Shown here one piece after another: positions 1 to 64,000 of a stretch of 64,000 nucleotides of DNA. The notes under the pieces are model-generated. The model was not told where the DNA came from. It did not search any database and was given only the letters and a program-made list of their open reading frames with translations. Position 1 is the first letter of the stretch. Each line of letters starts with the position of its first letter. The position numbers were made by a program, and so were the translations under genes. The stretch spans positions 248,001 through 312,000 of the forward strand of contig JAWMAR010001141.1 of assembly GCA_036785375.1 (NCBI GenBank), written 5' to 3'. This DNA is from Leucoraja ocellata. Taxonomy: Eukaryota.

Positions 1-1287
1 TCCATATTCCCTATTTATAGAGGCCAATTAACCTACAAATCTGTGCGTCTTTGGGATGTGGGAGGAAACCAGAGGACTGGTAAAAAAACCCATGCGGTCA
101 CAGGGAGAAGGTACTAATTCCATATAGACAGACCCCTTAGTCAGGATCGAACCCAGATCTCTGATACTGTAAGGCACCGCTGTGCCACTGTCCCAGTCAC
201 TTGTAATTGTCTCTGTTTTTCATTCACAGTTGCTTTGTGCTGTCAGATACATTGGCGGCCATGATTTATGTGTGGCACAGTGATGGAGACAGGAGGAGAT
301 TGGAAGACCACACTCTAATATTGAGACAAAAGAGATTGCAGATGCTGGAATCTGGAACAACAAACAGCACACTGGAAGGACTCAGTGGGTCATGGAGGTT
401 TGAAGGCAAAAAAGTGTAAGTTGTTCTTTCAGATCGAGACCCTGCATCAGGACTGAGAAGGGACAGAGATGTTTGGCAACATATAGATGTACTAATGGGT
501 GGGAGGGTTGGGGCTGGTTGAGGAAGATGGAACTGGATGAAGAGGATATGTTTGATAGAGAATACACAAGCAGAACATGAGATGTTGATTGATAGTTCAA
601 AACTCAATGGTATAAACATTACATTTTCCAATTTTGGGTAATTCACACCCTCTGGTGTTTTCCTCCCACACAAGCCCACCTGCCGATCCTGATTCAACCT
701 TTCCTGCCTCCCTTGCTCAGTCCCGACACAGGTTCCTCTTCACGTACACAGATGCTGGCTGACCCTCTGAGTTCCTCTTTCTTGATCCACGCCCCAATAT
801 TGTTCAGTTATCTTTACATCTGCAAGCATTTAACTATCTCCACTGCAGAAATGGTACACAAGACCCAGTTACATTCTGATCACCAAAATGAATATCAAAA
901 TAAAACTACGGAGGTTAACAAAATCTAACACGAAAACAAAAAAATAATCAGGTGGTCAGGGCGCATCTGTGGGGAGAGATAGAGTTAGGTTTTAGGTCGA
1001 AGGATCTCTGATCTGAAAGGGTAACTCTTTTTCTCGGCACACCTGCTAAGTATTTCCAGCATATGTAAAGGAAGGAACTGCAGATGCTGGTTTACACCGA
1101 AGATAGACACAAAATGCTGGAGTAACTCAGAGGGACAGGCAGCATCTCTGGATAGAAGGTATGGGTGACATTTCGGGTCAAGACTTTTCTTCAGGCTGTC
1201 CCGCTGAGTTACTCCAGCACGTTGTGACTATCTCATACTTCCCGTAGAGTCTGGTCACATGACCGTCCAAATCAAGCTGTTACTTAC

Positions 1288-1324
1288 CGGGCAGGGAATA
1301 CATGAGTAGCATTGGAATCCACAT
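1288..1324 (-). CDS. Leader exon (MWIPMLLMYSLP) of a third inhibitory-receptor copy continuing left of the window
   Basis: ATG + hydrophobic 12 codons + G|gtaagt; paralogous to 30723-30759 and 60700-60736. Confidence 0.8.
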
Positions 1325-1359
1325 AGTTTTATCCAAGGAGACCATGTTAGCACTGACCT

Positions 1360-1463
1360 GCTGCTCAGTTCTTAGTCCTCAGACTGAACGGTCTGACAAA
1401 TATGGCATGTATTAAGAATGAGGAAGAAGGAAACAGGAAACCTGATTGTGAAACCAGAATGAG
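1360..1463 (-). promoter_or_regulatory. Candidate proximal promoter of the inhibitory gene (GGAA/GAAA-rich block); also ~30795-30898 and ~60772-60875
   Basis: Aligns with the upstream block of the activating gene (15796-15903); ETS-like GGAA cores; no TATA box seen. Confidence 0.5.
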
Positions 1464-1516
1464 ACTGGTGATAAAATCTGAAACTTTAGAATTTGAAGTT
1501 GTCTCAGTTAAATTTA

Positions 1517-1910
1517 AGGTACACAAAAATGGTGGAGAAACTCAGCGGCTCCAGCAGCATCTATGGAGCGAAGGAAATAGGCAACGTTTCGGGCCGAAAC
1601 CCTTCTTCAGACTGATAGGGGGTGGCGGGGAGAAGGAAGGAAAAAGGAGGAGGAGGAGCCCGAGGGCTGGGGGATGGGAGGAGACAGCAAGGGCTGACAA
1701 AATTGGGAGAATTCGATGTTCATGCCCGCAGGATGCAGACTCCCCAGGCGGAATATGAGGTGCTGTTCCCCCAATTTCCGGTGTTGCTCACTCTGGCAAT
1801 GGAGGAGACCCAGGACAGAGAGGTCGGAATGGGAATGGGAGGGAGAGTTGAAGTGCTGAGCCACGGGAGGTCAGGTAGGTTCTTGCGGACTGAGCGGAGG
1901 TGTTCGGAGG
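1517..1910 (-). mobile_element. Penelope-like 3' fragment upstream of the inhibitory gene leader (also ~60928-61322; absent in unit B)
   Basis: VAQHFNSPSHSHSDLSVLGLLHCQSEQHRKL..HLIFRLGSLHPAGMNIEF. Confidence 0.88.
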
Positions 1911-2162
1911 TGTTTAATCAAAGTTAGATTTGGTTCTGTTTAGTCAGTTAAATTTAGTTCTGATTAGTTTAGTAAACAAGTCCATGCCGATCAGCAATCC
2001 TTGCACATTAACACTATCCTACACACACTAGGGACAGTTTTTTTTACTTTTACCAAGCCAATTTACCTACATACCTGTACGTCTTTGGAGTGTAAAATAA
2101 AAGTAATCCAATTTTCATTGACTGATGAAAGTAGTCCAGCCTTTTATTTTTTTATTTTTTAC

Positions 2163-2463
2163 TTTTGGAGATACTTGTGGAAACAGGCCCTTTGGCCCAC
2201 TGAGTCCGCACCGACCAGCGATCACCCCGTACACTAGCACCATTCTACACTCTAGAAACAGTTTACAATTTTTCTTACCAAAGGTAATCAACCTACAAAC
2301 CTGTACGTCTTTGGGATGTGGGAGGAAACCGGAGCACCGGGAGGAAACCCATGCAGTCGCAGGGAGAATGTACAAACTCTACACAGACAGCACCATAGTC
2401 GGGATTGAATCTAGATCTCTGGCGCTGTGAGGCAGCAGCTCTACCGCTGCTCCACTGTCCCAC
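2163..2463 (-). mobile_element. tRNA-derived V-SINE; further copies at ~1-195, 4100-4360, 5500-5740, 16340-16632, 18910-19190, 23328-23561 and their unit B/C paralogs
   Basis: Reverse complement of the same SINE family. Confidence 0.8.
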
Positions 2464-2684
2464 CCCTAACAGCCAAGTCAAGCCAAATGTATTGTGATGT
2501 GCACAAGAACAGCGAAGCACCGGGACAATGAAAATCTTACTTACAGCAGCATCACAGGCACATGTCAAAATAAAAGCTAAATTCAAAATATATTCACTCT
2601 TGGTGTTGTTAATGTCGCAGCAATTAATTGCATGATTACTGCAGGTACAGCTGTATGGAATGCCAGTAAACCAGACTACATATA

Positions 2685-2868
2685 CCTTTGTGCCTTCCCC
2701 CACAGTGGGAACCACTGTGGGGGGATGTTTTTGTGTTTTGGTGTTGAATTTCTTCTTGAATGCTATGTTGTATTTTTATTAGTGTGCTGCAAGGACATCT
2801 GCATTTCCCCTGAATAAAGGGATTTATAAAGTCTAGTCTAATCTAATCTAATCTAATCTAATCTAATA
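2685..2868 (+). mobile_element. Unit-A-specific short retroposon 3' end with stem-loop, AATAAA and (CTAAT)n tail
   Basis: Absent at ~31650; 12-bp perfect hairpin at 2697-2723; possible ATATA TSD. Confidence 0.65.
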
Positions 2869-3594
2869 TAGTTTGGATAGGCACAAAATGCTGGAGTAAC
2901 TCAGCAGGGCAGGCAGCTACTCTGCAGTGAAGGAATCTCCAGAGATGTTGCCTGTCCTGCTTCGTTACTCCAGCATTTTGTGTCTATCTTTGATTAAAAC
3001 CAGCGTCTGCAGTTCCTTCTTATACATAAAGCTTGGATTATATTTATCTCTGGGCTGAAGGCCTGCGCTAACGATCCTTCTCATATTCAACACACTCCCA
3101 TGCATTAGCCTTTCATCACACTGTCTTAGTTGCGAGTTGACACAGGAGATACCCTGAGTGAAAGACTCGTGGTTGTGTACGAGATGGCAAGTGTATGATC
3201 AAGTGTTTTACTGAGTTCCAACGGGTATGACAAGTTTGCCGTGTACTTGTCATTTCTGCGATGTTGATCCCGATTGAAGGTTTGTTTTAATAAGCAACAG
3301 TGTTATGTTTTAATAAGCAACAATGTTAAAGAAGACATCTCCAACCTGTGGCTTTGATTTAAAGATAGAATTCAGTGCGGCCGCATCTATTGATGTGACC
3401 TACAAAGGGAAAATGCGCACCATCCAGTGCCAGAGCGGTTATAAACAGCTCAGCAAAGTATATTACAGTGATGATCTCATGAGAAAAAGTACTTCCAGAA
3501 CATTTGATCTGATGGGATGTCATAGCTTATAGTTTCCCTCTTCTAAATATTCTTCACAGTTAAAACCATGAGGCATTTCCAGGATTGAATACAA

Positions 3595-3600
3595 TTTATT
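3595..3600 (-). terminator. Candidate polyadenylation signal, activating gene A (copy B: 34547-34552)
   Basis: AATAAA on minus strand ~370 nt after the stop, conserved in both copies. Confidence 0.45.
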
Positions 3601-3970
3601 CCACATAACTGCAATGTCATGCTACACAACACAAAATAATAAGTCATTGTTATAAAGGCTAGCAACATTGTTTAAATGGCACCTTTACTGAGTGAATATT
3701 GTGTAAACTAAGTTAATAATTTTAGCAGAAGAAGCATTAATTCTGTGCAGTCTATTATGAAAGCAAAATGAAAAACACTTTGTCAATGCCCTTTATGGGC
3801 GACTATTTGCATACCTTGGGTTAGCAAGCAAAGAATTTCACTGTGACTTGTCACACGTGACAATAAAGTATTAATTAATTAATTATTTCATTCAAAATAA
3901 TAATGATCATTTGGTCTTGTTGGAGAGTTGTTCCTCAGTCACTATCACCAGTGGATCTTCATTCTGCCTT

Positions 3971-4006
3971 CTACGGCAAGCTGTGAGGTTTTGGTTCAAT
4001 GGGTCC
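3971..4006 (-). CDS. Activating receptor A terminal exon (GPIEPKPHSLP*)
   Basis: Poly-T acceptor ttttttttgcag; phase 0 after AAG|gtatgt. Confidence 0.6.
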   Translation of the reverse strand, partial: GPIEPKPHSLP

Positions 4007-7000
4007 CTGCAAAAAAAAACTTAGAAGTCATCAGATTAATTGACTCCGGGAATTGTGCTGTATTTCACAAGGCCACTAACAACAGAATTCTGCTTCCAAT
4101 TGGCACAGTGATGCAGCTGATAGAGCTGCTGCCTCACAGCGTCCAAGAATTTGCTTGGATTTTGACTTTGATGCTATCTGTGTGGAGTTTACATGTTCTC
4201 GCTGTGGCCATGTGGGTTTCCTCCGCGAGCTCCGGTTTCCTCCCACCTCCCAAAGACTTGTGGGTTTACAGGTTAATTGGCCAATGTGAATTTCCCCTAG
4301 TGTGTTGGGAGTTGGGATGAGAGAATGGGATAACATCGAACTAATGCGTACGGGTGATCAATGGCCTGATCGGCACAAAGTGCTGGAGTAACCCAGCGAG
4401 TCTGGCACGATCTCTGGAGAAAAAGGATGGGTGACATTTCAGGTCGGGACCCTTCTTCAAACTGAAAGTAGAGGAGAGGGAACTGGGTTCAGATAAGATG
4501 GTCTGCGTTTGTTACAGTGGGTCAAAGGGCCTGTTTCCATACTGTATTTCTCTGATTCAATGACACTACAACATCTACGTCAAACACTTCAGTTCATTCT
4601 GCACACAAACATCTTGTCAAGACCAATTGATATCATCTTCGTAGAGCATTGGTTTGGCCTATATTTGTGAAGTATTTTATCTAAACGCTTTTCGTTTGTT
4701 TTATTTTATCAGCATGTTTGAAGGTATTAATGGACAGCATTTGGAAGCATTCAGCGATTCTGATGATCTCCGCAAAACATACCTTCCTTATACTTGTGAA
4801 CAATGAGACTGAGATGCTGCAGATCCCAAGCAGAGCGAAGTACAGCCAGCGTCCCACATTCCATATCGTGTAACTGAGCAAAGGGGGAAAGATACAGAAT
4901 CATTGGGAGGAAACAGACTTGTTCGTGTTGGAAACATTCATAGCCTGATTGCTGTGAAATCTCTGCATGGAGCAGGGTACAGCAACAGAGCCCAGGTAGT
5001 TCACCTGGGAAATTCCACCGTCCAGGATCTCGACCCGAAACTTCACCTATCCATGTTCTTCAGAGATGCTGCCTGACTCGCTGAGTTACTCCAGCATTTT
5101 GTGTCTAGCGTTGATAAAGTTAGATAAAAAAAGATGGGAGAAGTGACGAGTGGTATGTAAACACCAGCATGGGATCAGTTCAGTTGATCTTTTCTGTGCC
5201 TTAAATCCTATGTGATCAGATGTCATTCTGCGTAACCCTGGAACCTCATCACAATGAGGGTATTGTGTGCATTTCTGGTCGCCATGTTACAGGAAAGATT
5301 TTGTCAAGCTGGAAAGGGTGCAGAGAAGATTAACGAGGATGTTGCCGGGACTCGAGGGACTATTGTATAGGGAAAGGTTGAGCAAGCTAGGTGATTATTT
5401 CTTGGAGAGCAGGAGGACGAGGGGTGATCTTATGGAGGTGTATCATCAAGAGATGAATCAAAAATTACTCTCTCATCTTTTTTTTGTTACATTGACACAT
5501 TTGATAGAGCTGCTCTCTTAAGGCGCTAGACACCTGGGTTCGATCCTGAACTCAGGATGTTATCTGCGTGGATTTCTACATTCTCCCTATGACCGCGTGG
5601 TTCTCCTGCAGGTGCTCTGGTTTGCTCCCACATCCTAAAGGCATGCGGGTTTGGAGGTTAATTGGCATCTGTAAAATCGCCCTTAATGTGTAGGAAGTGA
5701 ACAATAAGGTGGTACAACACAGAACTAATGTTAACGGGGGGATGGAAGATCGACACAAAAAGCTGGAGTAACTCAGCGGGTCAGACAGCACCTCTGGAGA
5801 GAAGGAATAGATGATGTTTTTCATGTTGAGTCACTTCTTCAGACTGATCTATGGATGTCATGGACTCATAGGGTGGAAGGGCCTGTTTCCGTGCTGTTTC
5901 TTTAAAACTAAAAACCAAAAAAAAAGCTAGAGTCCATTTGGCCCATTGAGTGTATGCTGGATCTTAGATCATTCTCGTACTCCGATCTCAACATTTGAAT
6001 CGATTGAAGTCAATACTCTGATGCACATAACTAGCAAATGAAAGAGGAAATTCTCTTCCAATTAAATATCATAAGGAAGCAGAGCCAATCACAACAGCAG
6101 TAATAACATAATTGTACCATTCAGTGCAGGTGGATCGGGTGGAGTCATTTTGACTCTCATTGGATCTTTTTACTGTACTTGCAAAAGGTGTAGTCATCAT
6201 TCGTTCAGTCACTTTATGTTCTGTTGGGTCAAGGAAATACAATTCAGCATCACCTGCTTTTCACTTGCAATCTTAAGTTCATAGGGATAGGAGCAGAATT
6301 AGGTCATTCNNNNNNNNNNNNNNNNNNNNNNNNNNNNNNNNNNNNNNNNNNNNNNNNNNNNNNNNNNNNNNNNNNNNNNNNNNNNNNNNNNNNNNNNNNN
6401 NNNNNNNNNNNNNNNNNNNNNNNNNNNNNNNNNNNNNNNNNNNNNNNNNNNNNNNNNNNNNNNNNNNNNNNNNNNNNNNNNNNNNNNNNNNNNNNNNNNN
6501 NNNNNNNNNGTTTCCCTTTGGTATACCGCCCCGTTCCCCTCCACGCGGTCAATTCCATCCCTCCATCCCTCCCTCAATCCTGCTTCACATTTCACTGTTC
6601 CTCCTCTCCTTATCTGGTCTCCTCCTCACTTATATCACTCCACCCGTCTGTNNNNNNNNNNNNNNNNNNNNNNNNNNNNNNNNNNNNNNNNNNNNNNNNN
6701 NNNNNNNNNNNNNNNNNNNNNNNNNNNNNNNNNNNNNNNNNNNNNNNNNNNNNNNNNNNNNNNNNNNNNNNNNNNNNNNNNNNNNNNNNNNNNNNNNNNN
6801 NNNNNNNNNNNNNNNNNNNNNNNNNNNNNNNNNNNNNNGCCGTTCCCATCTCTCAATTCCAGTTTTCTCCTCCCTCATTCCGTCTGTCTGAAGGAGGGTC
6901 ACGACTCGAGTGTTCAAGAAGGAACTGCAGATGCTGGAAGATCGAAGGTACACAAAAAATGCTGGAGAAACTCAGCGGGTGCAGCAGCATCTATGGAGCG

Positions 7001-10000
7001 AAGGAAATAGGCGACATTTCGGGCCGAAACCCTTCTTCAGACTCGAGTTGGTTTTGTCCATTGCCTCCACAGATGCTACCTGACCCGCTAAGTTCTTCCA
7101 GCACTTATGGTTTTGTTCACGTGTCGTACACCTGTCCAATGTTCGGTGGCTATAGAGAGAGGCTATAGTTGTGCTTGGATTAAGTGACCTGCAACAGGAA
7201 GGGAACCCACTGATGCTGATATCGGGGTGGAGACAGCGAGAGATATTGTCAGTCTGAGAATCGCAGAAACTCGGGGAAGCTGGAGGTCGCCGGGAGTTTC
7301 CTGAAAGGTCTGATTAGGATTGCTTTACTCAAATTTCCACCGAGATTGGGCCGGGTGGAGAGGCTGGCTGGCTGCCGGGCGGTGGGTGGTCAGTGGTGAG
7401 TGGCTGCTGGGGGTGGGGGCGCATTGACGGGACAGAGAGGGAGAGAGACCGCTGGGTGGGGAGAGGGTGTATGCTCCCTGAGGTGGGGGGCGGGGTGCGG
7501 GCTGGCCTGCCCCGGGAGTATTGAATGCAGTCTGTTGAACTCACGGGACTGATTCCCTGTTTATGATTCTCCAGGTATTCAGACCAGACCACTTGTTTCT
7601 ACCTGATCTGTCGGATTATTAGTTTTAGTGGGAATGCAAACCTCTGACAGGGTGACATTTCATACAGTTCAGAGGCAGCGAAATGTGCTGAGCGGGACAG
7701 AGCCGGCACTGGGTAAGAGCAACATGAGTGGGGTTTCCCGACCCCCGCCCGCTCCCCGCAGGTCTCTGCACTGCTGCGGAGCCTCGGGATATCGGTGCTG
7801 CCCTGACCCTTCCCGGAGAAACATGGATCAGCATTTCAGTGGAGACGTCAACTCAATCGCTACGAAACGTACCGTCAGATACTTGGAGATAAATGTTAAA
7901 CAATGGATCGTAGCCAGATGTAGTAATTCCACAGTTGTACCATCCAGTATCTCCAGAGCGAAGATCCTCCACAGTCACAGTAAATATTCCTCGTGCCGGG
8001 TTATCGGTGATTGACGCTCTTCCATTCCGTCCGTGTTGCCCATTTGTTTCCAATAAAACTATACAATGGCGGGTCCACCCTTGACACCAGTATTTTGTGT
8101 GTGAGAGGTACTCTGCTTCATAGTGACAATCGATTGTGATCGCTCTTCCCACAACTCCTCTTACATGTTCCTTCCCCCACACCGCACCTGAAACTGAGAG
8201 GACAAATCTTCTGAAAATGAACAGGAAAAATCAGCTGAATATTCGGAATGATGAGGGGTGTGTTGGACAACATTCACCCCGCACCAACACTGGACCAGAT
8301 CATCCATCACTGAATGGACTTAGAAACATAGAAACATAGAAATTAGGTGCAGGAGTAGGCCATTCGGCCCTTCGAGCCTGCACCGCCATTCAATATGATC
8401 ATGGCTGATCATCCAACTCAGTATCCCGTACCTGCCTTCTCTCCATACCCCCTGATCCCCTTAGCCACAAGGGCCACATCTAACTCCCTCTTAAATATAG
8501 CCAATGAACTGGCCTCAACTACCCTCTGTGGCAGAGAGTTCCAGAGATTCACCACTCTCTGCGTGAAAAACGTTCTTCTCATCTCGGTTTTAAAGGATTT
8601 CCCCTTTATCCTTAAGCTGTGACCCCTTGTCCTGGACTTCCCTAACATCGGGAACAATCTTCCTGCATCTAGCCTGTCCAACCCCTTAAGAATTTTGTAA
8701 GTTTCTATAAGATCCCCTCTCAATCTTCTAAATTCTAGAGAGTATAAACCAAGTCTATCCAGTCTTTATTCATAAGACAGTCCTGACATCCCAGGAATCA
8801 GCCTGGTGAACCGTCTCTGCACTCTCTCTATGGCAATAATGTCCTTCCTCAGATTTGGAGACCAAAACTGTACGCAATACTCCAGGTGTGGTCTCACCAA
8901 GACCCTGTACAACTGCAGTAGAACCTCTCTGCTCCTATACGCAAATCCTTTTGCAATGAAAGCTAACATACCATTCGCTTTCTTTACTGCCTGCTGCACC
9001 TGCATGCCTACCTTCAATGACTGGTGTACCATGACACCCAGGTCTCGCTGCATCTCCCCCTTTCCCAATCGGCCACCATTTAGATAATAGTCTGCTTTCC
9101 TGTTTTTGCCACCAAAATGGATAACCTCACATTTATCCACATTATACTGCATCTGCCAAACATTTGCCCACTCACCCAGCCTATCCAAGTCACCCTGCAG
9201 TCTCCTAGCATCTTCCTCACAGCTAACACTGCCCCCCAGCTTAGTGTCATCCGCAAACTTGGAGATATTGCCTTCAATTCCCTCATCCAGATCATTAATA
9301 TATATTGTAAATAGCTGGGGTCCCAGTACTGAGCCTTGGGGTACCCCACTAGTCACTGCCTGCCATTGTGAAAAGGACCCGTTTACTCCTACTCTTTGCT
9401 TCCTGTTTGCCAGCCAGTTCTCTATCCACATCAATACTGAAACCCCAATGCCTTGTGCTTTAAGTTTGTATACTAATTTCTTATGTGGGACCTTGTCGAA
9501 AGCCTTCTGGAAGTCCAGATACACCACATCCACTGGTTCTCCCCTATCCACGCTACTAGTTACATCCTCGAAAAATTCTATAAGATTCGTCAGACATGAT
9601 TTACCTTTCGTAAATCCATGCTGACTTTGTCCAATGATTTCACCACTTTCCAAATGTGCTGCTATCCCATCTTTAATAACTGACTCTAGCAGTTTCCCCA
9701 CTACCGATGTTAGACTAACTGGTCTGTAATTCCCCATTTTCTCTCTCCCTCCCTTCTTAAAAAGTGGGGTTACGTTTGCTACCCGCCAATCTTCAGGAAC
9801 TACTCCAGAATCTAAAGAGTTTTGAAAGATTATTACTAATGCATCCACTATTTCTGGAGCTACTTCCTTAAGTACTCTGGGATGCAGCCTATCTGGCCCT
9901 GGGGATTTATCGGCCTTTAATCCATTCAATTTACCCAACACCACTTCCCGGCTAACCTGGATATCACTCAATTCCTCCAACTCCTTTGACCCGCGGTCCC

Positions 10001-13000
10001 CTGCTATTTCCGGCAAATTATTTATGTCTTCCTTAGTGAAGACGGAACCAAAGTAGTTATTCAATTGGTCCGCCATATCCTTGTTCCCCATGATCAACTC
10101 CCCTGTTTCTGACTGCAAGGGACCTACATTTGTTTTAACTAATCTCTTTCTTTTCACATATCTATAAAAACTTTTGCAGTCAGTTTTTATGTTCCCTGCC
10201 AGTTTTCTTTCATAATCTATTTTTCCTTTCCTAATTAAGCCCTTTGTCCTCCTCTGCTGGTCTTTGAATTTCTCCCAGTCCTCCGGTATGCTGCTTTTTC
10301 TGGCTAATTTGTACGCATCATCCTTCGCTTTGATACTATCCCTGATTTCCCTTGTTATCCATGGATGTACTACCTTCCCTGATTTATTCTTTTGCCAAAC
10401 TGGGATGAACAATTTTTTAGTTCATCCATGCAGTCTTTAAATGTCTTCCATTGCATATCCACCGTCAACCCTTTTAGAATTAATTGCCAGTCAATCTTGG
10501 CCAATTCACGTCTCATACCCTCAAAGTTACCTTTCTTTAAGTTCAGAACCATTGTTTCTGAATTAACAATGCCACTCTCCATCCTAATGAAGAACTCAAC
10601 CATATTATGGTCAGTCTTGCCCAAGGGGGAACGACTTGCCCTCGTTTCAATTGGAAACGTCTCTGCCATCTCCAACCTAGTGGTAGGGAAACAACATCTC
10701 ATATTTCCCGTCGGCAAATTACACCTCAATGGTATGAATGTTGATATCAAGGAAACCGTACATCCCCCCCCCCCTCTGTCCATCCCTCCCCCACTCAAGT
10801 TGCACCAGCTTCTTGTTGAGTCTCATTGTCTGTAACTAGTTCTCACTTACCGCACAGCAATGGCCTGTTTCCTTTACCATTGTTACTTGTTTACATATCT
10901 TTCATTCATTTGTTCTATATCTCTCTACACAACCGTCTATACCTCTTCCATTTCCCCTACTCTGTAGAAGAGTCTAGATCTCGAAACAGCACCTATTCCT
11001 TAGTTCCATAGATGCTGTCTGACCAGCTGAGTTACTCCAGTATATTGTGTCTATCTTCCAAACCAACATTGTCTCTGCCCCCTCAGCATTGCCGGCGTTT
11101 CTATCGCTCGTCACGCTGCTGGGAGCGGCATCTCCCGGCCTTAGTGTCGGCTGGTGACTTCCCAGAAGATCCAGCAGTTGTGAATGGAAGGAGACCACAG
11201 AGTACAATATTCGGCAAATTACCTCACTATAGCTACCAACTAAATGGCTCGCTTTAATGACCGAGTGAGAAAATACGTCCAGGAAAATATATGGGATTCT
11301 GGATAGTGATCCCCTCTCACTCACAATCAGTTTCACAACAGCATCAGGGTTAAGGCTGGGCCTTGCTGAATTAGACAAAAGCACAACAGAGGCAAAACAA
11401 AATGAGAAGTAAATGATTACTCATTGCGGGAGCGCTGTTGACCAACACTCTACCCACGAGGATTAGTGAACTAACAAAATAAACATCTAAATTTTAAACA
11501 TAACGGACCTCTTGTCAATTTGAGAATTTGAAGCGTAACTAGACCAAGTGGAGACCCGTTGTGTCTGTACCCCCAGCGTGCGGTTGCGAGGGGGGGGGGG
11601 GGGGGGAGGGGGGGGGGGAGTGGCATGCGGCGTCACACACATTAACCACCCCACACACACACTAACTACCCCCTCGCACACACGCTAACTAACCCCCCCT
11701 TGTCAATATATTAATATTATTCATTTGCTCCTTTTACCCCACAACCGCCCTATCTACTGACGCATAGCCCCCAACTCGCAGGCGCGTCTAGAGAGGGGGG
11801 GGGGGGGGGGGGTTAGAGAGTGAGGGCAGAGAGAGAAGGGGGAAGAGGGAGGGAGGGGGAGAGGCAGGGGGAGAGTCAGGGAAGGAGGGGGGTACAAGGA
11901 AGGGGGAAGGGAGAGAAGAGGGGGGGGGGAGGACGGGGTGAGGGGTGGAGATGTGGGAAGAGAGAGAGAGGTGGGGGAGAGAAGGAGAGAGAGATGGGGA
12001 AGAGAGAGAGAGAGAGAGGTGGGAGAGGGGTGGGGAGAGAGATTTATTCAAAATATGGGGAACCAAGGAATGGATTTCTGAACTCCTAAGATAAATCGCT
12101 ACGGAAATTGTAAAAATCTCCGCTTTTTGTGTCAGGTTTTTGAGGAGATACGTTNNNNNNNNNNNNNNNNNNNNNNNNNNNNNNNNNNNNNNNNNNNNNN
12201 NNNNNNNNNNNNNNNNNNNNNNNNNNNNNNNNNNNNNNNNNNNNNNNNNNNNNNNNNNNNNNNNNNNNNNNNNNNNNNNNNNNNNNNNNNNNNNNNNNNN
12301 NNNNNNNNNNNNNNNNNNNNNNNNNNNNNNNNNNNNNNNNNNNNNNNNNNNNNNNNNNNNNNNNNNNNNNNNNNNNNNNNNNNNNTACACCGTTCTGTTT
12401 TCTCGTTTATAACATTGTTTACAGAGTACTATGTTTACAAATTCTGTTGTGCTGCTGCTAGTAAGGATTTCATTGTTCTAACTGGGACGTGAGTGAACAA
12501 AACACTCTTGACTCTTGACTTACTCCGCTAATGTGTGGGATAGAACTAGTGTACAGGTGATCGGTGGTCGGCGTGGACTCGGTGGGCCGAAGGGCCTGTT
12601 TCCACGCTGTATCTTTAAATTAAACTAGAAACACTAAAACCAGAGGGAGGGTAAAGAAGGGTCTCTACCCGAAACGTCACCCAATTTCTTCTATCCAGAG
12701 TTGCTGGCTGCTCCATGGAGTAACCCCGCACAATTAAAGCATGGAATAGTCTTCACCCTACCATAGTTACCCAAACAGACGCAACTAAATTTAAGGTACC
12801 TCTTTTTTCCCCAAAAACCCTTTTATACTTACGTCCAAGTCAAGAGTCAAGAGATGCTTAAGAAGGAACTGCAGATGCTGGAAAATCCCAGGTACACAAA
12901 AATGCTGGAGAAACTCAGCGGGTGCAGCAGCATCTATGGAGCGAAGGAAATAGGCAATGTTTCGGACCAAAACCCTTCTTCAGACTGATGGGGGGTGGGG

Positions 13001-15760
13001 GTGGGGGGTTAGGGTTTGGAGGAGGAGAAGCCCGAGGGCTGAGGGAGAGCTGGGAAGGGGAGGAGACAGCAAGGGCTAACAGAATTGTGAGAATTCAATG
13101 TTCATGCCACCAGGATGCAGACTCCCGAAGCAGAATATGAGGTTCTGTTCCTCCAATTTCTGGTGGTGCTCACTCTGGCCATGGAGGAGGCCCAGCACAA
13201 AGAGGTTGGATACGGAATGGGAGGGGGAGTTGAAGTGCTGAGCCACCGGGAGGTCAGGTTGGTTAATGCAGACCGAGCGGAGGTGTTCGGCGAAACGATC
13301 GCCAAGCCTACGCTTGGTCTCACCGATGTAGATCAGCTGACATCTAGAGCAGCGGATGCAATAGATGCAGGTGAACCTCTGTCGCACCTGGAACGACTGC
13401 GTGGCTCCTTGAATGGAGTCAAGGGGGGAGGTAAAGCGACAAGTGTAGCATCTCTTGCGGTTGCATGGGAAAGTGCTTGGGGAGGGGGTGGTGCAGGAGG
13501 GAAGGGAAGAATTAACAAGGGAGTTACGGAGGGAGCGGGCTCAGCACTTCAACTCCCCCTCCCATTCCGTATCTGACTTCTCTGTCCTGGGCCTCCTCCA
13601 TTGCATGAACATTGAATTCTCACAATTCCGTTAGCCTTTGCTGTCTCCTCCCCTTCCCAGCTCTCCCTCAGCCCTCGGGCTCCTCCTTTTTCCTTTCTTC
13701 TCCCTGCCCCCCCCCCCCCCCCCCCCCCCCCCACCCCCATCAGTCTGAAGAAGGGTTTTGGCCCGAAACGTTGCCTATTTCCTTCGCTCCATAGATGCTG
13801 CTGCACCTGCTGAGTTTCTCCAGCATTTTTGTGTACTAGAGTCAAGAGAGTTTTATTGTCATGTGTCCCAGATAGGACAATTAAATTATTGCTTGCTGCA
13901 GCACAAGAGAATATGTAAACATAATACAGAACAGGAGATAAAAGTTCAGTGTCCTTATATACCATAGACCATATATATATACACAATAAGTAAACAGATA
14001 AAATACAATAGGCTGTTATTGTTCAGCCCTCCACCACCTCCAGTTTAAATTCAATTTAGAATATTTATGGAGGGCCAGGAAACCAGAAGCAAGAGTTACT
14101 CCAGGGTGTTACTCCAGATCCAGGGTCAGGGAGTGATTCTGCGTTGGTTTTCAGCGACCGGACAGCAATGGCGGCCAGATCTGTTTGCTCCCCATACCCC
14201 ATGATTCCATTAGCCTTAAGAGCTGTATCTAACTCTCTCTTGAACTCTCTCTTGAATTGGCCTCCAATGCCCTCTGTGGCAGAGAATTCTACAGATTCAC
14301 AACTCTGGGTGAAAAGGGTTTTCCTCATCTGGCCTACCCCTTATTCAGGTCTCAACCCAAAACGTCACCTATCCATGTTCTCCAGAGATGCTGCCTGACC
14401 TGCTGACTTACTCCAGCACTTTGGTCGTTACTAAAGCTGAATAGCCAGCTGCCTGTGGTACCAGTGGTGACTCAGCAGGTCAGGCAGCATCTGTGGAGAA
14501 CATGGATAGGTGACGTTTCAAGTCAAGACCATGACATACTGCCTGACCTACTGAGTTACGGCAGCACTTTGTGCCTCATTGAAATAAACTTCCCGGCCTG
14601 TGGTGGAAGCTGGATCTGCCACTGATGTTTCAAACTCCACGTCCACCTGGAATAATCATGAGGTGTCTTTTTCACACAAAGGCTGGTGGGTGTATGGAAC
14701 AAGCTGCCAGAGGAGGTAGTTGAGGCAGGGACTATCCCATAATCTAAGAAGCAGTTAGACAGGTACATGGATAGGACAGGTTTGAAGGTACATGGACCAA
14801 ACGTGGACAGGTGGGACTAGTGTTGCTGAGACATGTTGGCTGGTGTGGGTAAGAAGGGCTGAATGGCCTGTTTCCAGACTGTATCACTCTATGACTCTAA
14901 CACATGTGAAACTCTGCAGATTCAGGAGCTGGGGTGGAGACACATCATCACATCAGTCCAGGTCGGCTCACAAGCCACAAGGCAAATGCCTTGAAGGAGA
15001 ACTCAGAGGCTGGGGAAAGCACAGTGTGTAGAACAGCTCGAGCAGCAGAGTCTGTTGTAAGGCAGCTGGTTTTTCTCAGAAGCGGGAGATTACCACAACT
15101 TCTCCAAATGCTAAATTGGACAGTCACTCTGGTGCTTCCTCATTTGAGATGACGCCTGTTCCCAATGGCTGGCTTTCACAGAATTTTCTTTGAATGTGCT
15201 AAGGTTTAGGTTCAACATTTCCCATTGCAGTACGTGGAGGGAATGCCGTGTGTCTTTGATCGACTAAATGCTGGGGTAACGCAGCGGGTCAGATGTCATC
15301 TCTGGCGAGAAGGGGAGGTGATGGAGACAGAGGGAAAGCAAAGGCTACTTGAAGTACACATTGGATACATTGGTGATGATTTGTGTAGTACCATGTTACA
15401 GAGAGAGAGTGTTTACATGACTATATTCCAATACTGGTCATATTATTATGTGCTGAACATTTTGCAGCTTTACGTGGCGACACATTTTTAACCATCTGAA
15501 TGAATGAATGATTGAATGAATGAATGTCTATTGGCCAAGTATTCACATACAAGGAATTGGCCTTGGTGCTCAGCCCGCAAATGACAAAATGGCATACAGT
15601 GACAGATAGGAATGCTACATAAAACATAACACATTAATAACACTGCATCTCTGCAGTGGCAACAGTGTATAACGTGCAAACTAATACTAATTATCAGAAT
15701 GTCCAATGCTGAATGTTACTCACCGGGCAAGAAACAAATGAGAAGAACTGGCACCAACAT
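3971..15760 (-). CDS. Activating-type CD300/pIgR-like (MDIR-like) receptor, copy A (second Ig exon falls in an assembly gap)
   Basis: join(15724-15760,7873-8193,[gap 6310-6509],6118-6220,4783-4873,3971-4006); exons correspond to copy B. Confidence 0.78.
4783..4873 (-). CDS. Activating receptor A TM exon (YTIWNVGRWLYFALLGICSISVSLFTSIRK)
   Basis: Polypyrimidine acceptor, AAG|gtatgt donor, hydrophobic helix with N-proximal Arg. Confidence 0.8.
6118..6220 (-). CDS. Activating receptor A stalk exon (EHKVTERMMTTPFASTVKRSNESQNDSTRSTCTEC)
   Basis: Phase 1 in / phase 2 out bridges the Ig and TM exons exactly; S/T rich; donor gtacaa is weak. Confidence 0.68.
6310..6509. other. Assembly gap (others: 6652-6838, 12155-12385, 41769-42015)
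   Basis: N runs. Confidence 1.
7873..8193 (-). CDS. Activating receptor A V-set Ig exon (CD300/pIgR type)
   Basis: ITIDCHY..KYWCQGWTRHC..FTVTVEDLRSGDTGWYNCG; canonical disulfide plus extra C-C' Cys pair; 321 nt, phase 1-1. Confidence 0.95.
8322..10632 (-). mobile_element. 5'-truncated young CR1-clade LINE (RT ORF2), copy-A-specific, 5-bp TSD GACTT
   Basis: ORF 8766-10412 with RT motifs (YRPVSLTS, YLDFQKAFDKV, GVPQGSVLGP, FADD); (TTTCTATG)n tail; frameshift near 10410 and stop at 8766; empty site near 40253. Confidence 0.95.
11539..12154 (-). mobile_element. Putative non-autonomous Helitron-like element with G-rich low-complexity interior (copy at 41155-41768)
   Basis: Minus-strand end ..cgggtctccacttggtCTAG|T; the other end runs into a gap in both copies. 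Confidence 0.4.
12858..13836. mobile_element. Penelope-like element with inverted terminal repeat arrangement (copy at ~42484-43368)
   Basis: GIY-YIG remnant ORF 13076-13387; ~13545-13836 is an inverted copy of parts of 12890-13240. Confidence 0.88.
15724..15760 (-). CDS. Activating receptor A leader exon (MLVPVLLICFLP)
   Basis: ATG, hydrophobic core, G|gtgagt donor; same 37-nt coding size as the inhibitory leader. Confidence 0.85.
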
Positions 15761-15795
15761 CGTTTTAGATGCAGACCCCATGCTGGGACGTTTAT

Positions 15796-15903
15796 TGTTC
15801 AGCTCTTAGTCCAGAGAACTAAATAAATGCCCATCGAGAGGAAATGTTACAATATAAATGATGAAGAAAGAAACAAGGAAGCGGAATGTGAAACAAGAGT
15901 AAG
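15796..15903 (-). promoter_or_regulatory. Candidate proximal promoter of the activating gene; also ~45319-45426
   Basis: aaggaagcggaatgtgaaac (ETS and ETS-IRF-like motifs), conserved with the inhibitory paralog. Confidence 0.5.
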
Positions 15904-16852
15904 CCAATAGCTGACAACCAGCTAGTTCCCCTTGGCTATAAATGATTTCACGAATTTAAAGTGAATTTTAATCACATGATAGAATGTAGTTATGCTATGA
16001 CTCCATGCTACTCCCATGGCATGAACTTATGAGGTCCAGATAACTGGACAAAGTCAGAAGGGATTGTGCCAACGCCTGTGGAATCATCTTGTTCTGTAGT
16101 TGGGAGAGGACCACCATATCTATGCTGGATGTTGGCTACAGAGGTCTTCAGGACAGGTAGCATAGTCCCACACCCACCTCGCTGGTCACCCTTTGACCAG
16201 AAATGGCTGATTGTGGTGGGCAAGTCATGCCGATTTGGACGGGATTTGTTCTGAACTTTGATGGGTGTGATCCAGGCTGGGACTTTGATCTCAGGGCAGG
16301 TCTCGTTTCATGCCTGGAGCTTGTTAATGGTGGGCGATTTAGTTTTGTTTGGAGATACAGCATGGAAATAGTCCCTTCGGGCCAACCAATTCCACACCAT
16401 TGTAGTCCAATGTTATCCCATATTCACATCCTACACACTGGGGGACATTTACAGATGCTAATGCACCTACAAACCTGTACATATTTGGGATGAAGGAGGA
16501 AACCAGACCACCTGGAGAGAACCCGACTGTCGCTGTGAGAACATGCAAACTCCACACAGGCAGCGCATGATGCCAGGATCAAATCCAGGTCTCTGGCGCT
16601 GTGAGACGGCAGCTCTAACGCTGCACCACTGTTCCTGATGGGTTTTGCTTCATTCCAAGTTTGATTCTCGCAACCAGCTAAGTAACCCAATACAAACCTG
16701 ACCCACAATTGCCAAAAGTTTGACTTCCCCTGGTTGGGAAGGGGATTGGATTTCCGACTAAACCTCAGCAACATTGTAAGTTTAAAAAAATCTCTTATTG
16801 CTCATTTCACAAAACCTTTGGCCAGGATGTCATTCACTGTCCAGTTGGCAAG

Positions 16853-17452
16853 TTTAGTTTAGTTTAGTTTATCGGCATGTGTACCGAGGTACAGTGAGAA
16901 GATGTTTGTTGCAACAGAAAGACGATGCATGATTACTGTTTAAGAAAGAACTCCAGATGCTGGAAAAATCGAAGGTAGACAAAAATGCTGGAGAAACTCT
17001 GCGGGTGAGGCAGCATCTATGGAGCAAAGGAATAGGCAACGTTTCTGGTCGAGACCCGAAACGTCACATATTCTTCGTTTTTGTCTACCTGTGCATGATT
17101 ACAAACAGCCATCCACAGTGTACAGATACAGGATAAAGTGAATAACATTTAATGCAAGATAAAGTCCAGTAAAGACCGGGTAAAGATAGTCTGGCTGTCT
17201 CCAATAAGGTGGGTGGGAGGTTAGGACCGCTATCTAGTCGGTGAGAGGATGGTTCAGTTTCCTGATAACAGCTGGGAAGGATCTGACTCTGAATCTGGAG
17301 ATATGCATTTTCACATTTCTGTACCTCTTGGCTGATGGAAGAGGGGACAAGAGGGAGTGTCCAGGGTGTGACTCATCCCTGATTATGCTGGTGGCCTTGC
17401 CAAGGCAGCGTGTCTTGTTGATGGAGTCAATGGAAGGGAGGTTGGTATACAA
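16853..17452 (-). mobile_element. Rex1/Babar-type LINE 3' fragment (copy at ~46375-46976; also ~28695-28955 on +)
   Basis: LPSIDSI..RC..KATSIIRDESHPGHSLLSPLPS..RYR..SFPAVIRKLN C-terminal signature; (CTAAA)n tail; small Penelope piece nested. Confidence 0.75.
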
Positions 17453-19439
17453 TCGTACACAGTGTTAATAATGGACAAAGAAGATAATGAAATCATTATA
17501 TCTCACTTTAATCTATTTCAAGGCAGATTGCTGCCCTTAAAGTTAGCCTGTGTGGCGATAAGGATTACTAACCACTTGAAAGCATCACTTGGAGTTGTGT
17601 CTTGACCCTGGTACAGTAGGTGTACGATTGGACACACAATCAGCAAAGAACTAATAGCGGTCATCAAATGATTGTGTCTGAGTTCAATACTCATTAGGTT
17701 CGGCAAATTCAATGAGTAAGGATCTCTGGGAGGAGACGTGTTTTGGACGCCTTCAATATGCTAATAGCATGTGATCTCAGCAAGCAATTGGGACAGGATC
17801 ATGGTGCATTTATGGGAGGGAAATCATGTCTGACAAAGTAGCTGAGGGATTAATGGATCCCGGGTCTCTGGCGATGTGAGGCAGCAGCTCTACCAACTGG
17901 GCCACTGTGCCGCAGGCTGATGGAGAAATGGCTGCCCACTTGTAGGCTCTGGGGGCTTCTTCTCAGTATTGCTGTTAACAAAACTGAGCATCTAATCTAA
18001 CTCCCTTTATTGTTTGAAACAACATTCAACTAAGATAACAGCACTGTGCCAAAAATCATACCATGCAGTGCTCATAGTTTGAACACAACATAAAGCAAGA
18101 GTATAGTCTCAAGAAGGGTCTCGACCTAAAATGTCACCTATCCTTTATCTCCAGAGATGCTGCCTGACCCGCTAAGTTACTCCAACACTTTGTGTCTATC
18201 TTCAGTATTTTTCTCCGCTACTCAATGGCATCATGGTTGACACAGCACCACTTTTGTGAATGGATTCTATATCCTTTGTTTCCTATAATTTTTAATAAAA
18301 ATATTGATTTTTACTGTGATTGAGCCTCGATGGTCTCCTGGTGAGAGAACTTTGAGGATTCACTATGTTCCTTGTAAAGAGGCTTCTTCTTGTCCCATTC
18401 TTGAATGACTGACCTCATATTTTGAGTCAGATGCCCCTTATAAACAGGGGAAGCTTCATCCCAGCAGCTACCCTATCAAAACCTATTAATATATGGAGCC
18501 CATTAGGCCCATTGATTCCATACCAGCTTTGGGAGTTATCCCATTAATTTGTCCCCATCCTACATCCCTTTGCCTATTCTCTTGCATGTTACAGTTGCCA
18601 GTTATTCTACCACCTAGTATGCTCTGGGGTATGGGAGGAAACTGGAGAATCCAGAGGATAACAATGCAATAGCAGAGAGAACATGCAAACTCCACACAGA
18701 AAGCAATGAAGTTCGGAATTGAACCCAGCTGACTGGAGCTGTGAGACAGATGCACTAGCTGTGGCATCTCCTGTACCTGCTTCCATAAGATTATCCACAA
18801 AAAGTTGGTGTAACTCAGCTGGTCAGGCAGCATCTCTGGCGATAAGGAACAGGTGATGTTTCGGGTCAAGACCCTTCTTCTTCAGAATATAGACTGCTGA
18901 ATTTTTAGTTTAGTTTAAATACAGTGTTGAAACCGGCTCTTTTGCCCACTATGCTGACCATCCAGCCCCTTTGTACTAGTTCTATGTGATCCCACATTCA
19001 TATCTTACACACTTGGGAGAATTTATAGAAGCCAAACAACCTACAAAACTGCAGATCTGTGGAATGAGGGAGGAAACCAGAGGACCCAGAGAAAACCCCA
19101 CACAGTCACCGGGAGGATGTGCAAACTCTTCACAGACAGAACCTATAGTCAGTTTTGAAACTGGGCCTCTGGTGCTGTGAGGCAGCAGCTCTGTTGAATC
19201 TTGGCTGCATTCTCTCCTTTGCAAGTATATCCATCATTATGTATAAAGACCAGATCAACAAAACATTCCAGACGCAGTCTCAACAGAACCCTATATAGCA
19301 TTGAACCAAAGTGTCAGTATGCTTGCATTCAAATTTCTTGCAACAATTACCCACATGCCGTTTGCCTTCCTAAAAGTTGCACTGTTGGTCAACTTTCAAT
19401 AATTCATGTACTGGAATATCTGGGCCCTTCTGCTCCACA

Positions 19440-19735
19440 GCACGGTGGCACAGCGGTGGAGTTGCTGCCTTACAACATCTACAGCACCAGAGACCCAGGT
19501 TTGATCCCGACTACGGGTACAGTCTGTATAGAGTTTGTACGTACTCACCGTGACCACATGGGTTTTTTTTAGAGACCTCCGGTTTACTCCTTTCCTCAAC
19601 GTCATACAGGTGCAGGATAATTGGCTTGGTAAAATTGTAAATTGTCACCAGTGTGTGTGGGGTAGTGTTAATTGCTGGTGGTGCAGACTCGGTGGGCCGA
19701 AGGGCCTGTTTCCACGCTGTATCTCTAAACTAAAC
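19440..19735 (+). mobile_element. tRNA-derived V-SINE (copy at ~48964-49259)
   Basis: Same family motifs. Confidence 0.8.
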
Positions 19736-20310
19736 ATGAAGACATTTCAATCGCTTGCCGTTTATAAAACGGTTCAGCATTTCTGCTTTCTTCCCCTCGT
19801 GTCTCATATGCTGCATTTCCCACATCCTCGTGCATTCAGTTAACCCAACTGCATTCCACAATGACTCTCTATATCCTCTTCATAGTTCACCTGTCATGCA
19901 GCTCATAACCCAGGGCTTTTGGAGTGGTTTGAATATGGATCCCAATAAGCACTATTTATTTTTATTTGTTGAACTTATTGTTTTGTTTGCTTGTTATTTT
20001 ATCCATTGAGCAATTGCTGGCTTAACCTAGCACTAAACGTTATTCCCTTATCATGCATCTATACACTGTAATGGCTCAAGTGTAAGCATGTATTGTCTTT
20101 CTGCTGACTAGTTAGCACGTAACAAAAGCTTTTCACTGTACTTCGATACACGTGACAATAGACTAAACTGAGACTGACTCCGAAACTGTGTTTACAAACC
20201 TGTTGTGCTGCTACAAGTGAGAATGTTATTGTTCTATTTTGGGACATATGACAATGAAACACACTTGACTCTCGAGTCAAAAATCATCACGTGAAGAGAA
20301 AAAAAAAAGC

Positions 20311-20316
20311 TTTATT
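20311..20316 (-). terminator. Candidate polyadenylation signal, inhibitory gene A (copy B: 49836-49841)
   Basis: AATAAA followed by a U-rich tract on the minus strand, ~900 nt after the stop. Confidence 0.4.
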
Positions 20317-21216
20317 GTGTCTTATTAATCTCAATATTCAACATGGTCTCTGGAAGCGGAAACATTCTCTGCGCAAGAACACATTCATCATCTTCAATAC
20401 ACAATATTTGCCATCTCCAACTTTTGTTTCCTTTATTTCTGTGTCTCCTGCGATGCAGGAGGTGCCTTGTAGATCGACACACTCACTCGTTCTGCACTGA
20501 AGTGTTCAGGTGGGTTACCTGCTCAGGTGCTGTGATGAGATTTGAACTCACAACCTTGAGTTGTAGAGAGAAGATGTTTGCACTGTAACATAACACCTCT
20601 CAGTCTATGTTGGGGATGGGGGTGAGGAAGGAGACGGCATCATTCAATGCATTGAGCAAAATGGCTGCTATTTGCAAAGCTGGCCCAGATTCAGTAATTT
20701 TATGGCAATTGCTGATCATTGGGACCAAGGAAGGGAGTGGAAAAATGAGGAACTGCAGAAGCTGGTTTGCAAAAAAAAGAGACAAAGTTGTGGAATAACT
20801 TAGCGGGTCAGGCAGCATCCCTGAAGAGAAGGAATGGGTGATATTTCAGGTCGAGACCCTTCTTCAAAGTAACTAGATTTGTCGATTACAGCAGAGAAAC
20901 CTCAATGCAACCATGGCGCAAAGATGGGGCAACAAACAGCACTGGTCCAGGTACGGGGCTGCCGAGAACATAGCGGACCTGGCGTGGGGTGGGGGTGTGT
21001 TAACAAAGGGGGTCATGGAGTGGGGGGGTGGGGGAGCCGAGAACAAAGGGGGACCAATAGGGACTGTAATGAATAGTTTGTAACTGTTGGCGCCCTATAC
21101 ATAGTGACTCTTTATATACCTTGTTTATGGTATGCAAAACAAAAACAATTATCACTGTGACATGTCACATGTGGTAATAAAGTATCAATCAATCAATCAA
21201 TGACTCAATGGTCTAT

Positions 21217-21477
21217 CTAAGAAGTCACAGTGGCATAAATACTCTGCACAGGAGAAGGAGCTTTCTGACGGGCAATCTGGCTGACGCTTTGAGATGTAAC
21301 TTCTGAATAGGTGACATTGTCCTCCCCAGTACTGGAGTGAGACCCTGTCGATTTGCTTTGAACTTGCACTTCTGCACACACAGTTTGATATTGATTAGAA
21401 CAATGGGCAGCTTCCTTGTTGCTTCGAATGTCTGACAGTGTTGCATAAACGATGCTCCGTTTTCCTGCTGGCAAACC
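21217..21477 (-). CDS. Inhibitory receptor A terminal exon with ITIMs (IVYATL, VTYSEV, SIYATV)
   Basis: Strong acceptor ttttgtttttcag, phase 0; [ILVS]xYxx[LV] motifs. Confidence 0.9.
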   Translation of the reverse strand, partial: GLPAGKRSIVYATLSDIRSNKEAAHCSNQYQTVCAEVQVQSKSTGSHSSTGEDNVTYSEVTSQSVSQIARQKAPSPVQSIYATVTS

Positions 21478-24400
21478 CTGAAAAACAAAAGAGGAACCAA
21501 GGTTTGTCTGATGATTTGTGTTCAGTTTTAGTCACCATGTCATAGGAAAGATGCTGTCAAGTTGCAAAGGGTGCGGAGAAGATTTGCAAGGATGTTGCCC
21601 AGACTCGTGGGCGTGAACTATAGGGAGAGGTTGAGCAGGCCAGGACGTTTGGCGTGCAGGAGGATGAGGGGTGATCTGATAGAGGTGTACAAAATCAAGA
21701 GAGGAAAAGATCGGGTAGATGCACAGAGCCTTTTGCCTAGAGGAGAAGAATCGAGAACCAGATGATATAGGTTTATGATGGGGGGGGGACAGATTTAATA
21801 GGAACCCAAGGGGTAACTTTCTACACAAAGTGTGGTGGGTGTATGGAACGAGCTGCTGTGTATGTGATCATGGCTGATCATCCAAAATTAGAACCCTGTT
21901 CCTTTGAAATAATCGTCTGATCTGTATGCATAAAATAACCTTGATGCATCTTGATGCGTTTGATGATAAAGGGACCATAGAACCATTGAAGCAGATTAGT
22001 GACTTGATTAGTGAGGTTGGATTACAGAATTTTGTAAGTTCTCAATACACGGAGAATTCATACTTTGTCGTCTTTACCTGCATTTCATTGTTATTTGCTC
22101 TGGGAGGTTTGTTCCCTTCTGATTCTGGAAAACACAATGTTAACATTGAAAGAACATGTCAGGGACATTTTTAACCAGCCATCTTGATGCATATAGAGTG
22201 GGGAGGAACTGCAGATGCTGGTTTAAACCGAAGATGGACACAAAATGCTGGAGTAACTTAGTGGGACAGGCAGCATCTCCGGAGAGAAGAAATGGATGGC
22301 GTTTCAGGTTGAGACCCTTCTTCAGACCGTTCTCTCCAGAGATGCCTATCCTACTGATTTACTCTGCAGTTCCTTCCTACACTTTTATTCATGAGAACCA
22401 CAGGGGGCACCACAAGCCCAACTAGGTGGGTTACCTCTGGGTGCTCCGTTTCCCCCTACATCCTAAAGACATGCACGCCTGTAGGTTAATTCCCACTGTA
22501 AATTGTCCCTAGTGTGTAGGCGAGGGGTAGAATCTTGGGGGAATTGATAACAACATGGAGAGAACAAAGTTGGATAAAATTAGTGTGTAGAAAGGACCTG
22601 CAGATTCATGAATTAATGAATAAGTTTATTGGCCAAGTATTCACATACAAGGAATTTGCCTTGGTGCTCCGCCCGCAAGTGACAACGACAAACAGTGACA
22701 GTTAGGAATGACTGTTAAGAATGCTAGTTTACACCCAAGATAGATACAAAGTAGTAACTCAATGGATCAGGCAGCATCTCTGGACGAAAAGGGTGGGTGA
22801 CATTTCAGGCCGGGACCCTTCTTCAGACTGGATAAGATTATTGTAGGACTGGAATAAAGAGATGGTTGATAGTCAGCATGAACTCAGTGTGCCAATGGGC
22901 CTGTTTCCGTGCTGTATTTCTCTTTCTCTGTGCAGGAAATGATCACATACATCATGAAAGGATGAAGGAAACATGGAAACTCACTCCTTTGTCTACACAT
23001 TAGGCACCAAAGTAGACCAGCAAATATCACCACGAGGAGAACCCCAGCAATACTGAGGTAAATTATGGGTCTATGGGACAGAGAAAGCAAAAGGGTTACT
23101 CTTGTTTCATCATTGATTCCTATCCTTTGGTAAAGAACAAAAGTCTAACATCTGCAGGGTATCTTTCATGAGCTCAGGATAAGTCAAGCCCAGTCATTGG
23201 AGTGCACACATTGCTGTAATGTGGTAAACACCAAAGCCAATCTGCCCACAGCAAGTTCCACAAACAGCAGTGCGATAACGACCAATGATTGTGATGTTGG
23301 ATAAAGAATAAACCCAACTCAACCCAACAGTAGCACAGCATGGAGTTGATGCCTTACAGCGCCAGAGACCCAGGTTCAATCCAGACTACAGGTGCTGTCT
23401 GTAAGGAGTTTGCATATTCTCCCTTTGATGAAGTGGGTTTTCTCCGGTTGCTCCGGTTTCCTCCCACATCACAAAGACGTGCAGGTTTGTGGGTTAATTG
23501 GCCTTGGTAAATTGTCCTTAATTTGTAGCGAGTGGATGAAAAAGCGGGATCACATAGATCTCTCCATACCCTCTGATCCCCTTGGCCTCTACTCTCTAGA
23601 ATTTAGGAGATTGAGGAGGGGATCTTATAGAAACTTACAAAATTCTTAAGGGGTTGGACATGCTAGATGCAGGAAGATTGTTCCCGATGTTGGGGAAGTC
23701 CAGGACATCGCCATTTAATATGATCATGGCTGATCATCCAACTCAGTATCCCGTACCTGCCTTCTCTCCATACCCTCTGATCCCCTTAGCCACAAGGGCC
23801 ACATCTAACTCCCTCTTAAATATAGCCAATGAACTGGCCTCGACTACCCTCTGCGGCAGAGAGTTCCAGAGATTCACCACTCTCTGTGTGAAAAAAGTTC
23901 TTCTCATCTCAGTTTTAAAGGATTTCCCCCTTATCCTTAAGCTGTGACCCCTTGTCCTGGACTTCCCTAACATCGGGAGCAATCTTCCTGCATCTAGCCT
24001 GTCCAACCCCTTAAGAATTTTGTAAGTTTCTATAAGATCCCCTCTCAGTCTCCTAAATTCTAGAGAGTATAAACCAAGTCTATCCAGTCTTTCTTCATAA
24101 GACGGTCCTGGCATCCCAGGAATCAGTCTGGTGAACCGTCTCTGCACTCCCTCTATGGCAAGAATGTCCTTCCTCAAATTTGGAGACCAAAACTGTACGC
24201 AATACTCCAGGTGTGGTCTCACCAAGACCCTGTACAACTGCAGTAGAACCTCCCTGCTCCTATACTCAAATCCTTTTGCTATGAAAGCTAACATACCATT
24301 CGCTTTCTTCACTGCCTGCTGCACCTGCATGCCTACTTTCAATGACTGGTGTACCATGACACCCAGGTCTCGCTGCATCTCCCCTTTTCCTAGTCGGCCA

Positions 24401-27400
24401 CCATTTAGAGAATCAAGGGATATGGGGACAAGGTAGGAACGGGGGTACTGATTGTGGATGATCAACCATGATCACATTGAATGGCGGCGCTGGCTTGAAG
24501 GACTGATTGGACCTCTCCTGCACCAATTGTCTATCTATGTATCTATGTATGGATCAACAGTTTATTGTGTCTCTTGCTCTCACATTGAGAAGCAAGGCCA
24601 ATCAAAACTTGAGCAAGTGAAAATTATACCCGGGCGCAGGGGTGGCCGGTAGAATATTTCCGGATGTTACTTTTGTAGTTGAAGTAAACGCTACTGTTGT
24701 TGTTGTTGACGATCCAGGATTAGGTTCAGGTTCTGTTGAGAAAAGGAAATAAAAGACAATTCAAGATAGACAAAATATGCTGGAGTAACTCAGCGGGACA
24801 GGCAGCATCTCTGGAGAGAGGGAATGGGTGAAGTTTTGGGTCTGAGGATGGGTCTCGGGCCGAAACGTCACCCATTCCTTCCGTCCAGAGACGCTGCCTG
24901 TCCCGCTGAGATACTCCAACATTTCAAGTTCAAGTTCACATATTGTCACGTGCACCAATTAAGGTACAGTGGTATTTGAGTTATCATACAGCCATACAAG
25001 TTAAAACAGATAACGCAATACACAATAGTTTTAACATAAACATCCACCACAGTGGAATCATCATTCCTCACTGTGATGGAAGGCAACAAGGTTCAGTCAT
25101 CTTCCCCCTTTGTTCACCCGTGGTGGTCGGGGCCTTGAACCCTCAGCACTGCCACTGCCGACGGCCCGATGTTCAAGCCCTCTCGTCGGGATGATGAAGA
25201 CTCCGGAGTCGGAGCGGAACGGAAACTCTCCGCGGCTTCACGGTATTAAAGTCCACAAGCCCCGCGGTCGGAGAGCTTCCACAGCGATTCTCAGCAAAGG
25301 ATCACAGCTCCGCAATGTTAAAGTCCGCGTCGCCCTTGCGGCGAAGATCCAGCCCGGTCTCCAGGAAAGGCCGCATCCATCCAGTTGTTAGTCCGCGGGG
25401 AGGGGACGGAGACGTGACACGGGGAAAGATCACATCTCTGTTGCGGTAAGTGACTGAAAACGGTTTCGCCCCCTCCCCTCCCCCCCCCCCCCCCCCCTCA
25501 CCCCCCCCTCCTCCCCTCACTCCCCTCCCCTCCCCTCACCCCACCCACATGAAAAAAACACAGAGAAACATTAAAACATACATTTTAGACAGACTGAAAA
25601 TAACAAAAAAGTCGAAATAACACACAGGCTGCTGGCGAGGCTGCCATCTCGGCGCCATCCAGTGACGCATCTATCTGCTCTATAGATTGAGTGTCTATGT
25701 TCGATTAAAACAGCATCTGCAGTTCTTTCCTTCACAATAAAAGACATTTCCCTGTTTGCCGTTTCATCATTATTCAAGATCCAGGGGCATCATCTGCACA
25801 CTCCCAGGAGGGGTAAGAACAGAATTCGGCCAAACAGCAAAGATCCCGGCACTGATCCCTATGGTGCATCATTAAGGGCGGCACGGTGGCGCAGCTGTAG
25901 AATTGCTGCCTTACAGCGCCAGGGACCCGGGTTCGATCATGACCACGGGTACTTGTCTGTCTGTCTGGAGTTTGTACATTCTCCCCCTGACCTGCGTGAG
26001 TTTTCTCTGAAAACTTCGGTTTCCCCCCACACTCCAAACACGTACAGGTTTACAGGTTAATTGGCTTGGTATAAATGTAAAACGTACCGTCAGATACTTG
26101 GAGCTGAACGTTAAACATTGGATCCAAGCCAGATGTATCAATTCCACAGCTGTACCGTCCAGTATCGCTAGAGAGAAGACCCTCCACAGTCACAGTAAAT
26201 ATTCCTTGTGCCGGGTTATCTGTGATTGACCATCTTCCACGTCTGTGTTGCCCATTTGTTTTCACTACATCTGAACACGAGCGAGTCCACCCATGACACC
26301 AGTATTTTGTGTGTGAACGGTACCATGTTCCATAGTGACAATCGATTGTGATATATTTCCCCACAACTCCTCTTACAGGTGTCTTTGCCCACAGAGCACC
26401 TGAAACTGAGAAGAAAAATCATCAGAACATGTACAGGACAAATCTACTTAACACAGCGTTTGCTGTCCCACCCACTCTTCCCCTAATCAACGATGGGCCG
26501 AATGGTCCAACCCGTGTGTGGACATTCACTTACCCTTGAGCCAAGCACAAAGTGCCCGTGTAACTCAGCAGATCTGGCAGCATCTGTGGAGGGAATGGAC
26601 ACGTGACGTGTCGGGTTGGGACCCTGCTTCAGACTGATTAAAGTAGGGCGGGGAAAGCTGGAAGAGAGGTGGAGATGGGATAAAGCCTGGCAAGTGACAG
26701 GTGGAAGGTAGACACAAATTGCTGGAGTAACTCAGCGGGACAGGCAGCACAACAAGTGGATACAGATGAGGGGGGAATTTTGACTGGTTCACGAGTGGAC
26801 AAAGACTGGAGGTGAAAAGCGGTCAAAAGGTTGTCAGATGAGGAGAGATGAGAAGCGAAATGTAAAGACAGAGGGAGGGGTATATTTGGTAGGGGACAGG
26901 GTAGAAAGGGAAGAAGAGGCATGGGTTAAATGGTGCACAGGAAAGTGAGAGAGGGTAGGGGGGTGTGCAATGTAAAATTGGAGAATTTAATGATCATAAG
27001 ATATTTTTCTATTGATTGAATTGATTGAAAAATACAGCATGGAAAGATGCCCTTTGGCCCATCGAGTCCTCTTCACACTAAAGATAGACACAAGGTGCTG
27101 GAGTAACTCAGCGGGTCAGGCAGCATGTCTGGAGAAATAGAATGCGTGATGTTTCGGGATTGGGACCCTTCTTCAGACACCCTTCTAAGTTACTCCAGCA
27201 CTTTGTTTCTATCTTTGATACAAACCAGCACCTGCAGTTCTTTGGTCCTAACTGTTTACACTAGTTGGGCAGCACAGTAGCACAGCAGAAGAGTGGCTGC
27301 CTTACAGCGCCAAGGACCCGGGTTTGATCCTGACTATGGATGCTGCCTGTACAGAATTTGTACGTTCTCCCTGTGACCGCATGGGTTTCCTCTGGGTGCT

Positions 27401-30400
27401 CTAGTTTCCTCCCACAATCCAAACATGAGTAGGTTTGTAAGTTAATTGGCTTCTGTAAATTACCCCAAGGGTGTAGGATAGAACTGGTGCACGGGTAATC
27501 GTTGGTCGGCTTGGACATTGTGGGCCGATGGGCCTGTTCAAGGCTGTATCTCTAAAACTAACTAATTGTCATGTTGCATTTAATGAGCTGTGAGAATATT
27601 CCCCAAGGTCCTTCTGTTCGTCCACACTCCCTCAACATCCATATATTAATGTCTTTATTTAAACCTCTTTGTCAAATGTAATTCCTCTCACTTCTCTGGA
27701 TTAAACAGGCTTTGCCACTTTTCTGCCCTACTGATTTGTCCATCTATATACGCCCTGGGGTCAAAAGCCTTCTCCTCCCTGTCAACCATCCAGCTGACCT
27801 TTGTCTCATCTGCAGAGGACTTCACCATGCCCCCTACATTTATCTACATTGATGATCCTTTCTATTGAGGGAGTGCAGCGTAGGTTTACAAGGTTAATTC
27901 CCGGGATGGCGGGACTGTCATATGCTGAGAGAATGGAGCAGCTAAGCTTGTATACTCTGGAACTTAGGATGAGAGGGAATCTTATTGAAACATGTAAGAT
28001 TATTAAGGGTTTGGACACGCTAGAGGCAGGAAACATGTTCCAAATGTTGGGGGAGTCCAGAACCAGGGGCCACAGTTTAAGAATAAGGGGTAAAGCATTT
28101 AGAACGGAGATGAGGAAACACAGAGAGTTGTCAGTATGAGGAATTCTCTGCCCATTCTCTGGAAACTTTCAAGAGAGAGCTAGATAGGGCTGTTAAAGAT
28201 TGTAGTCAGGGGATATGGGGAGAAGGCAGGAAAGGGGTACTGATTGGGGATGATCAAGCATGATCACATTCAATAAACAATGGACAATAGACAATAGGTG
28301 CAGGAGTAGGGCATTTGGCCCTTCGAGCCAGCACCGTCATTCAATGTGATCATGGCTGATCATCTCCGTTCTAAATGGCTTACCCCTTATTCTTAAACTG
28401 TGGCTCCTGGTTCTGGACTCCCCCAACATCGGAAACATGTTTCCTGCCTCTAGCGTGTCCAAGCCCTTAATAATCTTAAAATAATTTTACAATAATCTTA
28501 CAATAACCTTACATGGCAGTGCTGGCTGAAAGGGCCGAATGGCCTACTCCTGTACCTATTGTCTATTGATGAGTACTGAGGCTTGTGGATCCCTACAACA
28601 ACCTTATCCCCCAAATGCACGTATATCGTTGGCCTGTTTTATGGAGGGTAAACCTTATTTGCCATCTTTCCCATCTATAAACTAGGAAATAGTCACCTAC
28701 ACGTCACGCTGCCTTGCAAGGCCACCAGCATAATCATGGAGCAGTTTCATCCCAGTCACTCCTTCTTTACCTGTCTACCATTAGGCACGAGGGACAGAAG
28801 TTTGAACCCAATGCTCTAGATTCAGAGGTAGTTTTCTTCCCAACTGTCTTCAGGCAACTGACCCATCCTCTCACTAGCTAGAGCGCAGTCCTGGCCTCCT
28901 ATTTACCCCCTTGAACAATCAATAATTGGACTTTATTGGACTAAACTAAACTAAACTAGTAAAGCGATGATACTAGATTACCGGAAATGATCTGGTGAAT
29001 GAAGACAGTCAATGTTGGCCTTCACCTGCATCTGAGCATCAGTGATAACATTGCAAAAAAGAATTTACTTGGTAACAATAAATTATTAATATTGCATGCT
29101 GATGACTTTGGCAAATATGCATAGTTGACGTCCAAGAACAAGAAGGAAATGGCTACATTGCAAGAGCAACCCACAACCCAAGAGGAACTGGACGTCAAAC
29201 AACATCTGAACTTTAAATAAGAGGAAGTGTTGTAAGATGGAGACAATTGTTTTGGCATTATTGCTTGGCTGCTGTTAGTGAGTGCAAGCAAGCAATAAAA
29301 CAATGTTTCATGAATAGAAAGGGTCCCTTTGCACTTTGACACTGTTACTTTAGTTTAGTTTAAGATAGAGCATGGAAACTGGCCCTTCGGCCTAATGTGA
29401 CTGTGCTGACCTAGTATCTTGTACACTAGGGACAATTTACATAGTCCTTATTCCCTATTTATAGAGGCCAATTAACCTACAAATCTGTGCGTCTTTGGGA
29501 TGTGGGAGGAAACCAGAGGACTGGGTAAAAAACCCATGCGGTCACAGGGTGAAAGTGCAAACTCCGTACAGACAGACCCCTTAGTCAGGATCGAACCCAG
29601 ATCTCTGGTACTGTAAGGCACCGCTGTGCCACTGTCCCAGTCACTTGTAATTGTCTCTGTTTTTCATTCACAGTCGCTTTGTGCTGTCAGATACATTGAC
29701 GGCCATGATTTATGTGTGGCACAGTGATGGAGACAGGAGGAGATTGGAAGACCACACTCTAATATTGAGACAAAAGAGAATTGCAGATGCTGGTATCTGG
29801 AACAACAAACAGCACACTGGAAGGACTCAGTGGGTCATGGAGGTTTGAAGGCAAAAAAGTGTAAGTCGTTCTTTCAGATCGAGACCCTGCATCTGGACTG
29901 AGAGGGGACAGATATGTTTGGCATCATATAGATGTACTAATGGGTGGGAGGGTTGGGGCTGGTTGAGGAAGATGGAACTGGATGAAGAGGATGTGTTTGA
30001 TAGAGAATACACAAGCAGAAAACAAGATGTTGATTGATAGTTCAAAACTCAATGGTACAAACATTACATTTTCCAATTTTGGGTAATTCACACCCTCTGG
30101 TGTTCTCCTCCCACACAAGCCCACCTGCCGATCCTGATTCAACCTTTCCTGCCTCCCTTGCTCAGTCCCGATACAGGGTCCTCTTCACATACACAGATGC
30201 TGGCTGACCCGCTGAGTTCCTCTTTCTTGATCCACGCCCCAATATTGTTCAGTTATCTTTACATCTGCAAGCATTTAACTATCTCCACTGCAGAAATGGT
30301 GCACAAGACCCAGATACATTCTGATCACCAAAATGAATATCAAAATAAAACTACGGAGGTTAACAAAATCTAACACAAAAACAAAAAAATAATCAGGTGG

Positions 30401-30759
30401 TCAGGGCGCATCTGTGGGGAGAGATAGAGTTAGGTTTTAGGTCGAAGGATCTCTGATCTGAAAGGGTAACTCTTTTTCTCGGCACACCTGCTAAGTATTT
30501 CCAGCATATGTAAAGGAAGGAACTGCAGATGCTGGTTTACACCGAAGATAGACACAAAATGCTGGAGTAACTCAGAGGGACAGGCAGCATCACTGGATAG
30601 AAGGTATGGGTGACATTTCGGGTCGAGACTTTTCTTCCGCCTGAGTTACTCCAGCAAGTTGTGACTATCTCGTACTTCCCGTAGTCTGGTCACATGACCA
30701 TCCAAATCAAGCTGTTACTTACCGGGCAGGGAATAAATGAGCATCATTGGAATCCACAT
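21217..30759 (-). CDS. Inhibitory CD300/CMRF35/pIgR-like (MDIR-like) receptor, copy A; 6 coding exons, 283 aa
   Basis: join(30723-30759,26088-26405,24630-24732,22985-23070,22078-22124,21217-21477); all GT-AG, phases 1,1,2,1,0 compatible, open frame; leader, V domain, S/T stalk, TM, ITIM tail. Confidence 0.88.
21520..21856 (+). mobile_element. Old CR1 3' fragment (copy at ~51046-51382; similar fragments at ~5258-5445, ~14660-14895, ~37190-37690, ~54608-55075)
   Basis: QRRFTRMLP..YRERL..RGDLIEVYK-type peptide. Confidence 0.8.
22078..22124 (-). CDS. Inhibitory receptor A short cytoplasmic exon (KSEGNKPPRANNNEMQ)
   Basis: ttttccag acceptor, CAG|gtaaag donor; converts phase 1 to 0 as required. 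Confidence 0.75.
22985..23070 (-). CDS. Inhibitory receptor A TM exon (PIIYLSIAGVLLVVIFAGLLWCLMCRQR)
   Basis: Uncharged hydrophobic helix + basic stop-transfer residues; A|gtgagt donor. Confidence 0.88.
23195..23312 (-). mobile_element. Degenerate DeuSINE (AmnSINE1/SacSINE1-like) core fragment; copy at ~52698-52815
   Basis: Minus strand ctgctgtttgtggaacttgctgtgggcagattggc..tttaccacattacagca resembles the Deu-domain as recalled; not aligned computationally. Confidence 0.55.
23562..24409 (-). mobile_element. Rearranged CR1 fragment (internal inversion, no tail) in place of ~1.9 kb present in copy B
   Basis: Near-identical to 8385-9085; a + strand piece at ~23583-23706. Confidence 0.9.
24630..24732 (-). 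CDS. Inhibitory receptor A mucin-like stalk exon
   Basis: EPEPNPGSSTTTTVAFTSTTKVTSGNILPATPAP; phase 1 in, 2 out. Confidence 0.8.
24765..24925. repeat. Penelope-derived fold-back (inverted repeat); copy at ~55310-55472
   Basis: gctggagtaactcagcgggacaggcagcatctctgga ... tccagagacgctgcctgtcccgctgagatactcca. Confidence 0.8.
24925..25660 (-). mobile_element. Probable non-autonomous LINE-derived element (GATGGCGCC head, (CTTGAA)n tail); copy at ~55472-57118, interrupted by Penelope
   Basis: Tandem tail at ~24923-24936, CpG-rich body; family not identified. Confidence 0.4.
25876..26080 (+). mobile_element. tRNA-derived V-SINE (HE1-like) abutting the V-exon donor; copy at ~57335-57538
   Basis: ggcacggtggcgcag (A box), ggttcgatc (B box), central ctccggtttcctcccaca-like domain. 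Confidence 0.85.
26088..26405 (-). CDS. Inhibitory receptor A V-set Ig exon
   Basis: ITIDCHY..KYWCHGWTRSC..DTGRYSCG; 318 nt, phase 1-1. Confidence 0.95.
27267..27562 (+). mobile_element. Full-length tRNA-derived V-SINE (HE1-like)
   Basis: A/B boxes, central domain, CR1-like 3' end gggcctgtt..ctgtatctctaaa. Confidence 0.82.
27858..28570. mobile_element. CR1 3' fragments in alternating orientation (second subfamily, CTATTGT tail); truncated copy at ~58095-58545
   Basis: EGVQRRFTRLIPGM..SRTRGHSL peptide; inverted internal segment. Confidence 0.85.
30723..30759 (-). CDS. Inhibitory receptor A leader exon (MWIPMMLIYSLP)
   Basis: ATG, hydrophobic core, G|gtaagt; joins VSGALWAK. Confidence 0.85.
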
Positions 30760-33618
30760 AGTTTTATCCAAGGAGACCATGTTAGCACCGACCTGCTGCT
30801 CAGCTCTTAGTCCTCAGACTGAACGGTCTGACAAATATGGCATGTATTAAGAATGAGGAAGAAGGGAACAGGAAACCTGATTGTGAAACCAGAATGAGAC
30901 TGATGATAAAATCTGAAACTTTAGAATTTTTGAAGTTGTCTCAGTTTAGTTTAGTAAACAGGCCCTTCAGCCCACCGAGTCCATGCTGATCAGTGATCCT
31001 CGCACATTAACACTATCCTACACACACCAGGGACAATTGTTTACCTTTACCAAGCCAATTTACCTACATACATGTACCTGTACGTCTTTGGAGTGTAAAA
31101 TAAAAGTAATCCAATTTTCATTGACTGATGAAAGTAGTCCAGCCTTATACTTTTATTTTTTTTACTTTAAGAGATCATGTGGAAACAGGCCCGCACACTA
31201 GCAGCATTCTACACTTTAGAAACAGTTTACAATTTTTCTTACCAAAGTCAATCAACCTACACACCTGTACGTCTTTGGGATGTGGGAGGAAACCGGAGCA
31301 CCCGGAGGAAACCCATGCAGTCGCAGGAAGAATGTACAAACTCTACACAGACAGCACCCATAGTCGGGATTGAATCTAGGTCTCTGGCGCTGTGAGGCAG
31401 CAGCTCTACCACTGCTCCACTGTCCCACCCCTAACAGCCAAGACAAGCCAAATTTATTGTGATGTGCACAAGAACAGCGAAGCACAGGGACAATGAAAAT
31501 CTTACTTACAGCAGCATCACAGGCACATGTCAAAATAAAAGCTAAATTCAAAATATATTCACTCTTGGTGTTGTTAATGCCGCAGCAATTACTTGCATGA
31601 TTACTGCCGGTACAGCTGTATAGAATGCCAGTAAGCCAGACTACATATAGCTTGGATAGGCACAAAATGCTGGAGTAACTCAGCAGGACAGGCAGCTACT
31701 CTGGAGTTGCCCACCAGTCTCAAAAGCCGCTGTGTCTCCCTGTCCCTGGGATTAGCAGGGGGTGACCAAACAGCACAATATTTCCCTCCCCCTCCATGCC
31801 AACACGAAGGGCAACGATCCCAAGGCTTTAGCGTCAGGAACAGCGGGCAGGTGACAAAGAGTGGTGAATCTCTGGAATTCTGTGCCACAGAAGGTTGTTG
31901 AGGCCAGTTCATTGGCTATATTTAAGAGGGAGTTGGATGTGGCCCTTGTGGCTAAAGGTATCATGGGGTATGGAGAGATGGTGGGCACAGGATACTGAGT
32001 TGGATGATCAGCCATGATCATATTGAATGGCGGTGCAGGCTCGAAGGGCCGAATGGCCTACTCCTGCACCTATTTTCTATGTTTCTTTAAAAAAAAAATT
32101 TTAAACAATTTTTTATTTTTTAAATTTTTTTAAATTATTATTAAAAAAAGATAGAAATAAAAGAAGTAAGGAAAGTGAGCAAGAATCGTGAAGGTGCACA
32201 AAAGTGTTGGGAAAAGAAAGCCCCTTAGGGAAGAAGTTAGAGAAAGAAGTAAAGAAAGGAAATAAGACCCTAAAAAGAAATGAAAGAAAAAGAAAAACAA
32301 TCGCTCTATTGTAACACAAAACTCGCAATAAAGGATATACCAACCGTGTTTTAAAAAAAAATGTATTTTATACCCCCCGTTACCAGATCCTGGTATTATT
32401 TATATTTTAAATTACTATTGCACCTTATGCTATGTTTCTATGTTTCTATGAAGGAACTGCAGATGCTCGTTAAAACCGAAGATTGACTCAAAAACCTAGA
32501 GTTATTCATTGGGTGAGGCAGCATCTTTGGAGTAAAGAAATAGGTGATGTTTTGAGTCGAGACCTTTCTTCAGACAAAGTTAGGGGACAGGGAAACAAGG
32601 GTAACAAGGGAAACAAGTCTCTTACCTAGAGCAGGGGAATCAAGACTCAGGGGACAAGGCTTCAGGTGAAAGCGAAAATATTTCATAGGATCCTGAGGGG
32701 CATCATTTTTTTACACAGTGAGTTGTGGGTGTATGGAATGAGCTAACTGATGAGGTATTTGAGACAGGTGCTACAAAAACATTTTAAAGGCATTTGGACA
32801 GTTACATGAATTGGACTAGTTTAGTAGGAGATGGACCAAACGCTGGCAGGAGGAACTAGAGTAGATGGGGCATCTTAGTTGACGTGATATGACAATCAAG
32901 CACACTAAACGCTTGCGTTTAACAATACAATACAAAACAATACAAAATCGACCAAATGTCGTCGACATGGATTCAGTTCCAGTGCGTAAAAAAAATTATG
33001 AGAAGAATATACCTTGTACTATATTTGTTTTGAGTACTGTTGATATCAATCTTGTAATTGGAGATAGTGTGGTTGTCATTGGTTCTGTTATAAAAATATA
33101 TGTTATTGTTAATGTTTAATGTTTTAGGTGTCACTCCTAATGTCACTGTGTCACATTGCACTTGTGGGCAGAGCACCAAGGCAAATTCCTTGTATGTGAA
33201 TACTTGGTCAATAAACCTATTCATTCATAAACCTATTCATTCATCATTCATTCATCATTCCTTCATAAGTTTATTCAAGTTCTGTTGAGGCAAGGAAATA
33301 AAATTAAGTCTCACCTGTTTTCACATGCAGTGACTAAAGAGAACAAGATTGTCAGATGGAACCCATTGCTTTGAGTAAAGGGCCAATTAGTTTGAGAGAT
33401 ACGGTGACTTTCCTTCAGTGGAATTGGACGTCTTAGTTGAGTTGAGTTTAGTTTAGAGATACAGCATGGAAACAGGACCTTTGGCCCACCTAGTTGACGC
33501 CAACCAGCTATCTCCTCCGCACACCAGCACTATCCTGCATACACTAGGGTCAATTTACAATTTTACCAAAGCCAATGAACCTACAAACCTGCACGTCTTT
33601 GGAGTGTGGGAAGAAACC

Positions 33619-34138
33619 AAACATAGAAACATAGAAATTAGGTGCAGGAGTAGGCAATTCGGCCCTTCGAGCCTGCACCGCCATTCAATATGATCATGAC
33701 TGATCATCCAACTCAGTATCCCGTACCTGCCTTCTCTCCATACCCCCTGATCCCCTTAGCCACAAGGGCCACATCTAACTCCCTCTTAAATATAGCCAAT
33801 GAACTGGCCTCAACTACCCTCTGTGGCAGAGAGTTCCAGAGATTCACCACTCTCTGTGTGAAAAAAGTTCTTCTCATCTCGGTTTTAAAGGATTTTCCCC
33901 TTATCCTTAAGCTGTGACCCCTTGTCCTGGACTTCCCTAACATCGGGAACAATCTTCCTGCATCTAGCCTGTCCAACCCCTTAAGAATTTTGTAAGTTTC
34001 TATAAGATCCCCTCTCAATCTCCTAAATTCTAGAGAGTATAAACCAAGTCTATCCAGTCTTTCTTCATAAGACAGTCCTGACATCCCAGGAATCAGTCTG
34101 GTGAACCGTCTCTGCACTATGGCAATAATGTCCTTCCT
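33619..34138 (-). mobile_element. CR1 3' fragment inserted in a SINE; present in unit B, absent in C
   Basis: ORF 33713-34117 is the ORF2 C-terminus; same tail; empty site near 63928. Confidence 0.9.
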
Positions 34139-34922
34139 AAAATCTTAAAGATCTTAGAGAAAACCCACTTGGTCATGGGGAGAACATACAAACTCCGTAC
34201 AGACAGCACCCGTATCGAACCCGCGTCCCTGGCGCTGAAATGAAGGCAGCAACACCACCGCTGTACACCAGTGCCGCCCTATGTATCATTTATATTTTTG
34301 TGTGTCTACGTGTATGTGATGTTGCCACAGGCGTGATTTTCATTGTATCTGCACCTCACCACACGTGCACATAAGAATGACAGACTTGACTTGAAAGCAG
34401 CTCAGCAAAGTATATTATAGTGATGTTCTCATGAGAAAAAGTACTTCCAGAACATTTGATCTGATGGGATGTCATAGCTTATAGTTTCCCTCTTCTAAAT
34501 ATTCTTCACAGTTAAAACCATGAGGCATTTCCAGGATTGAATACAATTTATTCCACATAACTGCAATGTCATGCTACACAACCCAAAATAATAAGTCATT
34601 GCTATAAAGGCTAGCAACATTGTTTAAATGGCACCTTTACTGAGTGAATATTGTGTAAACTAAGTTAATAATTTTAGCAGAAGAAGCATTAATTCTGTGC
34701 AGTCTATTATGAAAGCAAAATGTAAAACACTTTGTCAATGCCCTTTATGGGCGACTATTTGCATACCTTGGGTTAGCAAGCAAAGAATTTCACTGTGACT
34801 TGTCACACGTGACAATAAAGTATTAATTAATTAATTCATTCATTCAAAATAATAATGATCATTTGGTCTTGTTGGAGAGTTGTTTCTCAGTCACTATCAC
34901 CAGTAGATCTTCATTCTGCCTT

Positions 34923-34958
34923 CTACGGCAAGCTGTGAGGTTTCGGTTCATTGGGTCC
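34923..34958 (-). CDS. Activating receptor B terminal exon (GPNEPKPHSLP*)
   Basis: Paralogous to 3971-4006. Confidence 0.6.
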   Translation of the reverse strand, partial: GPNEPKPHSLP

Positions 34959-37900
34959 CTGCAAAAAAAAAACTTAGAAGTCATCAGATTAATTGACTCC
35001 GGGAATTGTGCTGTATTTCACAAGGCCACTAACAACAGAATTCTGCTTCCAATTGGCACAGTGATGCAGCTGATAGAGCTGCTGCCTCACAGCGTCCAAG
35101 AATTTGCTTGGATTTTGACTTTGATGCTATCTGTGTGGCGTTTACATGTTCTCGCTGTGGCCATGTGGGTTTCCTCCGCGAGCTCCGGTTTCCTCCCACC
35201 TCCCAAAGACTTGTGGGTTTACAGGTTAATTGGCCAATGTGAATTTCCCCTAGTGTGTTGGGAGTTGGGATGAGAGAATGGGATAACATCGAACTAATGC
35301 GTACGGGTGATCAATGGCCTGATCGGCACAAAGTGCTGGAGTAACCCAGCGAGTCTGGCACGATCTCTGGAGAAAAAGGATGGGTGACATTTCAGGTCGG
35401 GACCCTTCTTCAAACTGAAAGTAGAGGAGAGGGAACTGGGTTCAGATAAGGTGGTCACAGTGGGCCAAAGGGCCTGTTTCCCAGTTGTATTTCTCTGATT
35501 CAATGACACTACAACATCTACGTCAAACACTTCAGTTCATTCTGCACACAAATATCTTGTCAAGACCAATTGATATCATCTTCGTAGAGCATTGGTTTGG
35601 CCTATATTTGTGAAGTACTTTATCTAAACGCTTTTTGTTTGTTTTATTTTACCAGCATGTTTGAAGGTATTAATGGACAGCATTTGGAAGCATTCAGCGA
35701 TTCTGATGATCTCCGCAAAACATACCTTCCTTATACTTGTGAACAATGAGACTGAGATGCTGCAGATCCCAAGCAGAGCGAAGTACAGCCAGCGTCCCAC
35801 ATTCCATATCATGTAACTGAGCAAAGGGGGAAAGATACAGAATCAGTGGGAGGAAACAGACTTGTTCGTGTTGGAAACATTCATAGCCTGATTGCTGTGA
35901 AATCTCTGCATGGAGCAGGGCACAGCAACAGAGCCCAGGTAGTTCACCTGGGAAATTCCACCGTCCAGGATCTCGACCCGAAACTTCACCTATCCATGTT
36001 CTTCAGAGATGCTGCCTGACTCGCTGAGTTACTCCAGCATTTTGTGTCTAGCGTTGATAAAGTTAGATAAAAAAAGATGGGAGAAGTGACGAGTGGTATG
36101 TAAACACCTGTGTGGGACCAGTTCAGTTGATCTTTTCTGTGCCTTAAATCCTATGTGATCAGATGTCATTCTGCGTAACCCTGGAACCTCATCACATTGA
36201 GGGTATTGTGTGCATTTCTGGTCACCATGTTACAGGAAAGATTTTGTCAAGCTGGAAAGGGTGCAGAGAAGATTAACGAGGATGTTGCCGGGACTCGAGG
36301 GACTGATGTATAGGGAAAGGTTGAGCAAGCTCGGTGATTATTTCTTGGAGAGCAGGAGAACGAGGGGTGATCTTATGGAGGTGTATCATCAAGAGATGAA
36401 TCAACAATTACTCTCTCATTGTTTTTTTGTTACATTGACACATTTGATAGAGCTGCTCTCTTAAGGCGCTAAACACCTGGGTTCGATCCTGAACTCAGGA
36501 TGTTATCTGCGTGGATTTCTACATTCTCCCTATGACCGCGTGGTTCTCGTGCAGGTGCTCTGGTTTGCTCCCACATCCTAAAGGCATGCGGGTTTGGAGG
36601 TTAATTGGCATCTGTAAAATCGCCCTTAATGTGTAGGAAGTGAACAATAAGGTGGTACAACACAGAACTAATGTTAACGGGGGGATGGAAGATCGACACA
36701 AAAAGCTGGAGTAACTCAGCGGGTCAGACAGCACCTCTGGAGAGAAGGAATAGATGACGTTTTTCATGTTGAGTCACTTCTTCAGACTGATCTATGGATG
36801 TCATGGACTCATAGGGTGGAAGGGCCTGTTTCCGTGCTAGAGTCCATTTGGCCCATTGAGTGTATGCTGGATCTTAGATCATTCTCGTACTCCGATCTCA
36901 ACATTTGAATCGATTGAAGTCAATACTCTGATGCACTTAACTAGCAAATGAAAGAGGAAATTCTCTTCCAATTAAATATCATAGGGAAGCAGAGCCAATC
37001 ACAACAGCAGTAATAACATAATTGTACCATTCAGTGCAGGTGGATCGGGTGGAGTCATTTTGACTCTCATTGGATCTTTTTACTGTACTTGCAAAAGGTG
37101 TAGTCATCATTCGTTCAGCCACTTTATGTTCTGTTGGGTCAAGGAAATACAATTCAGCATCACCTGCTTTTCACTTGCAATCTTAAGTTCATAAGGCATA
37201 GGAGCAGAATTAGGTCATTCGGCCCATCAAGTCTACTCCATCATTCAATCATGGCTGATCTATCTCTCACTCCTAACCCTATTCTCCTGCCTTCTCCCCA
37301 TAACCCCTGATACCCGTACTATCTCCGCCTTAAAATATCCATTGACTTGGCCTCCACAATATTCTGTGGCAATAAATTCCACAGATTTACTACCGTCTTG
37401 CTTAAGAATTCCTTCCTAAAGAAACACTCTTTAATTCTGAGGCTATGACCTCTGGCCCTAGATTATCTCACTAGTGGAAACATCTTCCCCACATCCACTC
37501 TATCCAGGCCTTTCATTATTCAGTAAGTTTCAAAAAGGGCCTCCCTCACCCTTCCAAACTCCAGCGAGTACAGGCCCAGTGCTGTCAAACACTCATCATA
37601 TATTAACCCACTCATTCCTGGGATCGTTCTTGTAAACCTCCTCTGGACCCTCTCCAGAACAAGCACATTCTTCCTCAGATATGGGACTGACCAAACAGTC
37701 TGCTCCACCATTCAATCACGGCAGATCTATCCATCCCTCTCTACCCCATATGCAGGGGGAGGATGTGCTGGCCGTAGCAGTGCGCATGTGCGAGGCGGCC
37801 GGCCGTGCCGGCGGACGAGGAGCCCGGCGGCCCAGACACGGATGGCGGGCGGAGACGGAGAGTAACAGAGAGAGAGAGATAATGAGGGGACTCACTCAGA

Positions 37901-40900
37901 GTTAAACGGCAGGTGTCCCGGGTGCTTGCCATGCCGGGCAAAATGACACAACTTTTAGGTTGCCCGGCAGGACGTTAGATGGCCATTGGCACCTGGGCAA
38001 CCGTAAATTTCGAGCCCTGCTTTGGCCGAGGCCCCTAGATTTCGGGGCCCTGGGCAGGGTAACGTTTCGTACTTACCATTGTTACCGAAATGCACTATAT
38101 AACTGCAATTCTCTCCGGTGTTGGACACTGCCACAGTAACCATTTCACTGGACTCTGTCCCGTTATTATTTGAGGCTTTGCAGTAATATTGATGGCTTTG
38201 TTGTTTGAAGTATTGACAACGTAGACCCAGGTTGTTGTTATTTGAGATCTTTAAGGTATTTTCATACCAGGTGTAGCTAATGGGAAGAGATCCCCGCTCA
38301 GACCTACAGGACACTGTCACTGAGCCTCTGACACCGGGGACATTGGCTGGTGATAGTAATCCAAGCACAGGAACAGACACAGGTTCTGTGGGAAAGGAGC
38401 AAATAATGGATACAAAGTCAACACTTGAATATAAACGACTCTCCCATTCTGGCACCCTTGTACCTCGACTTGTGAAGAGGTACACGCGAACCTCGTCTCC
38501 TGCCTTCGGTGCTCGCAATATGACCTCGACCTTGACATCGGCCAGCCCAAACGGAGGCTTGGAGACCGGTTCGCTGAACACTTGCCGCCCCGTTCCCCTC
38601 CACGCGGTCAATTCCATCCCTCCATCCCTCCCTCAATCCTGCTTCACATTTCACTGTTCCTCCTCTCCTTATCTGGTCTCCTCCTCACTTATATCTCTCC
38701 ACCCGTCTGTTGATCAACCCTCTCATCTGTATATATCTATCTATCTATCCCTCGCCAGGCTTGGTGCCGTTCCCATCTCTCAATTCCAGTTTTCTCCTCC
38801 CTCATTCCGTCTGTCTGAAGGGGGGTCACGACTCGAGTGTTCAAGAAGGAACTGCAGATGCTGGAAGATCGAAGGTACACAAAAATGCTGGAGAAACTCA
38901 GCGGGTGCAGCAGCATCTATGGAGCGAAGGAAATAGGCGACGTTTCGGGCCGAAACCCTTCTTCAGACTCGAGTTGGTTTTGTCCATTGCCTCCACAGAT
39001 GCTACCTGACCCACTAAGTTCTTCCAGCACTTATGATTTTGTTTACGTGTCGTACACCTGTCCAATGTTCGGTGGCTATACAGAGAGGCTATAGTTGTGC
39101 TTGGATTAAGTGACCTGCAACAGGAAGGGCACCCACTGGTGCTGATATCGGGGTGGAGACAGCGAGAGATATTGTCAGTCTGAGAATCCCAGAAACTCGG
39201 GGAAGCTGGAGGTCGCCGGGAGTTTCCTGAAAGGTCTGATTAGGATTGCTTTACTCAAATTTCCACCGAGATTGGGCCGGGTGGAGAGGCTGGCTGGCTG
39301 CCGGGCGGTGGGTGGTCAGTGGTGAGTGGCTGCTGGGGGTGGGGGCGCATTGACGGGACAGAGGGAGATAGAGGGAGAGAGACCGCTGGGTGGGGAGAGG
39401 GTGTATGGTCCCTGAGGTGGGGGCGGGGTGCGGGCTGGCCTGCCCCGGGAGTATTGAATGCAGTCTGTTGAACTCACGGGACTGATTCCCTGTTTATGAT
39501 TCTCCAGGTATTCAGACCAGACCACTTGTTTCTATCTGATCTGTCGGATTATTAGTTTTAGTGGGAATGCAAACCTCTGACAGGGTGACATTTCATACAG
39601 TTCAGAGGCAGGGAAATGTGCTGAGCGGGACAGAGCCGGCACTGGGTGAGAGCAACATGAGTGGGGTTTCCCGACCCCCGCCCGCTCCCCGCGGGTCTCT
39701 GCACTGCTGCGGAGCCTCGGGATATCGGTGCTGCCCTGACCCTTCCCGGAGAAAACATGGATCAGGCATTTCAGTGGAGACGTCAAGTTAATCGCTGCGA
39801 AACGTACCGTCAGATACTTGGAGATAAATGTTAAACAATGGATCGTAGCCAGATGTAGTAATTCCACAGTTGTACCATCCAGTATCTCCAGAGCGAAGAT
39901 CCTCCACAGTCACGGTAAATATTCCTCGTGCCGGGTTATCGGTGATTGACGCTCTTCCATTCCGTCCGTGTTGCCCATTTGTTTCCAATAAAACTCTACA
40001 CTGGCGGGTCCACCCTTGACACCAGTATTTTGTGTGTGAGCGGTACTTTGCTTCATAGTGACAATCGATTGTGATCGCTCTTCCCACAACTCCTCTTACA
40101 TGTTCCTTCCCCCACACCGCACCTGAAACTGAGAGGACAAATCTTCTGAAAATGAACAGGAACAATCAGCTGAATATTCGGAATGATGAGGGGTGTGTTG
40201 GACAACATTCACCCCCGCACCAACACTGGACCAGATCATCCATCACTGAATGGACTTGCCCTCGTTTCAATTGGAAACGTCTCTGCCATTTCCAACCTAG
40301 TGGTAGGAAACAACATCTCATATTTCCCGTCGGCAAATTACACCTCAATGGTATGAATATTGATATCAAGTAAACCTTACATCCCCCCCTCTGCCCATCC
40401 CTCCCCCACCCAAGTTGCACCAGCTTCTTGTTGAATCTCATTGTCTGTAACTAGTTCTCACTCACCGCACAGCAATGGCCTGTTTCCTTTACCATTGTTA
40501 CTTGTTTACATATATTTCATTCATTTGTTCTATATCTCTCTACACAACCGTCTATACCTCTTCCATTTCCCCTGACTCTGTAGAAGAGTCTAGATCTCGA
40601 AACAGCACCTATCCCTTAGTTCCATAGATGCTGTCTGACCAGCTGAGTTACTCTAGTATATTGTGTCTATCTTCCAAACCAACATTGTCTCTGCCCCCTC
40701 AGCATTGCCGGCGTTTCTATCGCTCGTCACGCTGCTGGGAGCGGCATCTCCCGGCCTTAGTGTCGGCTGGTGACTTCCCAGAAGATCCAGCAGTTGTGAA
40801 TGGAAGGAGACCACAGAGTACAATATTCGGCAAATTACCTCACTATAGCTACCAACTAAATGGCTCGCTTTAATGACCGAGTGAGAAAATACGTCCAAGT

Positions 40901-43235
40901 AACTATATGGGATTCTGGATAGTGATCCCCTCTAACTCACAATCAGTTTCACAACAGCATCAGGGTTAAGGTTGGGTCTTGCTGAATTAGACAAAAGCAC
41001 AACAGAGGCAAAACAAAATGAGAAGTAAATGATTACTCATTGCGGGAGCGCTGTTGCCCAACATTCTACCCACGAGGATTAGTGAACTAACAAAATAAAC
41101 GGCTAAATTTTAAACAAAACGGACCTCTTGTCAATTTGAGAATTTGAAGCGTAACTAGACCAAGTGGAGACCCGTTGTGTATGTACCCCCAGCGTGCGGT
41201 TGCGAGGGGAGAAGTGGGGAAGGGGGGGGGGGGGGGGTGGCATGCGGCGTCACACACATTAACCACCCCCACACACACTAACTACCCCCTCGCACACACG
41301 CTAACTAACCCCCCCCCCTTGTCAATATATTAATATTATGCATTTGCTCCTTTTACCCCATAACCGCCCTATCTACTGACGCATAGCCCCCAACTCGCGT
41401 CTAGAGAGGAAGGGGGGGGGGGTTAGAGAGTGAGGGCAGAGAGAGAAGGGGGTAAGAGGGAGGGGAGGGGGAGAGGCAGGGAAGGAGGGGGGTACAGGGA
41501 AGGGGGAAGGGAGAAGAGGGGGGGGGGAGGACGGGGTGAGGGGTGGAGATGTGGGGAGAGAGAGGTGGGGGAGAGAAGGAGAGAGAGGCGGGGAAGAGAG
41601 AGAGAGAGAGAGGATGGGAGAGGGGTGGGGAGAGAGATTTATTCAAAATCTGGGGAAATAATTGACCAAGGAATGGATTTCTGAACTCCTAAGATAAATC
41701 GCTACGGAAATTGTAAAAATCTCCGCTTTTTTGTGTCAGGTTTTGTCAGGTTTTTGAGGAGATACGTTNNNNNNNNNNNNNNNNNNNNNNNNNNNNNNNN
41801 NNNNNNNNNNNNNNNNNNNNNNNNNNNNNNNNNNNNNNNNNNNNNNNNNNNNNNNNNNNNNNNNNNNNNNNNNNNNNNNNNNNNNNNNNNNNNNNNNNNN
41901 NNNNNNNNNNNNNNNNNNNNNNNNNNNNNNNNNNNNNNNNNNNNNNNNNNNNNNNNNNNNNNNNNNNNNNNNNNNNNNNNNNNNNNNNNNNNNNNNNNNN
42001 NNNNNNNNNNNNNNNCCGTTCTGTTTTCTCGTTTATAACATTGTTTACAGAGTACTATGTTTACAAATTCTGTTGTGCTGCTGCTAGTAAGGATTTCATT
42101 GTTCTAACTGGGACGTGAGTGAACAAAACACTCTTGACTCTTGACTTACTCCGCTAATGTGTGGGATAGAACTAGTGTACAGGTGATCGGTGGTCGGCGT
42201 GGACTCGGTGGGCCGAAGGGCCTGTTTCCACGCTGTGTCTTTAAATTAAACTAAAAACACTAAAACCAGAGGGAGGGTAAAGAAGGGTCTCTACCCGAAA
42301 CGTCACCCAATTTCTTCTATCCAGAGTTGCTGGCTGCTCCATGGAGTAACCCCGCACAATTAAAGCATGGAATAGTCTTCACCCTACCATAGTTACCCAA
42401 ACAGACGCAACTAAATTTAAGGTACCTCTTTTTTCCCCAAGAACCCTTTCATGCTTGCGTCCAAGTCAAGAGTCAAGAGATGCTTAAGAAGGAACTGCAG
42501 ATGCTGGAAAATCCCAGGTACACAAATGTGCTGGAGAAACTCAGCGGGTGCAGCAGCATCTATGGAGCGAAGGAAATAGGCAATGTTTCGGGCCAAAACC
42601 CTTCTTCAGACTGGTGGGGGGTGGGGGTGGGGGGTTAGGGTTAGGAGGAAGAGAAGCAGAGGGCTGAGGGAGAGCTGGGAAGGGGAGGAGACAGCAAGGG
42701 CTAACAGAATTGTGAGAATTCAATGTTCATGTCACCAGGATGCAGACTCCCCAAGCGGAATATGAGGTGCTGTTCCTCCAATTTCTGGTGGTGCTCACTC
42801 TGGCCATGGAGGAGGCCCAGGACAAAGAGGTTGGATACGGAATGGGAGGGGGAGTTGAAGTGCTGAGCCACCGGGAGGTCAGGTTGGTTAATGCAGACCG
42901 AGCGGAGGTGTTCGGCGAAACGATCGCCAAGCCTACGCTTGGTCTCACCGATGTAGATCAGCTGACATCTAGAGCAGCGGATGCAATAGATGCATGAGAA
43001 AGTGCCTGGGGAGGGGGTGGTGCAGGAGGGAAGGGAAGAATTAACAAGGGAGTTACGGAGGGAACGGGCTCAGCACTTCCACTCCCCCTCCCATTCCGTA
43101 TCTGACTTCTCTGTCCTGGGCCTCCTCCATTGCATGAACATTGAATTCTCACAATTCCGTTAGCCTTTGCTGTCTCCTCCCCTTCCCAGCTCTCCCTCAG
43201 CCCTCGGGCTCCATCTCCTTTTTCCTTTCTTCTCC

Positions 43236-43270
<35 letters not shown>

Positions 43271-45283
43271 ATCAGTCTGAAGAAGGGTTTCGGCCCGAAA
43301 CGTTGCCTATTTCCTTCGCTCCATAGATGCTGCTGCACCTGCTGAGTTTCTCCAGCATTTTTGTGTACTAGAGTCAACAGAGTTTTATTGTCATGTGTCC
43401 CAGATAGGACAATTAAATTCTTGCTTGCTGCAGCACAAGAGAATATGTAAACATAATACAGAACAGGAGATAAAAGTTCAGTGTCCTTATATACCATAGA
43501 CCATATATATATACACAATAAGTAAACAGATAAAATACAATAGGCTGTTATTGTTCAGCCCTCCACCACCTCCAGTTTAAATTCAATTTAGAATATTTAT
43601 GGAGGACCAGGAAACCAGAAGCAAGAGTTACTCCAGGGTGTTACTCCAGATCCAGGGTCAGGGAGTGATTCTGCGTTGGTTTTCAGCGACCGGACAGCAA
43701 TGGCGGCCAGATCTGTTTGCTCCCCATACCCCATGATTCCATTAGCCTTAAGAGCTGTATCTAACTCTCTCTTGAACTCTCTCTTGAATTGGCCTCCACT
43801 GCCCTCTGTGGCAGAGAATTCTACAGATTCACAACTCTGGGTGAAAAGAGTTTTCCTCATCTGGCCTACCCCTTATTCAGGTCTCAACCCAAAACGTCAC
43901 CTATCCATGTTCTCCAGAGATGCTGCCTGACCTGCTGACTTACTCCAGCACTTTGGTCATTACTAAAGCTGAATAGCCAGCTGCCTGTGGTACCAGTGGT
44001 GACTCAGCAGGTCAGGCAGCATCTGTGGAGAACATGGATAGGTGACGTTTCAAGTCAAGACCATGACATACTGCCTGACCTACTGAGTTACGGCAGCACT
44101 TTGTGCCCCATTGAACTAAACTTCCCGGCCTGTGGTGGAAGCTGGGTCTGCCACTGATGTTTCAAACTCCACGTCCACCTGGAATAATCATGAGGTGTCT
44201 TTTTCACACAAAGGCTGGTGGGTGTATGGAACAAGCTGCCAGAGGAGGTAGTTGAGGCAGGGACTATCCCATAATCTAAAAGCAGTTAGACAGGTACATG
44301 GATAGGACAGGTTTGAAGGTACATGGACCAAACGTGGACAGGTGGGACTAGTGTTGCTGAGACATGTTGGCCGGTGTGGGTAAGAAGGGCTGAAGGGCCT
44401 GTTTCCACACTGTATCACTCTATGACTCTAACACATGTGAAACTCTGCAGATTCAGGAGCTGGGGTGGAGACACATCATCACATCAGTCCAGGTCGGCTC
44501 ACAAGCCACAAGACAAATGCCTTGAAGGAGAACTCAGAGGCTGGGGAAAGCACAGTGTGTAGAACAGCTCGAGCAGCAGAGTCTGTTGTAAGGCAGCTGG
44601 TTTTTCTTAGAAGGGAGAGATTACCACAACTTCTCCAAATGCTAAATTGGACAGTCACTCTGGTGCTTCCTCATTTGAGATGACGCCTGTTCCCAATGGC
44701 TGGCTTTCACAGAATTTTCTTTGAATGTGCTAAGGTTTAGGTTCAACATTTCCCATTGCAGTACGTGGAGGGAATGCCGTGTGTCTTTGATCGACTAAAT
44801 GCTGGGGTAACGCAGCGGGTCAGATGTCATCTCTGGCGAGAAGGGGAGGTGATGGAGACAGAGGGAAAGCAAAGGCTACTTGAAGTACACATTGGATACA
44901 TTGGTAATGATTTGTGTAGTACCATGTTACAGAGAGAGAGTGTTTACATGACTATATTCCAATACTGGTCATATTATTATGTGCTGAACATTTTGCAGCT
45001 TTACGTGGCGACACATTTTTAACCATCTGAATGAATGAATGAATGAATGTCTATTGGCCAAGCATTCACATACAAGGAATTGGCCTTGGTGCTCCGCCCG
45101 CAAATGACAAAATGGCATACAGTGACAGATAGGAATGCTACATAAAACATAACACATTAATAACACTGCATCTCTGCAGTGGCAACAGTGTATAACGTGC
45201 AAACTAATACTAATTATCAGAATGTCCAATGCTGAATGTTACTCACCGGGCAAGAAACAAATGAGAAGAACTGGCACCAACAT
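34923..45283 (-). CDS. Activating-type two-Ig-domain CD300/pIgR-like (MDIR-like) receptor, copy B; 6 coding exons, ~298 aa
   Basis: join(45247-45283,39808-40128,38077-38385,37028-37130,35726-35816,34923-34958); phases 1,1,1,2,0; Arg in TM, short Tyr-free tail. Confidence 0.82.
35726..35816 (-). CDS. Activating receptor B TM exon with Arg
   Basis: YMIWNVGRWLYFALLGICSISVSLFTSIRK. Confidence 0.8.
37028..37130 (-). CDS. Activating receptor B stalk exon
   Basis: Paralogous to 6118-6220; frame intact. Confidence 0.68.
38077..38385 (-). CDS. Activating receptor B second Ig exon (C2/I-set, FcR-like/PECAM-like)
   Basis: EPVSVPVL..VTVSCRSERGSLPISYTWY..QYYCKASN; ttcccacag acceptor, G|gtaagt donor, 309 nt, phase 1-1. 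Confidence 0.9.
38936..38969 (-). ncRNA. Minimal hammerhead motif (Penelope-derived), sense within activating gene B intron 2
   Basis: Same core as 56083-56117. Confidence 0.55.
39808..40128 (-). CDS. Activating receptor B V-set Ig exon
   Basis: Within ORF 39788-40165; same motifs as 7873-8193. Confidence 0.95.
43273..43308 (+). ncRNA. Minimal hammerhead motif (Penelope-derived); paralog at 13741-13776
   Basis: CUGAAGA-A-GGGU(UUCG)GCCC-GAAA-CGUU. Confidence 0.55.
45247..45283 (-). CDS. Activating receptor B leader exon
   Basis: Identical to 15724-15760. Confidence 0.85.
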
Positions 45284-48200
45284 CGTTTTAGATGCAGACC
45301 CCATGCTGGGACGTTTATTGTTCAGCTCTTAGTCCAGAGAACTAAATAAATGCCCATCGAGAAGAAATGTTACAATATAAATGATGAAGAAAGAAACAAG
45401 GAACCGGAATGTGAAACAAGAGTAAGCCAATAGCTGACAACCAGCTAGTTCCCCTTGGCTATAAATGATTTCACGAATCTAAAGTGAATTTTAATCACAT
45501 GATAGAATGTAGTTATGCTATGACTCCATGCTACTCCCATGGCATGAACTTACGAGGTCCAGATAACTGGACAAAGTCAGAACGGATTGTGCCAACGCCT
45601 GTGGAATCATCTTGTTCTGTAGTTGGGAGAGGACCACCATATCTATGCTGGATGTTGGCTACAGAGGTCTTCAGGACAGGTAGCATAGTCCCACACCCAC
45701 CTCGCTGGTCACCCTTTGACCAGAAATGGCTGATTGTGGTGGGCAAGTCATGCCGATTTGGACGGGATTTGTTCTGAACTTTGATGGGTGTGATCCAGGC
45801 TGGGACTTTGATCTCAGGGCAGGTCTCGTTTCATGCCTGGAGCTTGTTAATGGTGGGCGATTTAGTTTTGTTTGGAGATACAGCATGGAAATAGTCCCTT
45901 CGGGCCAACCAATTCCACACCATTGTAGTCCAATGTTATCCCATATTCACATCCTACACACTGGGGGACATTTACAGATGCTAATGAACCTACAAACCTG
46001 TACATATTTGGGATGAAGGAGGAAACCAGACCACCTGGAGAGAACCCGACTGTCGCAGTGAGAACATGCAAACTCCACACAGGCAGCGCATGATGCCAGG
46101 ATCACATCCAGGTCTCTGGCGCTGTGAGACGGCAGCTCTAACACTGCACCACTGTTCCTGATGGGTTTTGCTTCATTCCAAGTTTGATTCTCGCAACCAG
46201 CTAAGTAACCCAATACAAACCTGACCCACAATTGACAAAAGTTCGACTTCCCCTGGTTGGGAAGGGGATTGGATTTCCGACTAAACCTCAACAACATTGT
46301 ACGTTTAAAAAAATCTCTTATTGCTCATTTCACAAAACCTTTGGCCAGGATGTCATTCACTGTCCAGTTGGCAAGTTTAGTTTAGTTTAGTTTATCGTCA
46401 TGTGTACCGAGGTAGAGTGAGAAGATGTTTGTTGCAACAGAAAGACGATGCATGATTACTGTTTAAGAAAGAACTCCAGATGCTGGAAAAATCGAAGGTA
46501 GACAAAAATGCTGGAGAAACTCTGCGGGTGAGGCAGCATCTATGGAGCGAAGGAATAGGCAACGTTTCTGGTCGAGACCCGAAACGTCACATATTCCTTC
46601 GTTTTTGCCCACCTATGCATGATTACAAACAGCCATCCACAGTGTACAGATACAGGATAAAGTGAATAACATTAAATGCAAGATAAAGTCCAGTAAAGAC
46701 CGGGTAAAGATAGTCTGGCTGTCTCCAATAAGGTGGGTGGGAGGTTAGGACCGCTATCTAGTCGGTGAGAGGATGGTTCAGTTTCCTGATAACAGCTGGG
46801 AAGGATCTGACTCTGAATCTGGAGATATGCATTTTCACATTTCTGTACCTCTTGGCTGATGGAAGAGGGGACAAGAGGGAGTGTCCAGGGTGTGACTCAT
46901 CCCTGATTATGCTGGTGGCCTTGCCAAGGCAGCGTGTCTTGTTGATGGAGTCAATGGAAGGGAGGTTGGTATACAATCGTACACAGTGTTAATAATGGAC
47001 AAAGAAGATAATGAAATCATTATATCTCACTTTAATCTATTTCAAGGCAGATTGCTGCCCTTAAAGTTAGCCTGTGTGGCGATAAGAATTACTAACCACT
47101 TGAAAGCATCACTTGGAGTTGTGTCTTGACCCTGGTACAGTAGGTGTACGATTGGACACACAATCAGCAAAGAACTAATAGCGGTCATCAAATGATTGTG
47201 TCTGAGTTCAATACTCATTAGGTTCGGCAAATTCAATGAGTAAGGATCTCTGGGAGGAGACGTGTTTTGGACGCCTTCAATATGTTAATAGGATGTGATC
47301 TCAGCAAGCAACTGGGACAGGATCATGGTGCATTTATGGGAGGGAAATCATGTCTGACAAAGTAGCTGAGGGATTAATGGATCCCGGGTCTCTGGCGATG
47401 TGAGGCAGCAGCTCTACCAACTGGGCCACTGTGCCGCAGGCTGATGGAGAAATGGCTGCCCACTTGTAGGCTCTGGGGGCTTCTTCTCAGTATTGCTGTT
47501 AACAAAACTGAGCATCTAATCTAACTCCCCTTTATTGTTCGAAACACCATTCAACTAAGATAACAGCACTGTGCCAAAAATCATACCATGCAGTGCTCAT
47601 AGTTTGAACACAACATAAAGCAAGAGTATAGTCTCAAGAGGGGTCTCGACCTAAAATGTCACCTATCCTTTATCTCCAGAGATGCTGCCTGACCCGCTAA
47701 GTTACTCCAACACTTTGTGTCTATCTTCAGTATTTTTCTCCGCTACTCAATGGCATCATGGTTGACACAGCACCACTTTTGTGAATGGATTCTATATCCT
47801 TTGTTTCCTATAATTTTTAATAAAAATATTGATTTTTACTGTGATTGAGCCTCGATGGTCTCCTGGTGAGAGAACTTTGAGGATTCACTATGTTCCTTGT
47901 AAAGAGGCTTCTTCTTGTCCCATTCTTGAATGACTGACCTCATATTTTGAGTCAGATGCCCCTTATAAACAGGGGAAGCTTCATCCCAGCAGCTACCCTA
48001 TCAAAACCTATTAATATATGGAGCCCATTAGGTCCATTGATTCCATACCAGCTTTGGGAGTTATCCCATTAATTTGTCCCCATCCTACATCCCTTTGCCT
48101 ATTCTCTTGCATGTTACAGTTGCCAGTTATTCTACCACCTAGTACGCTCTGGGGTATGGGAGGAAACTGGAGAATCCAGAGGATAACAATGCAACGCAGA

Positions 48201-50742
48201 GAGAACATGCAAACTCCACACAGAAAGCAATGAAGTTCGGAATTGAACCCAGCCGACTGGAGCTGTGAGACAGATGCACTAGCTGTGGCATCTCCTGTAC
48301 CTGTTTCCATAAGATTATCCACAAAAAGCTGGTGTAACTCAGCTGGTCAGGCAGCATCTCTGGCGATAAGGAACAGGTGATGTTTCGGGTCAAGACCCTT
48401 CTTCTTCAGAATATAGACTGCTGAATTTTTAGTTTAGTTTAAATACAGTGTTGAAACCGGCTCTTTTGCCCACTATGCTGACCATCCAGCCCCTTTGTAC
48501 TAGTTCTATGTGATCCCACATTCATATCTTACACACTTGGGAGAATTTATAGAAGCCAAACAACCTACAAAACTGCAGATCTGTGGAATGAGGGAGGAAA
48601 CCAGAGGACCCAGAGAAAACCCCACACAGTCACCGGGAGGATGTGCAAACTCTTCACAGACAGAACCTATAGTCAGTTTTGAAACTGGGCCTCTGGTGCT
48701 GTGAGGCAGCAGCTCTGTTGAATCTTGGCTGCATTCTCTCCTTTGCAAGTATATCCATCATTATGTATAAAGACCAGATCAACAAAACATTCCAGACGCA
48801 GTCTCAACAGAACCCTATATAGCATTGAACCAAAGTGTCAGTATGCTTGCATTCAAATTTCTTGCAACAATTACCCACATGCCGTTTGCCTTCCTAAAAG
48901 TTGCACTGTTGGTCAACTTTCAATGATTCATGTACTGGAATATCTGGGCCCTTCTGCTCCACAGCACAGTGGCACAGCGGTGGAGTTGCTGCCTTACAAC
49001 ATCTACAGCACCAGAGACCCATGTTTGATCCCGACTACGGGTACAGTCTGTATAGAGTTTGTACGTACTTACCGTGACCACATGGGTTTTTTTTAGAGAT
49101 CTCCGGTTTACTCCTTTCCTCAACGTCATACAGATGCAGGATAATTGGCTTGGTAAAATTGTAAATTGTCACCAGTGTGTGTGGGGTAGTGTTAATTGCT
49201 GGTGGTGCAGACTCGGTGGGCCGAAGGGCCTGTTTCCACGCTGTATCTCTAAACTAAACATGAAGACATTTCAATCGCTTGCCGTTTATAAAACGGTTCA
49301 GCATTTCTGCTTTCTTCCCCTCGTGTCTCATATGCTGCATTTCCCACATCCTCGTGCAATCAGTTAACCCAACTGCATTCCACAATGACTCTCTATATCC
49401 TCTTCATAGTTCACCCTGTCATGCAGCTCATAACCCAGGGCTTTTGGAGTGGTTTGAATATGGATCCCAATAGGCACTATTTATTTTTATTTGTTGAACT
49501 TATTGTTTTGTTTGCTTGTTATTTTATCCATTGAGCAATTGCTGGCTTAACCTAGCACTAAACGTTATTCCCTTATCATGTATCTATACACTGTAATGGC
49601 TCAAGTGTAAGCATGTATTGTCTTTCTGCTGACTGGTTAGCACGTAACAAAAGCTTTTCACTGTACTTCGGTACACGTGACAATAGACTAAACTGAGACT
49701 GACTCCGAAACTGTGTTTACAAACCTGTTGTGCTGCTACAAGTGAGAATGTTATTGTTCTATTTTGGGACATATGACAATGAAACACACTTGACTCTCGA
49801 GTCAAAAATCATCACGTGAAGAGAAAAAAAAAAGCTTTATTGTGTCTTATTAATCTCAATATTCAACATGATCTCTGGAAGCGGAAACATTCTCTGCGCA
49901 AGAACACATTCATCATCTTCAATATACAATATTTGCCATCTCCAACTTTTGTTTCCTTTTTTTCTATGTCTCCTGCGATGCAGGAGGTGCCTTGTAGATC
50001 GACACACTCACTCGTTCTGCACTGAAGTGTTCAGGTGGGTTACTTGCACAGGTGCTGTGATGAGATTTGAACTCACAACCTTGAGTTGTAGAGAGAAGAT
50101 GTTTGCACTGTAACATAACACCTCTCAGTCTATGTTGGGGATGGGGGTGAGGAAGGAGACGGCATCATTCAATGCATTGAGCAAAATGGCTGCTATTTGC
50201 AAAGCTGGCCCAGATTCAGTAATTTTATGGCAATTGCTGATCATTGGGAACAAGGAAGGGAGTGGAAAAATGAGGAACTGCAGAAGCTGGTTTGCAAAAA
50301 AACGAGACAAAGTTCTGGAATAACTTAGCGGGTCAGGCAGCATCCCTGAAGAGAAGGAATGGGTGATATTTCAGGTCGAGACCCTTCTTCAAAGTAACTA
50401 GATTTGTCGATTACAGCAGAGAAACCTCAATGTAACCATGGCGCAAAGATGGGGCAACAAACAGCACTGGTCCAGGTACGGGGCTGCCGAGAACATAGCG
50501 GACCTGGCGTGGGGTGGGGGTGTGTGAACAAAGGGGGTCATGGAGTGGGGGGGGTGGGGGAGCCGAGAACAAAGGGGGACCAATAGGGACTGTAATGAAT
50601 AGTTTGTAACTGTTGGCGCCCTATACATAGTGACTCTTTATATACCTTGTTTATGGTACGCAAAACAAAAACAATTATCACTGTGACATGTCACATGTGG
50701 TAATAAAGTATCAATCAATCAATCAATGACTCAATGGTCTAT

Positions 50743-51003
50743 CTAAGAAGTCACAGTGGCATAAATACTCTGCACAGGAGAAGGAGCTTTCTGACGGGCA
50801 AGCTGGCTGACGCTTTGAGATGTAACTTCTGAATAGGTGACATTGTCCTCCCCAGTACTGGAGTGAGACCCTGTCGATTTGCTTTGAACTTGCACTTCTG
50901 CATACACAGTTTGATATTGATTAGAACAATGGGCAGCTTCCTTGTTGCTTCGAATGTCTGACAGTGTTGCATAAACGATGCTCCGTTTTCCTGCTGGCAA
51001 ACC
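50743..51003 (-). CDS. Inhibitory receptor B terminal exon with ITIMs and an ITSM
   Basis: IVYATL, TVYAEV, VTYSEV, SIYATV. Confidence 0.9.
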   Translation of the reverse strand, partial: GLPAGKRSIVYATLSDIRSNKEAAHCSNQYQTVYAEVQVQSKSTGSHSSTGEDNVTYSEVTSQSVSQLARQKAPSPVQSIYATVTS

Positions 51004-54000
51004 CTGAAAAACAAAAGAGGAACCAAGGTTTGTCTGATGATTTGTGTTCAGTTTTAGTCACCATGTCATAGGAAAGATGCTGTCAAGTTGCAAAGGGTGC
51101 GGAGAAGATTTGCAAGGGTGTTGCCCAGACTCGTGGGCGTGAACTATAGGGAGAGGTTGAGCAGGCCAGGATGCTTGGAGTGCAGGAGGATGAGGGGTGA
51201 TCTGATAGAGGTGTACAAAATCATGAGAGGAAAAGATCGGGTAGATGCACAGAGCCTTTTGCCTAGAGTAGAAGAATCGAGAACCAGATGATATAGGTTT
51301 ATGATGAGGGGGGGAAAGATTTAATAGGAACCCAAGGGGTAACTTTCTACACAAAGTGTGGTGGGTGTATGGAACGAGCTGCTGTGTATGTGATCATGGC
51401 TGATCATCCAAAATTAGAACCCTGTTCCTTTGAAATAATCGTCTGATCTGTATGCATAAAATAACCATGATGCATCTTGATGCGTTTGATGATAAAGGAA
51501 CCATAGAACCATTGAAGCAGATTAGTGACTTGATTAGTGAGGTTGGATTACAGAATTTTGTAAGTTCTCAATACACGGGGAATTCATACTTTGCCGTCTT
51601 TACCTGCATTTCATTGTTATTTGCTCCGGGAGGTTTGTTCCCTTCTGATTCTGGAAAACACAATGTTAACATTGAAAGAACATGTCAGGGACATTTTTAA
51701 CCAGCCATCTTGATGCATATAGAGTAGGGAGGAACTGCAGATGCTGGTTTAAACCGAAGATGGACACAAAATGCTGGAGTAACTTAGTGGGACAGGCAGC
51801 ATCTCCGGAGAGAAGAAATGGATGGCGTTTCAGGTTGAGACCCTTCTTCAGACCGTTCTCTCCAGAGATGCCTATCCTGCTGATTTACTCCAGCATCTTC
51901 AATCTGTCAGGTGTATAACCAGCATCTGCAGTTCCTTCCTACACTTTTATTCATGAGAACCACAGGGATACCACAAGCCCAACTAGGTGGGTTACCTCTG
52001 GGTGCTCCGGTTTCCCCCTACATCCTAAAGACATGCACGCCTGTAGGTTAATTCCCACTGTAAATTGCCCCTAGTGTGTAGGCGAGGGGTAGAATCTTGG
52101 GGGAATTGATAACAACATGGAGAGAACAAAGTTGGATAAAATTAGTGTGTAGAAAGGACCTGCAGATTAATGAATTAATGAATAAGTTTATTTGCCAAGT
52201 ATTCACATACAAGGAATTTGCCTTGGTGCTCCGCCCCCGCAAGTGACAACGACAAACAGTGACAGTTAGGAATGACTAGTAACTCAATGAATCAGGCAGC
52301 ATCTCTGGACAAAAAGGTTGTGTGACATTTCAGGTCGAGACCCTTCTTCAGACTGGATAAGATTATTGTGGGACTGGAATAAAGAGATGTTTGATAAAGG
52401 GCCTGTTTCCGTGCTGTATCTCTCTCCCTCTCTGCAGGAAATGATCACATACATCATGAAAGGATGAAGGAAACATAGAAACTCACTCCTTTGTCTACAC
52501 ATTAGGCACCAAAGTAGACCAGCAAATATCACCACGAGAAGAACTCCAGCAATACTGAGGTAAATTATGGGTCTATGGGACAGAGAAAGCAAAAAGGTTA
52601 CTCTTGTTTCATCATTGATTCCTATCCTTTGGTAAAGAACAAAAGTCTAACATCTGCAGGGTATCTTTCATGAGCTCAGGATAAGTCAAGCCCAGTCAAT
52701 GGAGTGCACACATTGCTGTAATGTGGTAAACACCAAAGCCAATCTGCCCACAGCAAGTTCCACAAACAGCAGTGCGATAACGACCAATGATTGTGATGTT
52801 GGATAAAGAATAAACCCAACTCAACCCAACAGTAGCGCAGCATGGACTTGATGCCTTACAGCGCTAGAGACCCAGGTTCAATCCAGACTACAGGTGCTGT
52901 CTGTAAGGAGTTTGCATATTCTCCCTGTGATGAAGTGGGTTTTCTCCGGGTGCTCCGGTTTCCTCCCACATCACAAAGACGTGCGGGTTTGTGGGTTAAT
53001 TGGCCTTGGTAAATTGTCCTTAATTTGTAGCGAGTGGATGAAAAAGCGGGATCACATAGATCTAATATAAAAGGGTGATCGACGGACAGCGTGGACTCGG
53101 AGGAAGGAAGGATTTGTTACCATGCTGTATCTCTAAACTAAAGTAAAACTAAACTAATTGTGTGTGAGATCTGGCCAGTGGCATTGTCCGTGGTCGATAT
53201 ATCTGCCGATTGGTTTACAAATGCTCACAGCTTACAGATTTACAAAGGAAACACCCCTTGTTCAAAACCAGTGGACAGTCAATAAGTGTAGGAAGGAACT
53301 GCAGATGCTGGTTTAAACCGAAGAAGATAGAAACAAAATGCTGGAGTAACTCAACGGGAGAGGCAGCATCTCTGGAGAGAAGGAATGGGTGACAGTTGGG
53401 ATTGAGACCCTCCTTCAGGGGAGAAGGAGATACAGAGATAAGGAAGTATAAGGTGTGAAAATGAACTAATGGGGGTGGAGATCAAGGAAAATGTAGAATA
53501 GATCATTGTTAGCTGGGAGACGGTAACAACAAAGTAAACAAAGATAAAATATAATTGGGCAGAGTCAGACTGGTCGGAGTACTGGAAAGGGAATGGGATG
53601 GAGTCAGGGAAAGCAAGGGTTACTTGTAGTTGGAGAAGTCAATATTCATACAGCTGGGGTGGAAGCTGCCCAATATGAGGTGCTGTTACCCATAATTTTC
53701 GCTGATAAAGGAGGAGGCCCAGGACAGAAATGTAAGCGTGGGAATGGGAGTGGGAGTTAAAGTGTTCACCACCGGACGGTCAGGTAGGTTTAAGCGGACT
53801 GAGCGAAGGAGATCAGTGAAACGATCGCCAAGCCTGTGCGTATTCTTGCCGATATATAGGAGTCCACACCTGCAACTGTAGATGAGGTTGGAGGAGCTGC
53901 ATGTGAACCTCTACCTCACCTGAAAAGACTGTCAGGGTCCTTGGACGGATTCGATGGGGGAGGTATAGGGACAGGTGTTGCATCTCCTGCAGTTGCAGGT

Positions 54001-57000
54001 GAAAGTACTTGGGGACGGGGTAGTTTGGGTGGGAAGGGATGAGTTAACCAGGGAGATGCGGAGGGAACGGTCTCTGCAGAAAGCAGAAAGGGGTGGAAAT
54101 GGGGAGATGTGGCTAATGGTGGGTGTCAATGTCCTGCCAATTTTAACTGTTGTTTCTTTAATTTAGTTTAGTTTATTATAGTCACGTGCATCGAGGTTCA
54201 GTGAAAAACATTTGGTTGTGTGTTATCCAGTCAGCGAAAAGACTAGACACGATTACAATCAAGCTGTCACAGCATATAGATTTGTGATAAAGGGTAGAAT
54301 GTTTAGTGCAAGATAGAGTCCAATAAAGTCTGATTAAAGATAGTTGGAAGGTCCCCAATGAGGTAGATGGGAGGTCAGGGTCGCTCTCTAGCTGGTGAGG
54401 GGATGGTTCAGTTGCCTGGTAACTGCTGGGAAGAAAATGTCCCTGATGGGAGAGGGGAGAAGAGGGAGTGACCGGGGCGAGTGGTCCTTGATTATGACTC
54501 TCTGGCATTGTAAGGCAGCAACTCTACCACTGTACCACCATGCCACCCTCGACAACCTAGAGTTACTACAGTACTTTGTGTTCTACTCAAGGATCCAGCA
54601 TCCAGCCAGGTTAATTCCCGGGATGGCGGAACTGTCATATGATGAAAGAATGGAGCGTCTGGGCTTGTATTCACTGGAATTTAGAAGGATGAGAGGGTAT
54701 CTTATAGACACATATTAAATTATTAAGGGATTGGACACGCGAGATGCAGGAAACATGTTCCCGATGTTGTGGGAGTCCAGAGCCAGGGGCCACAGTTTAA
54801 GAATAAGGGGTAGGCTATTTAGAACTGAGTTGAGGAAAACTTTTCACCCAGGGAGTTGTGAATCTGGGGAATTCTTTACCTCGTAAGGCAATGCAGGCCG
54901 ATTCACTGGATACATTCAAAAGATAATTAGACATAGTTCTTAGGGCTAGCGGAATCAAGGGATATGGGGACAAGGCAGGAACGGGGTACTGATTGTGGAT
55001 GGTCAACCATGATCACATTGAATGGCGGTGCTGGCTCGAAGGGCAGAATGGACTTCTCCTGCACTATTGTCTATCCATCTATGTATCTATGTATGGATCA
55101 ACAGTTCCTTGTGTCTCCACCTCTCATATTGAAAAGCAAGGCCAATCAAAACTTAAGCAAGTGAAAATTATACCTCTTAGAGAAACTGGTCGCATGATCA
55201 TTGTTTTCGGATGTTACTTTTGTAGTTGAAGTAAATGCTACTGTTGTTGTTGTTGACGATCCAGGATTCGGTTCAGGTTCTGTTGAGAAAAGGAAATAAA
55301 AGACAATTAAAGATAGACAAAATATGCTGGAGTAACTCAGCGGGACAGGCAGCATCTCTGGAGAGAAGGAATGGGTGAAGTTTCGGGTCTGAGGATGGGT
55401 CTCGGGCCGAAACGTCACCCATTCCTTCCCTCCAGAGACACTGCCTGTCCCGCTGAATTACTCCAACATTTCAAGTTCAAGTTCACATATTGTCACGTGC
55501 ACCAATTAAGGTACAGTGATATTTGAGTTATCATACAGCCATACAAGTTTAAAAACATAACGCAATACACAATAGTTTTAACATAAACATCCACCACAGT
55601 GGAATCATCATTCCTCACTGTGATGGAAGGCAACAAGGTTCAGTCATCTTCCTCCTTTGTTTACCCGTGGTGGTCGGGGCCTTGAACCCTCAGCACTGCC
55701 ACTGCCGACGGCCCGATGTTCAAGCCCTCTCGTCGGGATGATGGAGACTCCGGAGTCGGGGCGGAACGGAAACTCTCCGCGGCTTCACGGTATTTAGTCC
55801 ACAAGCCCCGCGGTTGTAGAGCTTCCACAGCGATTCTCAGCAAAGGATCACAGCTCCGCAATGTTAAAGTCCGCGTCGCCCTTGCGGCGAAGATCCAGCC
55901 CGGTCTCCAGGAAAGGCCGCATCCATCCAGTTGTTAGTCCGCGGGGAGGGGACGGAGACGTGACACGGGGAAAGATCACATCTCTGTTCAAGAAGGAACT
56001 GCAGATGCTGGAAAATCGAAGGTACACAAAATTGCTGGAGAAACTCAGCGGGTGCAGCAGCATCTATGGAGCGAAGGAAATAGGCGACGTTTCGGGCCGA
56101 AACCCTTCTTCAGACTGATGGGGGGTGGGGGGAGAGAAGGAAGGAAAAGGGGAGGAGGAGGAGCCCGAGGGCGGGCGGATAGGAGGGTGGGAGGAGACAG
56201 CTAGAGGGTTAAGGAAGGGGAGGAGACAGCAAGGGCTAGCAAAATTGGGAGAATTCAATGTTAATGTTATCCGGACGCAAGGTCCCCAGGCGGAATATGA
56301 GGTGCTGTTCCTCCAATTTCCGCTGTTGCTCACTCTGGCAATGGAGGAGACCCAGGACAGAGAGGTCGGATTGGGAATGGGAGGGGAGTTGAAGTGCTGA
56401 GCCACCGGGAGGTCAGGTTGGTTATTGCTGACTGAGCGGAGGTGTTCGGCGAAATGATCGCCCAACCTACGCTTAGTCTCCCCGATGTAAATCAGCTGAC
56501 ACCTAGAGCAGCGGATGCAGTAGATGAGGTTGGAGAAGATGCAGGTGAACCTTTGTCGCACCTGGAACGATTGCTTGGGTCCTTGAATGGAGTCGAGGGG
56601 GGAGGTGAAGGGACAGGTGTTGCATTTCTTGCGGTTGCAACGGAAAGTACCCGGGGATGGGGTGGTGCGGGAGGGAAGGGAAGAATTGACAAGGGAGTTG
56701 CGGAGGGAGCGGTCTTTGCGGAAGGCAGACATGGGGGGAGATGGGAAGATGTGTCGAGTGGTGGGGGCACGTTGGAGGTGGCGGAAATGGCGGAGGATTA
56801 TGTGTTGTATTTGCCGGCTGATGGGGTGAAAGGTGAGGACCAGAGGGACTCTGCCCTTGTTGCGAGTGCGGGGATGGGGAGAGAGAGCAGTGTTACGGGG
56901 TATGGATGAGACCCTGTTGTGATCACATCTCTGTTGCGGTAAGTGACTGAAAACGGTTTCGCCCTCCCCTCACCCCCTCACCCCCTCCCCCTCCCCTCAC

Positions 57001-60000
57001 CCCCCCACAATAAAAAACACAGAGAGACATTAAAACATACATTTTAGACAGACTGAATATAACAAAAATGTCGAAATAACACACAGGCTGCTGGCGAGGC
57101 TGCCATCTCGGCGCCACCCAGTGACGCATCTATCTGCTCTATAGATTGTGTGTCTATGTTCGATTGAACCAGCATCTGCAGTTCTTTCCTTCACAATAAA
57201 AGACATTTCCCTGTTTGCCGTTTCATCATTATTCAAGATCCAGGGGCATCATCTGCACACTCCCAGGAGGGGTAAGAACAGAATTCGGCCAAACAGCAAA
57301 GATCCCGGCACTGATCCCTATGGTGCATCATTAAGGGCGGCACGGTGGCGCAGCTGTAGAATTGCTGCCTTACAGCGCCAGGGACCCGGGTTCGATCATG
57401 ACCACGGGTACTTGTCTGTCTGTCTGTCTGGAGTTTGTACATTCTCCCCGTGACCTGCGTGAGTTTTCTCTGAAAACTTCGGTTTCCCCCCACACTCCAA
57501 AGACGTACAGGTTTACAGGTTAATTGGTATAAATGTAAAACGTACCGTCAGATACTTGGAGCTGAACGTTAAACATTGGATCGAAGCCAGATGTAGTAAT
57601 TCCACATCTGTACCATCCTGTATCGTTAGAGTGAAGATCCTCCACAGTCACAGTAAATATTCCTTGTGTCTGGTTATCTGTGATTGACCATCTTCCACGT
57701 CTGTGTTGCCCATTTGTTTCCACTACATCTGAACACGAGTGAGTCCACCCATGACACCAGTATTTTGTGAATGAACGGTACCATGCTCCATAGTGACAAT
57801 CGATTGTGATATTTTCTCCCACAACTCCTCTTACAGGTGTCTTTGCCCACAGAGCACCTGAAACTGAGAAGAAAAATCATCAGAACATGTACAGGACAAA
57901 TCTACTTAACACAGCATTTGCTGTCCCACCCACTCTTCCCCTAATCAACGATGGGCCGAATGGTCCAACCCGTGTGTGGACATTCACTTACCCATGAGCC
58001 AAGCACAAAGTGCCCGTGTAACTCAGCAGATCTGGCAGCATCTGTGGAGGGAATGGACACGTGACGTGACGTGTCGGGTTGGGACCCTGCTTCGGCGATG
58101 AGGAAACACAGAGAGTTGTGAGTATGTGGAATTCTCTGCCCATTCTCTGGAAACTTTCAAGAGAGAGCTAGATAGGGCTCTTAAAGATAGTAGTCAGGCG
58201 ATATGGGGAGAAGGCAGGAACGGGTACTGATTGGGGATGATCAAGCATGATCACATTCAATAAACAATGGACAATAGACAATAGGTGCAGGAGTAGGGCA
58301 TTTTGCCCTTCGAGCCAACACCGCCATTCAATGTGATCATGGCTGATCATCTTCGTTCTAAATGGCTTACCCCTTATTCTTAAACTGTGGCTCCTGGTTC
58401 TGGACTCCCCCAACATCAGGAATGTGTTTCCTGCCTCTAGCGTGTCCAAGCCCTTAATAATCTTAAAATATTCTTACAATAATCTTACATGGCAGTGCTG
58501 GCTCAAAGGGCCGAATGGCCTACTCCTGTACCTATTGTCTATTGATGAGTACTGAGGCTTGTGAATCCCTACAACAACCTTATCCCCCAAATGCACGTAT
58601 ATCGTTGGCCTGTTTTATGGAGGGTAAACCTTATTTGCCATCATCCCCATCTATAAACTAGGAAATAGTCACCTACACTTCACGCTGCCTTGCAAGGCCA
58701 CCAGCATAATCATGGAGCAGTTTCATCCCAGTCACTCCTTCTTTACCTGTCTACCATTAGGCACGAGGGACAGAAGTTTGAACCCAATGCTCTAGATTCA
58801 GAGACAGTTTTCTTCCCAACCATCTTCAAGCAACTGACCCATCCTCTCACTAGCTAGAGCGCAGTCCTGACCTCCTATTTACCCCCTTGAACAATCAATA
58901 ATTGGACTTCATTGGACTAAACTAAACTAAACTAGTAAAGCAATGATACTAGATTACCGGAAATGATCTGGTGAATGAAGACAGTCAATGTTGGCCTTCA
59001 CCTGCATCTGAGCATTAAAAAAAAGAATTTACTTGGTAACAAGAAATTATTAATATTGCATGCTGATGACTTTGATGAATATGCATAGTTGACGTCCAAG
59101 AACAAGAAGGAAATGGCTACTTATTGCAAGAGCAACCCACAGCCCAAGAGGAACTGGACGTCAAACAATATCTGAACTTTAAATAACAGGAAGTGTTGTA
59201 AAATGGAGACAATTGTTTTGGCATTATTGCTTGGCTGCTGTTAGTGAGTGCAAGCAAGCAATAAAACAATGTTTTATGAATAGAAATGGTCCCTTTGCAC
59301 TTTGACACTGTTACTTTAGTTTAGTTTAGTTTAAGATGGAGCATGGAAACTGGCCCTTCGGCCCAATTTGTCCGTGCTGACCTAGTATCTTGTACACTAG
59401 GGACAATTTACATAGTCCATATTCCCTATTTATAGAGGCCAATTAACCTACAAACCCATGTGTCTTTAGGATGTGGGAGGAAACCAGAAGACTGGGGAAA
59501 AACCCATGCGGTCACAGGGAGAAGGTACTAACTCCGTACAGACGGACCCCTTAGTTAGGATTGAACCCAGATCTCTGGTACTGTAAGGCACCGCTGTGCC
59601 ACTGTCCCAGTCACTTGTAATTGTCTCTGTTTTACATTCACAGTTGCTTTGTGCTGTCAGATACATTGGCGGCCATGATTTATGTGTGGCACAGTGATGG
59701 AGACAGGAGAAGATTGGAAGACCACACTCTAATATTGAGACAAAAGAGATTGCAGATGCTGGAATCTGGAACAACAAACAGCACACTGGAAGGACTCAGT
59801 GGGTCATGGAGGTTTGAAGGCAAAAAAGTGTAAGTTGTTCTTTCAGATCGAGACCCTGCATCAGGACTGAGAGGGGACAGATATGTTTGGCAACATATAG
59901 ATGTACTAATGGGTGGGAGGGTTGGGGCTGGTTGAGGAAGATGGAACTGGATGAAGAGGATATGTTTCATAGAGAATACACAAGCAGAACATGAGATGTT

Positions 60001-60736
60001 GATTGATAGTTCAAAACTCAATGATACAAACATTACATTTTCCAATTTTGGGTAATTCACACCCTCTGGTGTTCTCCTCCCACACAAGCCCACCTGCCGA
60101 TCCTGATTCAACCTTTCCTGCCTCCCTTGCTCAGTCCCGATACAGGGTCCTCTTCACATACACAGATGCTGGCTGACCCGCTGAGTTCCTCTTTCTTTAT
60201 CCACGCCCCAATATTGTTCAGTTATCTTTACATCTGCAAGCATTTAACTATCTCCACTGCAGAAATGGTGCACAAGACCCAGATACATTCTGATCACCAA
60301 AATGAATATCAAAATAAAACTACGGAGGTTAACAAAATCTAACACAAAAACAAAAAAATAATCAGGTGGTCAGGGCGCATCTGTGGGGAGAGATAGTTAG
60401 GTTTTAGGTCGAAGGATCTCTGATCTGAAAGGGTAACTCTTTTTCTCGGCACACCTGCAAAGTATTTCCAGCATATGTAAAGGAAGGAACTGCAGATGCT
60501 GGTTTACACCGAAGATAGACACAAAATGCTGGAGTAACTCAGAGGGACAGGCAGCATCACTGGATAGAAGGTATGGGTGACATTTCGGGTCGAGACTTTT
60601 CTTCAGCCTGTCCCGCTGAGTTACTCCAGCACTTTGTGACTATCTCGTACTTCCCGTAGAGTCTGGTCACATGACCGTCCAAATCAAGCTGTTACTTACC
60701 GGGCAGGGAATAAATGAGCAGCATTGGAATCCACAT
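50743..60736 (-). CDS. Inhibitory CD300/CMRF35/pIgR-like (MDIR-like) receptor, copy B; 6 coding exons, 284 aa
   Basis: join(60700-60736,57546-57863,55174-55279,52487-52572,51604-51650,50743-51003); tail motifs IVYATL, TVYAEV, VTYSEV, SIYATV. Confidence 0.88.
51604..51650 (-). CDS. Inhibitory receptor B short cytoplasmic exon
   Basis: Paralogous to 22078-22124. Confidence 0.75.
52487..52572 (-). CDS. Inhibitory receptor B TM exon
   Basis: Same TM peptide as copy A, synonymous changes only. Confidence 0.88.
53287..54125 (-). mobile_element. Older degraded Penelope-like element (unit B only)
   Basis: AFCRDRSLR..FTCNCRRCNTCP peptide; terminal repeat at ~53287-53418. Confidence 0.8.
55174..55279 (-). 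CDS. Inhibitory receptor B stalk exon
   Basis: EPEPNPGSSTTTTVAFTSTTKVTSENNDHATSFSK; AG|gtataa, phase 2. Confidence 0.8.
55989..56920 (-). mobile_element. Penelope-like element, 3' part (GIY-YIG endonuclease + terminal repeat), copy-B-specific, 15-bp TSD
   Basis: NLIYCIRCSRCQLIYIGETKRRLGDHFAEH motif; GATCACATCTCTGTT at 55974-55988 and 56921-56935, single copy at 25428-25442. Confidence 0.93.
56083..56117 (-). ncRNA. Minimal type I hammerhead ribozyme motif of a Penelope terminal repeat
   Basis: CUGAAGA-A-GGGU(UUCG)GCCC-GAAA-CGUC; palindromic ACGU helix III; short helix I. Confidence 0.65.
57546..57863 (-). CDS. Inhibitory receptor B V-set Ig exon
   Basis: Overlaps ORF 57520-57822; 318 nt, phase 1-1. 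Confidence 0.95.
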
Positions 60737-63700
60737 AGTTTTATCCAAGGAGACCATGTTAGCACTGAACTGCTGCTCAGCTCTTAGTCCTCAGACTGAA
60801 CGGTCTGACAAATATGGTATGTATTAAGAATGAGGAAGAAGGGAACAGGAAACCTGATTGTGAAACCAGCATGAGACTGATGAAAAAATCTGAAACTTTA
60901 GAATTTGAAGTTGTCTCAGTTAAATTTAAGGTACACAAAAATGGTGGAGAAACTCAGCGGCTGCAGCAGCATCTATGGAGCGAAGGAAATAGGCAACGTT
61001 TCGGGCAGTAACCCTTCTTCAGACTGATAGGGGGTGGCGGGGAGAAGGAAGGAAAAAGGAGGAGGAGGAGTCCGAGGGCTGGGGGATGGGAGGAGACAGC
61101 AAGGGCTGACAAAATTGGGAAAATTCGATGTTCATGCCCGCAGGATGCAGACTCCCCAAGCGAAATATGAGGTGCTGTTCCTCCAATTTCCGGTGTTGCT
61201 CACTCTGGCAATGGAGGAGACCCAGGACATAGAGGTCGGAATGGGAATGGGAGGGGAAGTTGAAGTGCTGAGCCACGGGATGTCAGGTAGGTTCTTGTGG
61301 ACCAAGCGGAGGTGTTCGGAGGTGTTTAATCAAAGTTAGATTTAGTTCTGTTTAGTCAGTTAAATTTAGTTCTGATTAGTTTAGTAAACAAGTCCATGCT
61401 GATCAGCAATCCTTGCACATTAACACTATCCTACACACACTAGGAACAGTTTTTTTTACTTTTACCAAGCCAATTTACCTACATACCTGTACGTCTGGAG
61501 TGTAAAATAAAAGTAATCCAATTTTCATTGACTGATGAAAGTAGTCCAGCCTTTTATTTTTTTATTTTTTACTTTTGGAGATACTTGTGGAAACAGGCCC
61601 TTTGGCCCACTGAGTCCGCACCGACCAGCGATGACCCCGCACACTAGCACCATTCTACACTCTAGAAACAGTTTACAATTTTTCTTACCAAAGGTAATCA
61701 ACCTACAAACCTGTACGTCTTTGGGATGTGGGAGGAAACCGGAGCACCCGGAGGAAACCCATGCAGTCGCAGGGAGAATGTACAAACTCTGCACAGACAG
61801 CACCCATAGTCGGGATTGAATCTAGGTCTCTGGCGCTGTGAGAGGGGGCGGGCGTCTTTAATCTGTCTGGGGTGACATGGCTCTTGGGTTAGGCTGGGAT
61901 CATTCTCTGCGGGATGATCTTAGTGCGGGAGACAAGTGTAGGACAGGTGTACTGACTGTGGGCAGACACTTTGGAAGTGATTGCCCACCAGTCTCAAAAG
62001 CCGCTGTGTCTCCCTGTCCCTGGGATTAGCAGGGGGTGACCTAACAGCACAATATTCCCCTCCCCCTCCATGCCAACACAAAGGGCAATGATCCCAAGGC
62101 TTTAGCGTCAGGAACAGCGGGCAGGTGACAAAGAGTGGTGAATCGCTGGAATTCTGTGCCACAGAAGGTTGTTGAGGCCAGTTCATTGGCTATATTTAAG
62201 AGGGAGTTGGATGTGGCCCTTGTGGCTAAAGGTATCATGGGGTATGGAGAGATGGCAGGTACAGGATACTGAGTTGGATGATCAGCCATGATCATATTGA
62301 ATGGCGGTGCAGGCTCGAAGGGCCGAATGGCCTACTCCTGCATCTATTTTCTATGTTTCTTTTTAAAAAAAAATTTTAAACAATTTTAAATTTTTAAAAT
62401 TTTTTTAAATTATTTTTTTTAAAAGATAGAAATAAAAGGAGTAAGGAAAATGAGCAAGAATCGTGAAGGTGCAGGAAAGTGTTGGGAAAAGAAAGCCCCT
62501 TAGGGAAGAAGTTAGAGAAGGAAGTAAAGAAAGGAAATAAGACCCTAAAAAGAAAAGAAAGAAAAGGAAAAACAATCACTCTATTGTAACACAAAACTCG
62601 CAAAAAAGGATATACCAACCGTGTTTTGAAAAAAAAATGTATTTTATACCCCCCGTTACCAGATCCTGGTATTATTTATATTTTAAATTACTATTGCACC
62701 TTATGCTATGTTTCTATGTTTCTATGAAGGAACTGCAGATGCTCGTTAAAACCGAAGATTGGCTCAAAAACCTAGAGTTATTCATTGGGTGAGGCAGCAT
62801 CTTTGGAGTAAAGGAATAGGTGATGTTTTGAGTCGAGACCTTTCTTCAGACAAAGTTAGGGGAAAGGGAAACAAGGGTAACAAGGGAAACAAGTCTCTTA
62901 CCTAGAGTAGGGGAATCAAGACTCAGGGGACAAGGCTTCAGGTGAAAGCGAAAATATTTAATAGGATCCTGAGGGGCATCATTTTTTTACACAGTGAGTT
63001 GTGGGTGTATGGAATGAGCTAACTGATGAGGTAGTTGAGGCAGGTGCTACAAAAACATTTTAAAGGCATTTGGACAGTTACATGAATTGGACTAGTTTAG
63101 TAGGAGATGGACCAAATGCTGGCAGGAGGAACTAGAGTAGATGGGGCATCTTAGTTGATGTGATATGACAATCAAGCACACTAAACGCTTGCGTTTAACA
63201 ATACAATACAAAACAGTACAAAATCGACCAAATGTCCTCGACATGGATTCAGTTCCAGTGCGTAAAAAAAGTTATGAGAAGAATATACCTTGCACTATAT
63301 TTGTTTTGAGTACTGTTGATATCAATCTTGTAATTGGAGATAGTGTGGTTGTCATTGGTTCTGTTATAAAAATATATGTTATTGTTAATGTTTAATGTTT
63401 TAGGTGTCACTCCTAATGTCACAGTATGTCACATGTCACTCCTAATGTCACTGTATGTCACATTGCACTTGTGGGCAGAGCACCAAGGCAAATTCCTTGT
63501 ATGTGAATACTTGGTCAATAAACCTATTCATTCATAAACCTATTCATTCATTATTCATTCATCATTCCTTCATAAGTTTATTCAAGTTCTGTTGAGGCAA
63601 GGAAATAAAATTAAGTCTCAGCTGTTTTCACATGCAGTGAATAAAGAGAACAAGATTGTCAGATGGAACCCATTGCTTTGAGTAAAGTGCCAATTAGTTT

Positions 63701-64000
63701 GAGGGATACGGTGACTTTCCTTCAGTGGAATTGGACGTCTTAGTTGAGTTTAGTTTAGTTTAGAGATACAGCATGGAAACAGGACCTTTGGCCCACCTAG
63801 TTGATGCCAACCAGCTATCTCCTCTGCACACCAGCACTATCCTGCATACACTAGGGTCAATTTACAATTTTACCAAAGCCAATTAACCTACAAACCTGCA
63901 CGTCTTTGGAGTGTGGGAAGAAACCAAAGATCTCAGAGAAAAGCCACTTGGTCATGGGGAGAACATACAAACTCCGTACAGACAGCACCCGTATCGAACC
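59416..64000. repeat. Tandem segmental duplication unit C (partial)
   Basis: Colinear with 1-2430 and with 29445-34220. Confidence 0.95.
60700..60736 (-). CDS. Inhibitory receptor B leader exon (MWIPMLLIYSLP)
   Basis: ATG, hydrophobic core, G|gtaagt. Confidence 0.85.

What the first reader, a model, noticed from the sequence alone, without database searches (positions are those of the whole stretch)
3971..60736. Paired activating + inhibitory CD300/pIgR-like receptor cassette amplified as a ~30 kb tandem unit
Seen: each repeat has two head-to-tail minus-strand genes with closely related V domains but opposite signalling ends. One has an Arg-containing TM and a short Tyr-free tail; the other has a neutral TM and 3-4 ITIM/ITSM motifs. 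They alternate strictly (inh-act-inh-act-inh). Established: paired receptors (CD300, KIR, LILR/PIR) use these architectures, and skate MDIRs have CD300/TREM/pIgR-related first domains. Inference: the duplicating unit is the activating/inhibitory pair, so 1:1 gene dosage is kept as the array expands. This may be an undescribed rapidly evolving paired-receptor locus in a chondrichthyan.
Basis: partly seen in the sequence, partly recalled or inferred. Interest (0 to 1): 0.85.

Follow-up and report, generated by a model that had tools for sequence, protein, structure and literature searches.

The report
Tandem activating–inhibitory skate receptor gene pairs
A skate-like genome segment carries a roughly 30 kb block, repeated head to tail, that holds one activating-type and one inhibitory-type immune receptor gene of a family already known in skates, so it is a tidy but fairly ordinary example of how such receptor clusters grow.

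Summary
Self-alignment shows a ~30 kb tandem unit (two full copies and the start of a third, 94-98.7% identical). Each unit has two minus-strand genes.

- Gene B: leader, V, stalk, uncharged TM, a 47-nt cytoplasmic exon and a tail exon with 4 (B2) or 3 (B1) ITIM/ITSM motifs.
- Gene A: leader, V, an FCRL-like C2 exon (seen only in A2), stalk, Arg-containing TM and an 11-residue Tyr-free tail.

All junctions are AG/GT and in phase. The A chain matches a 305-aa Amblyraja radiata protein exon for exon. The B chain matches the C-terminal unit of a Rhinoraja longicauda "pIgR-like" protein.

The V domains are CD300/pIgR-type, with four aligned Cys and a Cx6C motif. A unit-specific LINE insertion with a target-site duplication, and more than two copies, argue against uncollapsed haplotypes.

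Exon connectivity is therefore inferred.

The family is not undescribed. Skate MDIRs are known activating/inhibitory CD300-like multigene receptors, and NCBI already annotates relatives. Only the cassette-wise genomic layout is new. B-type V domains also occur on activating ends elsewhere, so modules are shuffled.

The parts
1..29444 (-). Tandem unit 1 (holds the B0 leader, gene A1 and gene B1)
   Evidence: Self-blastn, collinear with unit 2 at 94-98.7% identity
29445..59415 (-). Tandem unit 2 (holds gene A2 and most of gene B2)
   Evidence: Self-blastn
59416..64000 (-). Start of tandem unit 3 (holds the B2 leader exon and promoter region)
   Evidence: 1-2431 aligns with 59416-61842 at 96.9%
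60700..60757 (-). B2 exon 1: leader MVSLDKTMWIPMLLIYSLP, donor G|gtaagt, phase 1
   Evidence: tblastn, 100% to the P0003 and P0008 leaders
57546..57863 (-). B2 exon 2: V-set Ig domain, 318 nt
   Evidence: Pfam V-set E 1.3e-9; PDB CD300f E 8e-22
55174..55279 (-). B2 exon 3: Thr/Ser-rich stalk, ends in phase 2
   Evidence: tblastn to P0003/P0005
52487..52572 (-). B2 exon 4: uncharged transmembrane segment plus RQR stop-transfer
   Evidence: 75.8% to the P0006 TM
51604..51650 (-). B2 exon 5: 47-nt cytoplasmic exon (SEGNKPPGANNNEMQ) that restores the frame between TM and tail
   Evidence: Found from the P0006 sequence
50743..51003 (-). B2 exon 6: tail with 3 ITIM-like motifs, 1 ITSM-like motif and the stop codon
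   Evidence: 78% to the P0006 tail, E 2e-25
45247..45304 (-). A2 exon 1: leader MGSASKTMLVPVLLICFLP
   Evidence: tblastn to P0001, 89.5%
39808..40128 (-). A2 exon 2: V-set Ig domain, 321 nt
   Evidence: Pfam V-set E 1.5e-11; PDB CD300f 85.5 bits, pIgR D1 56.8 bits
38077..38385 (-). A2 exon 3: C2-type Ig domain, phase 1 at both ends so it can be skipped in frame
   Evidence: Pfam Ig_2 E 3.2e-6; PDB best match FCRL5; 88% to the P0008 C2
37028..37130 (-). A2 exon 4: stalk
   Evidence: 88.9% to P0008
35726..35816 (-). A2 exon 5: Arg-containing TM (YMIWNVGRWLYFALLGICSISVSLFTSIRK)
   Evidence: 100% to P0005 and P0008
34923..34958 (-). A2 exon 6: GPNEPKPHSLP plus the stop codon
   Evidence: identical to the C-termini of P0005 and P0008
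30723..30780 (-). B1 leader exon
   Evidence: 1 mismatch in 58 nt to B2
26088..26405 (-). B1 V exon (19 of 318 nt and 15 of 105 aa differ from B2)
24630..24732 (-). B1 stalk exon, 3 nt shorter than B2, last 30 nt strongly diverged, still in frame
22985..23070 (-). B1 TM exon
22078..22124 (-). B1 47-nt cytoplasmic exon
21217..21477 (-). B1 tail exon, 3 motifs (TVCAEV replaces TVYAEV)
15724..15781 (-). A1 leader exon
   Evidence: 0 mismatches to A2
7873..8193 (-). A1 V exon
   Evidence: 5 of 321 nt differ from A2
6118..6220 (-). A1 stalk exon
4783..4873 (-). A1 Arg-TM exon (YTIWNVGRW...)
3971..4006 (-). A1 last exon GPIEPKPHSLP plus the stop codon
1289..1345 (-). Leader exon of a further B-type gene (B0) whose body lies beyond the window start
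   Evidence: tblastn, 94.7% to the P0003 leader
8322..10632 (-). LINE insertion present only in unit 1, in A1 intron 1 and 128 nt upstream of the V exon; 548-aa open RT ORF
   Evidence: target-site duplication GACTT; Pfam RVT_1 E 4.4e-33

Best explanation
The window is part of a tandem array in a rajid-skate-like genome. A ~30 kb cassette has been copied head to tail at least twice, most likely by unequal crossing-over. The cassette carries two old paralogues of the CD300/pIgR-like (MDIR-type) Ig receptor family.

Gene B encodes a type I membrane protein of about 291 aa. It has one V domain, a Thr/Ser-rich stalk, an uncharged TM and a roughly 105-aa tail with 3-4 ITIM/ITSM motifs. By inference these would be tyrosine-phosphorylated and recruit SHP-type phosphatases.

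Gene A encodes about 305 aa with the C2 exon, or about 202 aa if that phase-1 exon is skipped. It has an Arg at the outer edge of the TM and a 16-residue Tyr-free cytoplasmic stub. By inference the Arg docks an ITAM adaptor through a TM Asp.

Shown here: the duplication, the intact in-phase exon chains, the domain types and the motifs.
Inferred: splicing as modelled, expression, adaptor and phosphatase coupling, and ligand.

After duplication the units diverged unevenly. An 8.9 kb block (B 3' half, intergenic DNA, A promoter and leader) is 98.7% identical. The B 5' half (leader to TM) is 94-95% identical. The B V exon carries 17 replacement changes against 2 silent ones. This fits local gene conversion plus diversification of the ligand-binding exon.
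For: - Tandem unit and collinearity across intergenic DNA.
- Four V exons and five leaders on one strand.
- Every modelled junction is AG...GT with matching phases, and totals are multiples of three (B2 876 nt, A2 918 nt). The unit-1 copies are intact.
- A2 exon chain equals P0008 (Amblyraja radiata, 305 aa): C2 88%, stalk 89%, TM 100%, tail identical.
- B exon chain equals the C-terminal unit of P0006 (XP_078277136.1, Rhinoraja longicauda): TM 76%, 47-nt exon 81%, tail 72-78%.
- P0005 is a spliced ORF on a 1028-nt Logan contig. It carries the TM-to-tail junction TSIRK|GPNEPKPHSLP exactly as modelled.
- V domain: CD300f 81-85 bits, pIgR D1 57 bits, four Cys aligned.
- ITIM clustering P about 4e-5.
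- Against an artefact: a unit-1-only LINE insertion with a 5-bp target-site duplication, other unit-specific indels, and three unit starts.
- B V exon divergence is 6.0% against 2.7% in its flanks (Fisher p = 0.013).
Against:
- P0005 and P0008 join a B-type V (and B-type leader or stalk) to the A-type TM and tail. V-to-TM pairing in real mRNAs may therefore differ from simple nearest-exon models.
- The supporting proteins are automatic gene models. P0006 (870 aa) looks like several receptor units run together.
- The A1 C2 exon cannot be seen because its expected place is a gap.
- A LINE sits 128 nt upstream of the A1 V exon.
- B1 has lost one motif Tyr.
- dN/dS above 1 in the B V exon rests on 19 changes (p = 0.26 for N vs S) and could reflect relaxed constraint.
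- A 2014 survey reported no FcR-gamma, pIgR or FcRL homologues in shark genomes (PMC4016189, passages). The adaptor for the Arg-TM is therefore unidentified.
Confidence: 0.8

Rival explanations
1. The B-A cassette works as one modular transcription unit, or as a pool of freely recombining exon modules. On this reading a B leader/V (plus or minus the stalk) can be joined, by read-through and alternative splicing or by past exon shuffling, to the downstream A C2/stalk/Arg-TM exons. The same ectodomain would then be made with an inhibitory or an activating end, and the A/B gene borders modelled here would not be the real units.
For: B lies directly upstream of A on the same strand. The phases fit: the B V exon ends in phase 1 and the A C2 exon starts in phase 1; the B stalk ends in phase 2 and the A TM exon starts in phase 2. 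P0008 has a B-type leader (100% to B2) and V (83%), then an A-type C2, stalk, TM and tail. P0005 has a B-type V and stalk (87%), then an A-type TM and tail (100%). In the V tree, B-type V domains sit with proteins that have activating ends.
Against: P0005 and P0008 are only 81-83% identical to B1 and B2 in the V domain, so they are not products of these two genes. They may simply come from other array members or other species. A has its own leader with ATG, a good donor and a promoter-like upstream stretch homologous to that of B. AATAAA signals lie 780-902 nt downstream of the B stop codons. Automatic gene models often fuse tandem paralogues.
Confidence: 0.12
2. The repeat is an assembly artefact: uncollapsed haplotypes or a mis-scaffolded duplicate. 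Only one A-B pair would then exist at this place.
For: The window contains four N gaps. The best DNA runs held only 0.59-0.64 of the sampled words of the 5.9 kb queried. The copies are similar enough (up to 98.7%) to confuse assemblers.
Against: There are three unit starts in one contiguous stretch, not two. Divergence of 1.3-6% is far above usual heterozygosity and varies block by block. Units differ by insertions, including a 2.3 kb LINE with a target-site duplication. B1 and B2 differ at 15 of 105 V residues. The two gaps in A intron 1 sit inside both units at the same spot rather than between units. First-stage notes on neighbouring windows describe more copies beyond both ends (unchecked).
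Confidence: 0.04
3. Some or all copies are decaying duplicates that are not expressed or not functional. The intact frames would reflect only their young age.
For: Replacement changes outnumber silent ones in the V exons (B 17:2, A 4:1). B1 lost the ITSM Tyr. The B1 stalk has a scrambled 3' end. A LINE lies close to the A1 V exon. There are no RNA data.
Against: No stop, frameshift or lost splice site was found in the 23 visible exons of the four genes. Close homologues are annotated in five batoid species, and P0005 comes from a spliced transcript-like contig. An excess of replacement changes confined to the V exon, with flanks less diverged, is the usual mark of receptor diversification.
Confidence: 0.1

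Closest known systems
[quoted passage not shown] 2006, Immunogenetics 58:362; paper not held; known to me from passages of PMC3031540, and from recall)
   Same: Skate multigene family of activating and inhibitory Ig receptors. The domains resemble CD300, TREM, pIgR and, by recall, FcR homologues. Forms exist with a positively charged TM or with ITIMs. Modular mixing of domain types matches the V plus FCRL-like C2 make-up of A2 and the mosaic proteins P0005 and P0008.
   Different: MDIRs were described from cDNAs. As far as my searches show, no cassette-wise ~30 kb tandem genomic layout is in print. I could not compare directly with the MDIR1-5 sequences, so membership is inferred.
Mammalian CD300 (CMRF35/CLM) family, e.g. 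the CD300A/CD300C pair
   Same: V domain with two disulfides and a CxnC motif. This is the best single-domain PDB match (CD300f 81-85 bits, CD300a 58-68 bits). Members have either ITIM tails or a charged TM residue. The genes are clustered.
   Different: CD300 proteins have a single V domain, whereas A2 adds a C2 domain. The charged TM residue here is an Arg at the outer TM edge (motif NxxR), which I recall as the FcR-gamma-type pattern of LILRA, PIR-A and Fc-alpha-RI rather than the mid-membrane Lys or Glu of CD300b/c/e. Orthology and synteny are untested.
NCBI-annotated batoid proteins: CMRF35-like molecule 1 (Leucoraja erinacea, XP_055510915.1), 'CXADR-like membrane protein' (Amblyraja radiata, P0008), pIgR-like isoform X2 (Rhinoraja longicauda, XP_078277136.1), pIgR-like (Hemitrygon akajei, XP_072886821.1)
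   Same: Same exon modules at 70-100% identity per exon. They show the same two signalling ends.
   Different: They are automatic models with inconsistent names and no description of locus structure. Module combinations differ from those in this window.
Paired-receptor clusters that grow by tandem duplication (KIR, LILR/PIR, chicken CHIR, teleost NITR, LITR, NILT, DICP)
   Same: Activating and inhibitory members with related ectodomains, rapid copy-number change, diversifying ligand-binding exons and gene conversion (recalled general knowledge; NILT passages).
   Different: Here one activating and one inhibitory gene are copied together as a fixed cassette. Their V domains (74% identical) belong to different clades, so they are neighbours rather than a classic near-identical pair.
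Polymeric immunoglobulin receptor
   Same: The V domain aligns with all five pIgR domains, best with D1 (56.8 bits).
   Different: There is a single V domain, ITIM or Arg-TM signalling ends and no multi-V secretory component. The 'pIgR-like' label on relatives is a naming artefact.

Membership tests
CD300/pIgR-type V-set Ig domain | V-set fold signature by profile | tested here: met
   Pfam PF07686 in 4 of 4 V exons, E 3.3e-7 to 1.5e-11, all above the 26-bit cut-off
CD300/pIgR-type V-set Ig domain | Two disulfides: the canonical B-F pair plus a C-C' pair (Cx6-7C after the YWC motif) | tested here: met
   All four copies have C in ITIDC, YWC, a second C six residues later, and Y.CG. These align with the Cys of pIgR D1. 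The CxnC motif as a family trait comes from passages of bioRxiv 10.1101/2022.04.21.489081
CD300 (CMRF35) family proper | Closest solved single-domain relatives are CD300 members | tested here: met
   CD300f/CLM-1 E 8e-22 (B2) and 3e-23 (A2). CD300a and CLM-6 also match. TREM2, NKp44 and TIM are much weaker
CD300 (CMRF35) family proper | A single extracellular Ig domain | tested here: inconclusive
   B has only a V domain. A2 has an intact in-phase C2 exon that P0008 includes, but it can be skipped in frame as in P0001
CD300 (CMRF35) family proper | Orthology or conserved synteny with the mammalian CD300 locus | not testable with these tools
   Only 64 kb are visible and they hold no flanking marker genes. 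Genomic context of homologues was unavailable
Skate MDIR family | Activating (charged TM) and inhibitory (ITIM) members built from CD300/TREM/pIgR-like and FcR-like Ig modules in a skate multigene family | tested here: met
   Architecture. Family description from PMC3031540 passages
Skate MDIR family | Sequence identity with published MDIR1-5 (ABC86796 and others) | not tested
ITIM-bearing inhibitory receptor | (S/I/V/L)xYxx(I/V/L) motifs in the cytoplasmic tail behind an uncharged TM | tested here: met
   B2 has 3 ITIM-like and 1 ITSM-like motif; B1 has 3 in total. Enrichment P about 4e-5
ITIM-bearing inhibitory receptor | Tyr phosphorylation and SHP-1/SHP-2/SHIP recruitment | not testable with these tools
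   Needs biochemistry
Adaptor-coupled activating receptor | Basic residue in the TM and a short tail without signalling motifs | tested here: met
   NVGRW at the start of the hydrophobic run; the tail TSIRKGPNEPKPHSLP lacks Tyr
Adaptor-coupled activating receptor | Physical association with an ITAM adaptor (FcR-gamma, DAP12 or similar) | not testable with these tools
   A 2014 survey found no FcR-gamma in sharks (PMC4016189 passages). First-stage notes mention DAP12-like ITAM exons elsewhere in this genome (unchecked)
Polymeric Ig receptor | Several tandem V-like domains forming a secretory component | tested here: not met
   One V exon per gene
Classic paired receptors | Near-identical ectodomains on opposite signalling ends | tested here: not met
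   A and B V domains are 73-74% identical and fall in separate clades. A2 has an extra C2 domain

The most novel reading that the evidence does not exclude
The cassette may be a module-swapping device rather than two independent genes. All Ig, stalk and TM exons share compatible phases, and B sits directly upstream of A on one strand. Read-through splicing, or frequent unequal exchange between units, could therefore put one and the same B-type V domain on either the ITIM tail or the Arg-TM end. This would generate true paired receptors on demand. The mosaic proteins P0005 (B V and stalk plus A TM and tail) and P0008 (B leader and V plus A C2, stalk, TM and tail) would be its products.
Probability: 0.12. 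Interest if true: 0.7.

Novelty: new member of a known kind. Interest (0 to 1): 0.35.

Why it matters
The window gives a clean genomic picture of how an innate Ig-receptor family grows in a cartilaginous fish. An activating and an inhibitory gene are amplified together, the units are homogenised in some blocks, and the ligand-binding exon of the inhibitory gene diversifies. This extends the cDNA-level MDIR work to locus structure.

It also shows that CD300-type V domains, FCRL-like C2 domains, NxxR-type TM segments and multi-ITIM tails were already combined at the base of jawed vertebrates. This bears on an older claim that FcRL- and pIgR-like genes are absent from cartilaginous fish (PMC4016189 passages).

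It does not reveal a new kind of system. Specialists expect such clusters to expand by tandem duplication.

Tried and rejected
- Direct TM-to-tail splicing in B. The best donor (AGG A|gtgagt, phase 1) and the tail acceptor (phase 0) are out of frame. This was resolved by the 47-nt exon found through P0006.
- Word-index search with the B tail exon: no candidate. This is uninformative, because only proteins of 57-182 aa were eligible.
- RNA evidence. Expression and junctions remain untested.
- Reading the MDIR paper (PMC3701310) and a 2010 review (PMC2823954): neither is held.
- Literature searches for CD300 or MDIR with skate, shark, cartilaginous and elasmobranch terms. Only PMC3031540 is relevant. 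Supplements were closed and not consulted.
- pIgR identity was considered and rejected: there is a single V domain.
- The haplotig artefact was considered and rejected; see the rival explanations.
- dN/dS as proof of positive selection was rejected as underpowered: 19 changes, p = 0.26.
- Species identity was not established. The closest proteins are from Leucoraja erinacea and Amblyraja radiata.

Full report
**What the window is.** It is 64,000 bases at 45% G+C, with four N runs at 6310-6509, 6652-6838, 12155-12385 and 41769-42015. The closest proteins in public collections come from batoids: Rhinoraja, Mobula, Leucoraja, Amblyraja and Hemitrygon. The source is therefore most likely a rajid skate. 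I did not establish the species.

**The repeat.** blastn of the window against itself gives collinear blocks that pair 1-29444 with 29445-59415, at offsets of 28,964 to 31,927. It also pairs 1-2431 with 59416-61842. The window thus holds two complete units of about 30 kb and the first 4.6 kb of a third.

Identity differs by block:
- 98.7% over 13462-22364 / 42991-51890 (0.8-1.5% divergence per kb).
- 97.6-97.8% over the A gene body.
- 94.0-95.4% over the 5' half of gene B.

Units also differ by insertions. A 2.3 kb LINE fragment (8322-10632) is present only in unit 1. It has an open 548-aa reverse-transcriptase ORF (RVT_1, E 4.4e-33). Unit 2 shows the empty site, and the insert is flanked by a GACTT duplication.

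**Gene models.** tblastn with five batoid 'CMRF35-like' proteins located four V exons and five leader exons, all on the minus strand. I then fixed the exon borders by eye and by script.

- Gene B2: 60757-60700, 57863-57546, 55279-55174, 52572-52487, 51650-51604, 51003-50743.
- Gene A2: 45304-45247, 40128-39808, 38385-38077, 37130-37028, 35816-35726, 34958-34923.

Every intron starts with GT and ends with AG. The phases fit, and the sums are 876 and 918 nt, that is 291 and 305 codons plus a stop. The unit-1 copies (B1 30780-21217, A1 15781-3971) have the same borders and no stop or frameshift.

All comparisons were made exon by exon.

**Signalling ends.** The A TM exon encodes YMIWNVGRWLYFALLGICSISVSLFTSIRK and the last exon GPNEPKPHSLP. 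This gives an Arg at the outer edge of the hydrophobic run and no cytoplasmic Tyr.

B encodes PIIYLSIAGVLLVVIFAGLLWCLMCRQR, then K-SEGNKPPGANNNEMQ, then an 86-aa tail. The B2 tail carries IVYATL, TVYAEV, VTYSEV and SIYATV. B1 reads TVCAEV and so has three motifs. The motif occurs 128 times in 60,228 translated residues of this strand. Four in 86 aa has P of about 4e-5.

**Outside support for the exon chains.**
- A no-index phmmer search of the B tail exon against 1.84 billion representatives gave 2 proteins at E <= 0.001. P0006 is XP_078277136.1, 'pIgR-like isoform X2', from Rhinoraja longicauda (78% identity, E 2e-25). P0007 is XP_072886821.1 from Hemitrygon akajei (40%).
- The last 280 residues of P0006 run V, stalk, uncharged TM, ESEWNKPPRKYNNEMQE, then an ITIM tail. 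This led me to the 47-nt exon that puts the B TM and tail in frame.
- A search with the C2 exon gave 10 proteins out of 52 candidates. The best was P0008 from Amblyraja radiata, named 'CXADR-like membrane protein'. It is 305 aa, the same length and module order as my A2 model. Identities are C2 88%, stalk 89%, TM 100% and an identical tail.
- P0005 is a 191-aa ORF on a 1028-nt Logan contig and so is necessarily spliced. It shows the junction TSIRK|GPNEPKPHSLP.

These are homology arguments, and two of the three proteins are automatic gene models. P0006 looks like several receptor units fused together.

**Domain identity.** All four V exons pass Pfam V-set. Against solved structures the best single-domain match is CD300f/CLM-1 (81-85 bits), followed by CD300a and CLM-6. 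pIgR scores higher only because five of its domains add up; D1 alone gives 56.8 bits. TREM2, NKp44 and TIM are far weaker.

The four Cys align, and the second pair forms a Cx6C motif. Passages of bioRxiv 10.1101/2022.04.21.489081 name this as common to CD300, TREM and pIgR.

The A2 C2 exon matches Ig_2 (E 3.2e-6). Its best solved match is FCRL5 (four stretches, 138.9 bits in sum), then MALT1, FCRL4 and CD22.

**How A and B relate.** V domains are 73-74% identical between A and B, 86% between B1 and B2, and 96% between A1 and A2. At DNA level A and B share only two stretches: the V exon with about 40 flanking bases (84%), and the leader with about 130 upstream bases (68%). Everything else shared is interspersed repeat. 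A and B are therefore old paralogues, and the 30 kb duplication is young.

In a maximum-likelihood tree of 22 V domains, A1 and A2 form their own clade (100/99). B1 and B2 group with Leucoraja P0003, Logan P0005 and Amblyraja P0008 (91/89). They group more loosely with Rhinoraja P0001 and the last V of P0006 (94/92). The tree rests on 106 columns and a small, search-biased sample.

The B-type V lineage is thus found on an ITIM tail (B1, B2, P0006) and on the Arg-TM end (P0005, P0008, P0001). Modules have been exchanged. The neighbouring A gene is not the near-identical 'partner' of B that the term 'paired receptor' implies.

**Divergence pattern.**
- Between B1 and B2 the V exon differs at 19 of 318 sites, against 22 of 808 in the aligned flanks (Fisher p = 0.013). 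The split is 17 replacement to 2 silent changes (dN/dS 2.6), which is not significant on its own (p = 0.26).
- Between A1 and A2 the exon (5 of 321) and flanks (18 of 1160) are equal.
- B2 has three N-glycosylation sequons in V. B1, A1 and A2 have none.
- The last 30 nt of the B1 stalk exon are scrambled relative to B2 and 3 nt shorter, yet in frame.

**Gaps.** The two gaps at 6310-6838 lie in the A1 intron between V and stalk. Unit 1 up to 6309 matches unit 2 up to 37220, 6526-6651 matches 38585-38710, and 6839 onward matches 38766 onward. Order and orientation are therefore kept. However, unit-2 positions 37221-38584, which hold the C2 exon, have no visible counterpart.

The gaps at 12155-12385 and 41769-42015 have the same flanks in both units and lie in A intron 1.

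**Artefact check.** Several points speak against uncollapsed haplotypes: three unit starts, 1.3-6% block-wise divergence, unit-specific retroelement insertions with a target-site duplication, and 15 amino-acid differences in one V domain. First-stage notes on neighbouring windows (unchecked) describe further copies beyond both ends.

**What could not be done.** The look-up of sequencing runs listed no run on record as RNA. Expression and splice junctions therefore remain inferred.

**Comparison with what is known.** Passages of PMC3031540 say two things. [quoted passage not shown] The original paper (Cannon et al. 2006) is not held. My recollection of its abstract is that it describes one to six modular Ig domains, a positively charged TM in MDIR1, ITIMs in MDIR2/3 and similarity to FcR homologues. 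This fits the genes here, but it is recall, not a test.

NCBI already names close relatives in five batoid species. My searches found no description of a cassette-wise tandem layout in cartilaginous fish. The library lacks most subscription papers, and supplements were closed.

Passages of PMC4016189 report that a 2014 screen found no pIgR, FcR-gamma or FcRL homologues in shark genomes. The CD300/pIgR-type V and FCRL5-like C2 domains here show that related domains do exist in batoids. The adaptor for the Arg-TM stays unidentified.

**Verdict.** It is a new locus-level example of a known family and a known mode of expansion, not an undescribed system.

The most interesting open point is the evidence for module exchange. 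B-type ectodomains occur on Arg-TM ends, and the exon phases would even allow read-through splicing from B into A. I rate this at about 12%.

Noticed in passing
window 8322-10632: A 5'-truncated LINE is present in unit 1 only. It has an uninterrupted 548-aa reverse-transcriptase ORF (8766-10412), an (ATGTTTCT)n-like 3' tail and a GACTT target-site duplication. It sits 128 nt upstream of the A1 V exon. Related 3' fragments lie at 23706-24465 and 33619-34143.
   Followed up: partly
window 55146-55279 (B2) and protein P0003: If the B stalk donor is not used, the frame runs on for seven codons (..RYNFHLLKF) to a stop. The Leucoraja erinacea model XP_055510915.1 ends exactly this way. This suggests a soluble V-plus-stalk isoform, or a truncated gene model.
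   Followed up: no
window 57546-57863 versus 26088-26405: The B2 V domain has three N-glycosylation sequons (NIT, NQT, NDT). B1, A1 and A2 have none. B1 and B2 differ at 15 of 105 residues.
   Followed up: yes
window 24630-24660 versus 55174-55207: The last ~30 nt of the B1 stalk exon are almost unrelated to B2 and 3 nt shorter, while the sequence on both sides is about 95% identical. This looks like a small conversion patch from another paralogue or a local rearrangement. The frame is kept.
   Followed up: partly
window 13462-22364 and 42991-51890: An 8.9 kb block is 98.7% identical between units, against 94-96% elsewhere. It covers the B cytoplasmic exons and 3' end, the B-A intergenic DNA, the A promoter and leader, and part of A intron 1. 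Recent gene conversion or a staggered unequal crossover is the likely cause.
   Followed up: partly
window 38077-38385: The A2 C2-type Ig exon is most similar to the Ig domains of human FCRL5 among solved structures. NCBI names a Mobula relative 'Fc receptor-like protein 5'. A 2014 survey (PMC4016189 passages) had reported no FcRL homologues in cartilaginous fish.
   Followed up: partly
window 56064-56732; related copies near 1517-1907, 12860-13538, 42486-42992 and 60929-61319: A repeated element has a 222-aa ORF with a weak GIY-YIG match (E 0.005, below the Pfam cut-off). It may be a Penelope-like retroelement remnant. It occurs several times per unit in both orientations.
   Followed up: no
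window 31707-33621 and 61981-63928: About 1.9 kb is shared by units 2 and 3 (95.8%) but missing from the matching place of unit 1 (between 2688 and 3443). This is another structural difference between units.
   Followed up: no
window 12155-12385 and 41769-42015: These two N runs sit at the same position of both units with the same flanking letters. The unread or masked element is therefore part of the repeat unit, not a scaffold joint between units.
   Followed up: yes
window 45237-45420 and 60690-60869: The leader exons of A and B, plus about 130 bases upstream, are still 68% identical, including a shared GGACTAAGAGCTGA stretch just before the ATG. This may be a conserved promoter or 5'UTR element of the family.
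   Followed up: no

Follow-up and report, generated by a model that had tools for sequence, protein, structure and literature searches.

Amino acid replacement excess and exon exchange in the V-domain exons of ITIM-tailed MDIR-like genes of the skate Leucoraja ocellata

Introduction

Diversifying selection together with conversion of the ectodomains is standard for the paired immune receptors of mammals and frogs. The window analyzed here, a stretch of 64,000 nucleotides from the skate Leucoraja ocellata, contains two genes with inhibitory-type tails, A and B, whose V-set exons differ almost entirely by amino acid-changing substitutions. This raises the question of whether the differences reflect selection on the V domain, exchange with other genes of the cluster, or neither. 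The sample was one genome, and the bases and the tandem array are known from the assembly alone.

Results

Organization of the genes

Genes A and B each have a V exon of 318 nt that is bordered by AG and GT in phase 1 (Table 1). The open frames of the two genes, 290 and 291 amino acid residues long, respectively, were intact, and each encoded a single V domain followed by a stalk, with no C2 domain. In the tail of gene A, the Tyr of a TxYxxV motif was replaced by Cys. The V clade of A and B, here called A-type, occurred on both tail types; judged by motifs, four of its genes had ITIM tails and the other four had an Arg in the transmembrane (TM) segment, "activating" denoting here only such an Arg combined with a short tail. 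The A-type genes were arranged head to tail. Their eight V exons came from two apparent haplotypes, C1141 and C70, on which nine and three genes, respectively, were located between the same anchors.

Table 1. Positions of the exons in the window
Feature	Position	Strand	Remark
Gene A leader exon, coding part	30723..30780	-	
Gene A V-set exon (105 codons)	26088..26405	-	mosaic of g2act and g1act; lacks N-glycan sequons
Gene A stalk exon, Thr/Ser-rich	24630..24732	-	in frame, 3' end unlike B
Gene A transmembrane exon, no charge	22985..23070	-	
Gene A cytoplasmic exon 1	22078..22124	-	
Gene A last exon	21217..21477	-	three ITIM-pattern motifs: IVYATL, VTYSEV, SIYATV
Gene B leader exon, coding part	60700..60757	-	
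Gene B V-set exon	57546..57863	-	three N-glycan sequons (N17, N63, N79)
Gene B stalk exon	55174..55279	-	
Gene B transmembrane exon, no charge	52487..52572	-	
Gene B cytoplasmic exon 1	51604..51650	-	
Gene B last exon	50743..51003	-	three ITIM-pattern motifs and TVYAEV (ITSM pattern)
Gene C V exon	7873..8193	-	C-type, sister clade, ~84% nt identity to A and B
Gene C transmembrane exon with Arg	4783..4873	-	putatively activating type
Gene D V exon (C-type)	39808..40128	-	
Gene D C2-type Ig exon	38080..38385	-	
Gene D transmembrane exon with Arg	35726..35816	-	this exon type is shared with the four A-type activating genes located outside the window
g6inh leader (third inhibitory A-type gene)	1288..1345	-	its V exon: G000:C1141:244642-244959

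Comparison of genes A and B

Our recount agreed with the initial annotation: the V exons of A and B differed at 19 of 318 nt, located in 17 codons, and the differences consisted of 17 nonsynonymous and two synonymous steps (at G15 and T81) that changed 15 residues, with no indels. The four Cys residues and the C-strand KYWC, including the core Trp, were conserved, as had also been claimed. The TM exons indeed showed two differences, both synonymous, but we rejected this exon as a neutral control, since it is only 86 nt long and differs at about the intron rate. The introns differed at 125 of 3953 sites (3.2%). Relative to this value, dS of the V exons was at the neutral level (2/71, 2.8%) and dN was raised (17/244, 7.0%; p = 0.003). 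Compared within the exon by the Nei-Gojobori method (S = 71, N = 244), the pair, which was picked post hoc, gave an omega of 2.55 that was not significant (Fisher p = 0.156, binomial p = 0.164), nor was the excess significant for this pair under the intron mutation spectrum (p = 0.12). The 17:2 ratio is by itself no proof of selection.

Selection across the eight A-type V exons

The minimum changes across the eight A-type V exons were 48 nonsynonymous and four synonymous (binomial p = 0.0035, a test within the exon that is anchored on only these four synonymous changes). The intron spectrum, including CpG, predicted 22.2 and 7.2, respectively (P = 1.4e-6), and the nonsynonymous rate was 2.1-fold higher than the intron rate (p = 5e-6). 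Our own codon models yielded an M0 omega of 2.76 and a 2dL of 24.9 between M1a and M2a. Recombination alone lifted the likelihood ratio test (LRT) statistic above 5.99 in 34 of 75 null runs with heavy recombination, but none of the 75 reached 24.9, and their maximum M0 omega was never above 2.36; the observed omega or LRT was reached in 0 of 25 neutral simulations. Bases private to one exon amounted to 21 nonsynonymous and one synonymous in total, with nine and zero, respectively, in the B exon, and no stop or frameshift was found in any of the eight. Diversifying selection on the A-type V domains, which the initial annotation had deduced from A and B, is thus supported once paralogs and introns are used, and dN/dS remained above 1 in our own site models, which are of the kind that it had proposed; the pair alone did not suffice for the deduction.

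The annotation had also regarded the effect as typical of inhibitory receptors. Comparisons among the activating-type A genes gave nonsynonymous to synonymous ratios of 25:3, 17:0, and 28:3, indicating that the excess is not particular to inhibitory receptors. The A-type omega was the highest among six V clades. Site classes above 1 were detected in several V clades and in one C2 clade of the cluster (omega 1.35, LRT 38.4), and the latter indicates that diversification is not limited to V domains.

Exchange between activating-type and inhibitory genes

Exchange was tested on whole-intron alignments; a deletion in the B intron misaligns flanks of fixed length. The V exons of g3act and g6inh differed at one of 318 nt and encoded identical V domains, whereas their introns were ~3.2% apart, and an exchange tract was detected from -56 to +504 (p = 0.0005). 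The h2inh gene was identical to g3act over a stretch of ~6 kb that ended at V base 204 and then continued with an inhibitory 3' half, and h1act was identical to g1act from V base 250 onward, over ~5.7 kb. These crossovers fall inside the V exon. The A exon was a mosaic of g2act and g1act (runs test p = 4.6e-5, or 0.008 when corrected for 168 triplets), the V domain of A being 93% identical to that of g2act versus 86% to that of B; among the 132 testable triplets, only one mosaic passed the Bonferroni threshold. The 182-nt run identical between A and g2act was not significant relative to the intron rate (p = 0.40), and a PHI-like test within the V exon was also not significant (p = 0.27). A contribution of gene conversion, as suggested earlier, was found, with the exchange partners of the A-type inhibitory genes being A-type activating-type genes outside the window and not C or D. 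Tracts of 300-480 bp were also present in introns, indicating that exchange is not specific to V exons. A search with the inhibitory last exon yielded two matches among 66 candidates, both Rhinoraja models, a number that does not allow concerted evolution to be tested across species.

Predicted structure and glycosylation sites

The top fold matches of the A-type V domain were to CD300lf. On the predicted model, which is of moderate quality (pLDDT 67.5) and on which the core was assigned by ourselves, variable residues would occupy two of 27 presumed core positions and 32 of 78 others (p = 0.0009), and none of the 15 A/B changes would lie in the core. By region, variable sites made up 5/9, 4/5, 4/9, and 4/8 positions of the EF, DE, BC, and FG loops, respectively, and only 1/5 of CC'. 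Placing the sites on a structure, as had been proposed, thus suggested a spared core but no single variable face, and most A/B changes would accordingly lie outside a CD300-like pocket.

The A domain aligned without gaps to residues 76-105 of mouse CD300lf, with GLDPMF common to both; G.DP occurred in only two of 89 other V domains. The CDR3 Asp (D94, aligned with the Ca2+-binding Asp98 of CD300lf) was invariant in the alignment of the eight A-type and five C-type V domains. The A/B changes at 41, 85, 89, and 93 aligned with CD300lf Arg42, Trp89, Thr93, and Leu97, the pocket residues being taken from PMC6166816. The F-strand Trp of the pocket floor, Trp89, was not kept and was Ser in A and Arg in B; for this reason we do not file the A-type as CD300 proper. 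Cys36 and Cys43, aligned with CD300lf Cys36 and Cys44, were invariant in 102/102 V exons.

N-glycan sequons were present or absent at 17, 63, and 79 among the A-type domains. We do not take a gain of three sites by B as more than a lead: three sequons arose under random changes in 10 of 20,000 draws, but the test was post hoc, N17 is ancestral, being present in A-like domains of Amblyraja, and three sequons also occurred in 10 of 216 V-domain matches from other species.

Relation to known receptor families

The A-type V domain contained the Pfam V-set domain PF07686 and was 66% identical to those of clearnose-skate MDIR3 and MDIR5 and 80-82% identical to Amblyraja proteins. Among the fetched stretches, 102 of 129 V-exon matches and 53 of 78 C2 matches were kept as intact. 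The cluster mixed V and C2 exons and had both Arg-bearing and Tyr-motif tails, as expected from the MDIRs, which PMC3031540 describes as a multigene family with activating and inhibitory forms akin to CD300, TREM, and pIgR; here, the two forms are distinguished by motif. A and B differ from that modular pattern in having a V domain and a stalk only. Each gene had one V exon instead of the several tandem V domains of the polymeric Ig receptor, and "pIgR-like" is only an automatic label of the homologs. As in paired receptors, near-identical ectodomains were found on inhibitory and activating-type genes of one cluster and were kept similar via conversion or crossover. Our search of the literature on MDIR or elasmobranch CD300, in which subscription journals were thinly covered, returned no study of selection or conversion, no report of copy-number variation between haplotypes, and no description of such a system in a cartilaginous fish.

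With CD300, the A-type genes share a single IgV domain with an additional CC' disulfide, an inhibitory tail carrying four Tyr motifs, and GLDPMF in CDR3. Ectodomain conversion between inhibitory and activating members and variable glycosylation are described for mammalian CD300 pairs (CD300A/CD300C and mouse CD300lf/CD300ld) in PMC12447643, and the A-type genes resemble these pairs in both respects. The skate genes differ in the missing pocket Trp, in an activating TM Arg near the N-terminal end of the segment versus Glu in CD300C, and in a cluster of ~130 V exons. For Xenopus ceacam genes, PMC5112662 describes diversifying selection and conversion confined to the ligand-binding exon of inhibitory and activating genes. 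In the frog, paired genes are oriented toward one another, intron conservation is low, and the changes gather on the CC'C''FG face, whereas the skate genes belong to a different Ig family, are arranged head to tail, have introns 97% alike, and carry changes that are spread. In the SIGLEC5/SIGLEC14 fusion, the 5' part of the activating gene is joined to the inhibitory 3' part on the shorter haplotype, according to PMC4042635, and h2inh on C70 has the same arrangement. The two cases differ in that Siglecs are sialic-acid lectins, and the exchange in the skate may have run in either direction.

Discussion

We consider it probable, at about 0.62, that A and B, both intact and ITIM-tailed, belong to a skate MDIR (CD300/pIgR-like) subfamily of eight genes, and that the V exons of this subfamily have accumulated an excess of amino acid changes and have been exchanged with predicted activating siblings, likely because a pathogen binds the inhibitory receptors. 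If the known pairs of CD300, Siglec, and CEACAM receptors are a guide, the ITIM forms would recognize a self ligand and damp leukocytes via phosphatases; the ligand may be a phospholipid, bound in a Ca2+ pocket like that of CD300. Pathogens binding the inhibitory receptors would select surface changes, and conversion and unequal crossover in the array would reassort the variants while the activating siblings stay in step.

It is possible, with clearly lower probability, that the selection is real but, instead of escape from a pathogen, favors differing glycosylation or a repertoire for varied ligands from the animal itself or its environment (lipid head groups, immunoglobulin, or glycans), and that exon exchange arises as a side effect of the tandem arrangement. 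The spread of changes over the surface, the tracts in introns, the site classes in other V clades and a C2 clade, and the on/off sequons are all consistent with this. However, a tract of V-exon size links an activating-type and an inhibitory gene, as in the Xenopus pairs (PMC5112662), and omega peaks in the A-type clade.

A combination of chance with loosened constraint on recent duplicates, in which the true omega is ~1 and 17:2 a lucky draw, is improbable. It accords with the value of p = 0.16 for a pair chosen afterwards and with the small number of synonymous changes, but relaxation cannot yield a nonsynonymous rate of 2.1-fold the intron rate over eight genes; together with the spared core, the intact exons, and the neutral simulations, this leaves the explanation largely refuted.

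Still less probable is an import of the differences by conversion from C, D, or a more distant paralog. The residue matches of A and B to the C/D V domains that the initial annotation had listed as signs of conversion do exist, and B, alone among the eight A-type exons, matches C/D at E48, at T89, and at a single base in codon 93. These states are ancestral, since the matching states predominate among 90 other V exons (90, 78, 86, and 50 of 90) and other skates have E48 and T89 in their A-like domains as well; B has retained several of them. Only 1/30 and 4/30 C/D-diagnostic bases were carried by A and B, respectively, for neither exon did the 14 longest runs of identity include one with C or D, and the A-type exons formed a 100/100 clade. 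A donor 16% away should also have brought synonymous changes. We therefore reject conversion from C/D over long tracts, the reach of the test being tracts of ~15 nt and above.

Base-call or assembly error is scarcely credible, given that the exons have no indels, that the A base is common to another A-type gene at 18 of the 19 sites (the remaining one being the family majority) and the B base at 10, with five more family-common, and that only four bases are nearly private (codons 16, 31 twice, and 64).

Within the reading of a subfamily shaped by pathogens, a narrower version may be considered, which appears rather unlikely. The A-type could be a cartilaginous-fish counterpart of mouse CD300lf/CD300ld, of which CD300lf is described as a norovirus receptor (PMC6166816). 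The Ca2+/phospholipid CDR3 loop (GLDPMF), absent from most of the cluster, would have been kept, the protein would serve as an entry receptor for a skate pathogen, and changes at the pocket rim, switchable N-glycans, and crossovers in V would make new pairs in each haplotype. If so, the arms race of CD300 paired receptors would date to the base of jawed vertebrates.

The paired-receptor pattern, likely driven by pathogens, is itself well known and would not surprise specialists. The A-type clade and the residues named above are singled out for ligand work, with a testable link to the lipid pocket of CD300lf. The value of the case lies in the taxon, a cartilaginous fish, together with a little-studied family and crossover points that can be read directly on two apparent haplotypes.

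Nonsynonymous excess in the A-type V exons

Aligned over 318 bases, the V exons of the two inhibitory (ITIM-tailed) genes A and B, both with phase-1 borders, show 19 differences, 17 nonsynonymous and two synonymous, which change 15 residues and retain all four cysteines; the two base differences between their TM exons are both synonymous. These counts agree exactly with the initial annotation, and base-call error could affect at most four of the 19 differing bases. The 17:2 finding is real, and its interpretation as diversifying selection was right in direction but under-supported: because about 77% of sites are nonsynonymous, the ratio gives an omega of 2.55 (p = 0.16), and the pair taken alone is statistically weak evidence for selection.

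The direction was borne out by introns, the whole clade, and site models. Intron divergence between A and B is 3.2% (125 of 3953 sites); synonymous divergence of the V exons (2.8%) is close to this rate, and nonsynonymous divergence is 7.0% (p = 0.003). Over the eight V exons of the A-type clade (support 100/100), a tally counting every change once, which is robust to recombination among them, found 48 changes to be nonsynonymous and 4 to be synonymous (p = 0.0035), the nonsynonymous rate being 2.1 times that of the introns (p = 5e-6). Under a mutation spectrum taken from the introns, with CpG, the expected numbers are 22.2 and 7.2, respectively (P = 1.4e-6). Site models, run in our own GY94-type implementation rather than codeml with one factor scaling all branch lengths, gave an M0 omega of 2.76 and an M1a/M2a 2dL of 24.9. 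Of 75 null simulations with shuffled segment trees, 34 exceeded the nominal cutoff, and the nominal M1a/M2a p-value is therefore inflated; the simulated maxima were 2dL 18.3 and omega 2.36, and no simulation reached the observed values. Variable residues occupied 2 of 27 presumed core positions versus 32 of 78 others, the core list being our assignment from the V-set pattern and the predicted model. Selection itself on the A-type V exons is highly probable.

The effect had been considered typical of inhibitory receptors, which did not hold, as pairs of activating-type A genes also showed the excess (nonsynonymous:synonymous, 25:3, 17:0, and 28:3). The excess is family-wide, in milder form outside the A-type clade: omega was 0.78–1.72 in the other five V clades and 0.62, 0.66, and 1.35 in the C2 clades. 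The last value belongs to 18 copies on contig C70 starting with PVSAPVLRY, a non-V domain that is also diversifying; its positive class is strong, at an LRT of 38.4.

Coordinates of the features (C1141, contig JAWMAR010001141.1; G000, the same assembly; bare numbers, positions in the window, which spans G000:C1141:248001-312000)
Feature	Position	Strand	Type
V exon, A	26088-26405	minus	ITIM
V exon, B	57546-57863	minus	ITIM
V exon, g6inh	C1141:244959		ITIM
V exon, h2inh	C70:4668059		ITIM
V exon, g1act	C1141:342249		Arg-TM
V exon, g2act	C1141:329247		Arg-TM
V exon, g3act	C1141:317379		Arg-TM
V exon, h1act	C70:4655732		Arg-TM
Tail, A	21217-21477		
Tail, B	50743-51003		
Stalk exon, A	24630-24732		
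Stalk exon, g6inh	G000:C1141:243255		
Upstream of A leader	30790-31290		
Last exon, g3act	G000:C1141:312800-312700		
Gene C	6225-7873 (V-to-stalk stretch)		Arg-TM
Block between anchors, C1141	C1141:226464-346372		
Block between anchors, C70	C70:4651340-4689709		
MDIR cluster, C70	G000:C70:3870000-4690000		

Exon exchange and probable haplotypes

Gene conversion had been proposed from residues that A and B share with the activating V domain of the window. Conversion from the window genes C and D, of the C-type sister clade, was rejected: H31, R41, P64, and A65 in A and E48, D75, W83, and T89 in B are ancestral, being majority states among 90 other V exons (E48, D75, and T89 also occur in A-like domains from other skates), and A and B have 1 and 4, respectively, of the 30 C/D-diagnostic bases. 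Exchange was found, but with partners inside the A-type clade. Separated by 72 kb, the g3act and g6inh V exons show a single difference in 318 bases; the tract involved runs from -56 to +504 and lies between introns that diverge by about 3.2% (p = 0.0005). Over about 6 kb, as far as V base 204, h2inh barely differs from g3act, and its 3′ half beyond that point is inhibitory. The sequences of h1act and g1act are identical over about 5.7 kb, beginning at V base 250. A has no private amino-acid changes, and its informative sites track g2act and then g1act (p = 4.6e-5; 0.008 corrected), the sole triplet of 132 passing correction. Three results speak against a V-specific mechanism: introns contain exchange tracts of similar size, the identical run shared by A and g2act lacks significance relative to the rate in introns, and a PHI-like recombination test was negative.

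The genome search listed at least 150 V-exon matches, scored out of 206 candidates. The stretches analysed, 860 kb of C70 and 174 kb of C1141, contained 129, of which 107 were delimited and 102 retained as intact (22 undelimited, four with stops, and one without a Cys were excluded). Exon matches in the very large MDIR cluster on C70 number about 120 for V and about 75 for C2, and several of the V exons are frameshifted or truncated, e.g., three consecutive ones near 3.942 Mb. C1141 is collinear with C70 in reverse (anchor identity 98%) and is most likely the other haplotype of this region. Nine genes lie between the shared anchors on C1141 and three on C70; the arrangement on C70 resembles what unequal crossovers, one between genes and two within V exons, would leave of C1141.

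Comparison with paired receptors

The skate locus combines an architecture that is paired by motif with an excess of nonsynonymous change, exchanged exons, and a difference in copy number, the same pattern as is described for CD300A/C (PMC12447643), Xenopus ceacam (PMC5112662), and SIGLEC5/14 with its fusion allele (PMC4042635). The pattern is already known in paired receptors, and the A-type skate genes add a further case. MDIRs are a multigene activating/inhibitory family according to PMC3031540; in the literature searched, which took in few subscription journals, neither selection nor conversion was found to have been studied in the MDIRs of elasmobranchs. We give the full pathogen-driven paired-receptor reading a probability of roughly 0.6: by analogy with such pairs, ITIM forms would hold back leukocytes upon self-ligand binding, a pathogen binding them would favour altered surfaces, and activating siblings would be kept matched to the inhibitory forms through conversion and unequal crossover.

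Gene identity and architecture

In both A and B, the leader, V domain, stalk, and uncharged TM occupy one exon each and the cytoplasmic part two; the open frames span 290 aa in A and 291 aa in B. The closest proteins to their V-set domains come from skates and rays, with 80–82% identity to Amblyraja radiata models and 66% to clearnose-skate MDIR3 and MDIR5; solved-structure relatives were pIgR domains and CD300, and the top Foldseek matches of a predicted model of moderate quality (pLDDT 67.5) were CD300lf. The B tail has four Tyr motifs (IVYATL, TVYAEV, VTYSEV, and SIYATV). Cys replaces the second-motif Tyr in A (TVCAEV; TVYAEV in the other three inhibitory genes), which has thus lost one Tyr motif of the ITSM pattern (ITIM and ITSM defined as in a legend of PMC5112662). 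C and D have a leader unlike that of A and B and an Arg-containing TM, and D also has a C2 exon; we infer the "activating" label of Arg-TM genes from this TM.

Gene C has its stalk about 1 kb closer to the V exon than D does, and no C2 exon is visible in this partly N stretch. The 3′ end of the stalk exon is replaced in both A and g6inh (GNILPA..AP, frame kept), and the intron behind it is a poor match to the other six A-type genes. The 500 bp upstream of the A leader align poorly with the other seven, suggesting an insertion or a replaced promoter. The short last exon of g3act diverges from g1act after GPNE, to which those of g2act, C, and c3 have no match; the tails of some activating-type genes may differ.

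Location of the changes

Residues 72–101 of A align without gaps to 76–105 of mouse CD300lf; the CC' loop needs one gap. In CD300lf, Asp98 binds Ca2+, and the cleft that phosphocholine and norovirus use is lined by Tyr34, Gln41, Arg42, Trp89, and Met100 (PMC6166816). A shares GLDPMF with CD300lf in this alignment; Trp89 is not conserved in A or B. Every one of the 13 A- and C-type domains has the Asp aligned to Asp98, and G.DP is present in two of the 89 other domains. Of the 15 A/B changes, four (positions 41, 85, 89, and 93) fall at the cleft or its loop; the remainder spread over BC, C'C'', DE, EF, the F strand, and the A'B turn, and a single binding face therefore does not account for them.

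Three N-glycan sequons are present in B and none in A, and every other of the 107 delimited exons has at most one. Because the N17 sequon is ancestral in the A-type clade and 10 of 216 V matches from other species have three, the excess in B is kept as a lead only. Sequons toggle within the clade (B codons 17, 63–65, and 79): depending on the gene, Tyr, Asp, or Thr takes the place of N17, and a change of Pro64 to Gln or Ser creates the N63 sequon in B, g1act, and h1act.
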